Of a DNA stretch of 64,000 nt, positions 1 to 64,000 are shown one piece after another. Source of the DNA: Sphyrna mokarran (Eukaryota); contig JAGIQG010000040.1 of the NCBI GenBank assembly GCA_024679065.1, positions 6,076,001-6,140,000 of the forward strand, given 5' to 3'. The notes under the pieces are model-generated. The model did no database searches. It was not told the origin of the DNA and worked only from the letters and a program-made list of their open reading frames with translations. Numbering within the stretch: position 1 is the stretch's first letter; each line of letters opens with the position of its first letter. Position numbers and translations under genes: made by a program.

Positions 1-214
1 TCAACATCGAGACTCAGCTGCCTACCAGTGCTGTTGCTGAGGAACTTTGGGCCAACGATTCCGTAGATGCCGATTCAAGTAGCTATATTTGGTTGCATTG
101 AACTGGGTTGCAATCATTAATGTCTATTTTTGTTGAGTATGAAGGTAACTATCTGGAATATATTCACTGAGAGCGAGTCAATATCCCGATGCTGAAACTC
201 TAGTCGAGCTGAAA

Positions 215-227
215 CGCCCTCTGGTGG
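215..227 (-). promoter_or_regulatory. CTCF core motif CCACCAGAGGGCG (upstream of a presumed V gene left of the window)
   Basis: Exact match to the CCASYAGRKGGCR consensus on the minus strand; same position in each repeat unit. Confidence 0.6.
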
Positions 228-3138
228 TATTTTTTTCTAATTGCGCGCCTCAATGTTCCACTTCCCCCTGAGAGATTGCACAGGACTGTGTTGTGGTGTG
301 GGAGATCCTTATACTTGGACAGGTTGAGTCGTGTGGTGGGGAAGAGAAAGGTATTTTACTCTGAGGGATTTTTGTTTTGCGCAGATTGGACCCAAGGATG
401 GATATGCATTTTTGCCTGTTGGGAAATTAGTTTGGGAAAATGATGATTTATTCATTATGCTTTCAAGACTTATTTTTAAAAAAACAATCAGGGAACATCT
501 TACAGAAAAGTTTCTTTTAAAATGCACAGAGGAGAACATTCAAGATTTATTTTTAAAAAAGCAATCAGGGAACAGTTTACAGAAAAGTTTCTTTTAAAAT
601 GCCCAGAGGAGAACATAACAATTGATTTTCAAATTGAGAACAAAGCACGTGTGCTCTAAGCTGCCCAATGTATGTAGAATCGATACCAGAAAGAGAAACC
701 AGGAGTTCAACAAAAAGAGAAGGAAACCATTCTTCATAACCAATATGAAAAGTTGCTTGTCTATTCGTGAAATCTCGGCGAAACTACGAGCTATATTTAA
801 TTTACAATATTTAATATGGTTTCTCGATCTCTGGTCTTGCTCACGGTGCCACTGAGCGATTGGCTGTTTCTCAAACCATCATCCACTTGAACCGTCACTG
901 CTTCCGATCCTCTCTGCTTCCTGTGTGTAGCAGCAGAGTATATTGGTTCTTGCGGCTGAATCATAGACTGTTGTAGCGCTAACAGGGACCATTCGGCCAT
1001 TTCTCACGTACTGTCCCTGTTAATGCCTTGTCCACTTATTCTTTATCTGCAGCTTGCATTCAATCGCGCATTCTTAATTTTTCATTTGCTGGTCAAATAT
1101 TTATCCACCCGTCTCTGAAAATTACTTATAGATTCTGTCCCCATTACAGTTTGGTGTGCACTGTCGCAACCTCCAATAGTCGACTGCTCAAAACACAAAG
1201 GTCGCTCTCTCCGGAATCACCGGAAATGCTGCCATCCAATCAGGCACTGAGACACCAGCCCATTGTCTTTGTTTCTGTCCAACCTTTTCCAAACCTGCCT
1301 TGAATGTGTATTAGTCTGACAACTACTTCCGAACAGAATTGCTGCTCCTCTGAAAATGTCCTCAGTTGCTCTATTTTGCTTCCAGCGTTGTGCTCTCTCA
1401 TCCCCCATTTCATCTTTCCAGTCTTTCCTACACACTGTGTCTGAGATTAACGCTAAAGCAACGAAGAGTCACTAAACGGATCCATGTCTTTGAACTGTGT
1501 TCTAAACAATGATGTGTGCAGGCTTACACATGTTCCCTTGTGTTCTCAAATCTGCTTCCTTCTTAATAATCCTCGGATTCTGCATTTGTTTAATGACATA
1601 GCAACCTGTTCTCCGTTTTGTTTTAAGTTTATTTATCAGTATCACAAGAAGGCTTACATTAACACTGCAATGAAGTTAATGTGAAATTTCCCTTCTCGGG
1701 ATAGTGAGCAAAGCCCAAATTTACGGATAGGGCAATATCCAGTGACGGGTCTTTAGGTGACCTGGTTCAGAAAATTCAACTATTTAAATATTAAGTAAAT
1801 CTGAGTAATGTTAAAGAAAAATCACAGTCTTTTTAAGCTTCTCTTTCTTTATGAAGTGCAGATTAAATAAACAGAATTGACTATGATGGCATAAAATGAA
1901 GTTAACATTGATTTTGATTCATTCTTCATTTTCTCTGAATTGAAGCGTGTTTTTATTCGGCATAATAACAACAATAAGTTTGTGAAATAATCAGTATGAG
2001 AAGGCTGTGACTTCCCCAGTAAAACTGGCAAATTGTTTTTTGATGTAGAGATGCCGGCGTTGGACTGGGGTAAACACAGTAAGAGGTCTGACAACAGCAG
2101 TTTTAAATCCAACTGATTTATTTGATAGTAAACTCACAAGCTTTTGGCTATTGTAGCCTTCTTCCTCCGCACATACGCAGTATACCCTCCCTGTTTGACA
2201 TGCGCACTATCGAGCCGGCCTCCTGCACAGCGGATAAAACGGTTTCGCTACCAGGGGAAGGGGGGGATTGTGGCATCTGTGGCTGCCATTACTCATTTGG
2301 AGCGTGGTCTCCAAACTCCTCGACTGGGCTGGAAAGCGGGGGTGGAGGACACAGTGACCTCAGCTGACACAAAGTACATGTGGGAATAGAAGGATACAAA
2401 CGGATGGTCTAGTTAGGAACACATGATCCGTTCAGGTTTGGAGATCCAAAGGCCTGTTCCTGTGCTGTATTGTTCTTTGAGTCAGTGGTTTGGATTGGGA
2501 CGTCCCCTTAGCAAAACAGTTTGTTCACTTCAGGTGGAAAGATTTAGATTGCAACTTCATGGGCCTTGCATAGAAAGAGGGGTGGGGAATGCGCAGTGAC
2601 CTCCATCCTGACACAAACTCAGCCCTGGGTGTTTGGCTTTCTGTGCAATGTGTTGGGTCTTAGGTGTCCATGCTGTGAGCTGGGTCAAGGGATGTCTGTG
2701 TAGCGAGTCAAACATGGGGAGGGGGACCCATGCTTTTATGTATGTGTGAGGGTGAATGGACCCTAATGATTGCTTATGTGTTTGTGAAACAGAGAGTGGA
2801 ATCAATATTGTGTGTGCAAGTAGAACTAGAGCTATGGTGTGTATGTCCATGAGATAGAATGAAGTGCCTACGATTCTTTGTGTCTGGTTCACAGAGAGTG
2901 GAGTCAGTACACGCGTGTGAAAAAAGTTATGGTTTGTGTGTAAGATAGCGGGGGAATGTATGTGTGTGAGAGACAGAGAAAAGGGGCTGAGAGAGAGGAA
3001 AGTGATTTTGTCTGGATGGGCAAGTGTGAGAGACGAAGAGAGATTCTGTGTATGGGTGCATATCCAAGAGAGAAACCGAGAGCACATAAAAGTATGAGAA
3101 GAGAAGTCCGTTGTGAGATCTGATTTTCAATTATAAGC

Positions 3139-3303
3139 CAGGGGAAAGCGCGAACGCAGTCCCCCCACTACCACAAATTCTGCAGTCGAGTATCCCACAT
3201 CTGGGGACATCGCAGGCTTCAGAACACCCAGAGTGCAATGGGATAGCCTCATCCTGGGAGATCAACCTGTCTGATCATTGACTCTCCCCTGCCAGGTAAG
3301 TAT
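3139..3303 (-). ncRNA. RNU1: U1 spliceosomal snRNA (variant), copy 1
   Basis: Reverse complement starts ATACTTACCTGGCAGGGGAGA, has the U1A loop ATTGCACTC and Sm site AATTTGTGG, and ends GACTGCGTTCGCGCTTTCCCCTG; 165 nt. A 3'-box-like ATTGAAAATCAGA follows. Confidence 0.95.
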
Positions 3304-3340
3304 GCTCAACTAACCTCTCATATTGTACGTCACATCAAGC

Positions 3341-3358
3341 ATTACCCCTCACAGTCAG
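3341..3358 (-). promoter_or_regulatory. Putative snRNA proximal sequence element (PSE)
   Basis: TGACTGTGAGGGGTAATG at about -55 to -38 from the U1 start, resembling the vertebrate U1 PSE (TGACCGTGTGTGTAAAG). Confidence 0.45.
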
Positions 3359-4456
3359 ACAAACAAAACTTTCACGCATAATATCGCCCTGTTCAGATTT
3401 ATTGTCACTGGAACAACAATAAGATCATGGTTGATCTGAAGTGGATCATATCCACTTTCCTGCTTTCTCCCCATAACCCTTGTCTATCAGAAATCTCATT
3501 GTGAGATTGTGTTTTCTTTTTCGCCATGATGTTTCTTGCTTTGTGATAATCTCTTCTTCAGAAATCAGTGGTGGCAAGGTCATTGAACAAAATTCCGAAG
3601 GGGTGGGGTCAACTATTGAATGACCAGGGAGTCAGAGTGTACAGGGGGAGACATGGGAATACAGATGTGACAATTCAATCAGCCAGGATCTTATCAAATG
3701 TCGGGCAGTCTCGGGGTGGCAGAGTTGCTTAGTCCTGCTCCGAATTTGTCTGTTCACATGGCTACAAGTGGACTTATTATATGAGTTGATTACAAGTCGT
3801 CTTGATACAGACGTTAAACCTCGTAAATGCCCTCATGATATTTTAATGTGCTTTTTGTCTCCTTTACTCCCATTTCCCCGCCTGTGAAACAACCATTTCT
3901 CATCTCCTCTCTCAGCAGCTTATAACTGGCCTGTTCAGAGGCTGTATTTCATCAGTGCGTGTTCCTGCATCAGAAACAGCGGATCTGCAATCAACATGTC
4001 CCACAGAGTAATGGAGAATGGGCTGCTTGTGTTTCAGTCTGTCTCCCGGAGGATAATATTGTTTCCCCTTTTCCTTTAACTGTTCTTTTTATGATGATCA
4101 TTAACAAACCGACCCTCACAGCAGATCGCTGTCTCTCACTGGGACATTGGCTGCAGCACAGATCCAGGGGGTTTCTTTCATTGATATCCAGCTCATACAG
4201 GACGCCCGGTCACTGAGGGCGGGGATTATAACGGCTGCCTTCACTTATGATTCTGGGATGTTTTCTCTCTTCCGCTGCAGTTGTGCAGCTCATTTTCTCA
4301 GCCTCTCCCGCTAACTGTTGGCTGACAGTTTGATCCGAGGTTAATCTGGTTTCCTCTCGGTGTGTATCTGAGCGCCTGCGAGCGCCGCTGCTTTGCAGCA
4401 ACCGCAGTCCTGCTTAAAGCTCAACAGAGCGGAGCTCGCACTAACAACCCAAAGGC

Positions 4457-4495
4457 AGTTTTTGTACAGGGGTGAGACTGCTTTCCATCACTGTG
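4457..4495 (-). other. 23-bp-spacer recombination signal sequence of V1
   Basis: Heptamer CACAGTG (4495-4489), 23-nt spacer (4488-4466), nonamer ACAAAAACT (4465-4457). Confidence 0.95.
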
Positions 4496-4950
4496 ATGGA
4501 TCGAAAGCGCAGTAATACACGGCGGCATCAGTCAGCTGCAGATCCGAGATCTTTAAACTGGTGAATTTAGTCGAGGTCTGAAGATTTATAGAGAAACGGC
4601 TTTTGGCAAAATCTGCTTTATCTTCATTATTGATTGTATCTCTCCACACTATAAACTCGGGCTGGTTTCCTGGGAGTTGTCGGTACCAGTGTAATGTATA
4701 GCTGCTCCGTGTAGTTTCATAGTTACAGGTTAATACGAGCTCTGCTCCTTCTGCTTTAACATCTGAGGGCAGCGACTGAGTGACAGAATCTCCATGAGTT
4801 AAATCTGGAAAATAGAACATTAATAAGAAAAAGTTTAGACCGGTGGCTGATTGAAATGTGATTCCAATCAAGCTTGGGGAATGAAAAAGCGCATCCACAT
4901 TTACCTGTCAGCAATGTTCCCCACACAACCCAGATGCTGAGCAGCCGCAT
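4496..4950 (-). CDS. T-cell receptor alpha/delta-type V gene segment 1 (leader exon 4950-4905, intron 4904-4805, V exon 4804-4496)
   Basis: Leader MRLLSIWVVWGTLLT, then a GT..AG 100-nt intron, then DSVTQ..LTCNY..WYRQ..RFS..LQLTDAAVYYCAF, directly followed by the 23-RSS. Confidence 0.93.
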
Positions 4951-5000
4951 TGTCTCTGTCCTCTCTGTGAAAGGGGAGAGGGGGTTTGGATATTTAGCCT

Positions 5001-5080
5001 CCCTTTTTAAACCCCGCCCTTAATAATCTGTTACCGGCTCTCAGGCTGCGCTCCCCTCACTTCCTCGCTTTCCCATTGGT
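5001..5080 (-). promoter_or_regulatory. V1 promoter region: CCAAT box, GC box and TATA-like TTTAAAA
   Basis: Minus strand reads CCAATGGG ... AGGGCGGGGTTTAAAAAGGG about 55-130 nt upstream of the leader ATG; conserved upstream of V2. Confidence 0.45.
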
Positions 5081-8000
5081 GCTGTGAGGCCGGCAGAGAG
5101 CAAAGAGAATCAACCCCCGGGCTGCATTCCGCTCACTGTTCTTGCAGAGAAAATGCTTCCAGAATTATATACCAGAGTTGGGGAAGGAACACCATCACCA
5201 TAATTGTTCCAAAGAAAATAAATAATTTTTGAATGAGTTTGTCACTTTGTTTTCACGGATTTGGCTCCACTTTCATGACCATGACTCCAGTGAAATTCCT
5301 CTCAAGGGCTTTAATTATTATTATTAATACATGAAATAATGTCAGAGTTGCTGTAAAGTTTAGTTTTCTACTCAAATCTCCCCTTGAGAAGGGGAGAGGG
5401 TGTGCAGCCTTCTTAAACTGCTGTGGTCTCTCGGAACTATTAATATGGGGAAAGAGGATGTGGAACATATCTAGCTTTTCCACTAACGCAAAATTCCTCC
5501 GGATGCTGCGGTTTCATCCCAAACTCTAAAGATGTGCAGGTTAGTTGGATTGGCCAGGCTAACTTGTCCCTTAGTGTCCAAGTTAAGTGTATAGGTAACT
5601 GTATAGGTATGAGCAAGGTATACATTACGTGTATAGGTGTAAGCAACGAAGACTCACTAAACAGATCCATGTGTTTGAACTGTGGTCTCAACAATGATGT
5701 GTGCAGGCTTACACGTGTCCTCTTGTTTTCTGAAATCTGCTTCCTTGTTAATAATCCTCGGGATTCTGCATTTGTTTAATGTCATCAGCGGCTTCTTCCG
5801 TTTTTTAGAAAGTTTATTTATCCGTGTCACAAGAAGGCTCACATTAACACTGTGGGCTCCGGGGATATGGCCTGTGTGGGATTGTTGTCGGGGAATCGGT
5901 GCAGCTTCAGTGGGCCAAATGGCCTCCTTCTGCACTGCAGAGATTTTATAGTCTTATGATATTCAGGCAAAAAAAATTTAAAAACATGTAAAAGGAACCT
6001 ACAGCCGATATCGGAGGATGGTCATTGTCGCATCACACCTCATTATAGATAAAACACCCTAGTGTATTTTCCTGTTCTGCTCTCAATGTTGAAAATGTCT
6101 TAAAGGGAAATGTTTCATTGAGAATGTCAACATCGAGATTCAGTTGCCTACCAGTGCTGTTGCTGAGGAACTTTGGGCCATAGTTCCATAGATGCCGATT
6201 CAAGTAGCTATATTTGGTTGCATTGAACTAGGTTGCAATCATTAATGTCTATTTTTGTTGGGTATGAAGGTAACTATCTGGAATATATTCACTGAGAGCG
6301 AGTCAATATCCCAATGCTGAAACTCGAGTAGAGCTGAAACGCCTCTGGCAGTATTATTTCTAATTGCGCGCCTTAATGTTGCACTTCCCCCTGAGAGATT
6401 GCACAGGACTGTGTTGTGGTGTGGAAGATCCTTATACTTGGACAGGATGACTCCTGTGGTGGGGAAGAGGAAGATATTTTACTCTGAGGGATTTTTTTTG
6501 CGCAGATTGGACCCAAGGATGGATATGCATTTTTCCTGTTGGGAAATTAGTTTGGGAAAGTGATGATTTATTCATTATGCATTCAAGATTTATTTTTAAA
6601 AAAACAATCAGGGAACATTTTACAGAAAAGTTTCTTTTAAAATGCACAGAAGAGAACATAACAATTGATTTTCAAATTGAGAACAAAGCACGTGTGCTCT
6701 AAGCTGCCCAATGTATGTAGAATCGACACCAGAAAGAGAAACCAGGAGTTCAACAAAAAGAGAAGGAAACAATTCTTCATAACCAATATGAAAAGTTGCT
6801 TATCTATTCCTGAAATGTCGGCGAAACTACGAGCTATATTTAATTTACAATATTTAATATGGGTTCTCGATCTCTGGTGTTGCTCACGGTGCCACTGAGC
6901 GATTGGCTGTTTCTCAAACCATCGTCCACTTGAACTCTCACTGCTTCCGATCCTCTCTGCTTCCTGTGTGTAGCAGCAGAGTATATTGGTTCTTGCGGCT
7001 GAATCATAGACTGTTGCAGCACTATCAGAGGCCATTCGGCCATTTCTCACGTACTGTTTCTGTTAATGCGTTGTCCACTTATTCTTTATCTGCAGCTTGC
7101 ATTCAATCGCGCATTCTTAAATTTTCCATTTTCTGGTCAAATATTTATCCACCCGTCTCTGAAAATTACTTATAGATTCTGTCCCCATTACAGTTTGGTG
7201 TGCACTGTCGCAACCTCCAATAGTCGACTGCTCAAAACACAAAGGTCGCTCTCTCCAGAATCACCGGAAATGCTGCCATCCAATCAGGCACTGAGACACC
7301 AGCCCACTGTCTTTGTTTCTTTCCAACCTTTTCCAAACCTGCCTTGAATGTGTATTAGTCTGACAACTACTTCCGAACACAATTGCTGCTCCTCTGAAAA
7401 TGTCCTCAGTTGCTCTATTTTGCTTCCAGCGTTGTGCTCTTTCACCCCCATTTCATCTTTCCAGTCTTTCCTACACACTGTGTCTGAGATTAACGCTAAA
7501 GCAACGAAGAGTCACTAAACGGATCCATGTGTTTGAACTGTGTTCTAAACAATGATGTGTGCAGGCTTACACATGTTCCCTTGTGTTCTCAAATCTGCTT
7601 CCTTCTTAATAATCCTCGGATTCTGCATTTGTTTAATGACATAGCAACCTGTTCTCCGTTTTGTTTTAAGTTTATTTATCAGTATCGCAAGAAGGCTTAC
7701 ATTAACACTGCAATGAAGTTAATGTGAAATTTCCCTTCTCGGGATAAGTGAGCAAAGCCCAAATTTACGGATAGGGCAATATCCAGTGACGGGTCTTTAG
7801 GTGACCTGGTTCAGAAAATTCAACTATTTAAATATTAAGTAAATCTGAGTAATGTTAAAGAAAAATCACAGTCTTTTTAAGCTTCTCTTTCTTTATGAAG
7901 TGCAGATTAAATAAACAGAATTGACTATGATGGCATAAAATGAAGTTAACATTGATTTTCATTCATTCTTCATTTTCTCTGAATTGAAGCGTGTTTTTAT

Positions 8001-9182
8001 TCGGCATAATAACAACAATAAGTTTGTGAAATAATCAGTATGAGAAGGCTGTGACTTCCCCAGTAAAACTGGCAAATTGTTTTTTGATGTAGAGATGCCG
8101 GCGTTGGACTGGGGTAAACACAGTAAGAGGTCTGACAACAGCAGTTTTAAATCCAACTGATTTATTTGATAGTAAACTCACAAGCTTTTGGCTATTGTAG
8201 CCTTCTTCCTCCGCACATACGCAGTATACCCTCCCTGTTTGACATGCGCACTATCGAGCCGGCCTCCTGCACAGCGGATAAAACGGTTTCGCTACCAGGG
8301 GAAGGGGGGTATTGAGGGATCTGTGGCTGCCATTACTCATTTGGAGCGTGGTCTCCAAACTCCTCGACTGGGCTGGAAAGCGGGGGTGGAGGACACAGTG
8401 ACCTCAGCTGACACAAAGTACATGTGGGAATAGAAGGATACAAACGGATGGTCTAGTTAGGAACACATGATCCGTTCAGGTTTGGAGATCCAAAGGCCTG
8501 TTCCTGTGCTGTATTGTTCTTTGAGTCAGTGGTTTGGATTGGGACGTCCCCTTAGCAAAACAGTTTGTTCACTTCAGGTGGAAAGATTTAGATTGCAACT
8601 TCATGGGCCTTGCATAGAAAGAGGGGTGGGGAATGCGCAGTGACCTCCATCCTGACACAAACTCAGCCCTGGGTGTTTGGCTTTCTGTGCAATGTGTTGG
8701 GTCTTAGGTGTCCATGCTGTGAGCTGGGTCAAGGGATGTCTGTGTAGCGAGTCAAACATGGGGAGGGGGACCCATGCTTTTATGTATGTGTGAGGGTGAA
8801 TGGACCCTAATGATTGCTTATGTGTTTGTGAAACAGAGAGTGGAATCAATATTGTGTGTGCAAGTAGAACTAGAGCTATGGTGTGTATGTCCATGAGATA
8901 GAATGAAGTGCCTACGATTCTTTGTGTCTGGTTCACAGAGAGTGGAGTCAGTACACGCGTGTGAAAAAAGTTATGGTTTGTGTGTAAGATAGCGGGGGAA
9001 TGTATGTGTGTGAGAGACAGAGAAAAGGGGCTGAGAGAGAGGAAAGTGATTTTGTCTGGATGGGCAAGTGTGAGAGACGAAGAGAGATTCTGTGTATGGG
9101 TGCATATCCAAGAGAGAAACCGAGAGCACATAAAAGTATGAGAAGAGAAGTCCGTTGTGAGATCTGATTTTCAATTATAAGT

Positions 9183-9347
9183 CAGGGGAAAGCGCGAACG
9201 CAGTCCCCCCACTACCACAAATTCTGCAGTCGAGTATCCCACATCTGGGGACATCGCAGGCTTCAGCACACCCAGAGTGCAATGGGATAGCCTCATCCTG
9301 GGAGATCAACCTGTCTGATCATTGACTCTCCCCTGCCAGGTAAGTAT
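9183..9347 (-). ncRNA. RNU1: U1 spliceosomal snRNA (variant), copy 2
   Basis: Same as copy 1 except the stem II 3' arm (GTGCTGA vs GTTCTGA). Confidence 0.95.
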
Positions 9348-10496
9348 GCTCAACTAACCTCTCATATTGTACGTCACATCAAGCATTACCCCTCACAGTC
9401 AGACAAACAAAACTTTCACGCATAATATCGCCCTGTTCAGATTTATTGTCACTGGAACAACAATAAGATCATGGTTGATCTGAAGTGGATCATATCCACT
9501 TTCCTGCTTTCTCCCCATAACCCTTGTCTATCAGAAATCTCATTATGAGATTGTGTTTTCTCGCCATGATGTTTCTTGCTTTGTGATAATCTCTTCTTCA
9601 GAAATCAGTGGTGGCAAGGTCATTGAACAAAATTCCGAAGGGGTGGGGTCAACTATTGAATGACCAGGGAGTCAGAGTGTACAGGGGGAGACATGGGAAT
9701 ACAGATGTGACAATTCAATCAGCCAGGATCTTATCAAATGTCGGGCAGTCTCGGGGTGGCAGAGTTGCTTAGTCCTGCTCCGAATTTGTCTGTTCACATG
9801 GCTACAAGTGGACTTATTATATTAGTTGATTACAAGTCGTCTTGATACAGACGTTAAACCTCGTAAATGCCCTCATGATATTTTAATGTGCTTTTTGTCT
9901 CCTTTACTCCCATTTCCCCGCCGGTGAAACAGCCATTTCTCATCTCCTCTCTCAGCAGCTTATAACTGGCCTGCTCAGAGGCTGTATTTCATCAGTGCGT
10001 GTTCCTGCATCAAAAACAGCGGATCTGCAATCAACATGTCCCACAGAGTAATGGAGAATGGGCTGCTTGTGTTTCAGTCTGTCTCCCGGAGGATAATATT
10101 GTTTCCTCTTTTCCTTTAACTGTTCTTTTTATGATGATCATTAACAAACCGACCCTCACAGCAGATCGCTGTCTCTCACTGGGACATTGGCTGCAGCACA
10201 GATCCAGGGGGTTTCTTTCATTGATATCCAGCTCATACAGGACGCCCGGTCACTGAGGGCGGGGATTATAACGGCTGCCTTCACTTATGATTCTGGGATG
10301 TTTTCTCTCTCCCGCTGCAGTTGTGCAGCTCAAATTCTCGGCCTCTCCCGCTAACTGTTGGCTGACAGTTTGATCCGAGGTTAATCTGGTTTCCTCTCGG
10401 TGTGTATCTGAGCGCCTGCGAGCGCCGCTGCTTTGCAGCAACCGCAGTCCTGCTTAAAGCTCAACAGAGCGGAGCTCGCACTAATAATCCAAAGGC

Positions 10497-10535
10497 AGTT
10501 TTTGTACAGGGGTGAGACTGCTTTCCATCACTGTG
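10497..10535 (-). other. 23-bp-spacer RSS of V2
   Basis: CACAGTG (10535-10529), 23 nt, ACAAAAACT (10505-10497). Confidence 0.95.
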
Positions 10536-10990
10536 ATGGCTCGAAAGCGCAGTAATACACGGCGGCATCAGTCAGCTGCAGATCCATAATGGTTAAACTG
10601 GTGAATTTAGTCGAGGTCTGAAGATTTATAGAGAAACGGCTTTTGGCAAAATCTGCTTTATCTTCATTACTATATGTATTTCTCCACACTATAAACTCGG
10701 GCTGGTTTCCTGGGAGTTGTCGGTACCAATTTAATGCATAGTTGCTCCGTGTAGTTTCATAGTTACAGGTTAATACGAGCTCTGCTCCTTCTGCTTTAAC
10801 TTCTGACGGCAGCGACTGAGTGACAGAATCTCCATGAGTTAAATCTGGAAAATAGAACATTAATAAGAAAAAGTTTAGACCGGTGGCTGATAGAAATGTG
10901 ATTCCAATCAAGCTTGGGGAATGAAAAAGCGCATCCACATTTACCTGTCAGCAATGTTCCCCACACAACCCAGATGCTGAGCAGCCGCAT
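10536..10990 (-). CDS. T-cell receptor alpha/delta-type V gene segment 2 (leader exon 10990-10945, intron 10944-10845, V exon 10844-10536)
   Basis: Same architecture as V1; open frame with conserved Cys, WYRQ and YYCAF. Confidence 0.93.
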
Positions 10991-12194
10991 TGTCTCTGTC
11001 CTCTCTGTGAAAGGGGAGAGGGGGGTTTGGATATTTAGCCTCCCTTTTTAAACCCCGCCCTTAATAATCTGTTACCGGCTCTCAGTCTGCGCTCCCCTCA
11101 CTTCCTCGCTTTCCCATTGGTGCTGTGAGGCCGGCAGAGAGCAAAGAGAATCAACCCCCGGGCTGCATTCCGCTCACTGTTCTTGTAGAGAAAATGCTTC
11201 CAGAATTATATACCAGAGTTGGGGAAGGAACGCCTTCACCATAATTGGACCAAAGAAAGTAAATAATTTTTGAATGAGTTTGTCACTTTGTTTTCACGGA
11301 TTTTCTTCCACTATCAGCGTGGTGATAACCATGACTCCAGTGAAATTCCTCTCAAGGGCTTTAATTATTATTAATATATGAAGTAATTGTATATAAAGCG
11401 GGCTCGTTGGGCCGAAGGGCCTGTTTCCCGTTCTGTGTTGTTCTTTATTCTTTGTTCTAATGCCAGAGTTGCTGGCAAGTCCAGTTTTCTACTCAATTCT
11501 CCCCTTGAGAAGGAGAGAGAGTGTGCAGCGTTTTTAAACTGTTATGATTTCTCAGAACTATTAGTAATGAGGATGTGTAATATATCCAGCTTTTCCACTA
11601 GTGCAAAGTTCCTCCGGATGCTGCGGTTTCATCCCAAATTCCAAAGATTTGCAGGTTAGGGTGGATTGGCCAGGCTAACTTGTCCCTTAGTGTCCCAAGG
11701 TGTGTATGTAAGTAGAGGGGTTAGCAGGTTGAATATGTGGGCTCCAGGGATATGGCCTGTGTGGGATTGTTGTCGGGAAGTCGGTGCAGGTTCAGGATTT
11801 TATTCTCTTGCGATATTCAGGGAAGAAATGTTTTTAAAACATGTAAAAGGAACCTGCAGCTGACATTGGAGCATGGTCATTATCCCATCACACCTCACTA
11901 TAGGTAAAACACTCCAGTGTATTTTCCCGTTCTGCTCTCAATGTTGAAAATGTTTTAAAGGGGAATGTTTTATTGAAAATGTCAACATCGAGACTCAGAT
12001 GCCTACCAGTGCTGTTGCTGAGGAAATTTGGGTCATAGTTCCGTAGATGCCGAATCAAGTAGCTGTATTTGGTTGCATTGAACTGGGTTGCAATCATTAA
12101 TGTCTATTTTTGTTGGGTATGAAGGTAACTATCTGGAATATATTCACTGAGAGCGAGTCAATATCCCAATGCTGAAACTCTAGTAAAGCTGAAC

Positions 12195-12207
12195 CGCCCT
12201 CTGGTGG
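12195..12207 (-). promoter_or_regulatory. CTCF core motif ~1.2 kb upstream of the V2 leader
   Basis: CCACCAGAGGGCG on the minus strand; the unit-B equivalent at ~6340-6351 is degenerate (CTGCCAGAGGCG). Confidence 0.6.
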
Positions 12208-12886
12208 TATTTTTTCTAATTGTGTTCCTCAAAGTTCCACTTCTCCCTGAGAGATTGCACAGGACTGTGTTGTGGTGTGGGACATCCTTATACTTGGACA
12301 GGATGACTCGTGCGGTGGGGAAGAGAAAGATATTTTACTCTGAGGAATTTGTTTTTTGCGCAGATTGGACCCAGGGATGGATATGCATCTTGCCTGATTA
12401 GTTTGGAAAAGTGATGATTTGTTCATTATGCTTATGTTCTTTAAATTTGTACACGTAAAGATAACCTCTCGTGCATTGTTTCTAATTTATTCAATGAATG
12501 CAGCAGCTCCCCTTCAACTAAGTACATTCTGGTTATCTTTTGACAGGTTCATTCCATTTCCACATCTTTGTTTTGTGCACTGGTTTTTCCGTGAGCAGAA
12601 CTTGCCTCAAGTTTTAATACGTGCCACATTGGTAGCTTTATAAATATTACTCAATGGGAAAGGGTTTTTCCGGGTTTCAGGACAATTGCAATTCCTTCAG
12701 CTTCATCTTCTCCAGCCAGAGTTCTCTCTGACTTGTCCATCATCCCCAGACCCTGTAGGACCCGGAGAACAGACCGTGCAGTTCCGTCTGTCTGGTTATG
12801 CTGATGTGTACACGTCACAGACGTCTCCAGGTGCCTTTGTGACATCACCTACACCCAGAGTGACATCAGAGGGTCTGGCCTGAGGG

Positions 12887-13870
12887 TCAGAAACATCTCC
12901 CCTGGAGCTGGTCTGAATATTCAGCCCTGAGTTTATGGGAATTAACAACTGATCAGGAACATCTCCCCTGGAGCTGGTCTGAATATTCAGCCCTGAGTTT
13001 GTGGGAATTAACAACTGATCAGAAACATCTCCCCTGGAGCTGGTCTGAATATTCAGCCCTGAGTTTGTGGGAATTAACAACTGATCAGGAACATCTCCCC
13101 TGGAGCTGGTCTGAATATTCAGCCCTGAGTTTGTGGGAATTAACAACTGATCAGAAACATCTCCCCTGGAGCTGGTCTGAATATTCAGCCCTGAGTTTGT
13201 GGGAATTAACAACTGATCAGAAACATCTCCCCTGGAGCTGGTCTGAATATTCAGCCCTGAGTTTATGGGAATTAACAACTGATCAGGAACATCTCCCCTG
13301 GAGCTGGTCTGAATATTCAGCCCTGAGTTTGTGGGAATTAACAACTGATCAGAAACATCTCCCCTGGAGCTGGTCTGAATATTCAGCCCTGAGTTTATGG
13401 GAATTAACAACTGATCAGAAACATCTCCCCTGGAGCTGGTCTGAATATTCAGCCCTGAGTTTGTGGGAATTAACAACTGATCAGAAACATCTCCCTTGGA
13501 GCTGGTCTGAATATTCAGCCCTGAGTTTGTGGGAATTAACAACTGATCAGGAACATCTCTCCTGGAGCTGGTCTGAATATTCAGCCCTGAGTTTGTGGGA
13601 ATTAACAACTGATCAGAAACATCTCCCCTGGAGCTGGTCGGAATATTCAGCCCTGAGTTTATGGGAATTAACAACTGATCAGAAACATCTCTCCTGGAGC
13701 TAATCTGAACATCCAGATCTGAGTTTGTGGGAATTAACAACTGATCAGAAACATCTCCCCTGGAGCTGGTCGGAATATTCAGCCCTGAGTTTATGGGAAT
13801 TAACAACTGATCAGAAACATCTCTCCTGGAGCTAATCTGAACATCCAGATCTGAGTTTGTGGGAATTAAC
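12887..13870. repeat. 66-bp minisatellite, ~15 copies
   Basis: Unit tcagaaacatctcccctggagctggtctgaatattcagccctgagtttrtgggaattaacaactga; gives a 22-aa periodicity in ORFs 12796..13896 (-) and 12999..13703 (+). Confidence 0.97.
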
Positions 13871-13994
13871 TGCTCAGCAGAAAGGGTGAAGTCCACATTT
13901 TAATCTCCGAATGAATTTGCCGCCTGCATTCTAATTTTCTAGCCACTAATGAGAAAATTCTGATTTATAATTCTTTCCACCAAGTCTCATAGAG

Positions 13995-14290
13995 TCAGAC
14001 TGAAAAGGAGGCCACTCGGCCCATCTAACTTGCACCGACCACAATCCCATCCCAGCCCTACTTCCTGTAATCCCATGCATTTACCCTAGCTAGCTCCCCT
14101 GACACTAAGGGGCAATTTAGCACGTCCAATCCACCTAACTTGCAAGTCTTTGGACTGTGGGAGGAAACTGGAGCACCTGGAGAAAACCCACAGAGACAGG
14201 AGAAGAATGTACAAACTCTATGTAGGCGGTGACTCAAGCTGGGAATCAAACCCAGATACTGGCGCTGTGAGGTAGCAGTGCTAACCACTT
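13995..14290 (-). mobile_element. tRNA-derived SINE (HE1-like shark SINE)
   Basis: Head GTGGTTAGCACTGCT.CCTCACAGCGCC..GGGTTTGATTCCC, core GGGTTTTCTCCAGGTGCTCCAGTTTCCTCCCAC, CR1-like tail. Confidence 0.8.
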
Positions 14291-15699
14291 TGTCATCTTG
14301 CAACCGAAGTCTCCCATGTTACCTTGTCTTTATGAAGAACAGCAGCATATTGAATGTTTCCATCATAGATTTGTATTTCTCCAAAAATCTGGCCTTGGCG
14401 CATAAGTAAGCCAAATTGGCTAAACTCCAGTCACACAGTGCCTTCAGTAACTTTTCTTCGGGAACTAGATTGAATGTTTAGAGAGCTGTTATGTTACATC
14501 TGTTTGTCTCTGCACAGAGTACGGCCCGGATGATGGAATCATATGTAAATGTCCAAGTTTGCTGACGACTGGGTGTAATTGTGAGTTGGGAGGTTGATGC
14601 AAAGAGGCTACAAAAGGATGGAGTCAAATTAAGTAACAGAAAACACATAACAAGTGCAGCTCAACACTACTTAATGTGAAAGAAAACATAAATCCAGAAC
14701 ATTATCTAAATGCTGATATATTGGGAAGAGTGAATGTATAGAGGGTTCTGTGTGTCATTGTACACCGGTTAATGACAGTAGAGAGGCAGGCGCACTGAGC
14801 AATTAGGAAGGCAAATAATACATTCACCTTCTGTGCAAGGGAATTTGAGTTCAGAAGTAGAGATGTCTTACTGTAGATATCCAGGGCCTTGGGTCAGGTA
14901 ATGATAATTTCTTCCCATGCCCTGAAATATTTTTTTCCATTTTCAATAAGGTCTCAGACCACTTGGCTTGTGAACATTGCAATCACCTTCCTTCAAATAA
15001 TTAGCATGCTGATCGTTTCTTATTACCCATGGTAGTATAATGTATCCAATGGTATCTTATACATCAGTTAATGTATGCTCATTTAGAATTGTGATTTTTT
15101 AAAAAATATTTCCTATTCCTTATCAACACACATGTTTCTTACTTTAATTTAATGATTTACATCATCAAACTTGCTCTTTGTGCCTGCATAATTGGCAACA
15201 ATGAAAGTTTAGACCACAGTTTCAGACTTCATCACATTTTTTTCAAACTTATAACATGGTCTCCAAGAATTACAGAATTTCTCACTCAATCCCCTCTTAT
15301 GCCGCAATCAGGCTACGACTTTTTCCAAATTTTTTAATCATAACATTACTCATGACTCATGTTTTATTACATTATATTTAACCCAAAATAGTCTGTGCTT
15401 TCCTGCCTCCTCGACAAATTGTTGTAGAAGTTCTGTAATGTACTCATTTAATTCGTCTAAATGCTTTCGTTTGTTCAGCCTACAATAAGTAACTTGACAT
15501 GGAGACTCTGGACACAATAGCCAAATGCTTTACAGGTGAGCATGATTCAAGAAATATCAAAATAAAATGTTCTGCTTGTGAGTAACATGATGGAATTAAA
15601 ACATATTTTATTATTTATCACAATAAAACTTGCAGCCTAACCCTCAACAGAAATTTATAAAACACCCTTTGATACATTGGCTGATTTCAGTTTAAAGGT

Positions 15700-16120
15700 C
15701 ATGTGTTTGGAAGATGCTAAGGAGCCTCAGTGAGTTCCTGCAGTGCATTTTTTGATGGTAACACTGCTGCCCCTGTGCTTCGGTGGTGGAGGAAGAGAAT
15801 GTTTGAGAGTGGGGTGCCGATCAAGCGAGTTACTTTGTCCCGGATGGTGGTGAGCTTCTTGTGTTGTTGGAGTTCACTCACCCAGGCAAGTGGAGAGCAT
15901 TCCATCACTTTCCTGACTTGTAAATGGTGGGCTGGCTCTCGGAGACAAGAGGTGAGTTATTGGCTGCAGATTCCCAGCCTCCAACATGCTCTTACAGCCA
16001 CTGTGTTTATTTGGCTGATTCAGTTCAGTTTCTGGGCGATAGTAATCTCCAGCCTGTTGATACGGAATTCAGTCATGTCATTGAATGTCAAGAGGCGATG
16101 GTTTGATTCTCTTGTGATTC
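15700..16120 (-). mobile_element. Degenerate non-LTR retrotransposon fragment (C-terminal RT region)
   Basis: ORF fragment ECSPLAWVS..KKLTTIRDKVTRLIGT resembles the LEYxxxxW..LxxIQxKAxRLI motif of LINE ORF2. Confidence 0.45.
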
Positions 16121-16979
16121 TCTTCATTTCATTTCATTGTCTGGTGCTTGTACAACACAAATATTACTGGCAGGACTGCAGAGCTTAGATCTGATCCATT
16201 GATGGTGGGATCATTCAGTTCTGTCTATCGCTTGCTGTTTTATGATGATTAGTACAGAAATAGTTCAATTTCATTCATGAGAATCTTTCTAGCAATCTGA
16301 TACAATGGAATGCCTTAGTTGGCCATTTCAGAGGGCAAACCACATTTCTTGGCTGTCTGGAGTCACATGTAGGCTATACCAGGTAAGAACGGTAGATTTC
16401 CTTCCATAAAGGACATTGGTAAACCAGATGGTTTTTCCGACAACCAACAATGGTTTCATGGTCACCATTAAAGTTTTAGTTCTGGATTCTTACTGTGCTG
16501 GAACTTGACCCGTGGCCTCTGTGCATTAACCTGGGTCTCTGGATTACAATTCCAGTAGCAATACCACTATAGCACTGCATTCCTTAAAAACCAGCCCTTA
16601 ATTGTCCAGATCACGTCTTTTAATGTAGTATCCCACTCAACCACAGCAAACGTAGATCTATAGCTTTGTAATTTCCTTTTGTGAGAAACAGCCAGAGAAA
16701 TAAAAAAGAAGAACATTCAAACCACCACAGCCCATCTCCATGGAAACCTGGCATGATTTCAAGAGTTCCAAACAATTTGTCTCATTCCAAGCACTATTTA
16801 ATTCTGTGATGCAAATAAAATATGAAAGTAGATAACTGCAACAATTCTCAAAGACCAACAGGAATTTGACTGACTGGTCAGTCCAGCAGAAAGAAACTCT
16901 CCAACTCCCCCAACAATCAGAATGAACCTGGTTCAGTCAAGGATGTGATTAACAGCAGCAGGAGCAGCAAAATCCGCCA

Positions 16980-17822
16980 TCACTTGTGCCCTTTTTGGTG
17001 TCTCCGCAGGCTGGATAACTGAGTGTATCCCTTCCCACACACAGAGCAGGGGAACGGCTTCTCCTCTGTGTGAACATGTTGGTGTGTCAGGAGGTTGGAC
17101 GATTTAGTGAATCCCATCCCACACTCTGAGCAGGTGAATGGCCTCTCGTCCTTGTGAACTCGCTGGTGTATTAGCAGGGTGAATGATTCACTGAATCCCT
17201 TCCCACACATGCTGCAGATGAACGGCCTCTCCCCGGTGTGAACTCGCTGGTGTGACAGTAGGTGGGATAACTGAGCGAATCTCTTCTCACACTCAGGGCA
17301 GGTGAATGGTTTCTCCCCAGTGTGAACGCGTTGGTGTGTCTGCAGGCTGCATAACCGAGTGAATCCCTTCCCACATGCACAGCAGGTGAATGGCTTCTCC
17401 CCAGTGTGAATTCGCTGGTGTGTCAGCAGGTTCCATGAAGTAGTGAATGTTTTCCCACATTCCTCGCAGGTGAAGGGCTTTTCCCTGGTATGAACTCGCT
17501 GATGTCTCAGAAGGTGGGATAACTGAGAGAATCCCTTCCCGCACTGAGAGCAGAAGAATGGTTTCTCCCCAGTGTGAACTCGCTTGTGCGTGTGGAGGTG
17601 GGTTAAATGAGTGAATCCCTTTCCACAGTCAGAGCAGGTGAATGGCCTCTCCCCGGTGTGAACTCGCTGATGTGTCTGCAGGTTGCACGAATGAGCAAAT
17701 CCCTTCCCACAGTCTGAGCAGGTAAACGGCCTCTCTCCAGTGTGAACGCGTCGATGAATTTCCAGCTCAGATGGGAACCGCCATTTCTTCCCACAGTCCT
17801 CACATCGCCACGGTGTCTCCAT
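16980..17822 (-). CDS. C2H2 zinc-finger protein, 280 aa, 10 fingers, no effector domain seen (ZNF-1)
   Basis: Ten CxxC-x12-HxxxH units with TGE(K/R)P linkers. Terminal-exon acceptor TTTCACAG|GATATT at 18187; exon-1 donor at 20130. Confidence 0.9.
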
Positions 17823-18394
17823 GGTGCTAGTGTACTTTTGAATCTCAAAGTTTAACGATTAGTTGAAGACTTGTCCACACACACAACAGATGCATGGTCT
17901 TCCTGTTCCAAATTATGCAAAATCTTTTCCAGGCTGTGCAACAAGTTAAAGTTCTTTCCACAGTCAGTGCACTGGAACACTCTCACTTGGATGTGTGAGT
18001 GTCTCGGTGCTTTTCCAATCACACTGATGTTTCAATCCTTTTTAAGTAAACAGAAGAAACAGATATTTCTCCTTCTAGATTCCGAAGCCAATGATAATCA
18101 GCTCCTGATGAATTCAGTGACTGTGCCAAATCTTGATGTGATGTTTGGTTTGTGATTTTTGACTGTAGTTTCTCATCTTCTAATATCCTGTGAAAGGAGT
18201 TTACAAAATCAGTACCAGGGTGAAATTCAAACCGACAATTCTCTTTTTTTTCATACTTTTATGGTATGTGGGAATCACTGGTCGGGCCACTATATGATCC
18301 CACTACTAATTGCCCTTTAAAAGCTCGTGGTGCAATGCCTTTTGAACATCAGGAACAGGAGTAAGTTAATAGTAAGAGTGGCACAAAGTCACCA

Positions 18395-18720
18395 TGGTGG
18401 CACTGTGGTTAGCACTGCTGCCTCACAGCACCAGGGACACGGGTTCAATTCCACTCTTGGGTCACTGTCTGCATAGAGTCTGCATGTTCCCTGTGTGGGG
18501 TTCCTCCAGATGCTCCGGTTTCCTCCCACGGTCCAAAGATTTGTGGGTTAAATGGATTCGCCATGCTAAATTGCCCCTTTGTGTCCCAATAGATATAGAT
18601 TAGGGGTATTAGTGGAGTAAAAATGTTGGGGTATGGGGATAGGACCTGGGAAAGATGCTGTGTTCAAGAGTCAGTGCAGAGGCTGAATGGCCTCTTTCTG
18701 CACCCTAGGGATTCTAAGAT
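18395..18720 (+). mobile_element. tRNA-derived SINE
   Basis: tggtggcactgtggttagcactgctgcctcacagcaccaggg..gggttcaattcc head plus SINE core and tail. Confidence 0.8.
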
Positions 18721-20045
18721 TTCCAAAAAGCATTTGACAAGGTGGTGCATAAGAGTCTGGTGCATTAAGTAAAGGCCCGTGGAATTGGTGCAAGTGTATT
18801 AGTATGAATTAAAAACTGGCCGTCACATAGAAAATAGGGAGTTGGAATAAATAGATCATTTTCAGAGTGGGAACATGTAACTAGTGGCGTCTGACAAGGA
18901 TCAGTTCTTGGCTCACAATTGTTCATTATTTAATTAATGACCAGGATGAAGGAACAGAATATAATGTTTCTAAATGATACGATGATAGGTGGAAGAATAT
19001 GTTGTGATGAGGATATAGATACTCTGAGTGATGAAAATCTGGCAAATTAAGTTTAACTTGGGGAAATGTTAGATCATAAAGTAATTTCACTGCAGTATTA
19101 ATGTTACTTGTTTACGAGTCATCGCAGTCCGGCGCCTGTTCAGGTCAATGCAGTTAAGAAGCACATCTTTCAGACTGTACGAACAAACCAGAGCACCCAG
19201 AAGAAACCCATGGGGAAAACATGCAAACTCCAAACAGTCAGTGACCCAAGCTGGGAATCGAACCCAGGTCCCTGGCGCTGTGAGCCAGCAGTGCTGACCA
19301 CTGTGCCACCGTGCTGTTCATTAATTTCAGTAGGAGGAATCAAAAGGGAGATTATCCACATGAAGAGGTGCTGCAGGTGAGTGAAGTACAGAGGGATCTA
19401 GGTGTTCTTGTGCCTGAATCACAAAAAGGTGGCAGGCAGGCCTCTCAGTAATAAGAAGGAAAATGGAATTTTGATTTTATTGCAATGGGGTCAGATTTAA
19501 AAGCAGGCCTGTTTTGTGGCAACTGCACAGGGTTTTGATGAGGCCTAAACTGGAACACAGTTTTGATCCCCCTATTTAAACAAGGATATCATAACATTGG
19601 CAGTAGTCCAAAGGATATCCACAAGCCTATTTCTTGGGATGAGAGGACAAGAGAGAAAAAAATTGTCAAGGTCTGCATTCCTTGAAGTTTAGAAAGCAAA
19701 GGGGTGAGTTTATTGAAATATATAAGATCCTGAGGAGGGGAGGTTTGATAGGGTAATATTTTCAAGAGTAGAAGAATCACAAACAAGTACAAGATAAAGG
19801 GTTGGTCATTTAAAACTGAGGTACATAGAAATTTATTTTCGCAGAGAATGGTGGATCTCTGGAATTCTCTGTCCCAAAGGGTGGTGGAAACTAGATGATT
19901 TGAAGTATTTAAAGTGAGGTGGATAAATATTTAATAGATCGAGGGATAGAGGGCTATGGGAAGTGGCACCATGACGAGTTAGATGTGATTGTATTGAATA
20001 GCGGGACAGGCTTGAAGGGCCTGTGGCCGCTACTGCTTCTATTTC
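18721..20045 (+). mobile_element. Degenerate CR1 LINE 3' fragment interrupted by a minus-strand SINE (~19075-19313)
   Basis: KAFDKV (aaagcatttgacaagg), gtaactagtggcgt..caaggatcagt, agagggatctaggtgt and a CR1-type 3' end. Confidence 0.7.
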
Positions 20046-20129
20046 TCGCGATCGGTTGCTGCAAGTCAACAATTTCCTCCAGAATAAGAAAAGAAATGGA
20101 TAGGGGGAGAAAAGAAAGTGTTTTACTCA

Positions 20130-20800
20130 CAGATGTGGGAGACCGGAGGAAGTTTAAGTCTGTCCGAAGTGCAATCTTCATTCACACAAAGTCCGGGCTG
20201 TGATTGGCTGGAGGACCAGTATCCTTCCGGTCCTCCAAATCTTCCCATTGGTCAGCAGCTCAGCGTGAGGGTTATGGGGTGGAGACTCCGCCACGCGGCA
20301 CCGGAAGCCCCGCCCCCACCCATTGTGCCCCTCCGGGAACCCCGCCCCCCACCCATTGTTCCCCTCCGGGAACCCCGCCCCCCACCCACTGTTCCCCTCC
20401 GGAGCCCGCCCCCACCCATTGTTCCCCTCCGGGAAGCTCCGCCCCCCCCTTGTTCCCCTCCGGGAGGCCCGCCCCCCCCTCCTTGTTCCCCTCCCCCTCC
20501 CCTCCTCGAGCCAAGGTTTCCAGACAAGCGGCTGGCGGCTCCGGGCAGAGCGAGAAGCCGCTCAGTGATCTCCCCCTCCCCCTGGGCCGGGACTGCGCAT
20601 GTCCAAGGGAGAGGGAAAAGTGCGCATGTGCAGAGAGAGCCCACCCTTTGAGCCCCACGCTGAGGCGTTGACCAATAGAAAGAGTTGGACGACCGGAAGG
20701 ATTCTTGTCCTCCAGCCAATCAGAGTCTCTCTCCATTGTCTGAATGCGGAAGTTGGCCGATGAGCTTCAGAACAAAACTTCCTCCTCTGTGCAACGTCTG
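20130..20800. promoter_or_regulatory. Bidirectional CpG promoter of ZNF-1 and ZNF-2, with inverted CCAAT-ETS-CCAAT cassettes (20201-20254 and 20668-20722)
   Basis: Two inverted copies of TGATTGGCTGGAGGAC..CCTTCCGGTC.TCCA..CCATTGGTCA, NRF1-like TGCGCATGT sites, GC boxes, exon-1 donor GTGAGTAAAACAC at 20130 (-). Confidence 0.75.
20307..20495. repeat. ~32-bp GC-rich tandem repeat, ~6 copies, inside the promoter
   Basis: cccgcccccacccattgttcccctccgggaa units. Confidence 0.9.
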
Positions 20801-21039
20801 GGAGGAAATCCAAAGGCGTTCTTTCATCATGTGAAAGAGTTTGCACATTCTCCCCTGTATGTGTAAGTTTTCTCCGGGTGCTCCAGTTTCCTCACACAGT
20901 CCGAAAGATGTTAGGTGTATTGGTCATGCTGAATTCTCCCTCTGTGCATCCAAAGGGATGCTGGCGTGTGGCGCAGTAACTTCGTTGCAGTGCTAACGTA
21001 AGACTACTTGTCACACTAATGCATAAACTTCAAAACTTT

Positions 21040-21850
21040 AGTCAGATGGGTAGAACCAGAGCAAGTGGAATTCAATCCTTAAAGGTTTGAGGTAATACAT
21101 TTTGGGAGGACTAACAAGGTAACGGAATGCGCAATGAATGGTCAGATCTTGGAGGTACAGAGGATCAGAGGGACCTTGGAGTTGATGTCTGTCGATCTTT
21201 GAAGACAGTGGGACAGTTACATAAGGTGGTTCAGAAGGCACGTGGGATTCTTGCCTTTATTAATCGAAGCATTGAATATAAGGGCAGGGAGGTCCTGATG
21301 GAGCTGTATAAACCACTGGTTAGGCCACAGGTGGAGAACTATGTGTAGCTCTGGTTGCCACAGTACAGGAAGGATGTAATTGCAGTGTAGAAGGTGCAGG
21401 GGAAATTCCCCAGGGTGTTGGTTGGGCTGCAGTGTTTCAGCTCTCAAGAGAGATTGGATAGGCTGGTGTTATGTTTTTGGGAACAGAGAAGGATGAAGGG
21501 ACCTGATCGAGGTGTATAAAATTCTGAGGGGGGGATAGAAAGGAACTTTTCTTTTCGGTACAGCGGTCAATAATCAGGGGCCTGGATTTAAGTTCAGGGC
21601 AGGAAGTTTATAGAAGAAGCGAAGGAAAACTTTTTCACTCAGATAGTGGTGGGAATCTGGATCTCACTGCCTGAAAGGGTGGTAAAGTGGGAATCATCAT
21701 AACTTTTAAAAAGAATTTAGATAAGCTCTTGAAATGCCATAGTTCACAAGGTTATGCAACAACATAGAAAATGGGGTTAGAATAGAATGGTCCTTGAAGA
21801 CTGGCGCAAACATGATGGGCTGAAGGGCCTCTTTCCATGCAGTAAAACTC
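21040..21850 (+). mobile_element. CR1 LINE 3' fragment
   Basis: ORF QRDLGV..KARGILAFINRSIEYKGREVLMELYKPLVRPQVE is a typical CR1 ORF2 C-terminus. Confidence 0.85.
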
Positions 21851-21981
21851 TATGGTCACCTACGTTGGCAGCAAGTTCAATATCATCATCAATCACAACC
21901 TCATCCTTAGTCAAGGAAAATCATCCTTAATCAAGGAAAGTAGCCATATTTCTGTTATTTCTCCTGCCTGGAGGTTTTCAG

Positions 21982-22006
21982 CTCTCGGACTCCAGGACAG
22001 GAAGTA
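21982..22006 (+). other. Putative 25-nt micro-exon of ZNF-2 (followed by intron 22007-22229)
   Basis: ttttcag|CTCTCGGACTCCAGGACAGGAAGTA|gtaagt; homologous TCCAGGAC-R-GAAG-A|GTGAG seen at ~27290-27315 (-) and ~39120-39141 (+). Confidence 0.55.
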
Positions 22007-22578
22007 GTAAGTATATATTTATCAACAAGCCTCAATCAGCACCTTCAGGAGAATTGAGAGGGTGAATATTTGATACAGCAGAATGAGAATGGAGGGAGAA
22101 TGTGTGGGATGGAAATTTACAGCGTCTGGGGAATAAGAGAGGAAAGAATGTTCCATAGAAACTAGAATTGCCTGTTCTGAATTTCTATCCTGAACTGACT
22201 GTGATGAATTTTGTCAACTGTTTTTACAGGATATTAGAAGAAGAATCACACAGATAAATATTAAATATCACATCTTGATCTGACAGAGTCCCTCAGTTCC
22301 TTGGAAACTAAATATCCTCAGCCTCTGATTGAGAAGGAGAAATGTTTGACCGGTCTGTCGACTGCAAGATTTTAAACAACAATGTGACTGGAAAAACACA
22401 GATGCAAACACACACCCGAGTGAGTGTTCCAGTGCACTGAGTGTGGAAAGAGCTTTAAGCAGTTACACATCCTGCAAAATACATCACAGCATTCACAGCG
22501 AGGAGAGACTGTACAGTGTTGTCTGTGTGAACAAGGCTTCAAATGATAAACCTGCAACAATACAAGGAGACCAGCAAT

Positions 22579-23421
22579 ATGGAAAAACCGTGGAAATGTG
22601 AGGACTGTGGAAAGAGATACAAAGCGCCCTCTTTACTGGAAGCTCATCGTCGCAGCCACACTGGGGAGAGGCCGTTTACCTGCTGTGTTTGTGGGAAGGG
22701 ATTCAGTGATTCATCCACTCTGCAGAGACACCAGCGAGTTCACACCGGGGAGAGTGCATTCACCTGCTGTCAGTGTGGAAAGGGATTTACTCAGGTATCC
22801 AGCCTGCAGACACACCAGCGAGTTCACACTGGGGAGAGGCCATTCACCTGCTCTCAGTGTGGGAAGGGATTCAGTAAGTCATCCAACCTACAGAAGCACC
22901 AGCGAGTTCACACAGGAGAGAGGCCATTCAGCTGCTCTGAATGTGAGAAAAGATTCACTCAGGTATCTCATCTGCAGGCACACCAACGGGTTCACACTGG
23001 GGAGAGACCATTCACTTGCACTCAGTGTGGGAAGGGATTCACTCAATTGTACAGCCTGCAGACACACCAGCGAGATCACACTGGGGAGAGGCCGTACAGC
23101 TGCTCGCAGTGTGGGAAGGGATTCATTCATTTATCAAACCTGCAGACACATCAGCGAGTTCACACTGGGGAGAGGCCGTTCACCTGCTCTCAGTGTGGGA
23201 AGGAATTCACTCAGTTATCCAATCTGCGGAGACACCAGCGAGTTCACACTGGGGAGAGACCGTTCACCTGCCCTGTGTGTGGGAAGGGATTCACTCGGTT
23301 CTCTACCCTGCAGTCACACCAGCGAATTCACACTGGGGAGAGACTGCTCGTTTGTTTTCAGTGTGGGAAGGGATTCTGTGATTCATCCACTCTGCTGACA
23401 CACCAACAAGTTCACAAGTGA
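22579..23421 (+). CDS. C2H2 zinc-finger protein, 10 fingers (ZNF-2); an upstream in-frame ATG at 22543 is possible
   Basis: MEKPWKC start, 10 fingers, ends VHK*; acceptor tttttacag|GATATT at 22230. Confidence 0.9.
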
Positions 23422-23689
23422 ATATGGGGATTAAATTCTGCTGTTATTGTTTCTGCTCTCAATTACATCCAGGATAACAATTTTTTCATTCTCACAGTTG
23501 GTCAATGGGGAGGAGAGAGGGTTTCTTTCTGCTGGACTGGCTGGTTTCACGATTTTGTCTCCAGTGGGCTGATGCTCTTTGAGTCTTATTGCGAATACCT
23601 GGTTTCAAATTTCACAAGGATCACAGAGTGACAGGGTGTTAGGAAGTTCAGAGATATTTAATCAGCATTTCTGTTTGAAATTCCCCGAA

Positions 23690-23972
23690 CACCCATCCAA
23701 TTTCCTTTGTAATTGTTTATTGTCTCCACTTCCTCCATCCTTGTAAGCAGTGAGTTCCAGGTCATCACCATTCGCTGCTTCAAAATATTCTTCCTTACAT
23801 CCTTTCCTACATCTCTGACCCAAAACCTTAAATCTGTACCCCCCCTCATCCTTGTCCCATCAGCTAATGGGAACAGCTTTTCTTTGTCCACCTTATCTAA
23901 ACCTGTCAGAATCTTGTCCACCTCTATCAAATCTCCCCTCAACCACCTTTGCTCCAAGGGAACAACCCCAGC
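23690..23972 (-). mobile_element. CR1 3' fragment
   Basis: LRGDLIEVDKILTGLDKVDKEKLF..WNSL motif. Confidence 0.75.
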
Positions 23973-24784
23973 CTGACATTAACAATAAAGAACAAACTGA
24001 CAGAATGTGTTAACACCTGAAATTGAATGGGAATGTTTAATTTCTGTTTTAAAAATATTGTGAACATATTGTCCTGGACAATAAAGGAATTTGAATAACT
24101 CACCTTGGGTGTAGTGAAATGTATACTGATCCAGGTCAGAAATCCAAAGTGCTTTACAGAGTCAGCCTAGCCATAAGATTTGCACTCTAGTGTAAGACAT
24201 TTCACTCCAGGTATGTTTCAAGTGACCCAAAGGAAGTTTTTATTAAACAAAGTTAATTTAAGAATACGGTTAAACTATAATAAGAAAAATTAGCATAATC
24301 AACCTGAACAGCTACGTCCAAATCAAATAATCCCTACAAACATACATCTCATTTTAGGCTTTGCACAGAAAGCAAGTATGCTCATGTAATGCTGGATTTT
24401 GCAGCTTTTTAACAACTGTTGTGAATTAGTCCTTTAAACATTGAATTCAAACTTTGATTTCTCAGTCCTGAGAAGTCCTGAATTCAGGACCTTGAGAGAT
24501 AGAGAGAGAGAGAGAGACTGCTTGCCGCTATCTTCCAACAGGCAACTCACAGGCAGCAGAATCTTCACTCCACGGAGAGATGAGAAACACTACTCTCAGT
24601 CTGCAGTACAAAGAGCTTGTGACAAAAGAAAACTAAAACCTTTCTCCTGTTAAAAAAATGTCCATAGACAGCATTGAGCTTTTAATCAGGCTCCACCCAA
24701 CAGTTCCAAAAAGGTCATAAAACTGCAGGTTACTGTATTAGTCCAGACTGAAAATAATCAAGATGCCCACTATATTCAAAGAAC

Positions 24785-25090
24785 AGAATCCTGACAGAAC
24801 AGAAGGAGGCCATTTGACCCATCGAGCCTGCACTGACAACAATCCCAGCCTATATCAGTACCCTACATATTTACCCTGCTAATCCCCAGTAACTAAGGTA
24901 AATTTAGCATGACGAATCAACCCAACTCATACATCTTTGGACTGTGGAAAGAAAGCAGAACACCTGGAGGAAACACTTGCAGACACGAGAAGGATGAGCA
25001 AATTTCACACAGACAGTAACCCAACCCAGGAATCGAACCTGAATCCTTGGTACTGTGAGACAGCAATGCTAATCACTGTGTCACCGTGCC
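24785..25090 (-). mobile_element. tRNA-derived SINE
   Basis: Head, core and tail as in the other copies. Confidence 0.75.
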
Positions 25091-25919
25091 ACCATTTTGT
25101 TCTTTGCATCAGCTGAGTTGTAAATCAGTGAAAGCAAGCACAATACTTGGTCTCTGAAACACTCCTACATCCATGAACTTTGTTTTAAAGAAATCCACAT
25201 TTGAAAGCCCGGCCAGTATATATGAAATATTAGCACCATAATGGGGAGATGAGAAAGGCAGACACTATATTTGATATTTTCAATAGCACATCTGAGAGTT
25301 AAGAATGTGTGACATGATTTTGGGATACCAGAGTGTCTGTGCAGATGTGATTTGTTACTTGTGAAAAATAGCAATCCTAAATTCACGGTGAGATGCAGTG
25401 AAGAGCGGGTCCCAAACACACACAGCGACTTGAGACACAGCAGGAGATGAAAGGGTTAATGTGGCCAGGGGATTGAGACAACATTGTGACATCATCAAGG
25501 CCCTGCCACACACTCCAGAGAGAAACTGAGTTTGAAACAATCAGGATCCAATTCAACCCACTGCACATCGACACATAGTGAGGAAAATTAAAGCAAAATA
25601 GATAATATTGTAGATTGGAACAATTAAGAGTTTGGGAGAAGTAACACTGAGTAAGAACTGTCCACAAGTTGTGTAGAGGTAAAGAGAGAGCTGGAAAATC
25701 TTTTACATCTGGGCTTGATCAATTGCTTGAGCATTTGCCCTTATGACTAGGAATCTAGAACTCACGGCACTCCTTCAGGAGAAGATAAGATTGAGTAGAT
25801 ATTACCCACGCTGGGCCAGAACAGAACTGGGAAATAACGGATTGAAATTGAATGAGAGGTCAGAGAGAGAGAGAGAGTTCTCCTGCCCCTCCAGGTGTAG
25901 ACTGTAAAAATCCATGTTC

Positions 25920-26600
25920 CTACCTTAGAGATTACTAGGCTTACATATATCTTACTAAATTCCATGTACTTACCAAAAAGTATCTTAGAAGACCCAGTCA
26001 AATTTGCCTCCACCACCACTGCCAGCAGCTGATTCCACACACCAACCACCCTCTGCGTGAAAAATTAACCCCAACATCTCCTTTGTACCTACTCCCCAGC
26101 ACCTTAAACCTTTGTCCTCTTGTGGCAACCATTTCAGCCCTGGGAACAAGCTTCTGAGACTCCGCACGATCAACACCTCTCCACATCTTATACACTTCTA
26201 GCAGGTCACCCCTCATGCTTCGTCTCTCCAAGGAGAAAAGACTGAGCTTTCTCAGCCTACCCTCATAAGGAATGCCACCCAATCCAGACAACATTCTTGT
26301 AAATCTCCTCTGCAACCTTTCTAGGGCTTTCACATTTTTCCTGTAATGAGGTGACCAGAACTGAGCACAATACTCCAAGTGGGGTCTGACCAGGGTCCTA
26401 TATAGCTGTAACATTATCTCTCGACTCCTAAACTCAATTCCTCGATTGATGAAGGCCAGTACACCATACGCCTTTTTAATCATAGCTTCAACCTGCGCAG
26501 CTGCTTTGACAGTCCTATGAACTCAGACCCCAAGATTCCTCTGATCTTCCAAGAATCCTACCATTAATATATTCTGTCATCCTGTGTGACCTACCAAAGT
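25920..26600 (-). mobile_element. CR1 LINE 3' fragment
   Basis: ORF 25998..26483: KKAYGVLAFINRGIEFRSREIMLQLYRTLVRPHLEYCAQFWSP..RGDLLEVYK. Confidence 0.9.
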
Positions 26601-26989
26601 TATCACTTCGCACTAAAAGAGGGACTCACTTTCTGTTAAAGAGCCCGCCAACCCCTCTCATCCACTTTCTCTAAAGTGCATCAATCTCATCAGGAAAACT
26701 CCAGAACGATCACATATTTTTACTAATAAAAGTTTATTCATGAAACAGAACATGTTTAAAACAAACAGAAAGTGACTTGAGGATCAAAGACAACCAGCGT
26801 AAAAAGATGTTCACAATGTTCTGGACACAAATGATTTCTCTTTAATTTATCTGTAGCCTGTTCCATGCCCTCCTTGTGGAACACCCTCCTCTCAGTCCAC
26901 AAGCATGACCCTGACCTTCCACTTGCCACTAGAATTCACCACCTTGCTCTCATGCTCATATATTTGTCCTTGGCCTTGTCCTTGTGTCA

Positions 26990-27500
26990 GTCCAGGATAG
27001 AAATTCAGAACAGATAATTCTAGTTTTCATGGAACATTTTTTCCTCTCACATTTCCCAAAAGCGTTTAATCACCATCCCACATTGTTTTGACAAAGGATC
27101 ACCTGGACTCGAAACATCAGCTCTTTTCTCTCCTTACAGATGCTGCCAGACCTGCTGAGATTTTCCAGCATCTTCTCTTTCGGTTTCCATCCCACACACT
27201 CTCCCTCCATTCTCACGCTGCTGTATCTAATATTCACCCTCCCAATTCTCCTGAAGATGCTGATTGAAGCTGATTGACAGATCCATGCTCACTGCTTCAT
27301 GTCCTGGACATAGAGCTGAAAATCTCCACGCAGGCTGCCAAATAAATATATATCTAAATGACTGAACTAAAAATGTGTGGAATATACAGCCTGGATTCAC
27401 TTCCTTTCCCTTCAGTTGCTACAAGTCCCCAATTTCCCCCAGAATGAGGAAAGAAATGGAAAGGGGGAAACATTGATTTCCTCCCAGATGTTGCACAGAG
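26990..27500 (-). pseudogene. Orphan ZNF 5' module (degenerate exon 1, micro-exon, conserved intron) lacking its finger exon
   Basis: Micro-exon ttttcag|ctctatgtccaggacatgaagca|gtgagc plus the conserved intron block; homology stops at ~26990, before the acceptor. Confidence 0.65.
27083..27186 (+). mobile_element. 104-bp short repeat insertion with a 10-bp target-site duplication (ccatcccaca)
   Basis: TSD at 27073-27082 and 27187-27196. Related copies (gatgctgccagacctgctga..tccagca) occur inverted at ~30600-30700, ~40380-40470 and ~52920-53005. Confidence 0.8.
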
Positions 27501-27880
27501 GAGGACGTTTCACTCTGAAGCTCATTGGCCAACTTCTCCATTGTGACATCACAATGGTGCCCTGCCTGAATCAACCAATCCGCAATGTTGTCTTCTTGCT
27601 CCAATGGGAGACTGAGCGTTAGGAACGTCCACGCGAGAATCAGCCAATAGGAATCAGTCCTGGTGATCTTCCCCTCCCCCCCCCGGTCTGGGACTGCGCT
27701 TGTCCGAGGGACAAGGAAACTGCGCATGTGCGGGGGCGTGCCCACCCTTGACCTTCTGAGGAATTGACCAATGGAAAGATTCGGAGGTCCGGAAGGACTC
27801 TGGTCCTCCAGCCACTCAGAGCGCGGGATATGTGTGAATGAAGATTGATCTTCAGAACTTCCTCCTGCCCAACATCTGTG
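27500..27880. promoter_or_regulatory. Bidirectional promoter of ZNF-3 and the orphan module; cassette 27764-27818, exon-1 donor at 27878
   Basis: TTGACCAATGGAAAG..CCGGAAGG..GGTCCTCCAGCCACTCA; TGCGCATGTGCG; palindrome CATTGTGACATCACAATG; CATCT|GTGAGTAAAACAC. Confidence 0.7.
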
Positions 27881-29241
27881 AGTAAAACACTTTCTTTTCT
27901 CCCCCTTTCCATTGCTTTTCTCGTTCTGGGAGAAACTGGAGACTCGCAGCAACTGATGGGAGAGGAAATGAATAAAGGGAGGCTGCAGACTCTGGAAAGA
28001 TTGGCCCAGGTCTCTTTCTCTTAAAGACATTGACATCCTTTGCTCCCTCAGCTTGACACGTTGATTTGTCTGTCTAGAAGGTCCCTTTTCTAATGTTCAC
28101 AATTAAAGGGCTAGTTTCCCGAAGAGATAGCTGACATTTGATGGGACAGTAAATTAATATTGGGACAGAGATATGATAAAGTATATTTAAAATTGTAATT
28201 AGCTGTGTAACATATATTTCATTATAATTGTATAACATATAATTGTAATTAGCTGTGTTATATATTTCTAGTCACCTGTTCAAACAGGGACTTGTTAGTT
28301 TTAGATTTATCCCACAGGAATCAGTGGAGGCTGAGGGCCATTTAATATATTCCAGGGTCAGTTACACTGATTTTTGATTGATAAAGGAGTCCAACGTTAT
28401 AGGGAACAGGTCAGAAAATGCAGATAAAGTTAAGGTGAGGAGGAATTTCCTCACTCAAGGATGTGGTGACATTTTGGAATTCTGCACCCCAGAGGACTGT
28501 GGAATCTCAGCCATCAAGAATTTTCAAGCTGGAGATGGATAAGTTTTGAGATATTGAAGACGTGGGGGACTGTATGGGAAATAATACTGAGGTAGATCAG
28601 CCAATTCTTAATGAATGAGTGAGGCAGTTCGATAGCTGAATGGCCAACTGCAGCTCCTATTTCTATGCTCACTGTGTTCAGGAAGGAGGCAATGAGCATA
28701 GATCTGTCAATCAGCATCTTCAGGAGAATTGGGAGGGTGAATATTAGATACAGCAGAATGAGAATGGAGGGAGAGTGTGTGAGATGGAGATTTACAGCTT
28801 TTGCACAATGAAAGGAAAGAACATTCCATAGGAACTAGAGTTGTCTGTTCTGAATTTTTATCCTGTACTGACAATGATGACTTACATAAATTTCTTTCAC
28901 AGGATATTGAAAAAGGAATCACAGGCTGGAATCTCAAATGTCATGCCTAGATCTGACAGAGTCATATTCCTTGGGATGTGAGTATCATTGGCCTTTGAAT
29001 CGAGAAGAAGAATTGTCTGGTCTGTTGATTTGAAAAGATTTCAAACATCAGTGGAAAAGCTCCAACACATTGCACATTCAAGTGAGAGTGTTCCAGTGCA
29101 CAGACTGAAGAGCTTTAACAGTTACACAGCCTGAATAAAAATCACACCATACACTGCGGGGAGACTGTACTTGTGTTCTGTGTGTGTGGATGAGGCTTCC
29201 ACTGATTGTCCACCTAAGAGAGAGGCAAGGACACCTGCAAC

Positions 29242-30336
29242 ATGGAGAAACCATGGAAATGTGCGGACTGTGGGAAGAAATATAAAGTTCCATCTCGGCT
29301 GGAAATTCATCGACGCAGTCACACTGGAGAGAGGCCGTTCATCTGCTCTCAGTGTGGAGAGGGATTCACTTGGTTATCCACTCTGCAAAGACACCAGCGA
29401 GTTCACACTGGAGAGAGGCCATTCACCTGCTCTCAGTGTGGGAAGGGATTCATTCAATCATCCAGTCTGCGGGCACACCAGCGAGTTCACACTGGAGAAA
29501 AGCCATTCACCTGCACCCTGTGTGGGAAGGGTTTCATTCAGTCATCCCACCTACTGAATCACAAAACTACGCACACTAATGAGAGACGCTTTAAATGCTC
29601 TGACTGTGGGAGCAGCTTCAAAACCTCTGGTGAACTGGTGTTCCACCAGCGCATTCACACTGAGGAGAGACCATTCAGCTGCTCTCATTGCACCAAGAGG
29701 TTTAGAAGGTCATCACATCTGCAGACACACCAGCGAGTTCACACCGGGGAGAGACCATTTACCTGCACCGTATGTGGGAAGGGATTCACACAGTTATCCA
29801 GCCTATGGGCACACCAGCAAATTCACACTGGGGAGAGGCCATTTACCTGCTCTGTGTGTGGGAAAGGATTCACTCTGTCATCGAACCTGCTCAGACACAA
29901 AATCACTCACACCCAGGACAGACCCTTCAAATGTCCTGATTGTGGGAACGGATTCAAACGTGCTTCAGACCTGAAGGACCACGAGCGAATTCACACTGGG
30001 GAGAGACCGTTCAGCTGCTCTGTGTGTGGGAAGGGATTCACTCAGTTATCCCACCTATTGAATCATAAAGTCACTCATAGCAATGAGAGACCCTTTGAAT
30101 GTTCTGACTGTAAGAGTAACTTCAAAAGCTCTCAAGATCTGATGTCCCACCAACGTGTTCACACTGAGGAGAGACCATTCAGTTGCTCTCACTGCACAAA
30201 GAGGTTTAAATGGTCATCTGCACTGCAGAGACACCAGAGAGTTCACACTGGGGAGAGGTTATTCACCTGCTCTGTGTATGGAAAGGGATTCACTCAGTTA
30301 TCCAGCCTGCTGAAACACGAGCAAGTTCACAAGTGA
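29242..30336 (+). CDS. C2H2 zinc-finger protein, 364 aa, 13 fingers, last one with a C->Y change (ZNF-3)
   Basis: MEKPWKC start, TGERP linkers, VHK* end; acceptor at 28903. Confidence 0.9.
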   Translation: MEKPWKCADCGKKYKVPSRLEIHRRSHTGERPFICSQCGEGFTWLSTLQRHQRVHTGERPFTCSQCGKGFIQSSSLRAHQRVHTGEKPFTCTLCGKGFIQSSHLLNHKTTHTNERRFKCSDCGSSFKTSGELVFHQRIHTEERPFSCSHCTKRFRRSSHLQTHQRVHTGERPFTCTVCGKGFTQLSSLWAHQQIHTGERPFTCSVCGKGFTLSSNLLRHKITHTQDRPFKCPDCGNGFKRASDLKDHERIHTGERPFSCSVCGKGFTQLSHLLNHKVTHSNERPFECSDCKSNFKSSQDLMSHQRVHTEERPFSCSHCTKRFKWSSALQRHQRVHTGERLFTCSVYGKGFTQLSSLLKHEQVHK

Positions 30337-32012
30337 TGACAGGGGTTGGATTCTGCTGTTATTGTTGCTGTTAGTTACATCCAGGACAGAATCATGTTCA
30401 TTCAGACAGTTGGTGAAGTGGGGAGGATTGGAGGGTTTCTTTCTGCTGGACTGGCAGAACTTTGCTTCCAGTGGGCTGATGCTCTTTGAACCTGGGAGGG
30501 CACATTTCCACTGAAATGATCCAAGAAAGCTGGTGAAAGACGATTACTTTATCCTGGATAGTAAATAGTGCTTTTCACTACTGCAGATAAACCTAAAATA
30601 AATACCGAAAGAACTGGGAAAGCACAGCAGGTCTGGCAACAACTGTGGAGAGGGAAATAGAGTTAATGTTTCATGTCCAATGTAACTCTGCTTCAGAACT
30701 AAAGAGACAGGGAAGTGTGCTGGGTTTGATGCTGGTGAGAAAGTGGGGAGGCTCAGATAGAACAAAAGGGAAAATCAGGGATTGGTTTGAGGGCAGGTGA
30801 GATTAAATGTCAAAAATATCCTGGAACAAAAGACAAAGGGAGAGGTAATGGTTACAGTAAAGAAACAAAGCAATTTTGTCACCAGATTACTTTAATTGGA
30901 TCTTCAATTAGTTGCTCCACTTTCTGTTATTATCAGGAATAGAATTGTTTCATACTATCCTTTCAACTGATTCTGTGCAATCCTTTATTTACACAGTTTC
31001 AAATGTTGAGGCTAACCAGAGTTTGAAGGTCTCTCTCGTCAGTACATTTATTATTGCTGCACATTCTTCATACATACAGCAATTAAACTTTTGCATCTTA
31101 CAGCAAATAAAAATCAGTCTTTCAGTATGCCTCACATTCTTTATAAAGAACCTGGATGAGTACTTGGCAAGTCATAACATTCAAGGCTATGGGCCAAGTT
31201 CTGACAAGTGGGATTAGGTGGGCTGGTCAGGATATTTCATGCAGACTCAATGGGCCAAAGGACCTCTTCTGCACTGTAGTAATCTGTGATTCTGTGAACT
31301 AACTCATTATTGATCTTTCAACTATAATTCAATTAAGACTCACCACTTATTCAGTCATCTATTACTGACTGGTAGCTAATTATCACAGTAATCTTTAATT
31401 AATACATTTGGTTATATTGGGGAAATTCCTAATAGGTTATAGATATTTCAAGTAACCAGGGATTTAAGTTACTAATAAAATTCTAAAAAGTGAAATGACC
31501 TACGAATAGGTTTACAACAGGGGGACAGTCTATACAAGACATAGATAAACACACTAAGATATTTAACTAAATATAAGATTTGGTCAAGTATTTCTGACTT
31601 AAACATGCACTTTGGATCTTTAAAAATGTATTTTAGCTGTATGTTAAAAAAATCTGTACACTTTAGCCAAAGGCAGGTTGCCTCAAAGCCTAATGGGACA
31701 AGAGGCATATTGAGATAAACCACAATCTTTAGGACAATGAAACCACAGAATGTATAAGTTCTTAACAATAACAGTTACTAGCAGTAATGTCTTCTTGGCC
31801 ACTTCCTGATAGAGTAATACATATTGTACAGATTGAGCAGGCCTTCTCAGAGTCCCTTATGATGTGAATTGTTCATATTGTCCAGAAAAGGTTGGCCTTT
31901 TCAGACACGTGAATGTACTCTGTCTGGTCTGGCTATTGACGTATACAAGGATTGGTGGGAACATTAATGTGGACTTTGTGGCCAAGGTCAGCAGTTGCTG
32001 AGCAACAGAGGG

Positions 32013-32310
32013 GGTGGCACAGTGGTTAACACTGCTGCCACACAGGGCCCGGGACTCGGGTTTAATTTCAGCCTCGGGTCACTGCCTGTGGGATTTTGCA
32101 CATTTTCCCATCTCTGGGTGGTCCAGTTTCCCCCCAGTCCAAGGACGTGCGGGTTAGGTGGGTTGGCCAAGCTAAATTGGCCATTATTATCAGGGGGCCG
32201 AGCTAGGGTAAGTACGTGGTGTTACAGGAATAGGGTCTGGGTGGAATTGTGGTCAGTTCAGACTCAGTGGGCCAAATGTCCTTATTCTGCACTGTAGGGA
32301 TTCTACAATT
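32013..32310 (+). mobile_element. tRNA-derived SINE
   Basis: ggtggcacagtggttaacactgctgcc head, CR1-like tail. Confidence 0.8.
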
Positions 32311-32499
32311 CTAACAAAGGGAGAAAGGGTCTGGATTTTACAGACCAGTGAAACCCCATGAGGTCAAAGGGTAAATGCAATTGGCTCAAGTATATAACAG
32401 GTATTAATTGTGATCCATTTGTATTGAAACTAACTGGTTCATAATTAATAAAAGGTAGGAAATGTAAACTTGGGGAAGATATAACTGACCTGTCTGCTC

Positions 32500-32930
32500 T
32501 ATGTAACACAGTAAGAATTCTGACAACACCAAGTTTAAGTCCAACTGATTTATTTGATAGTAAACTCACACAAGCTTTCGAGGCTCTGCTCTTCGTCAGG
32601 TGAATGTGGTGTTCTGGTCTCAAGCAGCACATATAACAGCACACAGTGTTTGCAGATTACTGATTAGAATGTGAATCTTTACACCTAACCTGCTATTCAA
32701 GTCTTAAAGTGGTCGACAATGTGTGTGGACGGAGCACTGAGCACAGGTTAAAGAGATGTGTATTGTCTCCAGACAGCACAGTAAGTGAGGATTTTTGCTA
32801 ACCCAGGCAAGTTATGGGGGTTACAGATAGTGTGACACGAACCCAAGAACCCTGGTAAGACCGTCCTCATGTGTGCGGAACTTGGCTATCAGTCTCTGCT
32901 CAGCGGCTTTGCACTATTGCGTATTATGAA
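32500..32930 (-). mobile_element. Penelope-like element 3' fragment
   Basis: Shares ctgatagccaagttccgcacac..gagg and the aataaa-containing end with the GIY-YIG element at 51-52 kb. Confidence 0.6.
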
Positions 32931-32933
32931 GGT

Positions 32934-34625
32934 GAAACAGAGGGTTTAAATTTCCGGGGCTGAAAAATGATTGGTAATTATTATGTGATGGTTTCACCTA
33001 GTCAGCAGAATTTCTAATATCAGGGAGAGACACAGAAGTACTGCTTCCCAGTCTGGAATCCAATCGCTTCTCACTAAAACTGAAAGTGAATCCTTGGATT
33101 CCTCTGTGAAGGAACCACCTGACCTTCATCTGTCAATCAATCTTCCCACAACAATTCAAAAGGGATGTAAACTCGGAAAACTCCAGGACATTTCACTAGG
33201 TCCAAATTACAAATAAAAAGGTCAATTGTGCTTCCATCAGACAACACAATCATGGCAACAACACAAAAACCACAGAAGTAGGATTAAAATACATTCCTTA
33301 AATGCACAGTAGCATCACAAGTGAACACTGTAGAATTGACTCCAGTGATATGTGAGCTCACTGGTGTCTCAGAAGATGAGATATCTGATTCAATCCTTTC
33401 TGTAAGTAATTGTCAGGATTGAATTCTCATGGATATTCCACATCTTGTATTTTATTTACGACGGCACATCTTTAAAACGGGAAATTATTGGATACAACCT
33501 GCTGCTCCTTCCTTTTCAGGAATGTTTAAGAAATAGCAGCAGGAATCAGCCATTTCACCCACCGAGATTGCTCTGCCAATCAATGAGATTGTGGCTGGTC
33601 AGATTATGGCTGATTGCAGCCTGAACTCCACATTCCTGCCTTGCTCCCGTTGCCTTCACCTCCCTTTTGATCAAAGCTGTGTGGAGTTCAGCTTTGAATA
33701 TATTTAATGACCCAGCTTCCACTGCTCTCCAAGGAGAGACAATTTCAAAAGTGAGTGAGAAGAAATTCCTCCTCTCCTCCCATTTAATTCTTCCCCTCCT
33801 CCCCAATTATTATTAAACTGCGCTTCCAGTTTGAGATTTCCAGAAGGGAAACATTCTCTCAGCATCCACCCTGTCAAACCCTCTCAGAATAAGATCGTCT
33901 CTCATTCTTATAAACTCTGAGATCAGACCCAATCTTTCCACATAAAATAACCCCTTCCAGTGAACCTTCTCTGAACTGCTTCCAACACAATAGTATTTTG
34001 TGTTTTTTTAATGAAACAGGAACAAATATTTGTTCAGACTCTGGGCCATTCCAACATTTATTGCTCAGTCTTAAAGTTTAAAGTTTATTAGTTACAAGTA
34101 AGGCTAACATTAACACAGTCATGAAGTTACTGTGAAATTCCCCTAGTTGCCACTCTATGGCACCAGCTTAGGTCAATGCACCTAATCAACATGTCTTTCG
34201 ACTGTGGGAGGAAACTGGAACACCCGGAAGAAACCCACGCAGACACTGGGGGGATGTGCAAACTCCATACAGACAATGACTAAAACCGGGAATTGAACCC
34301 TGGTTCCTGGTAGTGTAAGGCAGCAGTGTTAACCAGTGTTAACCAGCATTGTCTTAGCTGCTAAGGAATCAATGCTCACTTCAGCTACTCTTTTCCATTT
34401 TATAAACTTGGAGAAAATTTACTTTGAAATTTTTCCTGTGAGTTTCCCCGCATTCTCCATTTTCCAAGACATTCAATGATTTTAGAGAGGAATGGGGAGT
34501 TGGGAATCAGAAGTAGTTTGCACGGATGGTGGCATCAAGAGCTGGTTCTTTGAGGAGGGGGTGAGCAGTTTTGCAGATAGTCACAGGACCCAAGGCAAGG
34601 GAACAATTACAACAATCAGCTCATA
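32934..34625. repeat. ~1.7-kb dispersed duplication (direct copy ~42012-43690; inverted copy ~58790-60470)
   Basis: Co-linear near-identity from gaaacag.gggtt.aaatttc.ggggctgaaaaatgattgg to aacaatcagctca, including the same CR1 tail and SINE. Confidence 0.85.
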
Positions 34626-35294
34626 TGGGAAAAGTGATGATCAGCAACTTAGTGAGAATAGAGTGAAGGGAGCAGAGGGTAAGTCTTGTGGACAAGGTGA
34701 GCTCAACAGGGGATGAGAGGAGATAGGAGAAAAACTAAAGAAAGAGGCAAGTTCAAGGCTCAGGAAAGAAGGAGATTTTAGAGACAGTTTGGCCCAATGG
34801 GCCAGTGAAGGGAATGAATCAGCAGAGGCAGCTGATCAGATTGTCTCAATCTTAGTGACAAAGAAGCTCCATGAGCTCCTCACACTTATTGGAGGAAACG
34901 GGGGAGGGAGAGAATTTCAAAAGGAACAAACTTATGTTGGTGACAGTAAAAGGACTTGTCACACTATGTTTAACACAAAGCTGATTTATTTGTCCTTTAT
35001 CCAGAATATTAATCTCTACCTGAAATGGAATTCATTATCATCAGAAACAGACCCAAAAATACAGTTCAGTCCTGGGTGTTATTAACAGGAGAATCCAATC
35101 TCAGTAATTACATGTGAACTCTCAGGTACGTCAATAGGTTGGGTAAACAGATAAATCCCTTCCTACAGCCTCTCCCCAACATCAGCTTCTTAATCGACTA
35201 CCTCCCATCGTTTGTTGATTGGTCAAACCCCCTTTTTTACAGTTTCGGATATCTCAACGGCTGAACACCAGCTGGTTATTCATAGCTTCATTGA

Positions 35295-35595
35295 ATCTTA
35301 GAGTGCAGAGGGAGGGCATTTGGCCCATTAAGTCTGCACTGACCACAATCACTCCCAGGCCCTATTTCCCATGCATTTACCCTAGCTAGTCCCCCTGATA
35401 CTAAGGGGCAATTTAACGTGATCAATCAGCCTAACCTGCGCATCTTTAGACTTTGGGAGGAAACCTGAGCACCCGGAGGAAACGGGGACACGGGGCAAAT
35501 GTGCAGACTCCACACAGAGAGTAACACAAGCCAGGAATCAAACCCAGGGCCCTAGCACTGTGAGGCAACACTGCTAACCACTGTGCTACCACGCT
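35295..35595 (-). mobile_element. tRNA-derived SINE
   Basis: Head, core and tail as in the other copies. Confidence 0.8.
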
Positions 35596-36411
35596 GCTCA
35601 AACTTATGGAGTAAGTTTAATTCTAACTCATTCTGAGTAAATATTCTCACCAGGTTCTCTACTGGGGCTCTGCTAAGCAGCTTTAATGGTCTATAATTGC
35701 AGAAACTGAGAAGTCACAGGAATGTGGTCAAGATAGTCCAATCACACAATGCCTCACACTCGATCTGCAGTCCTTCAACATGTGGCTGTGTGTAGCTGCC
35801 TCGGCCATGGTCAACCCCAACACTGCCTTCCTGAACTGCTCCAATGCCTGATGTATAAGTCCACCTCCAGTGTTATTAGGGAGGGATTTCCAGCTACACA
35901 TTCCTGACAAGATTCTGACAGGTTTAGATATGGTGGACAAAGAAAAGGTGTTCCCATTCGTTGATGGGACAAAGATGCAGGAGACACAGATTTAAGATTT
36001 TGAGTCAGAGATGCTGGGGTGGAGGGGGGAGGGCGCATGTGAGGAAGAATAATTTGATGCAGTGAATGGTGATGACCTGGAACTCTCTGCCTAAGAAGAT
36101 GGAGGAAGTGGAGACAATAAATAATTTCAAAGGAAATTGGATGGGCATTTGGGGATTCCAAACACAAATCTTACTAATTCTCTCTGAACTTCCTAACATC
36201 CTGTCACTGATGATCCGTGTAAAATTTGAAAGCAGGTATTTGTGACAAATCTCAAAGAACATTAACCCACTGGATGCAATGTCATGAGACCAGCCAGTCC
36301 AGCAGAAAGAAATCCTCCAACCTTCCTCATTGTCCAATTGTGAGAATGAACAAAATCCAGTCCTGGATGTAATTAAGAGCAAAAACAATAAACAGAATCC
36401 AATCACTGGAA

Positions 36412-37582
36412 TCACTCGTGAACTTGTTGGTGTCTCAACAGCTGGGATGAAACTCTGAATCCCTTTCCACACTGAGAGCAGGTGAACGGCCTCTCCCCAC
36501 TGTGAACTTGCTGGTGTGTGCATAGGTTGGATAGGTCAGTGAATCCCTTCCCACACTGAGGGCAGATGAATGGCCTCTCCCCAGTGTGAATTCGCTCATG
36601 TGTCCGCAGACTGGATAACTGAGCGAATCCCTTTCCACACTCAGAGCAAATGAATGGCTTCTCCCCAGTGTGAACTCGCTGGTGTCTCCGCATGCTGGAT
36701 GAATCACTGAATCCCTTCCCACACTGGGAGCACGTGAATGGTTTCTCCCCAGTGTGAACTCGTAGGTGTGTCTGCAGACTCGATAACTGAGTGACTCCCT
36801 TACCACACTGAGAGCAGGTGAATGGTTTCTCCCCAGTATGAATTCGCTGGTGCTTCCGCAGGTTGGATGATTGAGTGAATCCCTCCCCACACTGAGGGCA
36901 GATGAATGGCCTCTCCCCAGTGTGAACTCGCTGATGTGTCTGCAGGCTGGTTGAATGAGTGAATCCCTTCCCACAATGAGAGCACATGAATGGCCTCTCC
37001 CCAGTGTGAAGTCGCTGGTGTGTTTGCAGGCTCGATAAATGAATGAATTCCTTCTCACACTGAGAGCAGATGAATGGTCTCTCCCCAGTGTGAACTCGCT
37101 GGTGTGTCCGCAGGTTGGATAACTGACTGAATCCCTTCCCACACTGAGAGCAGGTGAACGGCTTCTCCCCACTGTGTACCCGCTGGTGTGTCTGCAAGTT
37201 GGATAACTGACTGAATCCCTTCCCACACTGAGAGCAGATGAACGGTCTCTCCCCAGTGTGAACTCGCTGGTGTATCTGCAGGCTGGATAACTGACTGAAT
37301 CCTTTCCCGCAATGAGAGCAGGTGAATGGCCACTCCCCAGTGTGAACACACTGGTGTGTCTGCAGGTGAGATGATTGTGTGAATCCCTCCGCACACTGAG
37401 AGCAGGTGAACGGCCTTTCCCCAGTGTGAACTCGCTCGCAGATGGGATATTTCACTGAATCCCTTCCCACATTGAGAACAGGTGAATGGCCTCTCTCCAG
37501 TATGACTGCGCCGGTGAACCTCCAGCTCTGATGGGGCTCTGTATCTCTTCCCACAGTCCCCACATTTCCATGGTTTCTCCAT
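36412..37582 (-). pseudogene. Frameshifted C2H2 ZNF (ZNF-4), originally 14 fingers; 8-nt deletion in finger 2 at ~37437
   Basis: MEKPWKC frame (ORF 37055..37582) runs to ..ISHLR, then the 12 remaining fingers lie in another frame. CTGCG^AGCGAGTTCAC lacks the usual GACACACC. Confidence 0.8.
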
Positions 37583-38026
37583 GGGGGAGGTGTCCTTGCC
37601 TCTCTATCTGGTGGACAATCAGTTGAAGCCTCATCAACACACACACAACACGACTACAGTTTCTCCCTGCTATTAACGGTGTGATTTTTATTCAGGCTGT
37701 GTAACCGTATAAAGCTTTTTAGTCAATGGAACACTTCCATCTGAGTGTGGTGGTACGTTGATCCTTTTCCAGTCACACTGATATTTGAAATCTTTTCAAA
37801 TCGACAGACCGGACAACCATTTCTCCTCGATTCAAAGGCTGATGATATTCAGTCCCAAGGAATATGACTCTCTCAGATCTAGATGAGACAGAGAGACCTG
37901 GGCCAACCTTTCTAGAGTCTGCAGCCTCCCTGGATTCACTTCCTTTCCCTTCAGTTGCTGCAATCCCCAATTTCCCCAGAATTGGAAAAGAAATGGGAAG
38001 GGGGAGAAAAGGAAGTGTTTTACTCA

Positions 38027-38600
38027 CAGAAGTTGGAGACAGCAGGAAGTTTCTATCTGTCTGAAGCTCAATCTTCATTCACACCAAACCCGCTCTCTGA
38101 TTGGCTGGAGGACAAGAATCCTTCCGGTGTTCCAACACTTCCCATTGGCCAGCTATGGTGAGTGGCAGTGAGTCGGAAGTGCATATTAGTGGAATTTGGG
38201 GAATGCGCATGTGCGAATTTTGCAGTGAATGCGCATGTGCGGGTGTGGGGCCGGGCCCGGGACAGAGCCGGCGCACTGACCATTGTCTGTCCGAGTCTTC
38301 CAGCCTTTCCCATTGGACAGCAGCTCAGCGCGGCTGGAGGGCCAAGCCCCGCCCATCCCTACGCGGGTCTCCACCTCCCATTGTCTGTTGCGGGGAGATT
38401 GACCAATGGAAACTCTGGAGGACCGGAAAGATTCTGTTCCGCCAGCCAATCAGCGCTCCTCATTGTTTGAATGCGGAAATGGGACAATGAGCTTGTTCAG
38501 CTGCTCATTCCTGCTCAGCAAAGCTGCTGTTCTCTCTGAATGAAGACTGAGCTTTAGACAGGCTCAAACTTCCTTCTGTTTCCAACATTTGGAAGTAAAA
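38027..38600. promoter_or_regulatory. Bidirectional promoter of ZNF-4 and ZNF-5 with inverted cassettes (38098-38151 and 38399-38452)
   Basis: Same CCAAT-ETS-CCAAT cassette, two TGCGCATGTGCG sites, exon-1 donor at 38027 (-). Confidence 0.72.
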
Positions 38601-38719
38601 CACTTTTTTTTCTCTCATTCTAGACTTTAATTTTTAACTTCCAGGTCATCACTCATTGCCTCAATCAGGATCCTCCTTACATTTTTCACATATCTCTTGC
38701 CATGTATTATACACGTCGT

Positions 38720-39048
38720 TGCAGCGGCACAGTGGCTTGCACAGCTGCTTCACTGATCCAGGAAGATTAGTTTGATTCTCCGGCTTGGGTGTCTGAGCGG
38801 AGTCTGCAGATTTTCCCTGTGTCTTCATGGACTTCCTCCGATTGCTCCAATTCTCTTCCATACTCCAAAGATGTGCAGCTTAGGCTGATTGAACATGCTA
38901 AATTGTCCCTTAGCTCTAAAGATATGTAGGTGAGAGGAAATGGCTAGGTAAATAGGAATGGTGTCTGGATGGGATTCTCTGTCAGAGTCATTGCAAACTC
39001 AATGGACCAAATGATCTCTTTCTGCACTGTACCCATTCCAAGATTCTG
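38720..39048 (+). mobile_element. tRNA-derived SINE (mirror copy ~63458-63786, -)
   Basis: gcggcacagtggct..cagctgcttcac head plus core. Confidence 0.7.
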
Positions 39049-39719
39049 TAATTAGTCTGTTCATTTACGTCCAAATGTAAAACTTTAACATGGTTGTCAG
39101 CTTGAAGATTTTGAACTCTCTGTGTCCAGGACAAGAAGAAGTGAGAATGGATCTATTAATCAGACTCAATCAGCACCTTCAAGAGAATTGGGAGGGTGAA
39201 TATTAGATACAGCAGAGTGAGAATGGAGGGAGAGTGTGTGGGATGGAGATTTATAGCTTTTGGGGAATGAGAGAGGATAGAATGTTTCATAGCAACTAGA
39301 ATTGTCTGTTCTGAATTTCTATCCTGTACTGACACAGATAACTTTTGCAAACTCCTTTTACAGGATATCAGAAGGTGACAATTTACAGACAGAAATCTAA
39401 AGTAAACATCATATCTAGATCTGACAGAATTGCTTGATTCATCGGGACCTGACTATCATTGACTATTGAATCAAGCAGGAAAAATGTTTCCCTGTACTGT
39501 CTGCTTCAGAATGCTTTAAATATTAGTGAGACTGTGAAAACTCTGAGATATGCAGATACCCAAGTGAGAGTTTTGCAGTACACTGAATGTGGAAAAACAC
39601 ATTCAGTGAACCAGCCTGAAAATACATTGCAGCAATCATACCTGGGACAGACTGTACTCGTGTTCTGTGTGAGATTTAACTGATTGCTCAACCTGAAGAG
39701 TCACAAGGACACCCGCAGC

Positions 39720-40133
39720 ATGGAGAAACCGTGGAAATGTGTGGACCGTGGGAAGGGATTTAGGCACTCATGTCAACTGGAAATTCACCAATGCATTCAC
39801 ACTGGGGAGAGGCCATTCACCTGCTCCGTGTATGGGAAGGGATTCACTCAGTTACTTTCACTTGTTGAAACACACTATCACTCACAGCAATGAGAAACCC
39901 TTAAATGTTCTGACAGTGGGAGCGGCTTCAAAAGATATTGGCAACTAGTGTCCCATTGGGGCATTCACACTGAAGAGAGATCGTTCAGCTGCTCTCACTG
40001 CCCAAAGAAGTTTAGAAGGTTATCCAGCCTGCAGGCACACCAGTGGGTTCACACTGGAAAGAGACCATTTGTGTGTGGGAAGGGATTCACTCAGCCATCC
40101 CACCTGGTAACACATCAGCAAGTTCACAAATGA
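39720..40133 (+). pseudogene. C2H2 ZNF pseudogene (ZNF-5)
   Basis: MEKPWKCVDR (Cys lost); fingers split across three frames; conserved 3' UTR follows. Confidence 0.85.
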
Positions 40134-40659
40134 TGGCCAGGATGTATTCTGCTGTTATTGTTACTGTTAATCACATCCAGAACTGCACCATGTTCATTGG
40201 TGAAGTAGGAGGGTTGAAGGGTTTCTTTCTGCTGGACTGGCCAGTTTCAAAATTTTGCTTCCAGTGGGCTGATGCTCTTTGAGCCTGGGAGAGCACATTT
40301 CCACTGATTCACAGAAGTGATGAAAGACATTTATGTTATCCAAGATAGTAAATAGTGTTTTTCCCATCACTAAAATAAATACAGAAAGAATTGGAAAAAA
40401 AGCAGCAGGTTTGTCATCATTTGTGGAGAGAGAAACAGTGTTAATGTTTCACGATGTAACTCCACTTCAGAACTAAAGAGATGGAGAAATGTGGTGGGTT
40501 TGGTATTGGGGGCGGGTCAGCTAGAACAAAAGTTCGTTATGGACAAAGTACTCGACGAGTTGCAAAAAAAAAACTTGGGATGGGGGAGAATGGATTTTAG
40601 TAAAATAAGCAGGATCTGGCCTTGACCACTGAAGTGTTCACCAACAGGAAGGGAAGACT

Positions 40660-41220
40660 TGCCTGGTGATTGTCGAGTGGTGTTCGTTCATCCGTTCATG
40701 TCGTAGCATCTGCATGGTCTTCCCAATGTACCATGCCTCAGGATTTCATGGGCATTCGGCCTTCTTTGGGTAAATGTTCTCCAACGCGGCCTTCATGCCA
40801 TATGACAGCACAGAAACTGATAGCCAAGTTCCGCACACGAGGATGGCCTCAACCAGGATCTTGGGTTCATGTCCCCCCCCTCCCCCATGACTTGCCTGGG
40901 CTTGCAACATCTCACTAACTGTCCTGACTGGAGATAATACACATCTCTTTAATCCATGTTTCATGCTATCTCCACTCACATTGTCTGCACCTTTAAGAAT
41001 TGATTAACTGTAAAGATTTGCATTCTAATCAGTTTCTGTAAACTGTGTGTGCCTTTATATGCTCTGTTTGAAACCAGAACTCTCCACTCACCCGACGAAG
41101 GCGCAAACCCTGAAAGCTTGCGGGTTTACTATCAAATAAACTTGTTGGACTTTAACTTGCAGTTAAGAGACTTCTTACTGTATTTACCCCAGTCCAACGC
41201 CAGCATTTCCACATCATAAT
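40660..41220. mobile_element. Rearranged Penelope-like fragment (mirror ~61260-61840)
   Basis: QKLIAKFRT endonuclease tail on + joined to an inverted WYIGxTxQxLRxxM segment. Confidence 0.65.
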
Positions 41221-43139
41221 CACACAGATGGCAGGATGGCTTCTTTCTGAGCTGTAGTGAATCTGTTCTGTACTGTGTGCCATGGTCTTCCTGGTGTCAG
41301 ATCCCCAAAACCTGACTCAATTCTCAAACAGCAACTGAACCATTGTTGAGAAGTTTATTTTATAAAATGTAGGATGATTTTTTTAAACACACTCCCCAGC
41401 TTGAATGATTTCTGTATCTAAACTCTTGGTGGCAATTTATTAAAGTACAGGGTGTAATATTTTGTGTTGTGGGAGATAATAGTTTAGTCTGAGTTGGAGA
41501 GTCAAACAGGCTCTTTACTGCAGACAGCTTACCATGGCAGCACTGATAAGACATTCCATTGCACGGAATCAACTCTGAAACCCTTGCCTCAGGCCCGATT
41601 GTACTCAGTAGCCACTAATGATTTAACATGTTTTTGTGACTATCTTGAATCAATGACTTTAAGGCTGGTGTTACTAATTTAAAATAAACCCATTCAAACT
41701 AATTTATAAGAGTCTGTATTAAAATATCAGGTGGAGGAATTCACAGAAGCTTGTTAACCCTGGGACAATGATACAACAGACATTGAGTGAAGCACAGATC
41801 CGACCTGGAAACTGGAGGAGTGAATATTGGAAATACCGCCCCTCCAGCACTCAGTGCCTTGTGACTTCACCCATAGCTCTGAGCTCGTAGACACAGAACA
41901 GAAGCTCCTTTACAACTGGGCTTAGAGTCAGGAAAAATAAAGGGGAAGGCTGGAAACGTGCTGTCAAATCAGAGATTGGTGTAAAACTGGGATGTATTCC
42001 TGACTGAGAGTGAAACAGTGGGTTCAAATTTCTGGGGCTGAAAAATGATTGGTAATTATTATGTGATGGTTCCATCTAGCCAGCAGAATTTCTAATATCA
42101 GGGAGAGACACAGAAGTACTGCTTCCCAGTCTGGAATCCAATCGCTTCCCAGTAAAGCTGAAAGTGAATCCTTGGATTCCTCTGTGAAGGAACAACCCGA
42201 CCTTCATCTGTCAATCAATCTTCCCATAACAATTCCAAAGGGACGTAAACTCGGAAAACTCAGGACACTCCATTGGGCCCAAATTACAAATAAAAAGGCC
42301 AATTGTGTTTCCATCAGACGTCACGGCAACGATCCAAAAAAGGATTAAAATACATTCTTTAAATGCACAGTAGCATCACAAGTGAACACTGTAGAATTGA
42401 CTCCACTGATTTGTGAGCTCACTGGTACCTCAGAAGACGAGATGTTTGATTCAATCCTTTCTGTAAGTAATTGAATTCTCAATGATATTCCACATCTTGT
42501 ATTTTATTTACGATGGCATATCTTTAAAACGGGAAATTATTGGATACAACCTGCTGCTCCTTCCTTTTCAGAAAGTATAAGAAATAGGAGCAGGAATCAG
42601 TCATTTCACCCACCGAGATTGCTCTGCCAATCAATGAGATTGTGGCTGGTCAGATTATGGCTGATTGCAGCCTGAACTCCACATTCCTGCCTTGCTCCCA
42701 TTACCTTCACCTCCCTTTTGATCAAAGCTGTGTGGAGTTCAGCCTTGAATATATTTAATGACCCAGCCTCCACTGCTCTCTAAGGAGAGAGAACTCCAAA
42801 AGTGAATGAGAAGAAATTCCTCTTCTTCTCCCATTTAATTCCTCCTCACCTCCCCGAATATTATTAAATACTCTGCGCTTCCAGTTCGAGATTTCCAGAT
42901 GGAAAACATCCTCTCAGCATCCACCCTGTCAAACCCTCTCAGAATAAGATTGTCTCTCATTCTGATAAACTCTGTGGTCAGACCCAACTTTCCACATAAA
43001 ATAACCCCTTCATCCCGGGAATCAGCCCAGTGAACCTTCTCTGAACTGCTTCTAACACAATAGTATTTTGTGCGTTTTAATGAAAACAGGAACAAATATT
43101 TGTTCAAAGTCTGGGCCATTTATCATTTATTTCTCAAAC

Positions 43140-43405
43140 TTAAAGTTTATTAATCACAAGTAAGGTTTGCATTAACACAGCAGTGAATTTACTGTGAAAT
43201 TCCCCGAGTTGCCACTCTATGGCACCAGCTTAGGTCAATGCATTTAACCAACATGACTTTCGACTGTGGGAGGAAACTGGAACACCCGGAGGAAACCCAC
43301 GCAGACACAGGGAGGACGTGCAAACTCCGTACAGATAGTGACCCAAACCAGGAATTGAACCCGGGTTCCTGGCCGTGTGAGGCAGCGGTGTTAACCACTG
43401 TGCTG
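43140..43405 (-). mobile_element. tRNA-derived SINE with an aataaacttt-type tail (mirror ~59074-59340, +)
   Basis: Head gcagcacagtggttaacaccgctgcctcac..gggttcaattcc. Confidence 0.8.
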
Positions 43406-43872
43406 CCTCATCTTACCTGCTAAGGAACCAATGCTCACTTCATCTATTGTATTCCATTTTTATAAACTTGGAGAAAATTTACTTTGAAATTTTTCCTGTG
43501 AGTTTCCCGACATTCTCCATTTTCCAAAACATTCTGTGGTTTTAGAGAGGAATGGGGAGTTGGGAATCAGAAGTAGTTTGCACAGACGGTGGGATCAAGA
43601 GCTGGTTCTTTGAGGATGGGGCTGATGTTGACAGTTTTGCAGATACTGACAGGACCCGAGGCAAGAGAACAATTAAAACAATCAGCTCACACGGGGAAGG
43701 AACAGACAGAACAGCCTCTCCCCAACATCAGTGTGCTGGTTTACAGTGAATTGAGATGATTGTCTGAACTCAGCCCTATAGTGAGAGCATCCGAATAGTC
43801 TCTTGTCAGTGTCACATGTTGATGGGACATCGGTTCGTCCAATCTTCCACAGCACTTCCTGGAGTTGAGCAT

Positions 43873-44421
43873 TCAGACACATTTCTTATCAGTGTGACTG
43901 CGCTGGTGTTTCCGCAGGTTGGCTAACCGAGTGAATCCTTTCCCACACCCAGGGCAGGTGAATGGTTTCTCCCCAGTGTGAACTCGCTCATGTGCCAGCA
44001 GGTTCGATGAGTGAGTGAATCCCATCCCACAGTCAGAGCAGAGGAATGGTCTCTCCCCAGTGTGAACTCTCCGGTGGTTCAGCAGGTTGTATGAATGAGT
44101 GAATCGCTTTCCACAGTCAGAGCAGATGAACGGCCTCTCCCCGGTGTGAATTCGCTGATGTGTCACCAGACTGGAAGACTGAGTGAATCCCTTCCCACAC
44201 ACGGGACAGGTGAACTGTCGTTCCCCAGTGTGATTTCGCTCATGAGCTTTCAGTTCAAATGGGTAACTGAATCCCTTCCCACAGTCCCCACATTTATAGG
44301 GTCTCTCTCCAGTGTGAACGTGCTTGTGTCTCAACAGGCCAGATGATCGGCTGTAGCCTTGCCCACACTCAGAACACATGTACGGTTTCTCCGCACTCTT
44401 AACGGTGCTTTTACTTTCCAT
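43873..44421 (-). CDS. C2H2 zinc-finger protein, 6 fingers (ZNF-6a)
   Basis: First ATG at 44421 ([16 protein letters not shown]); acceptor TTTCACAG|GGTATT at 44523; CCAAT/GC-box region at ~44860-44950. Confidence 0.85.
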
Positions 44422-45894
44422 GTTCAAATTCTGATGATACTGAAGTTCTGATGAATTGGGTGACTCTCAGATCCTGAGGTGATGTTCAAATTTCCCAACT
44501 GCAAATCCTCAACTTCCAATACCCTGTGAAATTCATTTAAAATAGAAAAAAAGGGAATGAGAGAGACCCCACAAAACACAAAGGCAGCTTGTGAAATTGA
44601 GCTGAACAAATCTGGTAATTTGTGAAGCTGGCAGGAGGAAAAAATGACCATAAAAACTGCTTGATTGTCACAAAAACTCAACTGGCCTTTACAGAAGCCG
44701 AGAGAAAGAGGTGAAGGAGAGGGATTTTGTATATCTACAAGACATACTAAGACAGTAGACAGCAAAGCAAATTTGACCCTGAGCTTCATAAAGTGTGATA
44801 TTGAGATATAAACAGGGAAGTTATCCTGAATATTTATAAAGTTCTGGTCACCACTTAAGACTCCGCCCCTCATTCACTCTGATTGGTTGGAGGATGTGTC
44901 ACTCCCCCTCAGTCCTCTTCCTATTGGTTCGAAGCTGCCGTCAATCAGCCCCCGGGCATTGTGATGCGGGGCATGCACAGTGTGGCTCATGTCCAGGGAC
45001 AGGCGCTTGTTAGTTTCACCTTCAGGCGGGAAGGAGGTGGTTAAGCAGAGGCAGCGTTAGAGGCAGCAGGTGGGAGGGGAGGCCTCAACATTCAGGGCAA
45101 ACCCCATTCATCAGGGTCTGGATATTATCAGCCTTTGAGTTTAAACATTGAGTTCCAGCTCATTACTGCTTACTATAGAAAAGAAATTATTTTCACTATC
45201 TCTCTTTCTAAAATCTTAAAACTCTGTTCATAAGTTTGTCAGATACAAGAGCAGAATTAGGCCATTCAGCCCATTAGTTTTCTCTGTCATTTGATCATGG
45301 CTGATATACTCCTCATCCCCATTTTCCTGCCTTCTCCCCATCACTGTTCAACCCATTACCAATTAAAAATCTGTCTAACTCCTCCTTAAATTTACTCATT
45401 ACTATCCAGTATAAAGTTATTGTACGATATAGAAACTAAGAGTAGGCCATTTGATCTGAACAAAAAAAGAACAAAACAGCACGGGGCCCTGCTCCACCAT
45501 TCAATATGATCATGGCTGATCCTCTACCTCAATGCTATATCCTTTCCATACCACCCAAATACCCATTAAAATCTAAAACGAAAACTATCTCTTCCTTGAA
45601 AATATTCAGTGATTTCGATTCCACAGCCCTCTGTGATAGAGAATTTCCCACGTTCACTGTCCTTTGATGTTTTTCCTCATTTTAGTCTCATGTGACATCT
45701 GGTTTCATGGATCATTTCAGTGGGAGTGTGCCCTTGCTCAAAGGGAATCAGCCACTGGAATTAAAATAGAGAGACTGTCCAGTCCAACAGCAAGAAACCC
45801 TCTGACCCTCCCACTTCACCGACTGTCAGAATGAACGTGCTTCAGTCCTGGATATGATTAACAGCAGCAATAAAGCAAAATCCAACTCCTGTCA

Positions 45895-47325
45895 TCACTT
45901 GTGAACTGGTTGATGTTTCAACAAGCTGGATAACTGAGTGAATCCCTTCCCACACACAGAGCAGGTAAATGGCTTCTCTCCAGTGTGGATTCGCTGGTGG
46001 GACAGCAGGGTGGATATCTGAGTGAATCCCTTCCCACAGTTAGAGCAGGTGAATGGTCTCTCCCCCGTGTGAACTCGCTGGTGTATCAGCAGCGTGGACG
46101 TCCGAGTGAATCCTTTCCCACAATCAGAACAGATAAACGGTCTCTCTCCAGTGTGAACTCGCTGGTGTGTCTGCAGCGCAGATAAATCACTGAATCCCTT
46201 CTCACACTCTGAGCAGGTGAACGGTCTCTCCCCAGTGTGAACTCGCTGGTGTCTCTGCAGCTGGAATGACCGAATGAACCCCTTTCCACACACAGAGCAG
46301 GTGAATGGTCGCTCCCCAGTGTGAACTCGCTGGTGTGTCTGCAGTGCAGATAAATCACTGAATCCCTTCTCACACTCTGAGCAGGTGAACGGCCTCTCCC
46401 CAGTGTGAACTCGCTGGTGTCTCTGCAGATGGAATGACCGAATGAACCCCTTTCCACACACAGAGCAGGTGAATGGTCTCTCCCCAGTGTGAACTCGCTG
46501 GTGTATCAGCAGTGTGGATGCCCGAGTAAATCCCTTCCCACAATCGGAACAGGTAAATGGTCTCTCTCCAGTGTGAACTCGCTGGTGTGTCTGCAGCGCC
46601 GATAAATCACTGAATCCCTTCTCACACTCTGAGCAGGTGAACGGCCTCTCCCCAGTGTGAACCCGCTGGTGTCTCAGCAGGTGGAATGATCGAATGAATC
46701 CCTTTCCACACACGGAGCAGGTGAATGGCTTCTGCCCAGTGTGGACTCGCTGATGTGTCAGCAGGGTGGCTAACTGGCTGAATCCCTTCCCACAATCGGA
46801 GCAGGTAAACGGTCTCTCCCCAGTGTGAACTCGCTGGTGTGTCAGCAGAGTGGATGACCGAGAGAATCCCTTCCCGCAATTGGAGCAGATGAACGGTCTC
46901 TCCCCAGTGTGAACTCTCTTGTGTCTCAGCAGGCTGGAGGAATCTCCGAATCCTTCCCCACACACGGAGCAGGTGAACGGTCTCTCTCCAGTGTGAACGA
47001 GCTGGTGTGTCAGCAGATGGGATGACTGAGTGAATCCCTTCCCACAACTGGAACAGGTGAACAGTCTCTCCCCAGTGTGAACTCGCTGGTGTTTCAGCAA
47101 GTTGGAAGACTGAGTGAATCCTTTCCCACAATTGGAGCAGGTGAACGGTTTCTCCCCAGTGTGAACTCGCTGGTGTGCCAGTAGGGTGGAGGAATCTGCA
47201 AATCCTTTCCCACAATTGGAGCAGGTGAATGGTTTCTCCCCAGTGTGACGGCGTCGATGTGTTTCCAGCCCAGACGGGAATCTGAATCCCTTTCCACAAT
47301 CCTCACATTTCCACTGTTTTCCCAT
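45895..47325 (-). CDS. C2H2 zinc-finger protein, 476 aa, 17 fingers (ZNF-7a)
   Basis: Intact ORF MGKQWKC..VHK*. Confidence 0.92.
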
Positions 47326-47759
47326 GGGGTGGGTGTCTATGTCTCAGTGTTTCTCTTGACACTCTGATGGTTAAACAGGCGTTGGTTTCCCATCCTAATG
47401 AATGATTCCGTCAGAGCTTGATGTGAAGTTTTGTTTGAAATTTCTGATGGCAAATCCTCCCCTTTTAATATCCTGTAAAAGGAGTTTACAAATGTCACCA
47501 CTGTCGATACAGCTCAGAAACAATAGGCAATCCTAGGTGCGGTGGAACATTCTTTCCTCCCTGGTTTAAAGTGAATAATGAATTTAAAACGTCATTGCAA
47601 GTCAGCAAATCAATCAAAATGCTCACATAGGAGTTGCATTTATCTCCAGATGTACAGAAATCAGAAATAGTGAAATTCTGTTCAATTCATACAGAATCTT
47701 AAGAATCTGTAGAATCCTTGCAGTACAGGAACTGCATCAAGTCTGCACCGATGACTTGG

Positions 47760-48005
47760 ATGAATGAACATGGTTCAATCCTGGACATGATTAACAGCAG
47801 CAATAACAGCAGAATCCAACCCCTGTCATCACTTGTCAACTTGCTAGTATCTCAGCAGGTGGAATACTAAGTAAATCCCTTCCCATAATCAGAACAGGTA
47901 AATGCTCCCTCACCAATGTGTCAGCAAGTGGAATGACCGACTGAACCCCCTCCACACACAGTGCAGGTGAACGGCCTTTCCCCAGTGTGAACTTGCTGGT
48001 GAATC
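47760..48005 (-). pseudogene. Decayed ZNF 3' end plus conserved 3' UTR, upstream of the ZNF-7 acceptor (mirror ~54475-54720, +)
   Basis: caccagcaagttcacac.ggggaaaggccgttcacctgc.. followed by tgatgacaggggttggattctgctgttattgctgctgttaatc. Confidence 0.7.
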
Positions 48006-48733
48006 ACACCAGCCCCAGAACCATAGAATCTTGCACAGATAATAGAGCACAGCACTAAAAACTTTGAACTGTAGATGAGTGCTCAATAATACTTCTGGAA
48101 CAATTTCACTGTTTTCAAATTTAAACTTGCTGCTGGAGTCTACAGCTGGAAAGATGTCAAAAGCACTGGAGTGAAAGGAAAAATTGCAGTCTCTAAATCT
48201 TCTAACTCTCTGTAAAAGCAGATTATAAGACTCATGTCAACTGTGGTTCAAAATTAGGAAATAAATATTTTTCTTTGTTTGAGATTGCTGTGTAAATTCT
48301 CACTTCTAAACCCCTGGAAAAGGAGTTTCCAAAATTCATCATTCAGTCCAGGATAGAAACAGAGAATATTCTCTCCTCCTGCTTCCTGATGTAGGATTAG
48401 TTAAGATCAATATGTTTACATTGGGAATAATTCAGACAAGATGCGCTAAGCTGATTCAGGACACAAATGGGTTTGTTTTATGAAGAAAGTTTGGGCAGGA
48501 TGCATCTGTAATCATTGAATTTTAGAGAAATGAAAGATGAACTTATTGAAGCATATAAGATTATCTGGGTGCTTGATAAAATAAGTTCTGAAAGGATATT
48601 TCTCCTCAATGGTGAATCTATAACAGCAGGTCGTTAAAAATAAAGCTCTAAGATAAAGATGCTTGCCACTTGAACACACCACTCTGACTTCCTGTCCACA
48701 CATCCATCCTTGGCCTTTTGCAATGTTCAAATG

Positions 48734-48833
48734 NNNNNNNNNNNNNNNNNNNNNNNNNNNNNNNNNNNNNNNNNNNNNNNNNNNNNNNNNNNNNNNNNNN
48801 NNNNNNNNNNNNNNNNNNNNNNNNNNNNNNNNN
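48734..48833. other. Assembly gap (100 N)
   Basis: Run of exactly 100 N. Confidence 1.
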
Positions 48834-49119
48834 GACACACCAGCGAGTTCACACCGGGGAGAAACCGTTCATCTGTTCAAAGTGTGGGAAGGGATTCAGT
48901 CAATCATCCAACCTAGCAATACATCAAAGGATTCACACTGGGGAGAGGATGTTCACTTGTTCCCAATGTGGGAAGGGCTTTGCTCACTTACACACGCTGC
49001 AGGGTCACCAACGAGTTCACACTGGAGAGAAGCCATTCACTTGCTCTGTGTGTGGGAAGGGATTCAGTCAGTCATCAAATCTGTTGAAACACCAGCGAAT
49101 TCACAAGGAACTATTCTGA
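48834..49119 (+). CDS. 3' end of a C2H2 ZNF gene truncated by the gap (3 complete fingers visible)
   Basis: [22 protein letters not shown]. Confidence 0.8.
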
Positions 49120-49369
49120 TTGAATTTTGCTGTGAATCATGTTCAGACTGGACCATGTTCATTTGGGTCTGGTTCTGCTGAATTGAAAAGTGACTCCTGT
49201 CCTGCTATAGGTGTTAATATAGTTGATCTGAGAATGGGAGGTTTGGGATCAGGGAATTCACAGAAAACCTCAGATCAGGATTGGATGGAGCCACACAATT
49301 TATCGTAACCTAGATTATAGAGAATTTTGAACCTGAAGGAAACAGCATTGTTCTCAACCACCATCACAT

Positions 49370-49630
49370 GAGGGAGAGACCGTGGAAATGTGGAGACTGT
49401 GAGGAGAGACTCAGTTACTTGTCAGAGCTAGAAACACAGTGATGCATTCACACTGTGGGGAGGCCATTCACTCGCTCTGAATGTGGGAAGGGATTTTACT
49501 CAGTCTTCTGAGGTGATTATAAATCAGTGAGTTCACACTGGGGAGAAACCATTCAACAGCCCTGAGTTTCAGAAGAGATTCAGTCGGCCATCCACACTGC
49601 TGAGTCACCAGCAAGTTTACAACTAACCAT
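49370..49630 (+). pseudogene. Degenerate ZNF relic
   Basis: gagagaccgtggaaatgtggagactgtg..cacactggggagaaaccattc with stops and frameshifts. Confidence 0.7.
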
Positions 49631-51104
49631 GGTGATTGGATTTATCTGTTAATCACATCAAGGACCGAACTGTGTTCAATGTAAGTGAACTGGTAAATGA
49701 GGTTAAAGGACAGGTTAATAGAGGTGCAGTTATTCTTCTGGATTTTTTCTTTTGGAGAGCTATTACATTATTTCTGCTGTGAAATGGGAACTACTATTAT
49801 CCTCTACCCATTTCAGGATGCCTTATCCAGAATTTTAGTTATTGTGTCTGCATCATTTTTACAAACAGGGAAGGTTACAATCCATCAGGTAAGCATACCT
49901 GTAATTAGCAGGACATACCAGTCTCCTCCTTTTAGTGTGGTGAGTGGGCCTGTATAATCAAGCTGCAATGTTTCCCAGGGAACATCAATAATATGGAATG
50001 TGTTAATTGGGAAAATGCATTTTGCAGAATCTGATTAATTTGAACACGAGGCACAAATTCAGGTGCTGATGGACATTCTGATGCAGCTTCAGCCACTGAA
50101 AGTATGATCATGTTATATAATATTGAGGAGTCACAAAACAAGAAATATGCCCTGTTTTGATCCACCAAATATACTAATTCTTTTCTAAGCTATTGAGTTG
50201 TGACTAAAGTCAAAGTTAAGCCATATTTGTGAAAGAAAACTTCATTATGTCAGATGAATGAGTTCTTACTTGCTGTGAATGATGAGAGAAAGTTTCCTCG
50301 ATGGTGCCCACCCTCTTTGCCCACAATCATCTTAGATCAGTGTCCTGACAGGTTTTTAACTGATATGTAACTGGAGTCTGTTGTACCAGTTCCAATGATT
50401 GTGTTTTGGGTGGATCTCATGGAATCTCCTGGTGAGTCAGTCTCCTTGCTTATTACCGTCACTCTTCACTAACTCCTGCTGACCTACCTTCACCTGACAA
50501 ATAGCAATTTGTCCTGGACATCCAGTAACATTCCCAATCATTCAGAGTTTGGAATGATGAGGAATGATTTCCTTTCTGCTGTGGAGAAGCTGTGTTTTCT
50601 CCCCCAGAGGGGTAGGTTTCTGAGGGAATTACAACCAAAGTAGCTTTCAGAATATTTCGTGATTATATCGGAAACAGTTTGAAGGGCTGTGATCGCAATA
50701 ACCTCAGAGTTCTGGGCTAAATTTTGCGATCGTGGTGGGTATTTAGTAAGGATACTACAACTGTTGTGGAGAATCAAACATGCAGCTCCACTCTGATACA
50801 AACCTTGTTCATAAAACCAACACCTGATCGCACAAACCCCAGTGCAATGCAACAGTTGTTTGTCTTTAACAGGTTCATTAGACAAGACTGCTTTTGCCTG
50901 ACTGAGATGTAGGATTTTTTCATACTGAAACATCCCAGCCAAGAAATAATTATGAAGATTCAGGACATGAATGCTTTTTCTTTGTGGTTCCATAATTCAA
51001 CCACTTGAACACATTGTAAAACTCCATTGGCGTTTTAGGATAATGTCACTGCAGTATTTGGGGACTGCCGAAATATACAATTAAACTCTGCCAGGCACTT
51101 TATG

Positions 51105-52350
51105 TTAAAGAGGTGTAAATTGTCTCCAGCCAAGACAGTGGGATTTTGAAAGGCCAGGCAAGTCGTGGGGGTTAAAGATAATGTGAAATGAACCCAAGAT
51201 CGTGTTGAGGTCATCCTCATGTCTGTGCGGACCTTGGCTATCAGTTTTTGCTCTGCATTCTGCATTGTTGTGCGTTGTGAAGGCCACCTTGGAGAACGCT
51301 TATCTGAAAGATCAGAGGTTGAATGCCTGTAACTGCTGAAGAGTTCCCCGACAGGAGGAGAACACTGCTGCCAGGTGATAGTTGCATCCATTCATCCGTT
51401 GTCGTAGCGTCTGCATGGTCTCCCCAGCGTACCATGCCTTGGGAAATCCTTTCCTGCAGCTTATCGAGTAGAAATGTTGGCTGAGTCACAAGAGTATGCA
51501 CTGTGTACCTGGTGGATGGTATTCTCACGTGATTGTATCCATGTCTATGATCCGGCATGTCTTGCAGAGGTTGCTGTGGCAGGTTTGTGTGGTGTCCTGT
51601 TCACTGTTCTCCTGAATGATGGGTAGTTTGCTGCAGACAGTAGTCTGTTTGAGGCTGTTTAAAAGCAAAAAGTGAGGATGTGGGGATGACCTTGGCGAGA
51701 TGTTCGTTGTCATCGATGACATGTTGAAGGCTCCAGTAAAGATGTAGCTTCTTCACTCTGGGAAGTACTGGATGACGAAGGGTACTCTGTCTACCATGAT
51801 CCATGTTTGTCTTCTGAGGAGGTCAGTGCGGGAGTGTTGTCTTCTCATCGGGGAACACTCACAGGCATTCAGTCTCTGATCTTCAGGTAAGCATTCTCCA
51901 AGTGGCCTTCATGACACACGGTAATGCAGAATTGCTGAGCAAAAACTGATAGCCAGATTCCGCACACGTGAGGGCGGCCTCAACCAGGATCTTGGGTTCA
52001 TGCTACACTGTCTGTAACCCAACCCCCATGACTTGCCGAGGCTTGCAAAGTCTTAGTAACTGTCCTGGAGACAATTCACATCTCTTTAACCTGTGCTTAA
52101 CCCTCTCTTCACTCACATTGTCTGTGCCTGTAAAGACTTGTTTACCTATAAAGATTCGCATTCCAACTGTTATCTTGTAAACTGAGTGTGTGTCTATGTA
52201 GGCCTTTTTGTGAACACAACTCTTCACTCACCTGAAGGAGAAACACTGTGAAAGCTTGTGCTACCAAATAAACCTTTTGGACTTTAACTTTTTGTTGTGA
52301 GACCTCTTAATGTGCTTACTCCAGTCCATCGCCAGCATCTCCACATCACG
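51105..52350. mobile_element. Penelope-like retroelement: GIY-YIG endonuclease region on - (~51105-51830) plus an inverted 3' copy on + (~51830-52350)
   Basis: Minus strand encodes ..CRKG..WYAGETMQTLRQRMNG.. and AEQKLIAKVRT; the inverted terminal copy is typical of Penelope elements. Confidence 0.75.
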
Positions 52351-52559
52351 ATTGAATCCAGTCAGAATTAGCACCATCAAAGAAGGAGTGAGAGGGTTAT
52401 AAAAGTTTTGATATCTCTGTGTGACCCGCAGAAAAACCTCCAGAAATGCAGCGCAGCAGATCACCAATTCACAATATTTTGTTAATTTATCTCAAATGTT
52501 AATAATTTTATTTCGTATTAACTGTTTGAAATTGCAGTGGTGCAGTTAACACCCAGCAT

Positions 52560-52915
52560 TCGCTGCGGGTGTGAAAGTGCCCTATTCACTCCACAGGATC
52601 TCAGTGCGCAGGCGCGGTGCTGCCTCCGGAGCATGCGCAGTGTCACTTCCCTCGGAGCCCTCCGGGTGCGGGAGACGTTTCCGTTTCCCGGGTGAGAGTC
52701 GGTGGGGCGGAGGGAGGAATGGAGCCGGGAGTCGGGGTGGAGAGGGACCGGAGGCTTCACAAACACCCGCTGTAGGCCGCAAGGTCCGAATCAAAGCCTG
52801 CGGGTCCCGGGTTTGCAGCTCCGGGGATTTTATCCGGGATCCGGTCCAGGGCCGCGGCCGCCATCTTTGTTCAGCGGTGAGCAGAGCGCATGCGCGGCTA
52901 GTGGGCGGAGCTAAA
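52560..52915 (+). promoter_or_regulatory. CpG-island promoter and first exon, probably of ZNF-7b
   Basis: CpG-rich; GCATGCGCA and GCGCATGCGC (NRF1), CACTTCC/TTTCCG (ETS), CGCCATCTT (YY1), GC boxes; donors g|gtgaga at ~52692 and g|gtgagc at ~52877. Confidence 0.65.
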
Positions 52916-53109
52916 GCAGACAATGCTGGAAAATCTGAGCAGGTCTGACAGCTTCTGGAGAGATTGGAGCCAATGTTTCCAGTCTGGATGACCCTATGTC
53001 AGAGCTAAGGGTAAAGAGAATCAGAAAAAAAAAATTATACCATGGGGTGGAATGGGATGAAGGGAATGTAAATGAGGATAAAGATGCCTGAGAAGTTGCT
53101 AAAATTCAG

Positions 53110-53425
53110 AGAATCACAGAACCTTACAGTGCAGGAGGAGGTCATTTGGCCCATCGAGTCTGCACCGATCACAATCCCACCCAGGCCCTATCCCCGTAAC
53201 CTCATGCATTTGCCAAGCTCGTCCCCCTAACACGAAGGGGCAATTTAGCACAGCCATTCCACCTAACCTGTACATCTTGGGACTGTGGGAGTAAACCCGA
53301 GCACCCGGAGGAAACCCATACTGACATGGGGAGAACGTGCAAACTTCACACAAACAGTGACCCAAGCTGGGAATCGAACCCAGGTCCCTGGCTCTGTGAG
53401 ACAGCAGTGCAACCACTCTGCCACT
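53110..53425 (-). mobile_element. tRNA-derived SINE
   Basis: Well-preserved head, core and tail. Confidence 0.85.
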
Positions 53426-55153
53426 GTCCTGCCTACAGTGGCACAGTGTCCATTCAGAGATCAGAATGTTTTGAACGGCAGAACAGAAGTATAGATGGTT
53501 AAGGCAGTTGGCCTGGAGGGAAGAGGCACAAAAAGAAGAATGGAAAAATGGAAGTGGAAAAATAGAAGAGAGAAAGAAGAGTGACATAAATGGATGAATG
53601 AGATGAAAAGATGAAATAAAATTAAGTAAAACTAATGGAAATTCGGTGAGGAGGAGAGAGTTCAGGCTGTAAACTTGTTCACTCAATGTTCAATTAGGAA
53701 GGCTGTAAAGTGCCCATTTGGAAGATGAGGTATTGTTCTTTTGGTTTGCTTTGGGGTTCAAAAGGCCAAGGATGGATGTGTGGACAGGAAGTCAGAGTGG
53801 TGTGTTCAAGTGGCAAGCATCTTTATCTTAGAGCTTTATTTTTAACGACCTGCTGTTATAGATTCACCATTGAGGAGAAATATCCTTTCAGAACTTATTT
53901 TATCAAGCACCCAGATAATCTTATATGCTTCAATAAGTTCATCTTTCATTTCTCTAAAATTCAATGATTACAGATGCATCCTGCCCAAACTTTCTTCATA
54001 AAACAAACCCATTTGTGTCCTGAATCAGCTTAGCGCATCTTGTCTGAATTATTCCCAATGTAAACATATTGATCTTAACTAATCCTACATCAGGAAGCAG
54101 GAGGAGAGAATATTCTCTGTTTCTATCCTGGACTGAATGATGAATTTTGGAAACTCCTTTTCCAGGGGTTTAGGAGTGAGAATTTACACAGCAATCTCAA
54201 ACAAAGAAAAATATTTATTTCCTAATTTTGAACCACAGTTGACATGAGTCTTATAATCTGCTTTTACAGAGAGTTAGAAGATTTAGAGACTGCAATTTTT
54301 CCTTTCACTCCAGTGCTTTTGACATCTTTCCAGCTGTAGACTCCAGCAGCAAGTTTAAATTTGAAAACAGTGAAATTGTTCCAGAAGTATTATTGAGCAC
54401 TCATCTACAGTTCAAAGTTTTTAGTGCTGTGCTCTATTATCTGTGCAAGATTCTATGGTTCTGGGGCTGGTGTGATTCACCAGCAAGTTCACACAGGGGA
54501 AAGGCCGTTCACCTGCACTGTGTGTGGAGGGGGTTCAGTCGGTCATTCCACTTGCTGACACATTGGTGAGGGAGCATTTACCTGTTCTGATTATGGGAAG
54601 GGATTTACTTAGTATTCCACCTGCTGAGATACTAGCAAGTTGACAAGTGATGACAGGGGTTGGATTCTGCTGTTATTGCTGCTGTTAATCATGTCCAGGA
54701 TTGAACCATGTTCATTCATCCAAGTCATCGGTGCAGACTTGATGCAGTTCCTGTACTGCAAGGATTCTACAGATTCTTAAGATTCTGTATGAATTGAACA
54801 GAATTTCACTATTTCTGATTTCTGTACATCTGGAGATAAATGCAACTCCTATGTGAGCATTTTGATTGATTTGCTGACTTGCAATGACGTTTTAAATTCA
54901 TTATTCACTTTAAACCAGGGAGGAAAGAATGTTCCACCGCACCTAGGATTGCCTATTGTTTCTGAGCTGTATCGACAGTGGTGACATTTGTAAACTCCTT
55001 TTACAGGATATTAAAAGGGGAGGATTTGCCATCAGAAATTTCAAACAAAACTTCACATCAAGCTCTGACGGAATCATTCATTAGGATGGGAAACCAACGC
55101 CTGTTTAACCATCAGAGTGTCAAGAGAAACACTGAGACATAGACACCCACCCC

Positions 55154-56584
55154 ATGGGAAAACAGTGGAAATGTGAGGATTGTGGAAAGGGATTCAGATT
55201 CCCGTCTGGGCTGGAAACACATCGACGCCGTCACACTGGGGAGAAACCATTCACCTGCTCCAATTGTGGGAAAGGATTTGCAGATTCCTCCACCCTACTG
55301 GCACACCAGCGAGTTCACACTGGGGAGAAACCGTTCACCTGCTCCAATTGTGGGAAAGGATTCAATCAGTCTTCCAACTTGCTGAAACACCAGCGAGTTC
55401 ACACTGGGGAGAGACTGTTCACCTGTTCCAGTTGTGGGAAGGGATTCACTCAGTCATCCCATCTGCTGACACACCAGCTCGTTCACACTGGAGAGAGACC
55501 GTTCACCTGCTCCGTGTGTGGGGAAGGATTCGGAGATTCCTCCAGCCTGCTGAGACACAAGAGAGTTCACACTGGGGAGAGACCGTTCATCTGCTCCAAT
55601 TGCGGGAAGGGATTCTCTCGGTCATCCACTCTGCTGACACACCAGCGAGTTCACACTGGGGAGAGACCGTTTACCTGCTCCGATTGTGGGAAGGGATTCA
55701 GCCAGTTAGCCACCCTGCTGACACATCAGCGAGTCCACACTGGGCAGAAGCCATTCACCTGCTCCGTGTGTGGAAAGGGATTCATTCGATCATTCCACCT
55801 GCTGAGACACCAGCGGGTTCACACTGGGGAGAGGCCGTTCACCTGCTCAGAGTGTGAGAAGGGATTCAGTGATTTATCGGCGCTGCAGACACACCAGCGA
55901 GTTCACACTGGAGAGAGACCATTTACCTGTTCCGATTGTGGGAAGGGATTTACTCGGGCATCCACACTGCTGATACACCAGCGAGTTCACACTGGGGAGA
56001 GACCATTCACCTGCTCTGTGTGTGGAAAGGGGTTCATTCGGTCATTCCATCTGCAGAGACACCAGCGAGTTCACACTGGGGAGAGGCCGTTCACCTGCTC
56101 AGAGTGTGAGAAGGGATTCAGTGATTTATCTGCACTGCAGACACACCAGCGAGTTCACACTGGGGAGCGACCATTCACCTGCTCTGTGTGTGGAAAGGGG
56201 TTCATTCGGTCATTCCAGCTGCAGAGACACCAGCGAGTTCACACTGGGGAGAGACCGTTCACCTGCTCAGAGTGTGAGAAGGGATTCAGTGATTTATCTG
56301 CGCTGCAGACACACCAGCGAGTTCACACTGGAGAGAGACCATTTATCTGTTCTGATTGTGGGAAAGGATTCACTCGGACATCCACGCTGCTGATACACCA
56401 GCGAGTTCACACGGGGGAGAGACCATTCACCTGTTCTAACTGTGGGAAGGGATTCACTCAGATATCCACCCTGCTGTCCCACCAGCGAATCCACACTGGA
56501 GAGAAGCCATTTACCTGCTCTGTGTGTGGGAAGGGATTCACTCAGTTATCCAGCTTGTTGAAACATCAACCAGTTCACAAGTGA
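55154..56584 (+). CDS. C2H2 zinc-finger protein, 476 aa, 17 fingers (ZNF-7b)
   Basis: Identical to ZNF-7a except FNQSSNL vs FTQSSNL in finger 3; acceptor ttttacag|GATATT at 55007. Confidence 0.92.
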
Positions 56585-58058
56585 TGACAGGAGTTGGATT
56601 TTGCTGTCATTGCTGCTGTTATTCATATCCAGGACTGAAGCACGTTCATTCTGACAGTCGGTGAAGTGGGAGGGTCAGAGGGTTTCTTGCTGTTGGACTG
56701 GACAGTCTCTCTATTTTAATTCCAGTGGCTGATTCCCTTTGAGCGAGGGCACATTCCCACTGAAATGATCCATGAAAGCAGATGTCACATGAGACTGAAA
56801 TGAGGAAAAACATCAAAGGACAGTGAACGTGGGAAATTCTCTATCACAGAAGGCTGTGGAATCGAAATCACTGAATATTTTCAAGGAAGAGATAGTTTTC
56901 ATTTTAGATTTTAAAGGGTATTTGGGTGGTATGGAAAGGATATAGCATTGAGATAGAGGATCAGCCATGATCATATTGAATGGTGGAGCAGGGCCCCGTG
57001 CTGTTTTGTTCTTTTTTTGTTCAGATCAAATGGCCTACTCTTAGTTTCTATATCGTACAATAACTTTATACTGGATATTAATGAGTAAATTTAAGGAGGA
57101 GTTAGACAGATTTTTAATTGGTAACGGGTTGAACAGTGATGGGGAGAAGGCAGGAAAATGGGGATGAGGAGTGTATCAGCCATGATCAAATGGCAGAGAA
57201 AACTAATGGGCTGAATGGCCTAATTCTGCTCTTATATCTGACAAACTTATGAACAGAGTTTTAAGATTTTAGAAAGAGAGATAGTGAAAATAATTTCTTT
57301 TATATAGTAAGCAGTAATGAGCTGGAACTCAATGTTTAAATTCAAAGGCTGATAATATCTAGACCCTGATGAATGGGGTTTGCCCTGAATGTTGAGGCCT
57401 CCCCTCCCACCTGCTGCCTCTAACGCTGCCTCTGCTTAACCACCTCCTTCCCGCCTGAAGGTGAAACTAACAAGCGCCTGTCCCTGGACATGAGCCACAC
57501 TGTGCATGCCCCGCATCACAATGCCCGGGGGGTGATTGACGGCAGCTTCGAACCAATAGGAAGAGGACTGAGGGGGAGTGACACATCCTCCAACCAATCA
57601 GAGTGAATGAGGGGCGGAGTCTTAAGTGGTGACCAGAACTTTATAAATATTCAGGATAACTTCCCTGTTTATATCTCAATATCACACTTTATGAAGCTCA
57701 GGGTCAAATTTGCTTTGCTGTCTACTGTCTTAGTATGTCTTGTAGATATACAAAACCCCTCTCCTTCACCTCTTTCTCTCAGCTTCTGTAAAGGCCAGTT
57801 GAGTTTTTGTGACAATCAAGCAGTTTTTATGGTCATTTTTTCCTCCTGCCAGCTTCACAAATTACCAGATTTGTTCAGCTCAGTTTCACAAGCTGCCTTT
57901 GTGTTTTGTGGGGTCTCTCTCATTCCCTTTTTTTCTATTTTAAATGAATTTCACAGGGTATTGGAAGTTGAGGATTTGCAGTTGGGAAATTTGAACATCA
58001 CCTCAGGATCTGAGAGTCACCCAATTCATCAGAACTTCAGTATCATCAGAATTTGAAC

Positions 58059-58607
58059 ATGGAAGGTAAAAGCACTGTTAAGAGTGTGGAGAAACCGTAC
58101 ATGTGTTCTGAGTGTGGGCAAGGCTACAGCCGATCATCTGGCCTGTTGAGACACAAGCACGTTCACACTGGAGAGAGACCCTATAAATGTGGGGACTGTG
58201 GGAAGGGATTCAGTTACCCATTTGAACTGAAAGCTCATGAGCGAAATCACACTGGGGAACGACAGTTCACCTGTCTCGTGTGTGGGAAGGGATTCACTCA
58301 GTCTTCCAGTCTGGTGACACATCAGCGAATTCACACCGGGGAGAGGCCGTTCATCTGCTCTGACTGTGGAAAGCGATTCACTCATTCATACAACCTGCTG
58401 AACCACCGGAGAGTTCACACTGGGGAGAGACCATTCCTCTGCTCTGACTGTGGGATGGGATTCACTCACTCATCGAACCTGCTGGCACATGAGCGAGTTC
58501 ACACTGGGGAGAAACCATTCACCTGCCCCGGTTGTGGGAAAGGATTCACTCGGTTAGCCAACCTGCGGAAACACCAGCGCAGTCACACTGATAAGAAATG
58601 TGTCTGA
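58059..58607 (+). CDS. C2H2 zinc-finger protein, 6 fingers (ZNF-6b)
   Basis: Mirror of ZNF-6a with 3 aa differences (S/G, A/V, P/L). Confidence 0.85.
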
Positions 58608-61600
58608 ATGCTCAACTCCAGGAAGTGCTGTGGAAGATTGGACGAACCGATGTCCCATCAACATGTGACACTGACAAGAGACTATTCGGATGCTCTCACT
58701 ATAGGGCTGAGTTCAGACAATCATCTCAATCACTGTAAACCAGCACACTGATGTTGGGGAGAGGCTGTTCTGTCTGTTCCTTCCCCGTGTGAGCTGATTG
58801 TTTTAATTGTTCTCTTGCCTCGGGTCCTGTCAGTATCTGCAAAACTGTCAACATCAGCCCCATCCTCAAAGAACCAGCTCTTGATCCCACCATCTGTGCA
58901 AACTACTTCTGATTCCCAACTCCCCATTCCTCTCTAAAACCACAGAATGTTTTGGAAAATGGAGAATGTCGGGAAACTCACAGGAAAAATTTCAAAGTAA
59001 ATTTTCTCCAAGTTTATAAAAATGGAATACAATAGATGAAGTGAGCATTGGTTCCTTAGCAGGTAAGATGAGGCAGCACAGTGGTTAACACCGCTGCCTC
59101 ACACGGCCAGGAACCCGGGTTCAATTCCTGGTTTGGGTCACTATCTGTACGGAGTTTGCACGTCCTCCCTGTGTCTGCGTGGGTTTCCTCCGGGCGTTCC
59201 AGTTTCCTCCCACAGTCGAAAGTCATGTTGGTTAAATGCATTGACCTAAGCTGGTGCCATAGAGTGGCAACTCGGGGAATTTCACAGTAAATTCACTGCT
59301 GTGTTAATGCAAACCTTACTTGTGATTAATAAACTTTAAGTTTGAGAAATAAATGATAAATGGCCCAGACTTTGAACAAATATTTGTTCCTGTTTTCATT
59401 AAAACGCACAAAATACTATTGTGTTAGAAGCAGTTCAGAGAAGGTTCACTGGGCTGATTCCCGGGATGAAGGGGTTATTTTATGTGGAAAGTTGGGTCTG
59501 ACCACAGAGTTTATCAGAATGAGAGACAATCTTATTCTGAGAGGGTTTGACAGGGTGGATGCTGAGAGGATGTTTTCCATCTGGAAATCTCGAACTGGAA
59601 GCGCAGAGTATTTAATAATATTCGGGGAGGTGAGGAGGAATTAAATGGGAGAAGAAGAGGAATTTCTTCTCATTCACTTTTGGAGTTCTCTCTCCTTAGA
59701 GAGCAGTGGAGGCTGGGTCATTAAATATATTCAAGGCTGAACTCCACACAGCTTTGATCAAAAGGGAGGTGAAGGTAATGGGAGCAAGGCAGGAATGTGG
59801 AGTTCAGGCTGCAATCAGCCATAATCTGACCAGCCACAATCTCATTGATTGGCAGAGCAATCTCGGTGGGTGAAATGACTGATTCCTGCTCCTATTTCTT
59901 ATACTTTCTGAAAAGGAAGGAGCAGCAGGTTGTATCCAATAATTTCCCGTTTTAAAGATATGCCATCGTAAATAAAATACAAGATGTGGAATATCATTGA
60001 GAATTCAATTACTTACAGAAAGGATTGAATCAAACATCTCGTCTTCTGAGGTACCAGTGAGCTCACAAATCAGTGGAGTCAATTCTACAGTGTTCACTTG
60101 TGATGCTACTGTGCATTTAAAGAATGTATTTTAATCCTTTTTTGGATCGTTGCCGTGACGTCTGATGGAAACACAATTGGCCTTTTTATTTGTAATTTGG
60201 GCCCAATGGAGTGTCCTGAGTTTTCCGAGTTTACGTCCCTTTGGAATTGTTATGGGAAGATTGATTGACAGATGAAGGTCGGGTTGTTCCTTCACAGAGG
60301 AATCCAAGGATTCACTTTCAGCTTTACTGGGAAGCGATTGGATTCCAGACTGGGAAGCAGTACTTCTGTGTCTCTCCCTGATATTAGAAATTCTGCTGGC
60401 TAGATGGAACCATCACATAATAATTACCAATCATTTTTCAGCCCCAGAAATTTGAACCCACTGTTTCACTCTCAGTCAGGAATACATCCCAGTTTTACAC
60501 CAATCTCTGATTTGACAGCACGTTTCCAGCCTTCCCCTTTATTTTTCCTGACTCTAAGCCCAGTTGTAAAGGAGCTTCTGTTCTGTGTCTACGAGCTCAG
60601 AGCTATGGGTGAAGTCACAAGGCACTGAGTGCTGGAGGGGCGGTATTTCCAATATTCACTCCTCCAGTTTCCAGGTCGGATCTGTGCTTCACTCAATGTC
60701 TGTTGTATCATTGTCCCAGGGTTAACAAGCTCCTGTGAATTCCTCCACCTGATATTTTAATACAGACTCTTATAAATTAGTTTGAATGGGTTTATTTTAA
60801 ATTAGTAACACCAGCCTTAAAGTCATTGATTCAAGATAGTCACAAAAACATGTTAAATCATTAGTGGCTACTGAGTACAATCGGGCCTGAGGCAAGGGTT
60901 TCAGAGTTGATTCCGTGCAATAGAATGTCTTATCAGTGTTGCCATAGTAAGCTGTCTGCAGTAAAAAGCCTGTTTGACTCTCCAACTCAGACTAAACTAT
61001 TATCTCCCACAACACAAAATATTACACCCTGTACTTTAATAAATTGCCACCAAGAGTTTAGATACAGAAATCATTCAAGCTGGAGAGTGTGTTTAAAAAA
61101 ATCATCCTACATTTTATAAAATAAACTTCTCAACAATGGTTCAGTTGCTGTTTGAGAATTGAGTCAGGTTTTGGGGATCTGACACCAGGAAGACCATGGC
61201 ACACAGTACAGAACAGATTCACTACAGCTCAGAAAGAAGCCATCCTGCCATCTGTGTGATTATGATGTGGAAATGCTGGCGTTGGACTGGGGTAAATACA
61301 GTAAGAAGTCTCTTAACTACAAGTTAAAGTCCAACAAGTTTATTTGATAGTAAACCCGCAAGCTTTCAGGGTTTGCCCCTTCGTCGGGTGAGTGGAGAGT
61401 TCTGGTTTCAAACAGAGCATATAAAGGCACACACAGTTTACAGAACACTGATTAGAATGCAAATCTTTACAGTTAATCAATTCTTAACGGTGCAGACAAT
61501 GTGAGTGGAGATAGCATGAAACATGGATTACAGAGATGTGTATTATCTCCAGTCAGGACAGTTAGTGAGATGTTGCAAGCCCAGGCAAGTCATGGGGGGG

Positions 61601-62371
61601 TGGGGTGGTAGTTGGGGTTATAGATAGGGCGACATGAACCCAAGATCCTGGTTGAGGCCATCCACGTGTGCAGAACTTGGCTATCAGTTTCTGCGCTGTC
61701 ATATGGCGTGAAGGCCGCGTTGGAGAACATTTACCCAAAGAAGGCCGAATGCCCATGAAATCCTGAGGCGTGGTACATTGGGAAGACCATGCAGACACTA
61801 CGACATGAATGGATGAACGAACACCACTCGACAATCACCAGGCAAGTCTGTTCCCTTCCTGTTGGTGAACACTTCAGTGGTCAAGGCCAGATCCTGCTTA
61901 TTTTACTAAAATCCATTCTCCCCCATCCCAAGTTTTTTTTTGCAACTCGTCGAGTACTTTGTCCATAACGAACTTCTGTTCTAGCTGACCCGCCCCCAAT
62001 ACCAAACCCACCACATTTCTCCATCTCTTTAGTTCTGAAGTGGAGTTACATCGTGAAACATTAACACTGTTTCTCTCTCCACAAATGATGACAAACCTGC
62101 TGCTTTTTTTCCAATTCTTTCTGTATTTATTTTAGTGATGGGAAAAACACTATTTACTATCTTGGATAACATAAATGTCTTTCATCACTTCTGTGAATCA
62201 GTGGAAATGTGCTCTCCCAGGCTCAAAGAGCATCAGCCCACTGGAAGCAAAATTTTGAAACTGGCCAGTCCAGCAGAAAGAAACCCTTCAACCTTCCTAC
62301 TTCACCAATGAACATGGTGCAGTTCTGGATGTGATTAACAGTAACAATAACAGCAGAATACATCCTGGCCA

Positions 62372-62785
62372 TCATTTGTGAACTTGCTGATGTGTTACCA
62401 GGTGGGATGGCTGAGTGAATCCCTTCCCACACACAAATGGTCTCTTTCCAGTGTGAACCCACTGGTGTGCCTGCAGGCTGGATAACCTTCTAAACTTCTT
62501 TGGGCAGTGAGAGCAGCTGAACGATCTCTCTTCAGTGTGAATGCCCCAATGGGACACTAGTTGCCAATATCTTTTGAAGCCGCTCCCACTGTCAGAACAT
62601 TTAAGGGTTTCTCATTGCTGTGAGTGATAGTGTGTTTCAACAAGTGAAAGTAACTGAGTGAATCCCTTCCCATACACGGAGCAGGTGAATGGCCTCTCCC
62701 CAGTGTGAATGCATTGGTGAATTTCCAGTTGACATGAGTGCCTAAATCCCTTCCCACGGTCCACACATTTCCACGGTTTCTCCAT
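62372..62785 (-). pseudogene. C2H2 ZNF pseudogene (mirror of ZNF-5)
   Basis: Same disrupted frames as 39720-40133. Confidence 0.85.
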
Positions 62786-64000
62786 GCTGCGGGTGTCCTT
62801 GTGACTCTTCAGGTCGAGCAATCAGTTAAATCTCACACACAACACGAGTACAGTCTGTCCCAGGTATGATTGCTGCAATGTATTTTCAGGCTGGTTCACT
62901 GAATGTGTTTTTCCACATTCAGTGTACTGCAAAACTCTCACTTGGGTATCTGCATATCTCAGAGTTTTCACAGTCTCACTAATATTTAAAGCATTCTGAA
63001 GCAGACAGTACAGGGAAACATTTTTCCTGCTTGATTCAACAGTCAATGATAGTCAGGTCCCGATGAATCAAGCAATTCTGTCAGATCTAGATATGATGTT
63101 TACTTTAGATTTCTGTCTGTAAATTGTCACCTTCTGATATCCTGTAAAAGGAGTTTACAAAAGTTATCTGTGTCAGTACAGGATAGAAATTCAGAACAGA
63201 CAATTGTAGTTGCTATGAAACATTCTATCCTCTCTCATTCCCCAAAAGCTATAAATCTCCATCCCACACACTCTCCCTCCATTCTCACTCTGCTGTATCT
63301 AATATTCACCCTCCCAATTCTCTTGAAGGTGCTGATTGAGTCTGATTAATAGATCCATTCTCGCTTCTTGTCCTGGACACAGAGAGTTCAAAATCTTCAA
63401 GCTGACAACCATGTTAAAGTTTTACATTTGGACATAAATGAACAGACTAATTACAGAATCTTGGAATGGGTACAGTGCAGAAAGAGATCATTTGGTCCAT
63501 TGAGTTTGCAATGACTCTGACAGAGAATACCATCCAGACACCATTCCTATTTACCTAGCCATTTCCTCTCACCTACATATCTTTGGAGCTAAGGGACAAT
63601 TTAGCATGTTCAATCAGTCTAAGCTGCACATCTTTGGAGTATGGAAGAGAATTGGAGCAATCGGAGGAAGTCCATGAAGACACAGGGAAAATCTGCAGAC
63701 TCCGCTCAGACAGTGACCCAAGCCGGAGAATCAAACTAATCTTCCTGGATCAGTGAAGCAGCTGTGCAAGCCACTGTGCCGCTGCAACGACGTGTATAAT
63801 ACATGGCAAGAGATATGTGAAAAATGTAAGGAGGATCCTGATTGAGGCAATGAGTGATGACCTGGAAGTTAAAAATTAAAGTCTAGAATGAGAGAAAAAA
63901 AAGTGTTTTACTTCCAAATGTTGGAAACAGAAGGAAGTTTGAGCCTGTCTAAAGCTCAGTCTTCATTCAGAGAGAACAGCAGCTTTGCTGAGCAGGAATG

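What the first reader, a model, noticed from the sequence alone, without database searches (positions are those of the whole stretch)
3139..10990. TCR V gene segments co-amplified with a U1 snRNA gene in one 6-kb tandem unit
Seen: each unit has an intact RSS-bearing V segment and, ~1.15 kb 3' of its RSS on the same strand, a full-length U1 with PSE-like and 3'-box-like flanks. Known: U1 genes are strong Pol II units usually arrayed on their own, and deletional V(D)J joining removes DNA 3' of the V used. Inference: an snRNA array and an antigen-receptor V array have been fused. Interspersed U1 transcription could open chromatin next to each RSS or attract AID (shark TCR alpha is known to hypermutate). 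T cells would also somatically delete U1 copies in proportion to the V chosen. Alternatively, snRNA-array concerted evolution may be what amplifies this V family. I do not know of this arrangement being described.
Basis: partly seen in the sequence, partly recalled or inferred. Interest (0 to 1): 0.85.

Follow-up and report, generated by a model that had tools for sequence, protein, structure and literature searches.

The report
TCR V genes co-duplicated with U1
In a shark T-cell-receptor gene array, each roughly 6-kb repeat carries one intact V gene segment and one complete copy of the U1 splicing RNA gene; the U1 is most likely a hitch-hiker of recent duplication, not a working partner of the V gene.

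Summary
Two head-to-tail units (5,856 and 6,123 nt, minus strand; a third begins at the left edge) each carry an intact leader+V exon with a 23-spacer RSS. A full-length U1 lies 1,149/1,153 bp beyond the nonamer on the same strand (Rfam RF00003, 149.1 and 145.2 bits). The V is of TCR alpha(/delta) type.

A 3'-box-like motif sits at +12..+20. The "PSE-like" flank is weak, and no octamer/DSE was found.

The units are 98-100% identical per 200-column bin across about 3.4 kb that includes U1. V exon 2 differs at 17 of 312 bases, and 10 of 12 changed codons are nonsynonymous, mostly in the CDRs. U1 identity between the copies therefore says nothing about selection.

The other 50 kb of the window is C2H2 zinc-finger genes. 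Contigs of three other coded organisms tile the cassette, but none bridges V to U1. The scan noted the same V+U1 cassette in both neighbouring windows of this genome (unchecked).

Best reading: a U1 gene copy captured in a V cassette and amplified as a passenger. Functional coupling is untested. Four searches of the held library found no description.

The parts
10945..10990 (-). Unit A: V leader exon (ATG at 10990; GT donor at 10944)
   Evidence: 46 of 46 bases identical to unit B
10536..10844 (-). Unit A: V exon 2 (V-set domain, ends ...YYCAFEP)
   Evidence: open frame; Pfam V-set 59.2 bits; 57-61% identity to shark V domains, two of them in V-J-C products. The searches used 10845-10534, which adds one intron base and two heptamer bases.
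10497..10535 (-). Unit A: RSS (heptamer CACAGTG, 23-bp spacer, nonamer ACAAAAACT)
   Evidence: 39 of 39 identical between the units
9348..10496 (-). Unit A: spacer between RSS and U1 (1,149 bp). It holds a 65-nt piece of a very high-copy interspersed repeat (equivalent to 3417-3481 in unit B) at about -114 to -178 from U1, and the weak PSE-like site at -54..-36.
9183..9347 (-). Unit A: full-length U1 snRNA
   Evidence: RF00003, 149.1 bits, model 1-166; the MFE fold shows the stem-loops
9163..9171 (-). Unit A: 3'-box-like core AAAATCAGA, +12..+20 after the U1 3' end
4905..4950 (-). Unit B: V leader exon
4496..4804 (-). Unit B: V exon 2 (90% amino-acid identity to unit A; differences mostly in CDR1, CDR2 and late FR3)
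4457..4495 (-). Unit B: RSS with 23-bp spacer
3139..3303 (-). Unit B: full-length U1 snRNA. It has one substitution relative to unit A, in the 3' strand of stem-loop 2, which adds a non-standard pair.
   Evidence: RF00003, 145.2 bits; 164 of 165 identical to unit A
3119..3127 (-). Unit B: 3'-box-like core
6536..12391 (-). Tandem unit A (5,856 nt)
413..6535 (-). Tandem unit B (6,123 nt)
1..412 (-). Start of a third unit, which runs off the window's left edge
   Evidence: families D4 and D5 have three copies: 59-412, 6184-6535, 12039-12391

Best explanation
This is an ordinary recent tandem (segmental) duplication inside a shark TCR alpha/delta V region. The duplicated cassette happens to contain, about 1.15 kb 3' of the V segment's RSS, a DNA-level copy of a U1 snRNA gene.

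Shown:
- V and U1 share one repeated unit on the same strand.
- The V segments are intact and their sequences differ from each other.
- The U1 copies are full length.

Inferred:
- A single U1 gene copy, with its own short flanks, landed next to one V segment. It was then carried along as that V subfamily expanded by unequal crossing-over or gene conversion, in a duplication-prone region that also amplifies C2H2 zinc-finger genes.
- The U1 copies may well still be transcribable (about even odds), like human DNA-mediated class I / variant U1 genes.
- Their position beside the RSS has no role in V(D)J recombination.
- If the V segments face J/C, T cells that use an upstream V lose these U1 copies. 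This would be a by-product, not a function.
For: - Unit structure and coordinates.
- Very recent common ancestry or homogenisation: identity is 98.9% over the RSS-U1 spacer, 164 of 165 in U1, and 99.6% over the next 1 kb. U1 is no better conserved than its neutral surroundings.
- Only V exon 2 stands out: 17 of 312 bases differ, and 10 of 12 changed codons are nonsynonymous. This is what one expects of a V gene under diversifying selection or patchy conversion.
- The one U1 difference breaks a pair in stem-loop 2 without compensation.
- Context: only two U1 and two V segments in 64 kb. The remaining ~50 kb holds C2H2 zinc-finger arrays and a ~9.6-kb near-perfect palindrome, so the region is rich in duplications.
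- In this genome the scan's U1 notes are limited to this window and its two neighbours (unchecked notes).
- Promoter hallmarks are incomplete: no octamer, only a weak PSE-like site, and a transposon fragment at -114..-178.
- Geometry: U1 is transcribed away from the RSS. Pol II snRNA transcription ends a few hundred bp past the 3' box (PMC5493778, passages read). The next V promoter lies about 4 kb further on.
Against: - The whole cassette seems older than one species. At >=85% likeness, contigs of coded organism D cover 30 of 30 bins of 2500-5500. One contig joins U1 to its upstream flank (3119-3391) and another spans the RSS (4262-4599). Organisms B and C cover 17 and 12 of the 30 bins. Linkage may thus have persisted through speciation, which a neutral passenger can do but need not.
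- The highest identity between the units (98-100% per 200-column bin, window 10464 to 7069) includes U1. The V exon 2 and most of the sequence upstream of its promoter are 82-96% identical; the promoter-leader bin itself is 99.5%. So homogenisation seems focused on the U1-bearing part.
- The U1 keeps the 5' splice-site pairing sequence, the Sm site, the stem-loop 2 loop and stem-loop 4, with compensated stems, and has a 3'-box-like motif at the right distance. It is not a decayed pseudogene.
- I could not test expression, chromatin state or V usage.
Confidence: 0.6

Rival explanations
1. The cassette U1 copies are active Pol II snRNA genes (canonical or variant U1) that add to the cell's U1 pool. 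The V array is simply where part of the U1 gene family lives. T cells lose some copies on rearrangement, with little consequence. This is compatible with the passenger origin but adds real U1 function.
For: - Full-length match at 149/145 bits, with the 5' end, Sm site, stem-loop 2 loop and stem-loop 4 matching the consensus and the stems compensated.
- 3'-box-like motif at +12..+20.
- PSE-like site at -54, 10 of 12 with one extra base.
- U1 bins have higher summed contig depth than their flanks in all four runs, so near-identical U1 sequence exists elsewhere in these genomes.
- Human class I 'pseudogenes' with gene-like flanks turned out to be expressed variant U1 genes (PMC3561869, abstract and passages).
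Against: - The stem-loop 1 loop (the U1-70K site) differs from the Rfam consensus at 3 positions, 2 of them strongly conserved. SL1/U1-70K contact matters for Sm-core assembly and U1 level (PMC10870369, passages).
- No octamer or recognisable DSE within 450 nt.
- The ungapped PSE score is at chance level.
- A repeat fragment sits between the PSE and DSE positions.
- No RNA run holds the stretch.
- I do not know this species' canonical U1, so 'variant' is itself unproven.
Confidence: 0.5
2. Functional coupling: the U1 transcription unit beside each RSS keeps local chromatin open. Alternatively it recruits factors (Oct-1/SNAPc, Integrator, CTCF/NELF, possibly AID through paused Pol II). Either way it would raise RAG access or hypermutation of the adjacent V. 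This is analogous in logic to transcribed intergenic repeats in the mouse Igh V region (that comparison is recalled, not looked up).
For: - Fixed spacing of 1,149/1,153 bp and the same strand in both units.
- The cassette is apparently kept in three other organisms.
- snRNA genes can be histone-depleted and constitutively open (PMC5493778, passages).
- Shark TCR alpha hypermutates (PMC5931798, abstract seen in the listing).
Against: - The fixed spacing is trivially explained by recent duplication (98.9% spacer identity).
- U1 points away from the RSS, and its promoter is more than 1 kb from it.
- Promoter elements are unconvincing.
- U1 notes are confined to three adjacent windows of a multi-megabase locus, so most V segments apparently manage without a U1.
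- There are no expression or chromatin data.
Confidence: 0.08
3. U1-driven amplification: array-type concerted evolution of the snRNA gene (unequal exchange and conversion seeded by the U1 segment) is what multiplies and homogenises the unit, and the V is the passenger.
For: The mosaic identity profile. The ~3.4-kb part that includes U1 is 98-100% identical per bin, while the V exon 2 and most of the sequence upstream of its promoter are 82-96% identical and carry indels. At the unit's upstream end, the first and third copies are closer to each other (96% and 92%) than to the middle one (90% and 80%). This shows that exchanges have occurred after duplication.
Against: - Any tandem duplicate shows such mosaics.
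- V arrays expand by cassette duplication without snRNA genes in every jawed vertebrate (general knowledge).
- The high-identity tract is not centred sharply on U1: it covers about 1.1 kb upstream of it and 2.1 kb downstream.
- Only two units can be compared here.
Confidence: 0.1
4. The U1-like element is a retropseudogene or the head of a U1-derived SINE, or the tandem unit is an assembly artefact.
For: A high-copy repeat fragment lies about 115 nt upstream, and U1 bins have raised depth.
Against: - The U1 is full length (model 1-166), ends at the canonical 3' end, and is followed by a 3'-box-like motif and no A-rich tail.
- U1 depth is about 5-20 times that of the flanks, not thousands of times as for the real repeat at 3417-3481.
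- The two units differ at scattered sites and by indels, and independent contigs of run X1 match them with 0-3 differences. They are therefore not a collapsed or duplicated assembly error.
Confidence: 0.02

Closest known systems
Human class I U1 pseudogenes / variant U1 (vU1) genes at 1q12-21
   Same: Both are DNA-mediated copies of U1 that keep gene-like flanks (3' box, PSE-like site) and differ from the consensus at protein-binding loops. Some human copies are transcribed and processed (PMC3561869, abstract and passages; PMC5493778, passages).
   Different: The human copies lie in their own cluster, not inside an antigen-receptor V cassette. Here the DSE/octamer is not recognisable and expression is unknown.
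Tandemly repeated vertebrate snRNA gene arrays (such as the human RNU1 and RNU2 clusters)
   Same: Head-to-tail units, one snRNA gene per unit, with high identity between units.
   Different: Only two or three units are seen here. Each unit also carries a protein-coding V gene segment. The scan's notes suggest that the cassettes are scattered among zinc-finger genes and do not form a pure array. The description of the human arrays is general knowledge plus passages of PMC3561869.
Unrelated genes embedded in and co-duplicated with TCR V arrays (such as the trypsinogen genes in the mammalian TCR beta locus; recalled, not looked up here)
   Same: A non-immune gene sits among V segments, multiplies with them, and is deleted somatically when upstream V segments rearrange.
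   Different: The passenger here is a small non-coding Pol II gene about 1.15 kb from the RSS, in a fixed position within each cassette.
Germline TCR alpha/delta V segments of elasmobranchs
   Same: Leader/intron/V-exon layout, a V-set domain ending in YYCA, and an RSS with a 23-bp spacer. Relatives of 58-61% identity occur as V-J-C products. The closest named relatives of one of these products (P0002) are 'T cell receptor alpha chain ...-like' of Rhincodon typus and Pristis pectinata.
   Different: Nothing unusual in the V itself. Its own use in rearranged transcripts was not tested.

Membership tests
U1 spliceosomal snRNA (Rfam RF00003) | Sequence and structure match to the covariance model above the gathering score, over the full length | tested here: met
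   149.1 and 145.2 bits against a gathering score of 69.5, model 1-166, no truncation
U1 spliceosomal snRNA (Rfam RF00003) | 5' splice-site pairing sequence, Sm site, stem-loop 2 loop and stem-loop 4 match the consensus | tested here: met
   The alignment shows these stretches identical to the model consensus. Which proteins bind where is from PMC10870369 (passages) and general knowledge.
U1 spliceosomal snRNA (Rfam RF00003) | Consensus loop of stem-loop 1 (U1-70K site) | tested here: not met
   The loop reads GAUCAGACAGG against the consensus GAUCAaGAAGg: 3 positions unmatched, 2 of them upper-case in the consensus. Whether all U1 genes of this species share this loop could not be tested.
Active Pol II snRNA gene | PSE about 50 bp upstream of the start | tested here: inconclusive
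   Published consensus (PMC5493778): best 8 of 12 at -54, at chance level for the 56 positions tried; 10 of 12 if one extra base is allowed (background 0.04% per position). The recalled 19-mer consensus gave nothing of 9 or more of 16 between -80 and -30. PSE sequences of elasmobranchs are unknown to me.
Active Pol II snRNA gene | DSE with Oct-1 octamer / STAF site about 200-250 bp upstream | tested here: not met
   Best octamer match 6 of 8. Best STAF match in the DSE range is 13 of 18, at -410/-414; a reverse-strand 14 of 18 lies at -50, over the PSE-like site. No octamer variant within 400 nt.
Active Pol II snRNA gene | 3' box 9-19 nt downstream of the mature 3' end | tested here: met
   AAAATCAGA at +12..+20 in both units: 7 of 8 against the published AARRYAGA (0.38% of window positions score 7 or more), 9 of 9 against the recalled AAARNNAGA (35 sites on both strands of 64 kb). 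The upstream GTTY part matches at only 2 of 4.
Active Pol II snRNA gene | The RNA is made, capped and packaged | not testable with these tools
   No listed holder of the stretch is an RNA run. The single read-laying run showed contigs of DNA or unknown type only.
Germline TCR alpha/delta V gene segment | Split leader, open V exon, V-set domain with the conserved Cys...WYRQ...YYC | tested here: met
Germline TCR alpha/delta V gene segment | RSS: heptamer, 23-bp spacer, nonamer directly 3' of the V exon | tested here: met
   CACAGTG, 23 bp, ACAAAAACT in both units
Germline TCR alpha/delta V gene segment | Closest named relatives are TCR alpha chains; relatives are used in V-J-C products | tested here: met
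   P0001 and P0002 (61% and 58% identity) continue into a J (FGAGTQLTVEP) and a constant region. The named kin of P0002 are 'T cell receptor alpha chain MC.7.G5-like' of Rhincodon typus and Pristis pectinata.
Germline TCR alpha/delta V gene segment | These very V segments are rearranged and expressed, and face J/C | not tested
   No RNA data. The position of J/C is unknown.
U1 retropseudogene / U1-headed SINE | 3' truncation or A-rich tail, no gene-type flanks, high copy number | tested here: not met
   Full length, no A tail, 3'-box-like motif. Depth is only moderately above the flanks.
Tandem snRNA gene array under concerted evolution | Many head-to-tail units, each with one snRNA gene, homogenised along the whole unit | tested here: inconclusive
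   Two units plus the start of a third. Identity is mosaic, 82-100% per 200-column bin. The extent beyond the window was not readable.

The most novel reading that the evidence does not exclude
In this shark lineage, a subfamily of TCR alpha/delta V segments has kept a transcribed U1 gene at a fixed 1.15 kb behind the RSS because it helps the V. As a constitutively open, Pol II/SNAPc/Integrator-loaded unit, it would mark the neighbouring RSS for RAG, or feed AID-type hypermutation. It might also act as a loop-extrusion obstacle together with the CTCF-like site at the unit border. In that case an snRNA gene has been co-opted as a cis-regulatory module of an antigen-receptor array. T cells would then also carry clone-specific U1 gene dosage.
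Probability: 0.08. Interest if true: 0.8.

Novelty: new variant of a known kind. Interest (0 to 1): 0.4.

Why it matters
If the U1 is only a passenger, this is a tidy example of how duplication-prone antigen-receptor arrays sweep up and multiply unrelated genes. It also gives a natural case in which lymphocytes somatically lose copies of a housekeeping RNA gene.

It offers a practical marker as well. The U1 and its flanks date and trace the expansion of one V subfamily across shark species.

If the U1 is active, part of a shark's U1 (or variant U1) gene family sits in DNA that T cells delete, which can be tested with simple DNA and RNA assays. Only if the U1 influences recombination or hypermutation would it change how V-gene accessibility is understood.

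Tried and rejected
- **Retropseudogene or SINE head:** rejected. The U1 is full length, has no A tail and has a 3'-box-like motif.
- **Assembly artefact:** rejected. The units differ by scattered substitutions and indels, and independent contigs match them.
- **Coding function for the 176-codon ORFs just 3' of each U1 (2557-3087, 8601-9131):** rejected. They are low-complexity His/Thr/Leu/Ser-rich translations of CT/CA-rich DNA.
- **Other V segments or RSSs in the window:** tblastn found none beyond the two. My first RSS regular expression missed even the true RSSs because of how it was written; one search fixed this.
- **Further U1 fragments, other RNA families, tRNAs:** none.
- **PDB sequence search of the V exon:** uninformative. 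It was swamped by multi-domain antibody constructs; one TCR alpha chain, 4mng_E, appeared at 6.3e-18.
- **Thermodynamic fold:** the MFE of -59.2 kcal/mol shows the U1 stem-loops, but the z-score is only -0.76 (42 of 200 shuffles fold as well). Folding energy alone gives no support.
- **Bacterial-type promoter/terminator scan:** irrelevant to a vertebrate locus. I draw nothing from it.
- **U1 variants and depth from read laying:** not interpretable. At 3156 and 3162 the depth of run X1 is 0 although the bin mean is 685, and the tool states that human-like contigs are silently dropped. The U1-like contigs that remain in organisms C and D (7-14 differences in 82-138 nt) may therefore be a biased sample.
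- **Copy number:** per-contig depths in X1 (about 22-25 for some pieces, 152-183 for others) hint at several near-identical cassette copies. The tool warns that depth is not a copy number, so I do not rely on it.
- **Earlier findings by sequence:** blank.
- **Literature:** searches found no paper that links U1/snRNA genes with TCR or Ig V arrays or with sharks. The held library lacks most subscription journals, and supplements were closed, so a locus annotation table that lists such a U1 could exist unseen.

Full report
**What is there**

A scan of the 64-kb window with all Rfam models finds exactly two matches, both to U1 (RF00003). Both are on the minus strand and both cover model positions 1-166: 9347-9183 (149.1 bits) and 3303-3139 (145.2 bits). 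The gathering score is 69.5. A permissive scan (E<=1) adds no further U1 fragment or other RNA family, and there are no tRNAs.

On the same strand, upstream of each U1, lies a complete germline V gene segment.
- Unit A: leader exon 10990-10945, a 100-bp GT...AG intron, V exon 10844-10536, then CACAGTG, a 23-bp spacer and ACAAAAACT (10535-10497).
- Unit B: the same layout shifted by 6,040 bases (leader 4950-4905, V exon 4804-4496, RSS 4495-4457).

The gap from nonamer to U1 start is 1,149 bp in unit A and 1,153 bp in unit B.

Direct-repeat analysis and a pairwise alignment define two head-to-tail units, 12391-6536 (5,856 nt) and 6535-413 (6,123 nt). A third copy of the unit's upstream end lies at 59-412, so the series continues past the left edge of the window.

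**What the V is**

Both V exons are open and match Pfam V-set (59.2 and 56.8 bits). The closest database proteins are 57-61% identical. They include a Chiloscyllium punctatum protein and several Callorhinchus milii Ig-like domains.

Two of the best hits (P0001 and P0002) continue beyond YYCA into a junction, a J (FGAGTQLTVEP) and a constant region. They are rearranged receptor chains. The closest named relatives of P0002 are 'T cell receptor alpha chain ...-like' proteins of Rhincodon typus and Pristis pectinata.

With the 23-bp RSS and the absence of a nearby J or C, this is a translocon-type TCR alpha(/delta) V segment of an elasmobranch. Unchecked notes of this scan agree. They place NAR-TCR V segments, IgM clusters beside TCR alpha/delta V segments and other V arrays on the same sequence piece, up to megabases away. 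I could not name the species, because run and organism names are coded.

**What the U1 is**

The alignment to the model shows a perfect 5' end (the 5' splice-site pairing sequence), Sm site, stem-loop 2 loop and stem-loop 4. The stems keep pairing through changes on both strands.

Two things depart from the consensus:
- The loop of stem-loop 1, where U1-70K binds, reads GAUCAGACAGG against the consensus GAUCAaGAAGg. Three positions are unmatched, two of them strongly conserved.
- Stem-loop 2 has four (unit A) or five (unit B) non-standard pairs.

The MFE fold reproduces the stem-loops, but it is no more stable than shuffled sequence (z = -0.76).

Downstream, AAAATCAGA lies at +12..+20 in both units, where a 3' box belongs. 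It scores 7 of 8 against the published AARRYAGA and 9 of 9 against the older AAARNNAGA form that I recall. The latter occurs only 35 times on both strands of the window.

Upstream, the published PSE consensus gives 8 of 12 at -54, which is at chance level for the 56 positions tried. It gives 10 of 12 if one extra base is allowed. No Oct-1 octamer or convincing STAF site lies within 450 nt.

A 65-nt piece of an extremely abundant interspersed repeat sits at -114 to -178. Its summed contig depth is about 260,000, against a few hundred beside it, and it is cut at the same two places in all four runs.

The U1 is not a retropseudogene or a SINE head: it is full length, has no A tail and has gene-like 3' processing sequence. 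It looks like a DNA-level copy of a U1 gene. Its closest analogue is the human class I pseudogene / variant U1 class, some members of which are expressed (PMC3561869, abstract and passages; PMC5493778, passages). I cannot say whether it is transcribed. I also cannot say whether its loop is this species' normal U1 loop. No RNA run holds the stretch, and the U1 part of the read-laying result is distorted by the tool's silent removal of human-like contigs.

**How the two units compare**

Identity between the units, feature by feature:

| Feature | Matches | Identity |
|---|---|---|
| Leader exon | 46 of 46 | 100% |
| Intron | 98 of 99 | 99.0% |
| V exon 2 | 295 of 312 | 94.6% |
| RSS | 39 of 39 | 100% |
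| RSS-to-U1 spacer | 1,134 of 1,147 | 98.9% |
| U1 | 164 of 165 | 99.4% |
| Next 1 kb downstream | 996 of 1,000 | 99.6% |

Further from the core, identity falls to 94-97% toward the unit's downstream end. In the 1.3 kb upstream of the V promoter it is 82-96%, and that stretch also carries indels.

Three conclusions follow.
- The duplication, or the last homogenisation, is very recent, so the near-identity of the two U1 copies says nothing about selection on U1. The single U1 difference breaks a pair in stem-loop 2 without compensation.
- The V exon is the outlier. Twelve codons differ, ten of them nonsynonymously, mostly in CDR1, CDR2 and late FR3. This fits diversifying selection or patchy conversion, and it confirms the scan's separate note on this.
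- The profile is a mosaic. In addition, at the unit's upstream end the first and third copies resemble each other (96% and 92%) more than either resembles the middle one (90% and 80%). Exchanges between units have therefore occurred after duplication.

**Surroundings**

Beyond 12.4 kb there is no further V, RSS-bearing segment or U1. The window holds:
- a 66-bp tandem repeat at 12887-13870;
- many C2H2 zinc-finger arrays of 84-bp period on both strands; 6 of the 10 long ORFs that I tested are zinc-finger proteins and the other 4 have no Pfam match;
- a near-perfect palindrome of about 9.6 kb per arm (39136-48720 and 53759-63369), whose spacer contains the N run.

The V-U1 cassettes thus sit in a duplication-rich stretch where zinc-finger genes are amplified too. 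A CTCF-like motif lies at the unit borders, about 1.2 kb upstream of the next V start codon: 15 of 15 at 12207 and 14 of 15 at 227, both on the minus strand. The middle copy did not reach the 13-of-15 listing cut.

**Beyond the window**

The scan's own unchecked notes report the same kind of V+U1 cassette 31.4 kb before and 28.7 kb after this window. In this genome, U1 notes occur nowhere else among 350 annotated windows. That suggests a local V subfamily and not a locus-wide design, although readers of other windows may simply not have looked.

Public runs: one run (X1, organism A) holds 68% of the sampled words of 3000-5100. Runs of organisms B and C hold 20% and 15%, and many others hold 7-10%.

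I laid the contigs of four runs on 2500-5500 at >=85% likeness:
- Organism D covers 30 of 30 bins, B covers 17 and C covers 12.
- In D, one contig joins U1 to its upstream flank (3119-3391; 36 differences). Another spans the RSS into the V exon (4262-4599; 17 differences).
- In B, a contig joins the 5' part of U1 to the flank (3248-3398; 6 differences).
- No listed contig in any run, X1 included, bridges V to U1. Contigs break at the high-copy repeat.

So all pieces of the cassette exist in at least one other organism at roughly 87-95% identity, and U1 keeps its specific flank there. Linkage in relatives is thus inferred from tiling, not shown directly.

**Interpretation**

The simplest account is that one U1 gene copy came to lie 1.15 kb behind a V segment, and the cassette was then multiplied by the unequal exchange that builds all V arrays. 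U1 would be a passenger (confidence about 0.6).

It may still be a working gene. I give that about even odds. For: intact functional motifs, a 3'-box-like site and a weak PSE-like site. Against: the altered U1-70K loop, the lack of a DSE, and a transposon piece in the promoter region.

- U1 is transcribed away from the RSS.
- snRNA transcription stops a few hundred bp past the 3' box (PMC5493778).
- The next V promoter is about 4 kb further on.
- Most V segments of this very large locus apparently lack a U1.

Somatic loss of U1 copies in T cells follows if these V segments face J/C, but I could not establish the orientation.

That profile is not specific, however.

**Novelty and score**

Searches of the held library found no paper that links U1 or snRNA genes to TCR/Ig V arrays or to sharks. 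The term sets were:
- 'U1 snRNA' + shark + 'T cell receptor';
- 'snRNA gene' + 'V gene segments' + interspersed + 'antigen receptor locus';
- 'U1 snRNA' + TRAV + 'tandem duplication';
- a U1/tandem/elasmobranch set.

The library lacks most subscription journals, and supplements were closed, so a locus annotation table that lists such a U1 could exist unseen.

Both ingredients are known kinds: DNA-mediated U1 copies, and V cassettes that carry passengers. The combination appears to be undescribed, so I class it as a new variant of a known kind. It is a real and tidy curiosity with easy experimental follow-up, but nothing yet shows that it does anything. Interest 0.4.

Noticed in passing
window 39136-48720 and 53759-63369: Near-perfect inverted repeat (arms 99-100% complementary, about 9.6 kb each) carrying C2H2 zinc-finger genes, around a ~5-kb spacer that contains the N run 48734-48833. 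It is either a real large palindrome of head-to-head ZNF genes or an assembly artefact at a gap.
   Followed up: partly
window 12207 (-), 227 (-); the middle unit's copy near 6350: A CTCF-like motif (CCACCAGAGGGCGGT, 15 of 15; 14 of 15 at 227) sits at the border of the V-U1 unit, in V orientation, about 1.2 kb upstream of the V start codon. The copy in the middle unit did not reach the 13-of-15 listing cut.
   Followed up: partly
window 3417-3481 and 9461-9525: A 65-nt fragment of an extremely abundant interspersed repeat (summed contig depth about 260,000 in X1 and 624,000 in X4, against hundreds beside it). It is bounded at the same two positions in the runs of four organisms, so it was already in the ancestral cassette. 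The repeat family was not identified.
   Followed up: partly
window 12887-13870: Tandem array of a 66-bp unit, 14.9 copies, 94% matches, just upstream of the V-U1 units. Long ORFs across it are probably artefacts of the repeat.
   Followed up: no
window 5587-5886 versus 1402-1701 and 7445-7744: Unit B carries, upstream of its V promoter, a diverged (about 60% identical) extra copy of a ~300-nt segment that otherwise lies about 1.5 kb downstream of U1 in both units. This accounts for part of the length difference between the units.
   Followed up: no
window 3253-3290 (inside the unit-B U1): Contigs of three organisms (X1, X2, X4) show a joint that 'goes back 38' within stem-loop 1 of U1, with 2-4 extra letters. 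This suggests a U1-derived sequence family with a partly duplicated stem-loop 1 elsewhere in these genomes, or a graph artefact at the hairpin.
   Followed up: no
window 16980-17822, 22543-23421, 29242-30336, 36412-37644, 45895-47325, 55154-56584: Six long ORFs are C2H2 zinc-finger arrays with 7-17 zf-C2H2 (PF00096) matches each, on both strands. They fill most of the window beside the V-U1 units, so zinc-finger genes are interleaved with TCR V cassettes here.
   Followed up: partly

Follow-up and report, generated by a model that had tools for sequence, protein, structure and literature searches.

A shark-lineage family of finger-only zinc finger (ZNF) genes, effector-less and with the start codon inside a finger-to-finger linker, is supported by the DNA of Sphyrna mokarran and by family comparisons among sharks. 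Methionine at the Gly position of a TGEKP linker opens 118 of the 134 intact finger ORFs with at least four fingers in a 1.1-Mb sample of this genome, a sample deliberately enriched. Such start sites are not chance, since a 21-mer spanning them has 163 exact matches genome-wide and none for a reversed control; the genome is estimated to hold a few hundred finger-only genes opening within this old linker. The products are tandem C2H2 (Kruppel-type) arrays with repeated C-x2-C-x12-H-x3-H units and TGEKP-type linkers, finger units holding 29,036 of their 30,283 residues. Beyond the preliminary description of this DNA, the first finger emerges as a constant, atypical module. The account developed here, in which finger 1 would dock a protein and variable fingers would pick DNA targets likely including repeats, is on the whole moderately probable.

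The window is the whole 64,000-nucleotide stretch analysed. ZNF numbers follow order along it and are thus presumptive, the preliminary description having come without per-gene coordinates. The features are:

16980..17822, minus strand: ZNF-1 coding sequence, 280 aa, 10 fingers, ATG at 17822, Met in linker
17823..18187, minus strand: ZNF-1 last-exon 5' UTR, acceptor 18187, relic spacer and dead fingers, in-frame TAA 17859-17861
20131..20325, minus strand: ZNF-1 first exon, CCAAT-CCGGAAG-CCAAT cassette and GT donor (X6 record 19, X1 record 4), its 5' end being the contig end
20190..20810, no strand: divergent GC-rich promoter region of ZNF-1 and ZNF-2, inverted cassette copy, ZNF-2 side with GG instead of the GT donor
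22230..22578, plus strand: ZNF-2 last-exon 5' UTR, decayed fingers, 4-nt deletion near the relic stop
22579..23421, plus strand: ZNF-2 coding sequence, 280 aa, 10 fingers, a weak-context in-frame ATG lying 12 codons above the main ATG
27760..27877, plus strand: ZNF-3 promoter cassette and predicted first exon, donor 27878
28903..29241, plus strand: ZNF-3 last-exon 5' UTR, decayed fingers, family TGA 29203-29205
29242..30336, plus strand: ZNF-3 coding sequence, 364 aa, 12 fingers
36412..37582, minus strand: ZNF-4, ATG at 37582, 7-nt deletion shifting the frame after finger 1
38028..38160, minus strand: ZNF-4 promoter cassette and predicted first exon, the intron largely deleted together with its usual acceptor
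38506-48720 and 53759-64000, no strand: inverted duplication, 99.0% identity, N gap 48734-48833, arm extending past the window
39364..40125, plus strand: ZNF-5 pseudogene, ATG at 39720, 57-aa ORF, no intact finger
ATG at 62785, minus strand: ZNF-5 mirror copy, inverted duplicate
43873..44421, minus strand: ZNF-6, MEGKST sister class, 182 aa, 6 fingers, upstream finger and TGERP linker kept
58059..58607, plus strand: ZNF-6 mirror copy, Arg (CGA) at the family TGA, Gly at the family Met
45895..47325, minus strand: ZNF-7 mirror copy, 476 aa, 17 fingers
55154..56584, plus strand: ZNF-7 coding sequence, 476 aa, 17 fingers, acceptor 55007

ZNF-5, -6 and -7 are each present twice because of the 99.0% inverted duplicate. 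As the preliminary description had it, the ORFs of ZNF-1, -2, -3, -4, -5 and -7 all begin M-E/G-K/T-P/Q-W-K/R-C, and alignment with ZNF-6 puts Met exactly at the Gly of TGERP. The six main ORFs share this start, but ZNF-5 is a pseudogene and ZNF-4 is frameshifted in this copy; the mirror copy of ZNF-4 (L107) is intact, with 392 aa. Decayed fingers do lie in the same exon at 22400-22560 and 29080-29200, although the relic, described as out of frame, commonly keeps the frame and is interrupted by a stop, as in ZNF-1 and ZNF-3, and in ZNF-7 the relic fingers are deleted, leaving a UTR of 147 nt. ZNF-6, put forward as the ancestral state, retains the ancestral linker but belongs to a sister class, not to the ancestor, and lacks two of the three signature residues, its ORF nonetheless being intact.

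These residues define finger 1: Trp (114 of 118 genes), Pro+1 (116/118) and Glu+5 (111/118), counts that are partly circular because class A was defined by two of the three, which 10 of the 134 ORFs lacked. The combination is absent from all 1039 fingers from position 3 onward in the shark sample and from 3043 fingers of 125 non-shark proteins. The helix of finger 1 has a charge of -0.5 against +0.6 to +1.1 in other fingers. The signature finger is also present in gene models of Mustelus, Heterodontus, Scyliorhinus and Chiloscyllium. The sister class comprises at least 30 genes with a MEGKST start, in which two of the three upstream fingers are absent; it separates from the linker-Met class with 100/100 support in an unrooted tree, the classes also differing by deletion. 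The sister class keeps the signature as second finger (19 of 23 intact rows, counted by eye), and the signature finger appears to be older than the linker Met. It may be a protein-docking surface standing in for a KRAB-type domain, a possibility that we hold tentatively.

The same gene structure could instead carry an ordinary finger 1, a DNA-binding or capping finger at the end of the array, the proteins having no effector and acting by occupancy, competition or partners that bind generic fingers. Variation at the contact positions of finger 1 equals that in finger 2 (entropy at -1/+3/+6 of 2.7/2.9/2.1 vs 2.7/2.9/2.2), which fits DNA contact as well; its predicted structure is that of an ordinary finger; ZNF-6 and one further intact sister-class gene do without the signature; and effector-less C2H2 genes form a recognised mammalian class (PMC2443715). 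What tells against a capping finger is the roughly tenfold stronger constraint on Pro+1 and Glu+5 than on their finger 2 equivalents (pN 0.02 and 0.02 vs 0.28 and 0.25, 24 pairs), the persistence of this constraint when the finger is second, and the fact that the three residues never occur together in other fingers. We consider a capping role unlikely, though deserving real weight. A homodimer prediction for fingers 1-2 (score 0.03, mark 0.32) speaks neither for nor against a dimer, and an ESM Atlas lookup returned generic C2H2 clusters only.

Turning from finger 1 as a candidate docking module to the start itself, 91 of the 103 non-redundant main ATGs have strong Kozak context, compared with 10 of the 157 ATGs upstream; at the main start it is supplied by the linker, the Thr codon giving A at -3 and the Glu codon G at +4. 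Translation very probably starts at the linker Met after scanning past weak short uORFs; uORFs overlapping the main ATG out of frame show no clear depletion (19/157, 12%, vs 16% expected). The roughly 340 nt upstream of this Met consist of a relic spacer and three dead fingers. This relic behaves as non-coding sequence, closed in frame by shared TGA stops: an in-frame stop lies within 12 open codons upstream in 80 of 103 genes, relic column identity (0.79-0.80) equals that of the intron (0.79), and identity by codon position is 0.82/0.76/0.80, compared with 0.92/0.87/0.82 in finger 1.

For ZNF-1, an assembled contig of a related species (X6 record 19, ~92% identity), whose RNA nature, like that of the other contigs used for splice evidence, is a guess, joins 20130-20268 to 18002-18186. 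The junction is the predicted GT-AG, from CpG-island first exon to relic acceptor, and contigs of X1, X2, X6 and X7 run unbroken across the ZNF-1 relic stop and ATG. The spliced ZNF-1 leader holds short uORFs (21-39 codons) and no ATG-started ORF reaching the coding sequence. A conserved peptide from the exon-1 ATG was rejected, as it stops after 8 codons in the C749 copies and runs in other frames elsewhere. Among the assembled contigs no exon-1 join was seen for ZNF-3; other ZNF-3 joints are non-canonical, with unknown letters between, and were taken as paralogue deletions.

The preliminary description saw no KRAB, SCAN or BTB exon, and the searches agree: none of the three matched in the 6 promoter/intron ORFs scanned, nor did KRAB or SCAN in the sampled finger clusters. 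Genome-wide, KRAB has 5 matches (60/60 candidates scored), none on the family contigs C994, C749 and C794; the best is presumably PRDM9-type. SCAN has at least 120 dispersed matches (150/204 candidates scored), all of them off C994 and outside the sampled clusters, and BTB at least 148 (150/213 scored), one on C994 at 4.99 Mb, outside the window. The search of upstream ORFs for effector domains that had been proposed as a check gave no Pfam match. A profile search for longer relatives gave no KRAB, SCAN or BTB accession on 7 Heterodontus rows, among the best 120 of 7920 matches; long tetrapod arrays crowded it.

An effector exon, KRAB-like or FiNZ-like, might still be spliced in frame through an acceptor near the ATG, the layout of KZNF and FiNZ genes (PMC10547256). 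Points in favour of such an exon are the acidic character of the relic spacer, which at 5 places retains an open frame of 44-70 codons, a candidate small exon within a conserved block of the intron, and gene models of Heterodontus and Pristiophorus that read through the spacer. These two models were, however, all that the spacer search matched, one being likely mis-joined to histone H2A. The last-exon UTR is open in frame from the splice acceptor in 0/54 genes by one count and 0/51 by another, acceptors having been located in 54 of 103 genes only; 2 of 64 genes have an acceptor-like site 3' of the closest in-frame stop; and the first exon yields short uORFs only. Such an exon is thus very unlikely, and the finger-only reading of the preliminary description holds. 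With UTRs closed and no in-frame effector exon, the genes are not KRAB-ZFPs, SCAN-ZNFs or BTB-ZNFs; nor are they FiNZ-ZNFs, as judged from the spliced ZNF-1 leader.

The ORFs are under purifying selection. In 11 close pairs, pN/pS is 0.03 in the core, 0.35 at other sites and 0.73 at DNA contacts, the core ranging from 0.02 to 0.06 over both pair sets. Contacts evolve faster than the rest and not above neutral in these close pairs (p=0.18), so that positive selection was not found there; in 24 distant pairs the contact value is 1.1-1.2, uncorrected. Rapid turnover, an earlier suggestion, is borne out in part: no ORF of at least four fingers follows 16 of the 98 start sites, but pS is < 0.2 in just 11 independent pairs from the 118 genes, and the unrooted tree is star-like (median end branch 0.16). 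Most paralogues are old yet open. Alternatively, most copies might have arisen neutrally in a region prone to duplication, or in part through the assembly, and have little function. The large 97-99% duplications, the N gap at an arm end and the broken start sites fit this view, but the 82 of 98 intact sites, the low core pN/pS and the age of the open paralogues make it highly improbable.

Rescue of the relic by TGA readthrough or frameshifting, which would extend the protein by the upstream fingers, was rejected as scarcely credible: among 60 ungapped rows the stop column has 48 TGA and 4 TAA, and a second TGA further up is common to 23 of 30 motif matches, but UTR lengths do not keep frame (mod 3 spread 23/13/15), extra stops and indels are common, the relic has no codon-position pattern, and nearby non-stop triplets are as conserved as the stop (0.77-0.84). 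For the same reason, special conservation of the relic stop was set aside, being inseparable from its neighbours.

In the explanation we favour, an ancestor would have had the spacer, three more fingers and the signature finger. A linker Met would have been gained there, born in strong context; an Arg codon 13 codons upstream would have become TGA, a second TGA arising further up, and with loss of the old start the upstream part would have become 5' UTR. This single-origin form would then have expanded. Ribosomes would scan past weak short uORFs and initiate at the linker Met, finger 1 docking a partner and the variable downstream fingers choosing DNA targets. That repeats are the main targets is conceivable, somewhat short of an even chance; the local abundance of transposable elements, to which the preliminary description appealed, is no argument for the targets of a trans-acting factor. 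A bolder reading, a several-hundred-gene shark repeat-silencing system founded by a linker-born start, in which finger 1, not KRAB or FiNZ, would recruit a co-repressor and gene conversion would keep a per-cluster promoter/first-exon cassette identical, seems doubtful.

Several known systems invite comparison. Cartilaginous fish have lost KRAB-box families (PMC8455134) and carry 475 to 3586 tandem-finger ORFs per genome (PMC10547256 supplement). The FiNZ-ZNFs of cyprinid fish (Wells et al., 2023, PMC10547256) are likewise lineage-specific, clustered two-exon tandem C2H2 genes in the hundreds, in a lineage without KRAB-ZFPs. Their constant part, however, is a 28-aa acidic domain with a coding exon to itself, whereas in the shark genes a finger is the constant part and exon 1 contributes no in-frame domain; FZNFs also show positive selection and repression of transposable elements. 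Sarcopterygian KRAB-ZFPs and ray-finned KRAB-like ZNFs (PMC11603059, PMC10380595) share TGEKP-linked arrays, clusters, pseudogenes and diverse contacts but carry the KRAB exon that the shark family lacks, this genome's KRAB matches lying elsewhere. Effector-less C2H2-ZNFs (class 'NONE', PMC2443715) are also finger-only, their N-terminal parts lost by degeneration; that loss was recurrent and gene by gene, in contrast to one layout (linker Met, shared stops, signature finger) inherited across hundreds of shark genes. Dipteran CGx-phi dimerising fingers (PMC12774644) and tandem CWCH2 fingers (PMC2837044) resemble finger 1 as specialised N-terminal fingers, but both motifs are absent from it: its Trp stands before the first Cys, and the predicted structure has no additional strand.

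In the literature searched (the PMC10547256 supplement in part), no description of a linker-start, finger-only architecture was found. The family offers a concrete, testable candidate for how shark fingers act, one 28-residue finger with three diagnostic residues, and illustrates how readily a new N-terminus can arise, since a TGE linker becomes a strong start once its Gly codon turns ATG. The diagnostic start also helps to correct shark gene models. Auto-named models share the start and signature finger (P0001 Mustelus, P0009 Chiloscyllium, P0023/P0036/P0114 Heterodontus); these database entries bear generic names, with no family description found in them. Shark gene models frequently run on into the dead sequence upstream or merge adjacent genes.

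The finger genes of the window belong to a real, old, shark-lineage family of finger-only zinc-finger genes with a common, linker-born start, a conclusion that is well supported with regard to structure. A six-frame scan of the window, which spans 6076001-6140000 of contig C994, gave the open reading frames below, to which the numbers ZNF-1 to ZNF-7 were assigned by our own mapping.

Finger genes from the six-frame scan
ZNF-1: start 17822, minus strand, 10 fingers
ZNF-2: start 22579, plus strand, 10 fingers
ZNF-3: start 29242, plus strand, 12 fingers
ZNF-4: start 37582, minus strand
ZNF-5: start 39720, plus strand
ZNF-6: two copies, starts 44421 (minus strand) and 58059 (plus strand), 6 fingers
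ZNF-7: two copies, starts 47325 (minus strand) and 55154 (plus strand), 17 fingers

The preliminary description placed the start codon in a finger linker, and alignment to ZNF-6 agrees, the family Met aligning with the Gly of the ZNF-6 linker and a family TGA, 13 codons upstream, with an Arg (CGA) in the intact upstream finger of ZNF-6. ZNF-5, also listed as a family ORF, proved to be a pseudogene, while ZNF-4 carries a 7-nt deletion missing from its mirror copy. Thr-Gly-Glu is encoded by ACN-GGN-GAR, and with ATG as the middle codon its neighbours supply A (-3) and G (+4), a context found at 91 of 103 main starts vs 10 of 157 upstream ATGs. From this context we infer that translation would initiate at the linker Met.

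Upstream of this Met, the same last exon holds a relic, ca. 340 nt of decayed spacer and three dead fingers, which is 5′ UTR. Across 64 genes, relic and intron are alike in column identity (0.79–0.80 vs 0.79), and codon-position identity is patterned in finger 1 (0.92/0.87/0.82) and without pattern in the relic finger (0.82/0.76/0.80). UTR lengths modulo 3 are distributed 23/13/15 in this set, none of its 51 UTRs having a frame open from acceptor to ATG. In a larger non-redundant set, none of 54 genes with a located acceptor is open from it, so that no exon joined at the usual acceptor can contribute a domain; an in-frame stop occurs within 12 open codons in 80/103. An ATG is retained at the old upstream start in 2 of 27 motif matches. 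The best-preserved relic (L028:3714-4100) can be followed through spacer and upstream fingers in a single frame interrupted only by stops, with Val replacing the linker Met.

The family was also described as effector-less, and this stands: KRAB and SCAN profiles gave no match in the sampled clusters (150/204 SCAN candidates scored), and BTB none in the window, its single match on contig C994 lying outside (150/213 candidates scored). This match is a BTB-domain ORF, open for 449 aa, at G000:C994:4991695-4992021, within the finger-gene region of the contig. Three KRAB matches lie in L061-L063 (C668:3.76-3.93 Mb), the best being similar to KRAB of the PRDM9 type.

Family genes have a GC-rich, often divergent promoter with a CCAAT-CCGGAAG-CCAAT cassette and a GT donor. 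Splicing was assessed from assembled contigs, the RNA nature of whose source runs is a guess; a related-species contig connects 20130-20268 to 18002-18186 of ZNF-1, agreeing with the predicted donor and acceptor, a near-identical contig, record 4 of run X1 (2 differences in 196), ends at the same donor, and contigs from four runs span the relic stop and ATG of this gene unbroken. Its spliced leader contains five upstream ATGs with ORFs of 16–39 codons, none reaching the CDS. Among the contigs examined, no first-exon join was present for ZNF-3. A conserved intronic block (21963-22115, 28670-28800, 39100-39250), which contains a possible small exon with a GTGAG donor at its end, is covered by contigs, with no join seen. 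Among loci selected for similarity to the ZNF-1 promoter, a 165-nt promoter/first-exon/donor cassette, homologous to window 20100-20260, is 98.8% identical in 7 genes of C794 (L041-L057), 98.2% in 4 genes of C749 (L004-L017) and 91.5% between the clusters. In the same genes, identity is 72% for the last-exon UTR and 80–84% for finger 1. The sameness within clusters likely reflects cluster-wise gene conversion.

A start-spanning 21-mer has 163 exact matches in the 2.77-Gb genome (control 0). As 12 of 32 intact genes, from tiles chosen without use of the 21-mer, carry it exactly, and at least 4 fingers lie downstream of 82/98 start sites, intact family genes are roughly estimated at ca. 360 genome-wide, with wide error. 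The window and 120 further loci, 1.12 Mb in all, hold 134 finger ORFs (many loci selected by family sequence, so not a genome-wide sample): 118 open with linker Met and signature finger, 6 have the signature finger without linker Met, and 10 are of other kinds. Among named proteins, those nearest to ZNF-2 residues 1-44 come from sharks (gene models of Mustelus 84%, Heterodontus 79%, Chiloscyllium 77%, Scyliorhinus 74%). Presence of the same start or relic in models of these four genera, Cetorhinus and Pristiophorus makes it old among sharks, the range being drawn from shark models. The sawshark model P0141, likely mis-joined, fuses histone H2A to the relic spacer, its relic and stop matching the family though from a distant shark order.

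At least 30 genes, ZNF-6 among them, start with MEGKST. This sister class has acceptor and spacer in common with the main class, is missing two of the three upstream fingers, and retains a mostly degenerate finger and normal linker, the signature finger being its second. An unrooted tree of 38 + 19 rows (2 of 40 sampled rows, with short UTRs, left out) splits the classes 100/100. ZNF-6 had been regarded as showing the likely ancestral state; it does display the old linker, but these features and the split make it a derived sister rather than the ancestor. L022 (minus strand) shows a sister-class-type start and an open upstream finger, with the linker Met already present and no stop; this intermediate or recombinant fits Met first and stop second, or recombination. 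L147, a broken sister-class copy, likewise has Met at the linker position.

Family genes are constrained while their DNA-contact residues diversify. In 11 close pairs, pN/pS is 0.03 at core residues, 0.73 at contact residues and 0.35 at the remaining ones; the contact value, at p=0.18 vs neutral, does not demonstrate positive selection. Contact fingerprints number 278 in 454 inner fingers. Rapid turnover, as previously proposed, is only partly upheld: some recent segmental copies exist, but recent pairs are few and end branches long (median 0.16, unrooted class tree), an old radiation whose turnover is not clearly fast. By analogy, the proteins may target transposable elements.

Finger 1 has Trp before the first Cys in 114/118, Pro+1 in 116/118 and Glu+5 in 111/118, in a class itself defined by 2 of these 3 residues. 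The signature occurs in 0/1039 fingers at position 3 or later and 0/3043 fingers of 125 non-shark proteins, and is retained, by eye, in 19/23 intact sister-class rows, ZNF-6 copies being three of the four exceptions. At similar pS, pN at +1/+5 is 0.02/0.02 in finger 1 vs 0.28/0.25 in finger 2 (24 independent pairs). In C2H2 helices, +5 points away from the bases, and the finger 1 helix has negative net charge. A protein-docking role is a tentative candidate; against a purely docking finger, residues -1, +3 and +6 vary as in other fingers and the predicted structure (pLDDT 85.7) is that of an ordinary finger. A built-in effector finger is thus far a candidate read from sequence, if a sharp lead.

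N-terminal fingers with protein binding are known from flies (PMC12774644), and effector-less genes are catalogued in mammals (PMC2443715). Cartilaginous fish have lost KRAB-box families (PMC8455134), KRAB-like ZNFs of ray-finned fish have been treated (PMC11603059; PMC10380595), and some fishes show independent expansions (PMC2604467). Across animals, ZNF numbers correlate with those of retroelements (Wells et al., PMC10547256), the supplement giving 475–3586 ZNF ORFs in the eight cartilaginous fish rows looked up and the main text leaving sharks unmentioned. A literature search, with subscription journals outside its coverage, found no description of a linker-start shark family.

A 99.0% inverted duplicate contains ZNF-5, -6 and -7. 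A very large inverted duplication (97–99%) is centred on the window (1456-48720 vs 53759-64000 and L107-L110; L117-L120, L125-L126), recurs at C994:5.16-5.20 Mb and 4.89-4.90 Mb, has an N gap at its arm end, and may in part be an assembly duplicate. Additional pieces of finger genes, and a degenerate finger exon upstream of ZNF-7, lie at 48834-49650, 54160-54700 and, in mirror, 47760-48300. A tandem 97.9% duplicate (537-5340 and 6580-11387) holds in each copy a U1 snRNA gene (3139-3303, 9183-9347) together with a V-set immunoglobulin segment (4488-4907, 10528-10947), which we take to resemble T-cell receptor V. A 66-bp tandem repeat of 14.9 copies (12887-13870) leaves a 367-codon minus-strand open frame with purely repeat-driven Pfam scores.
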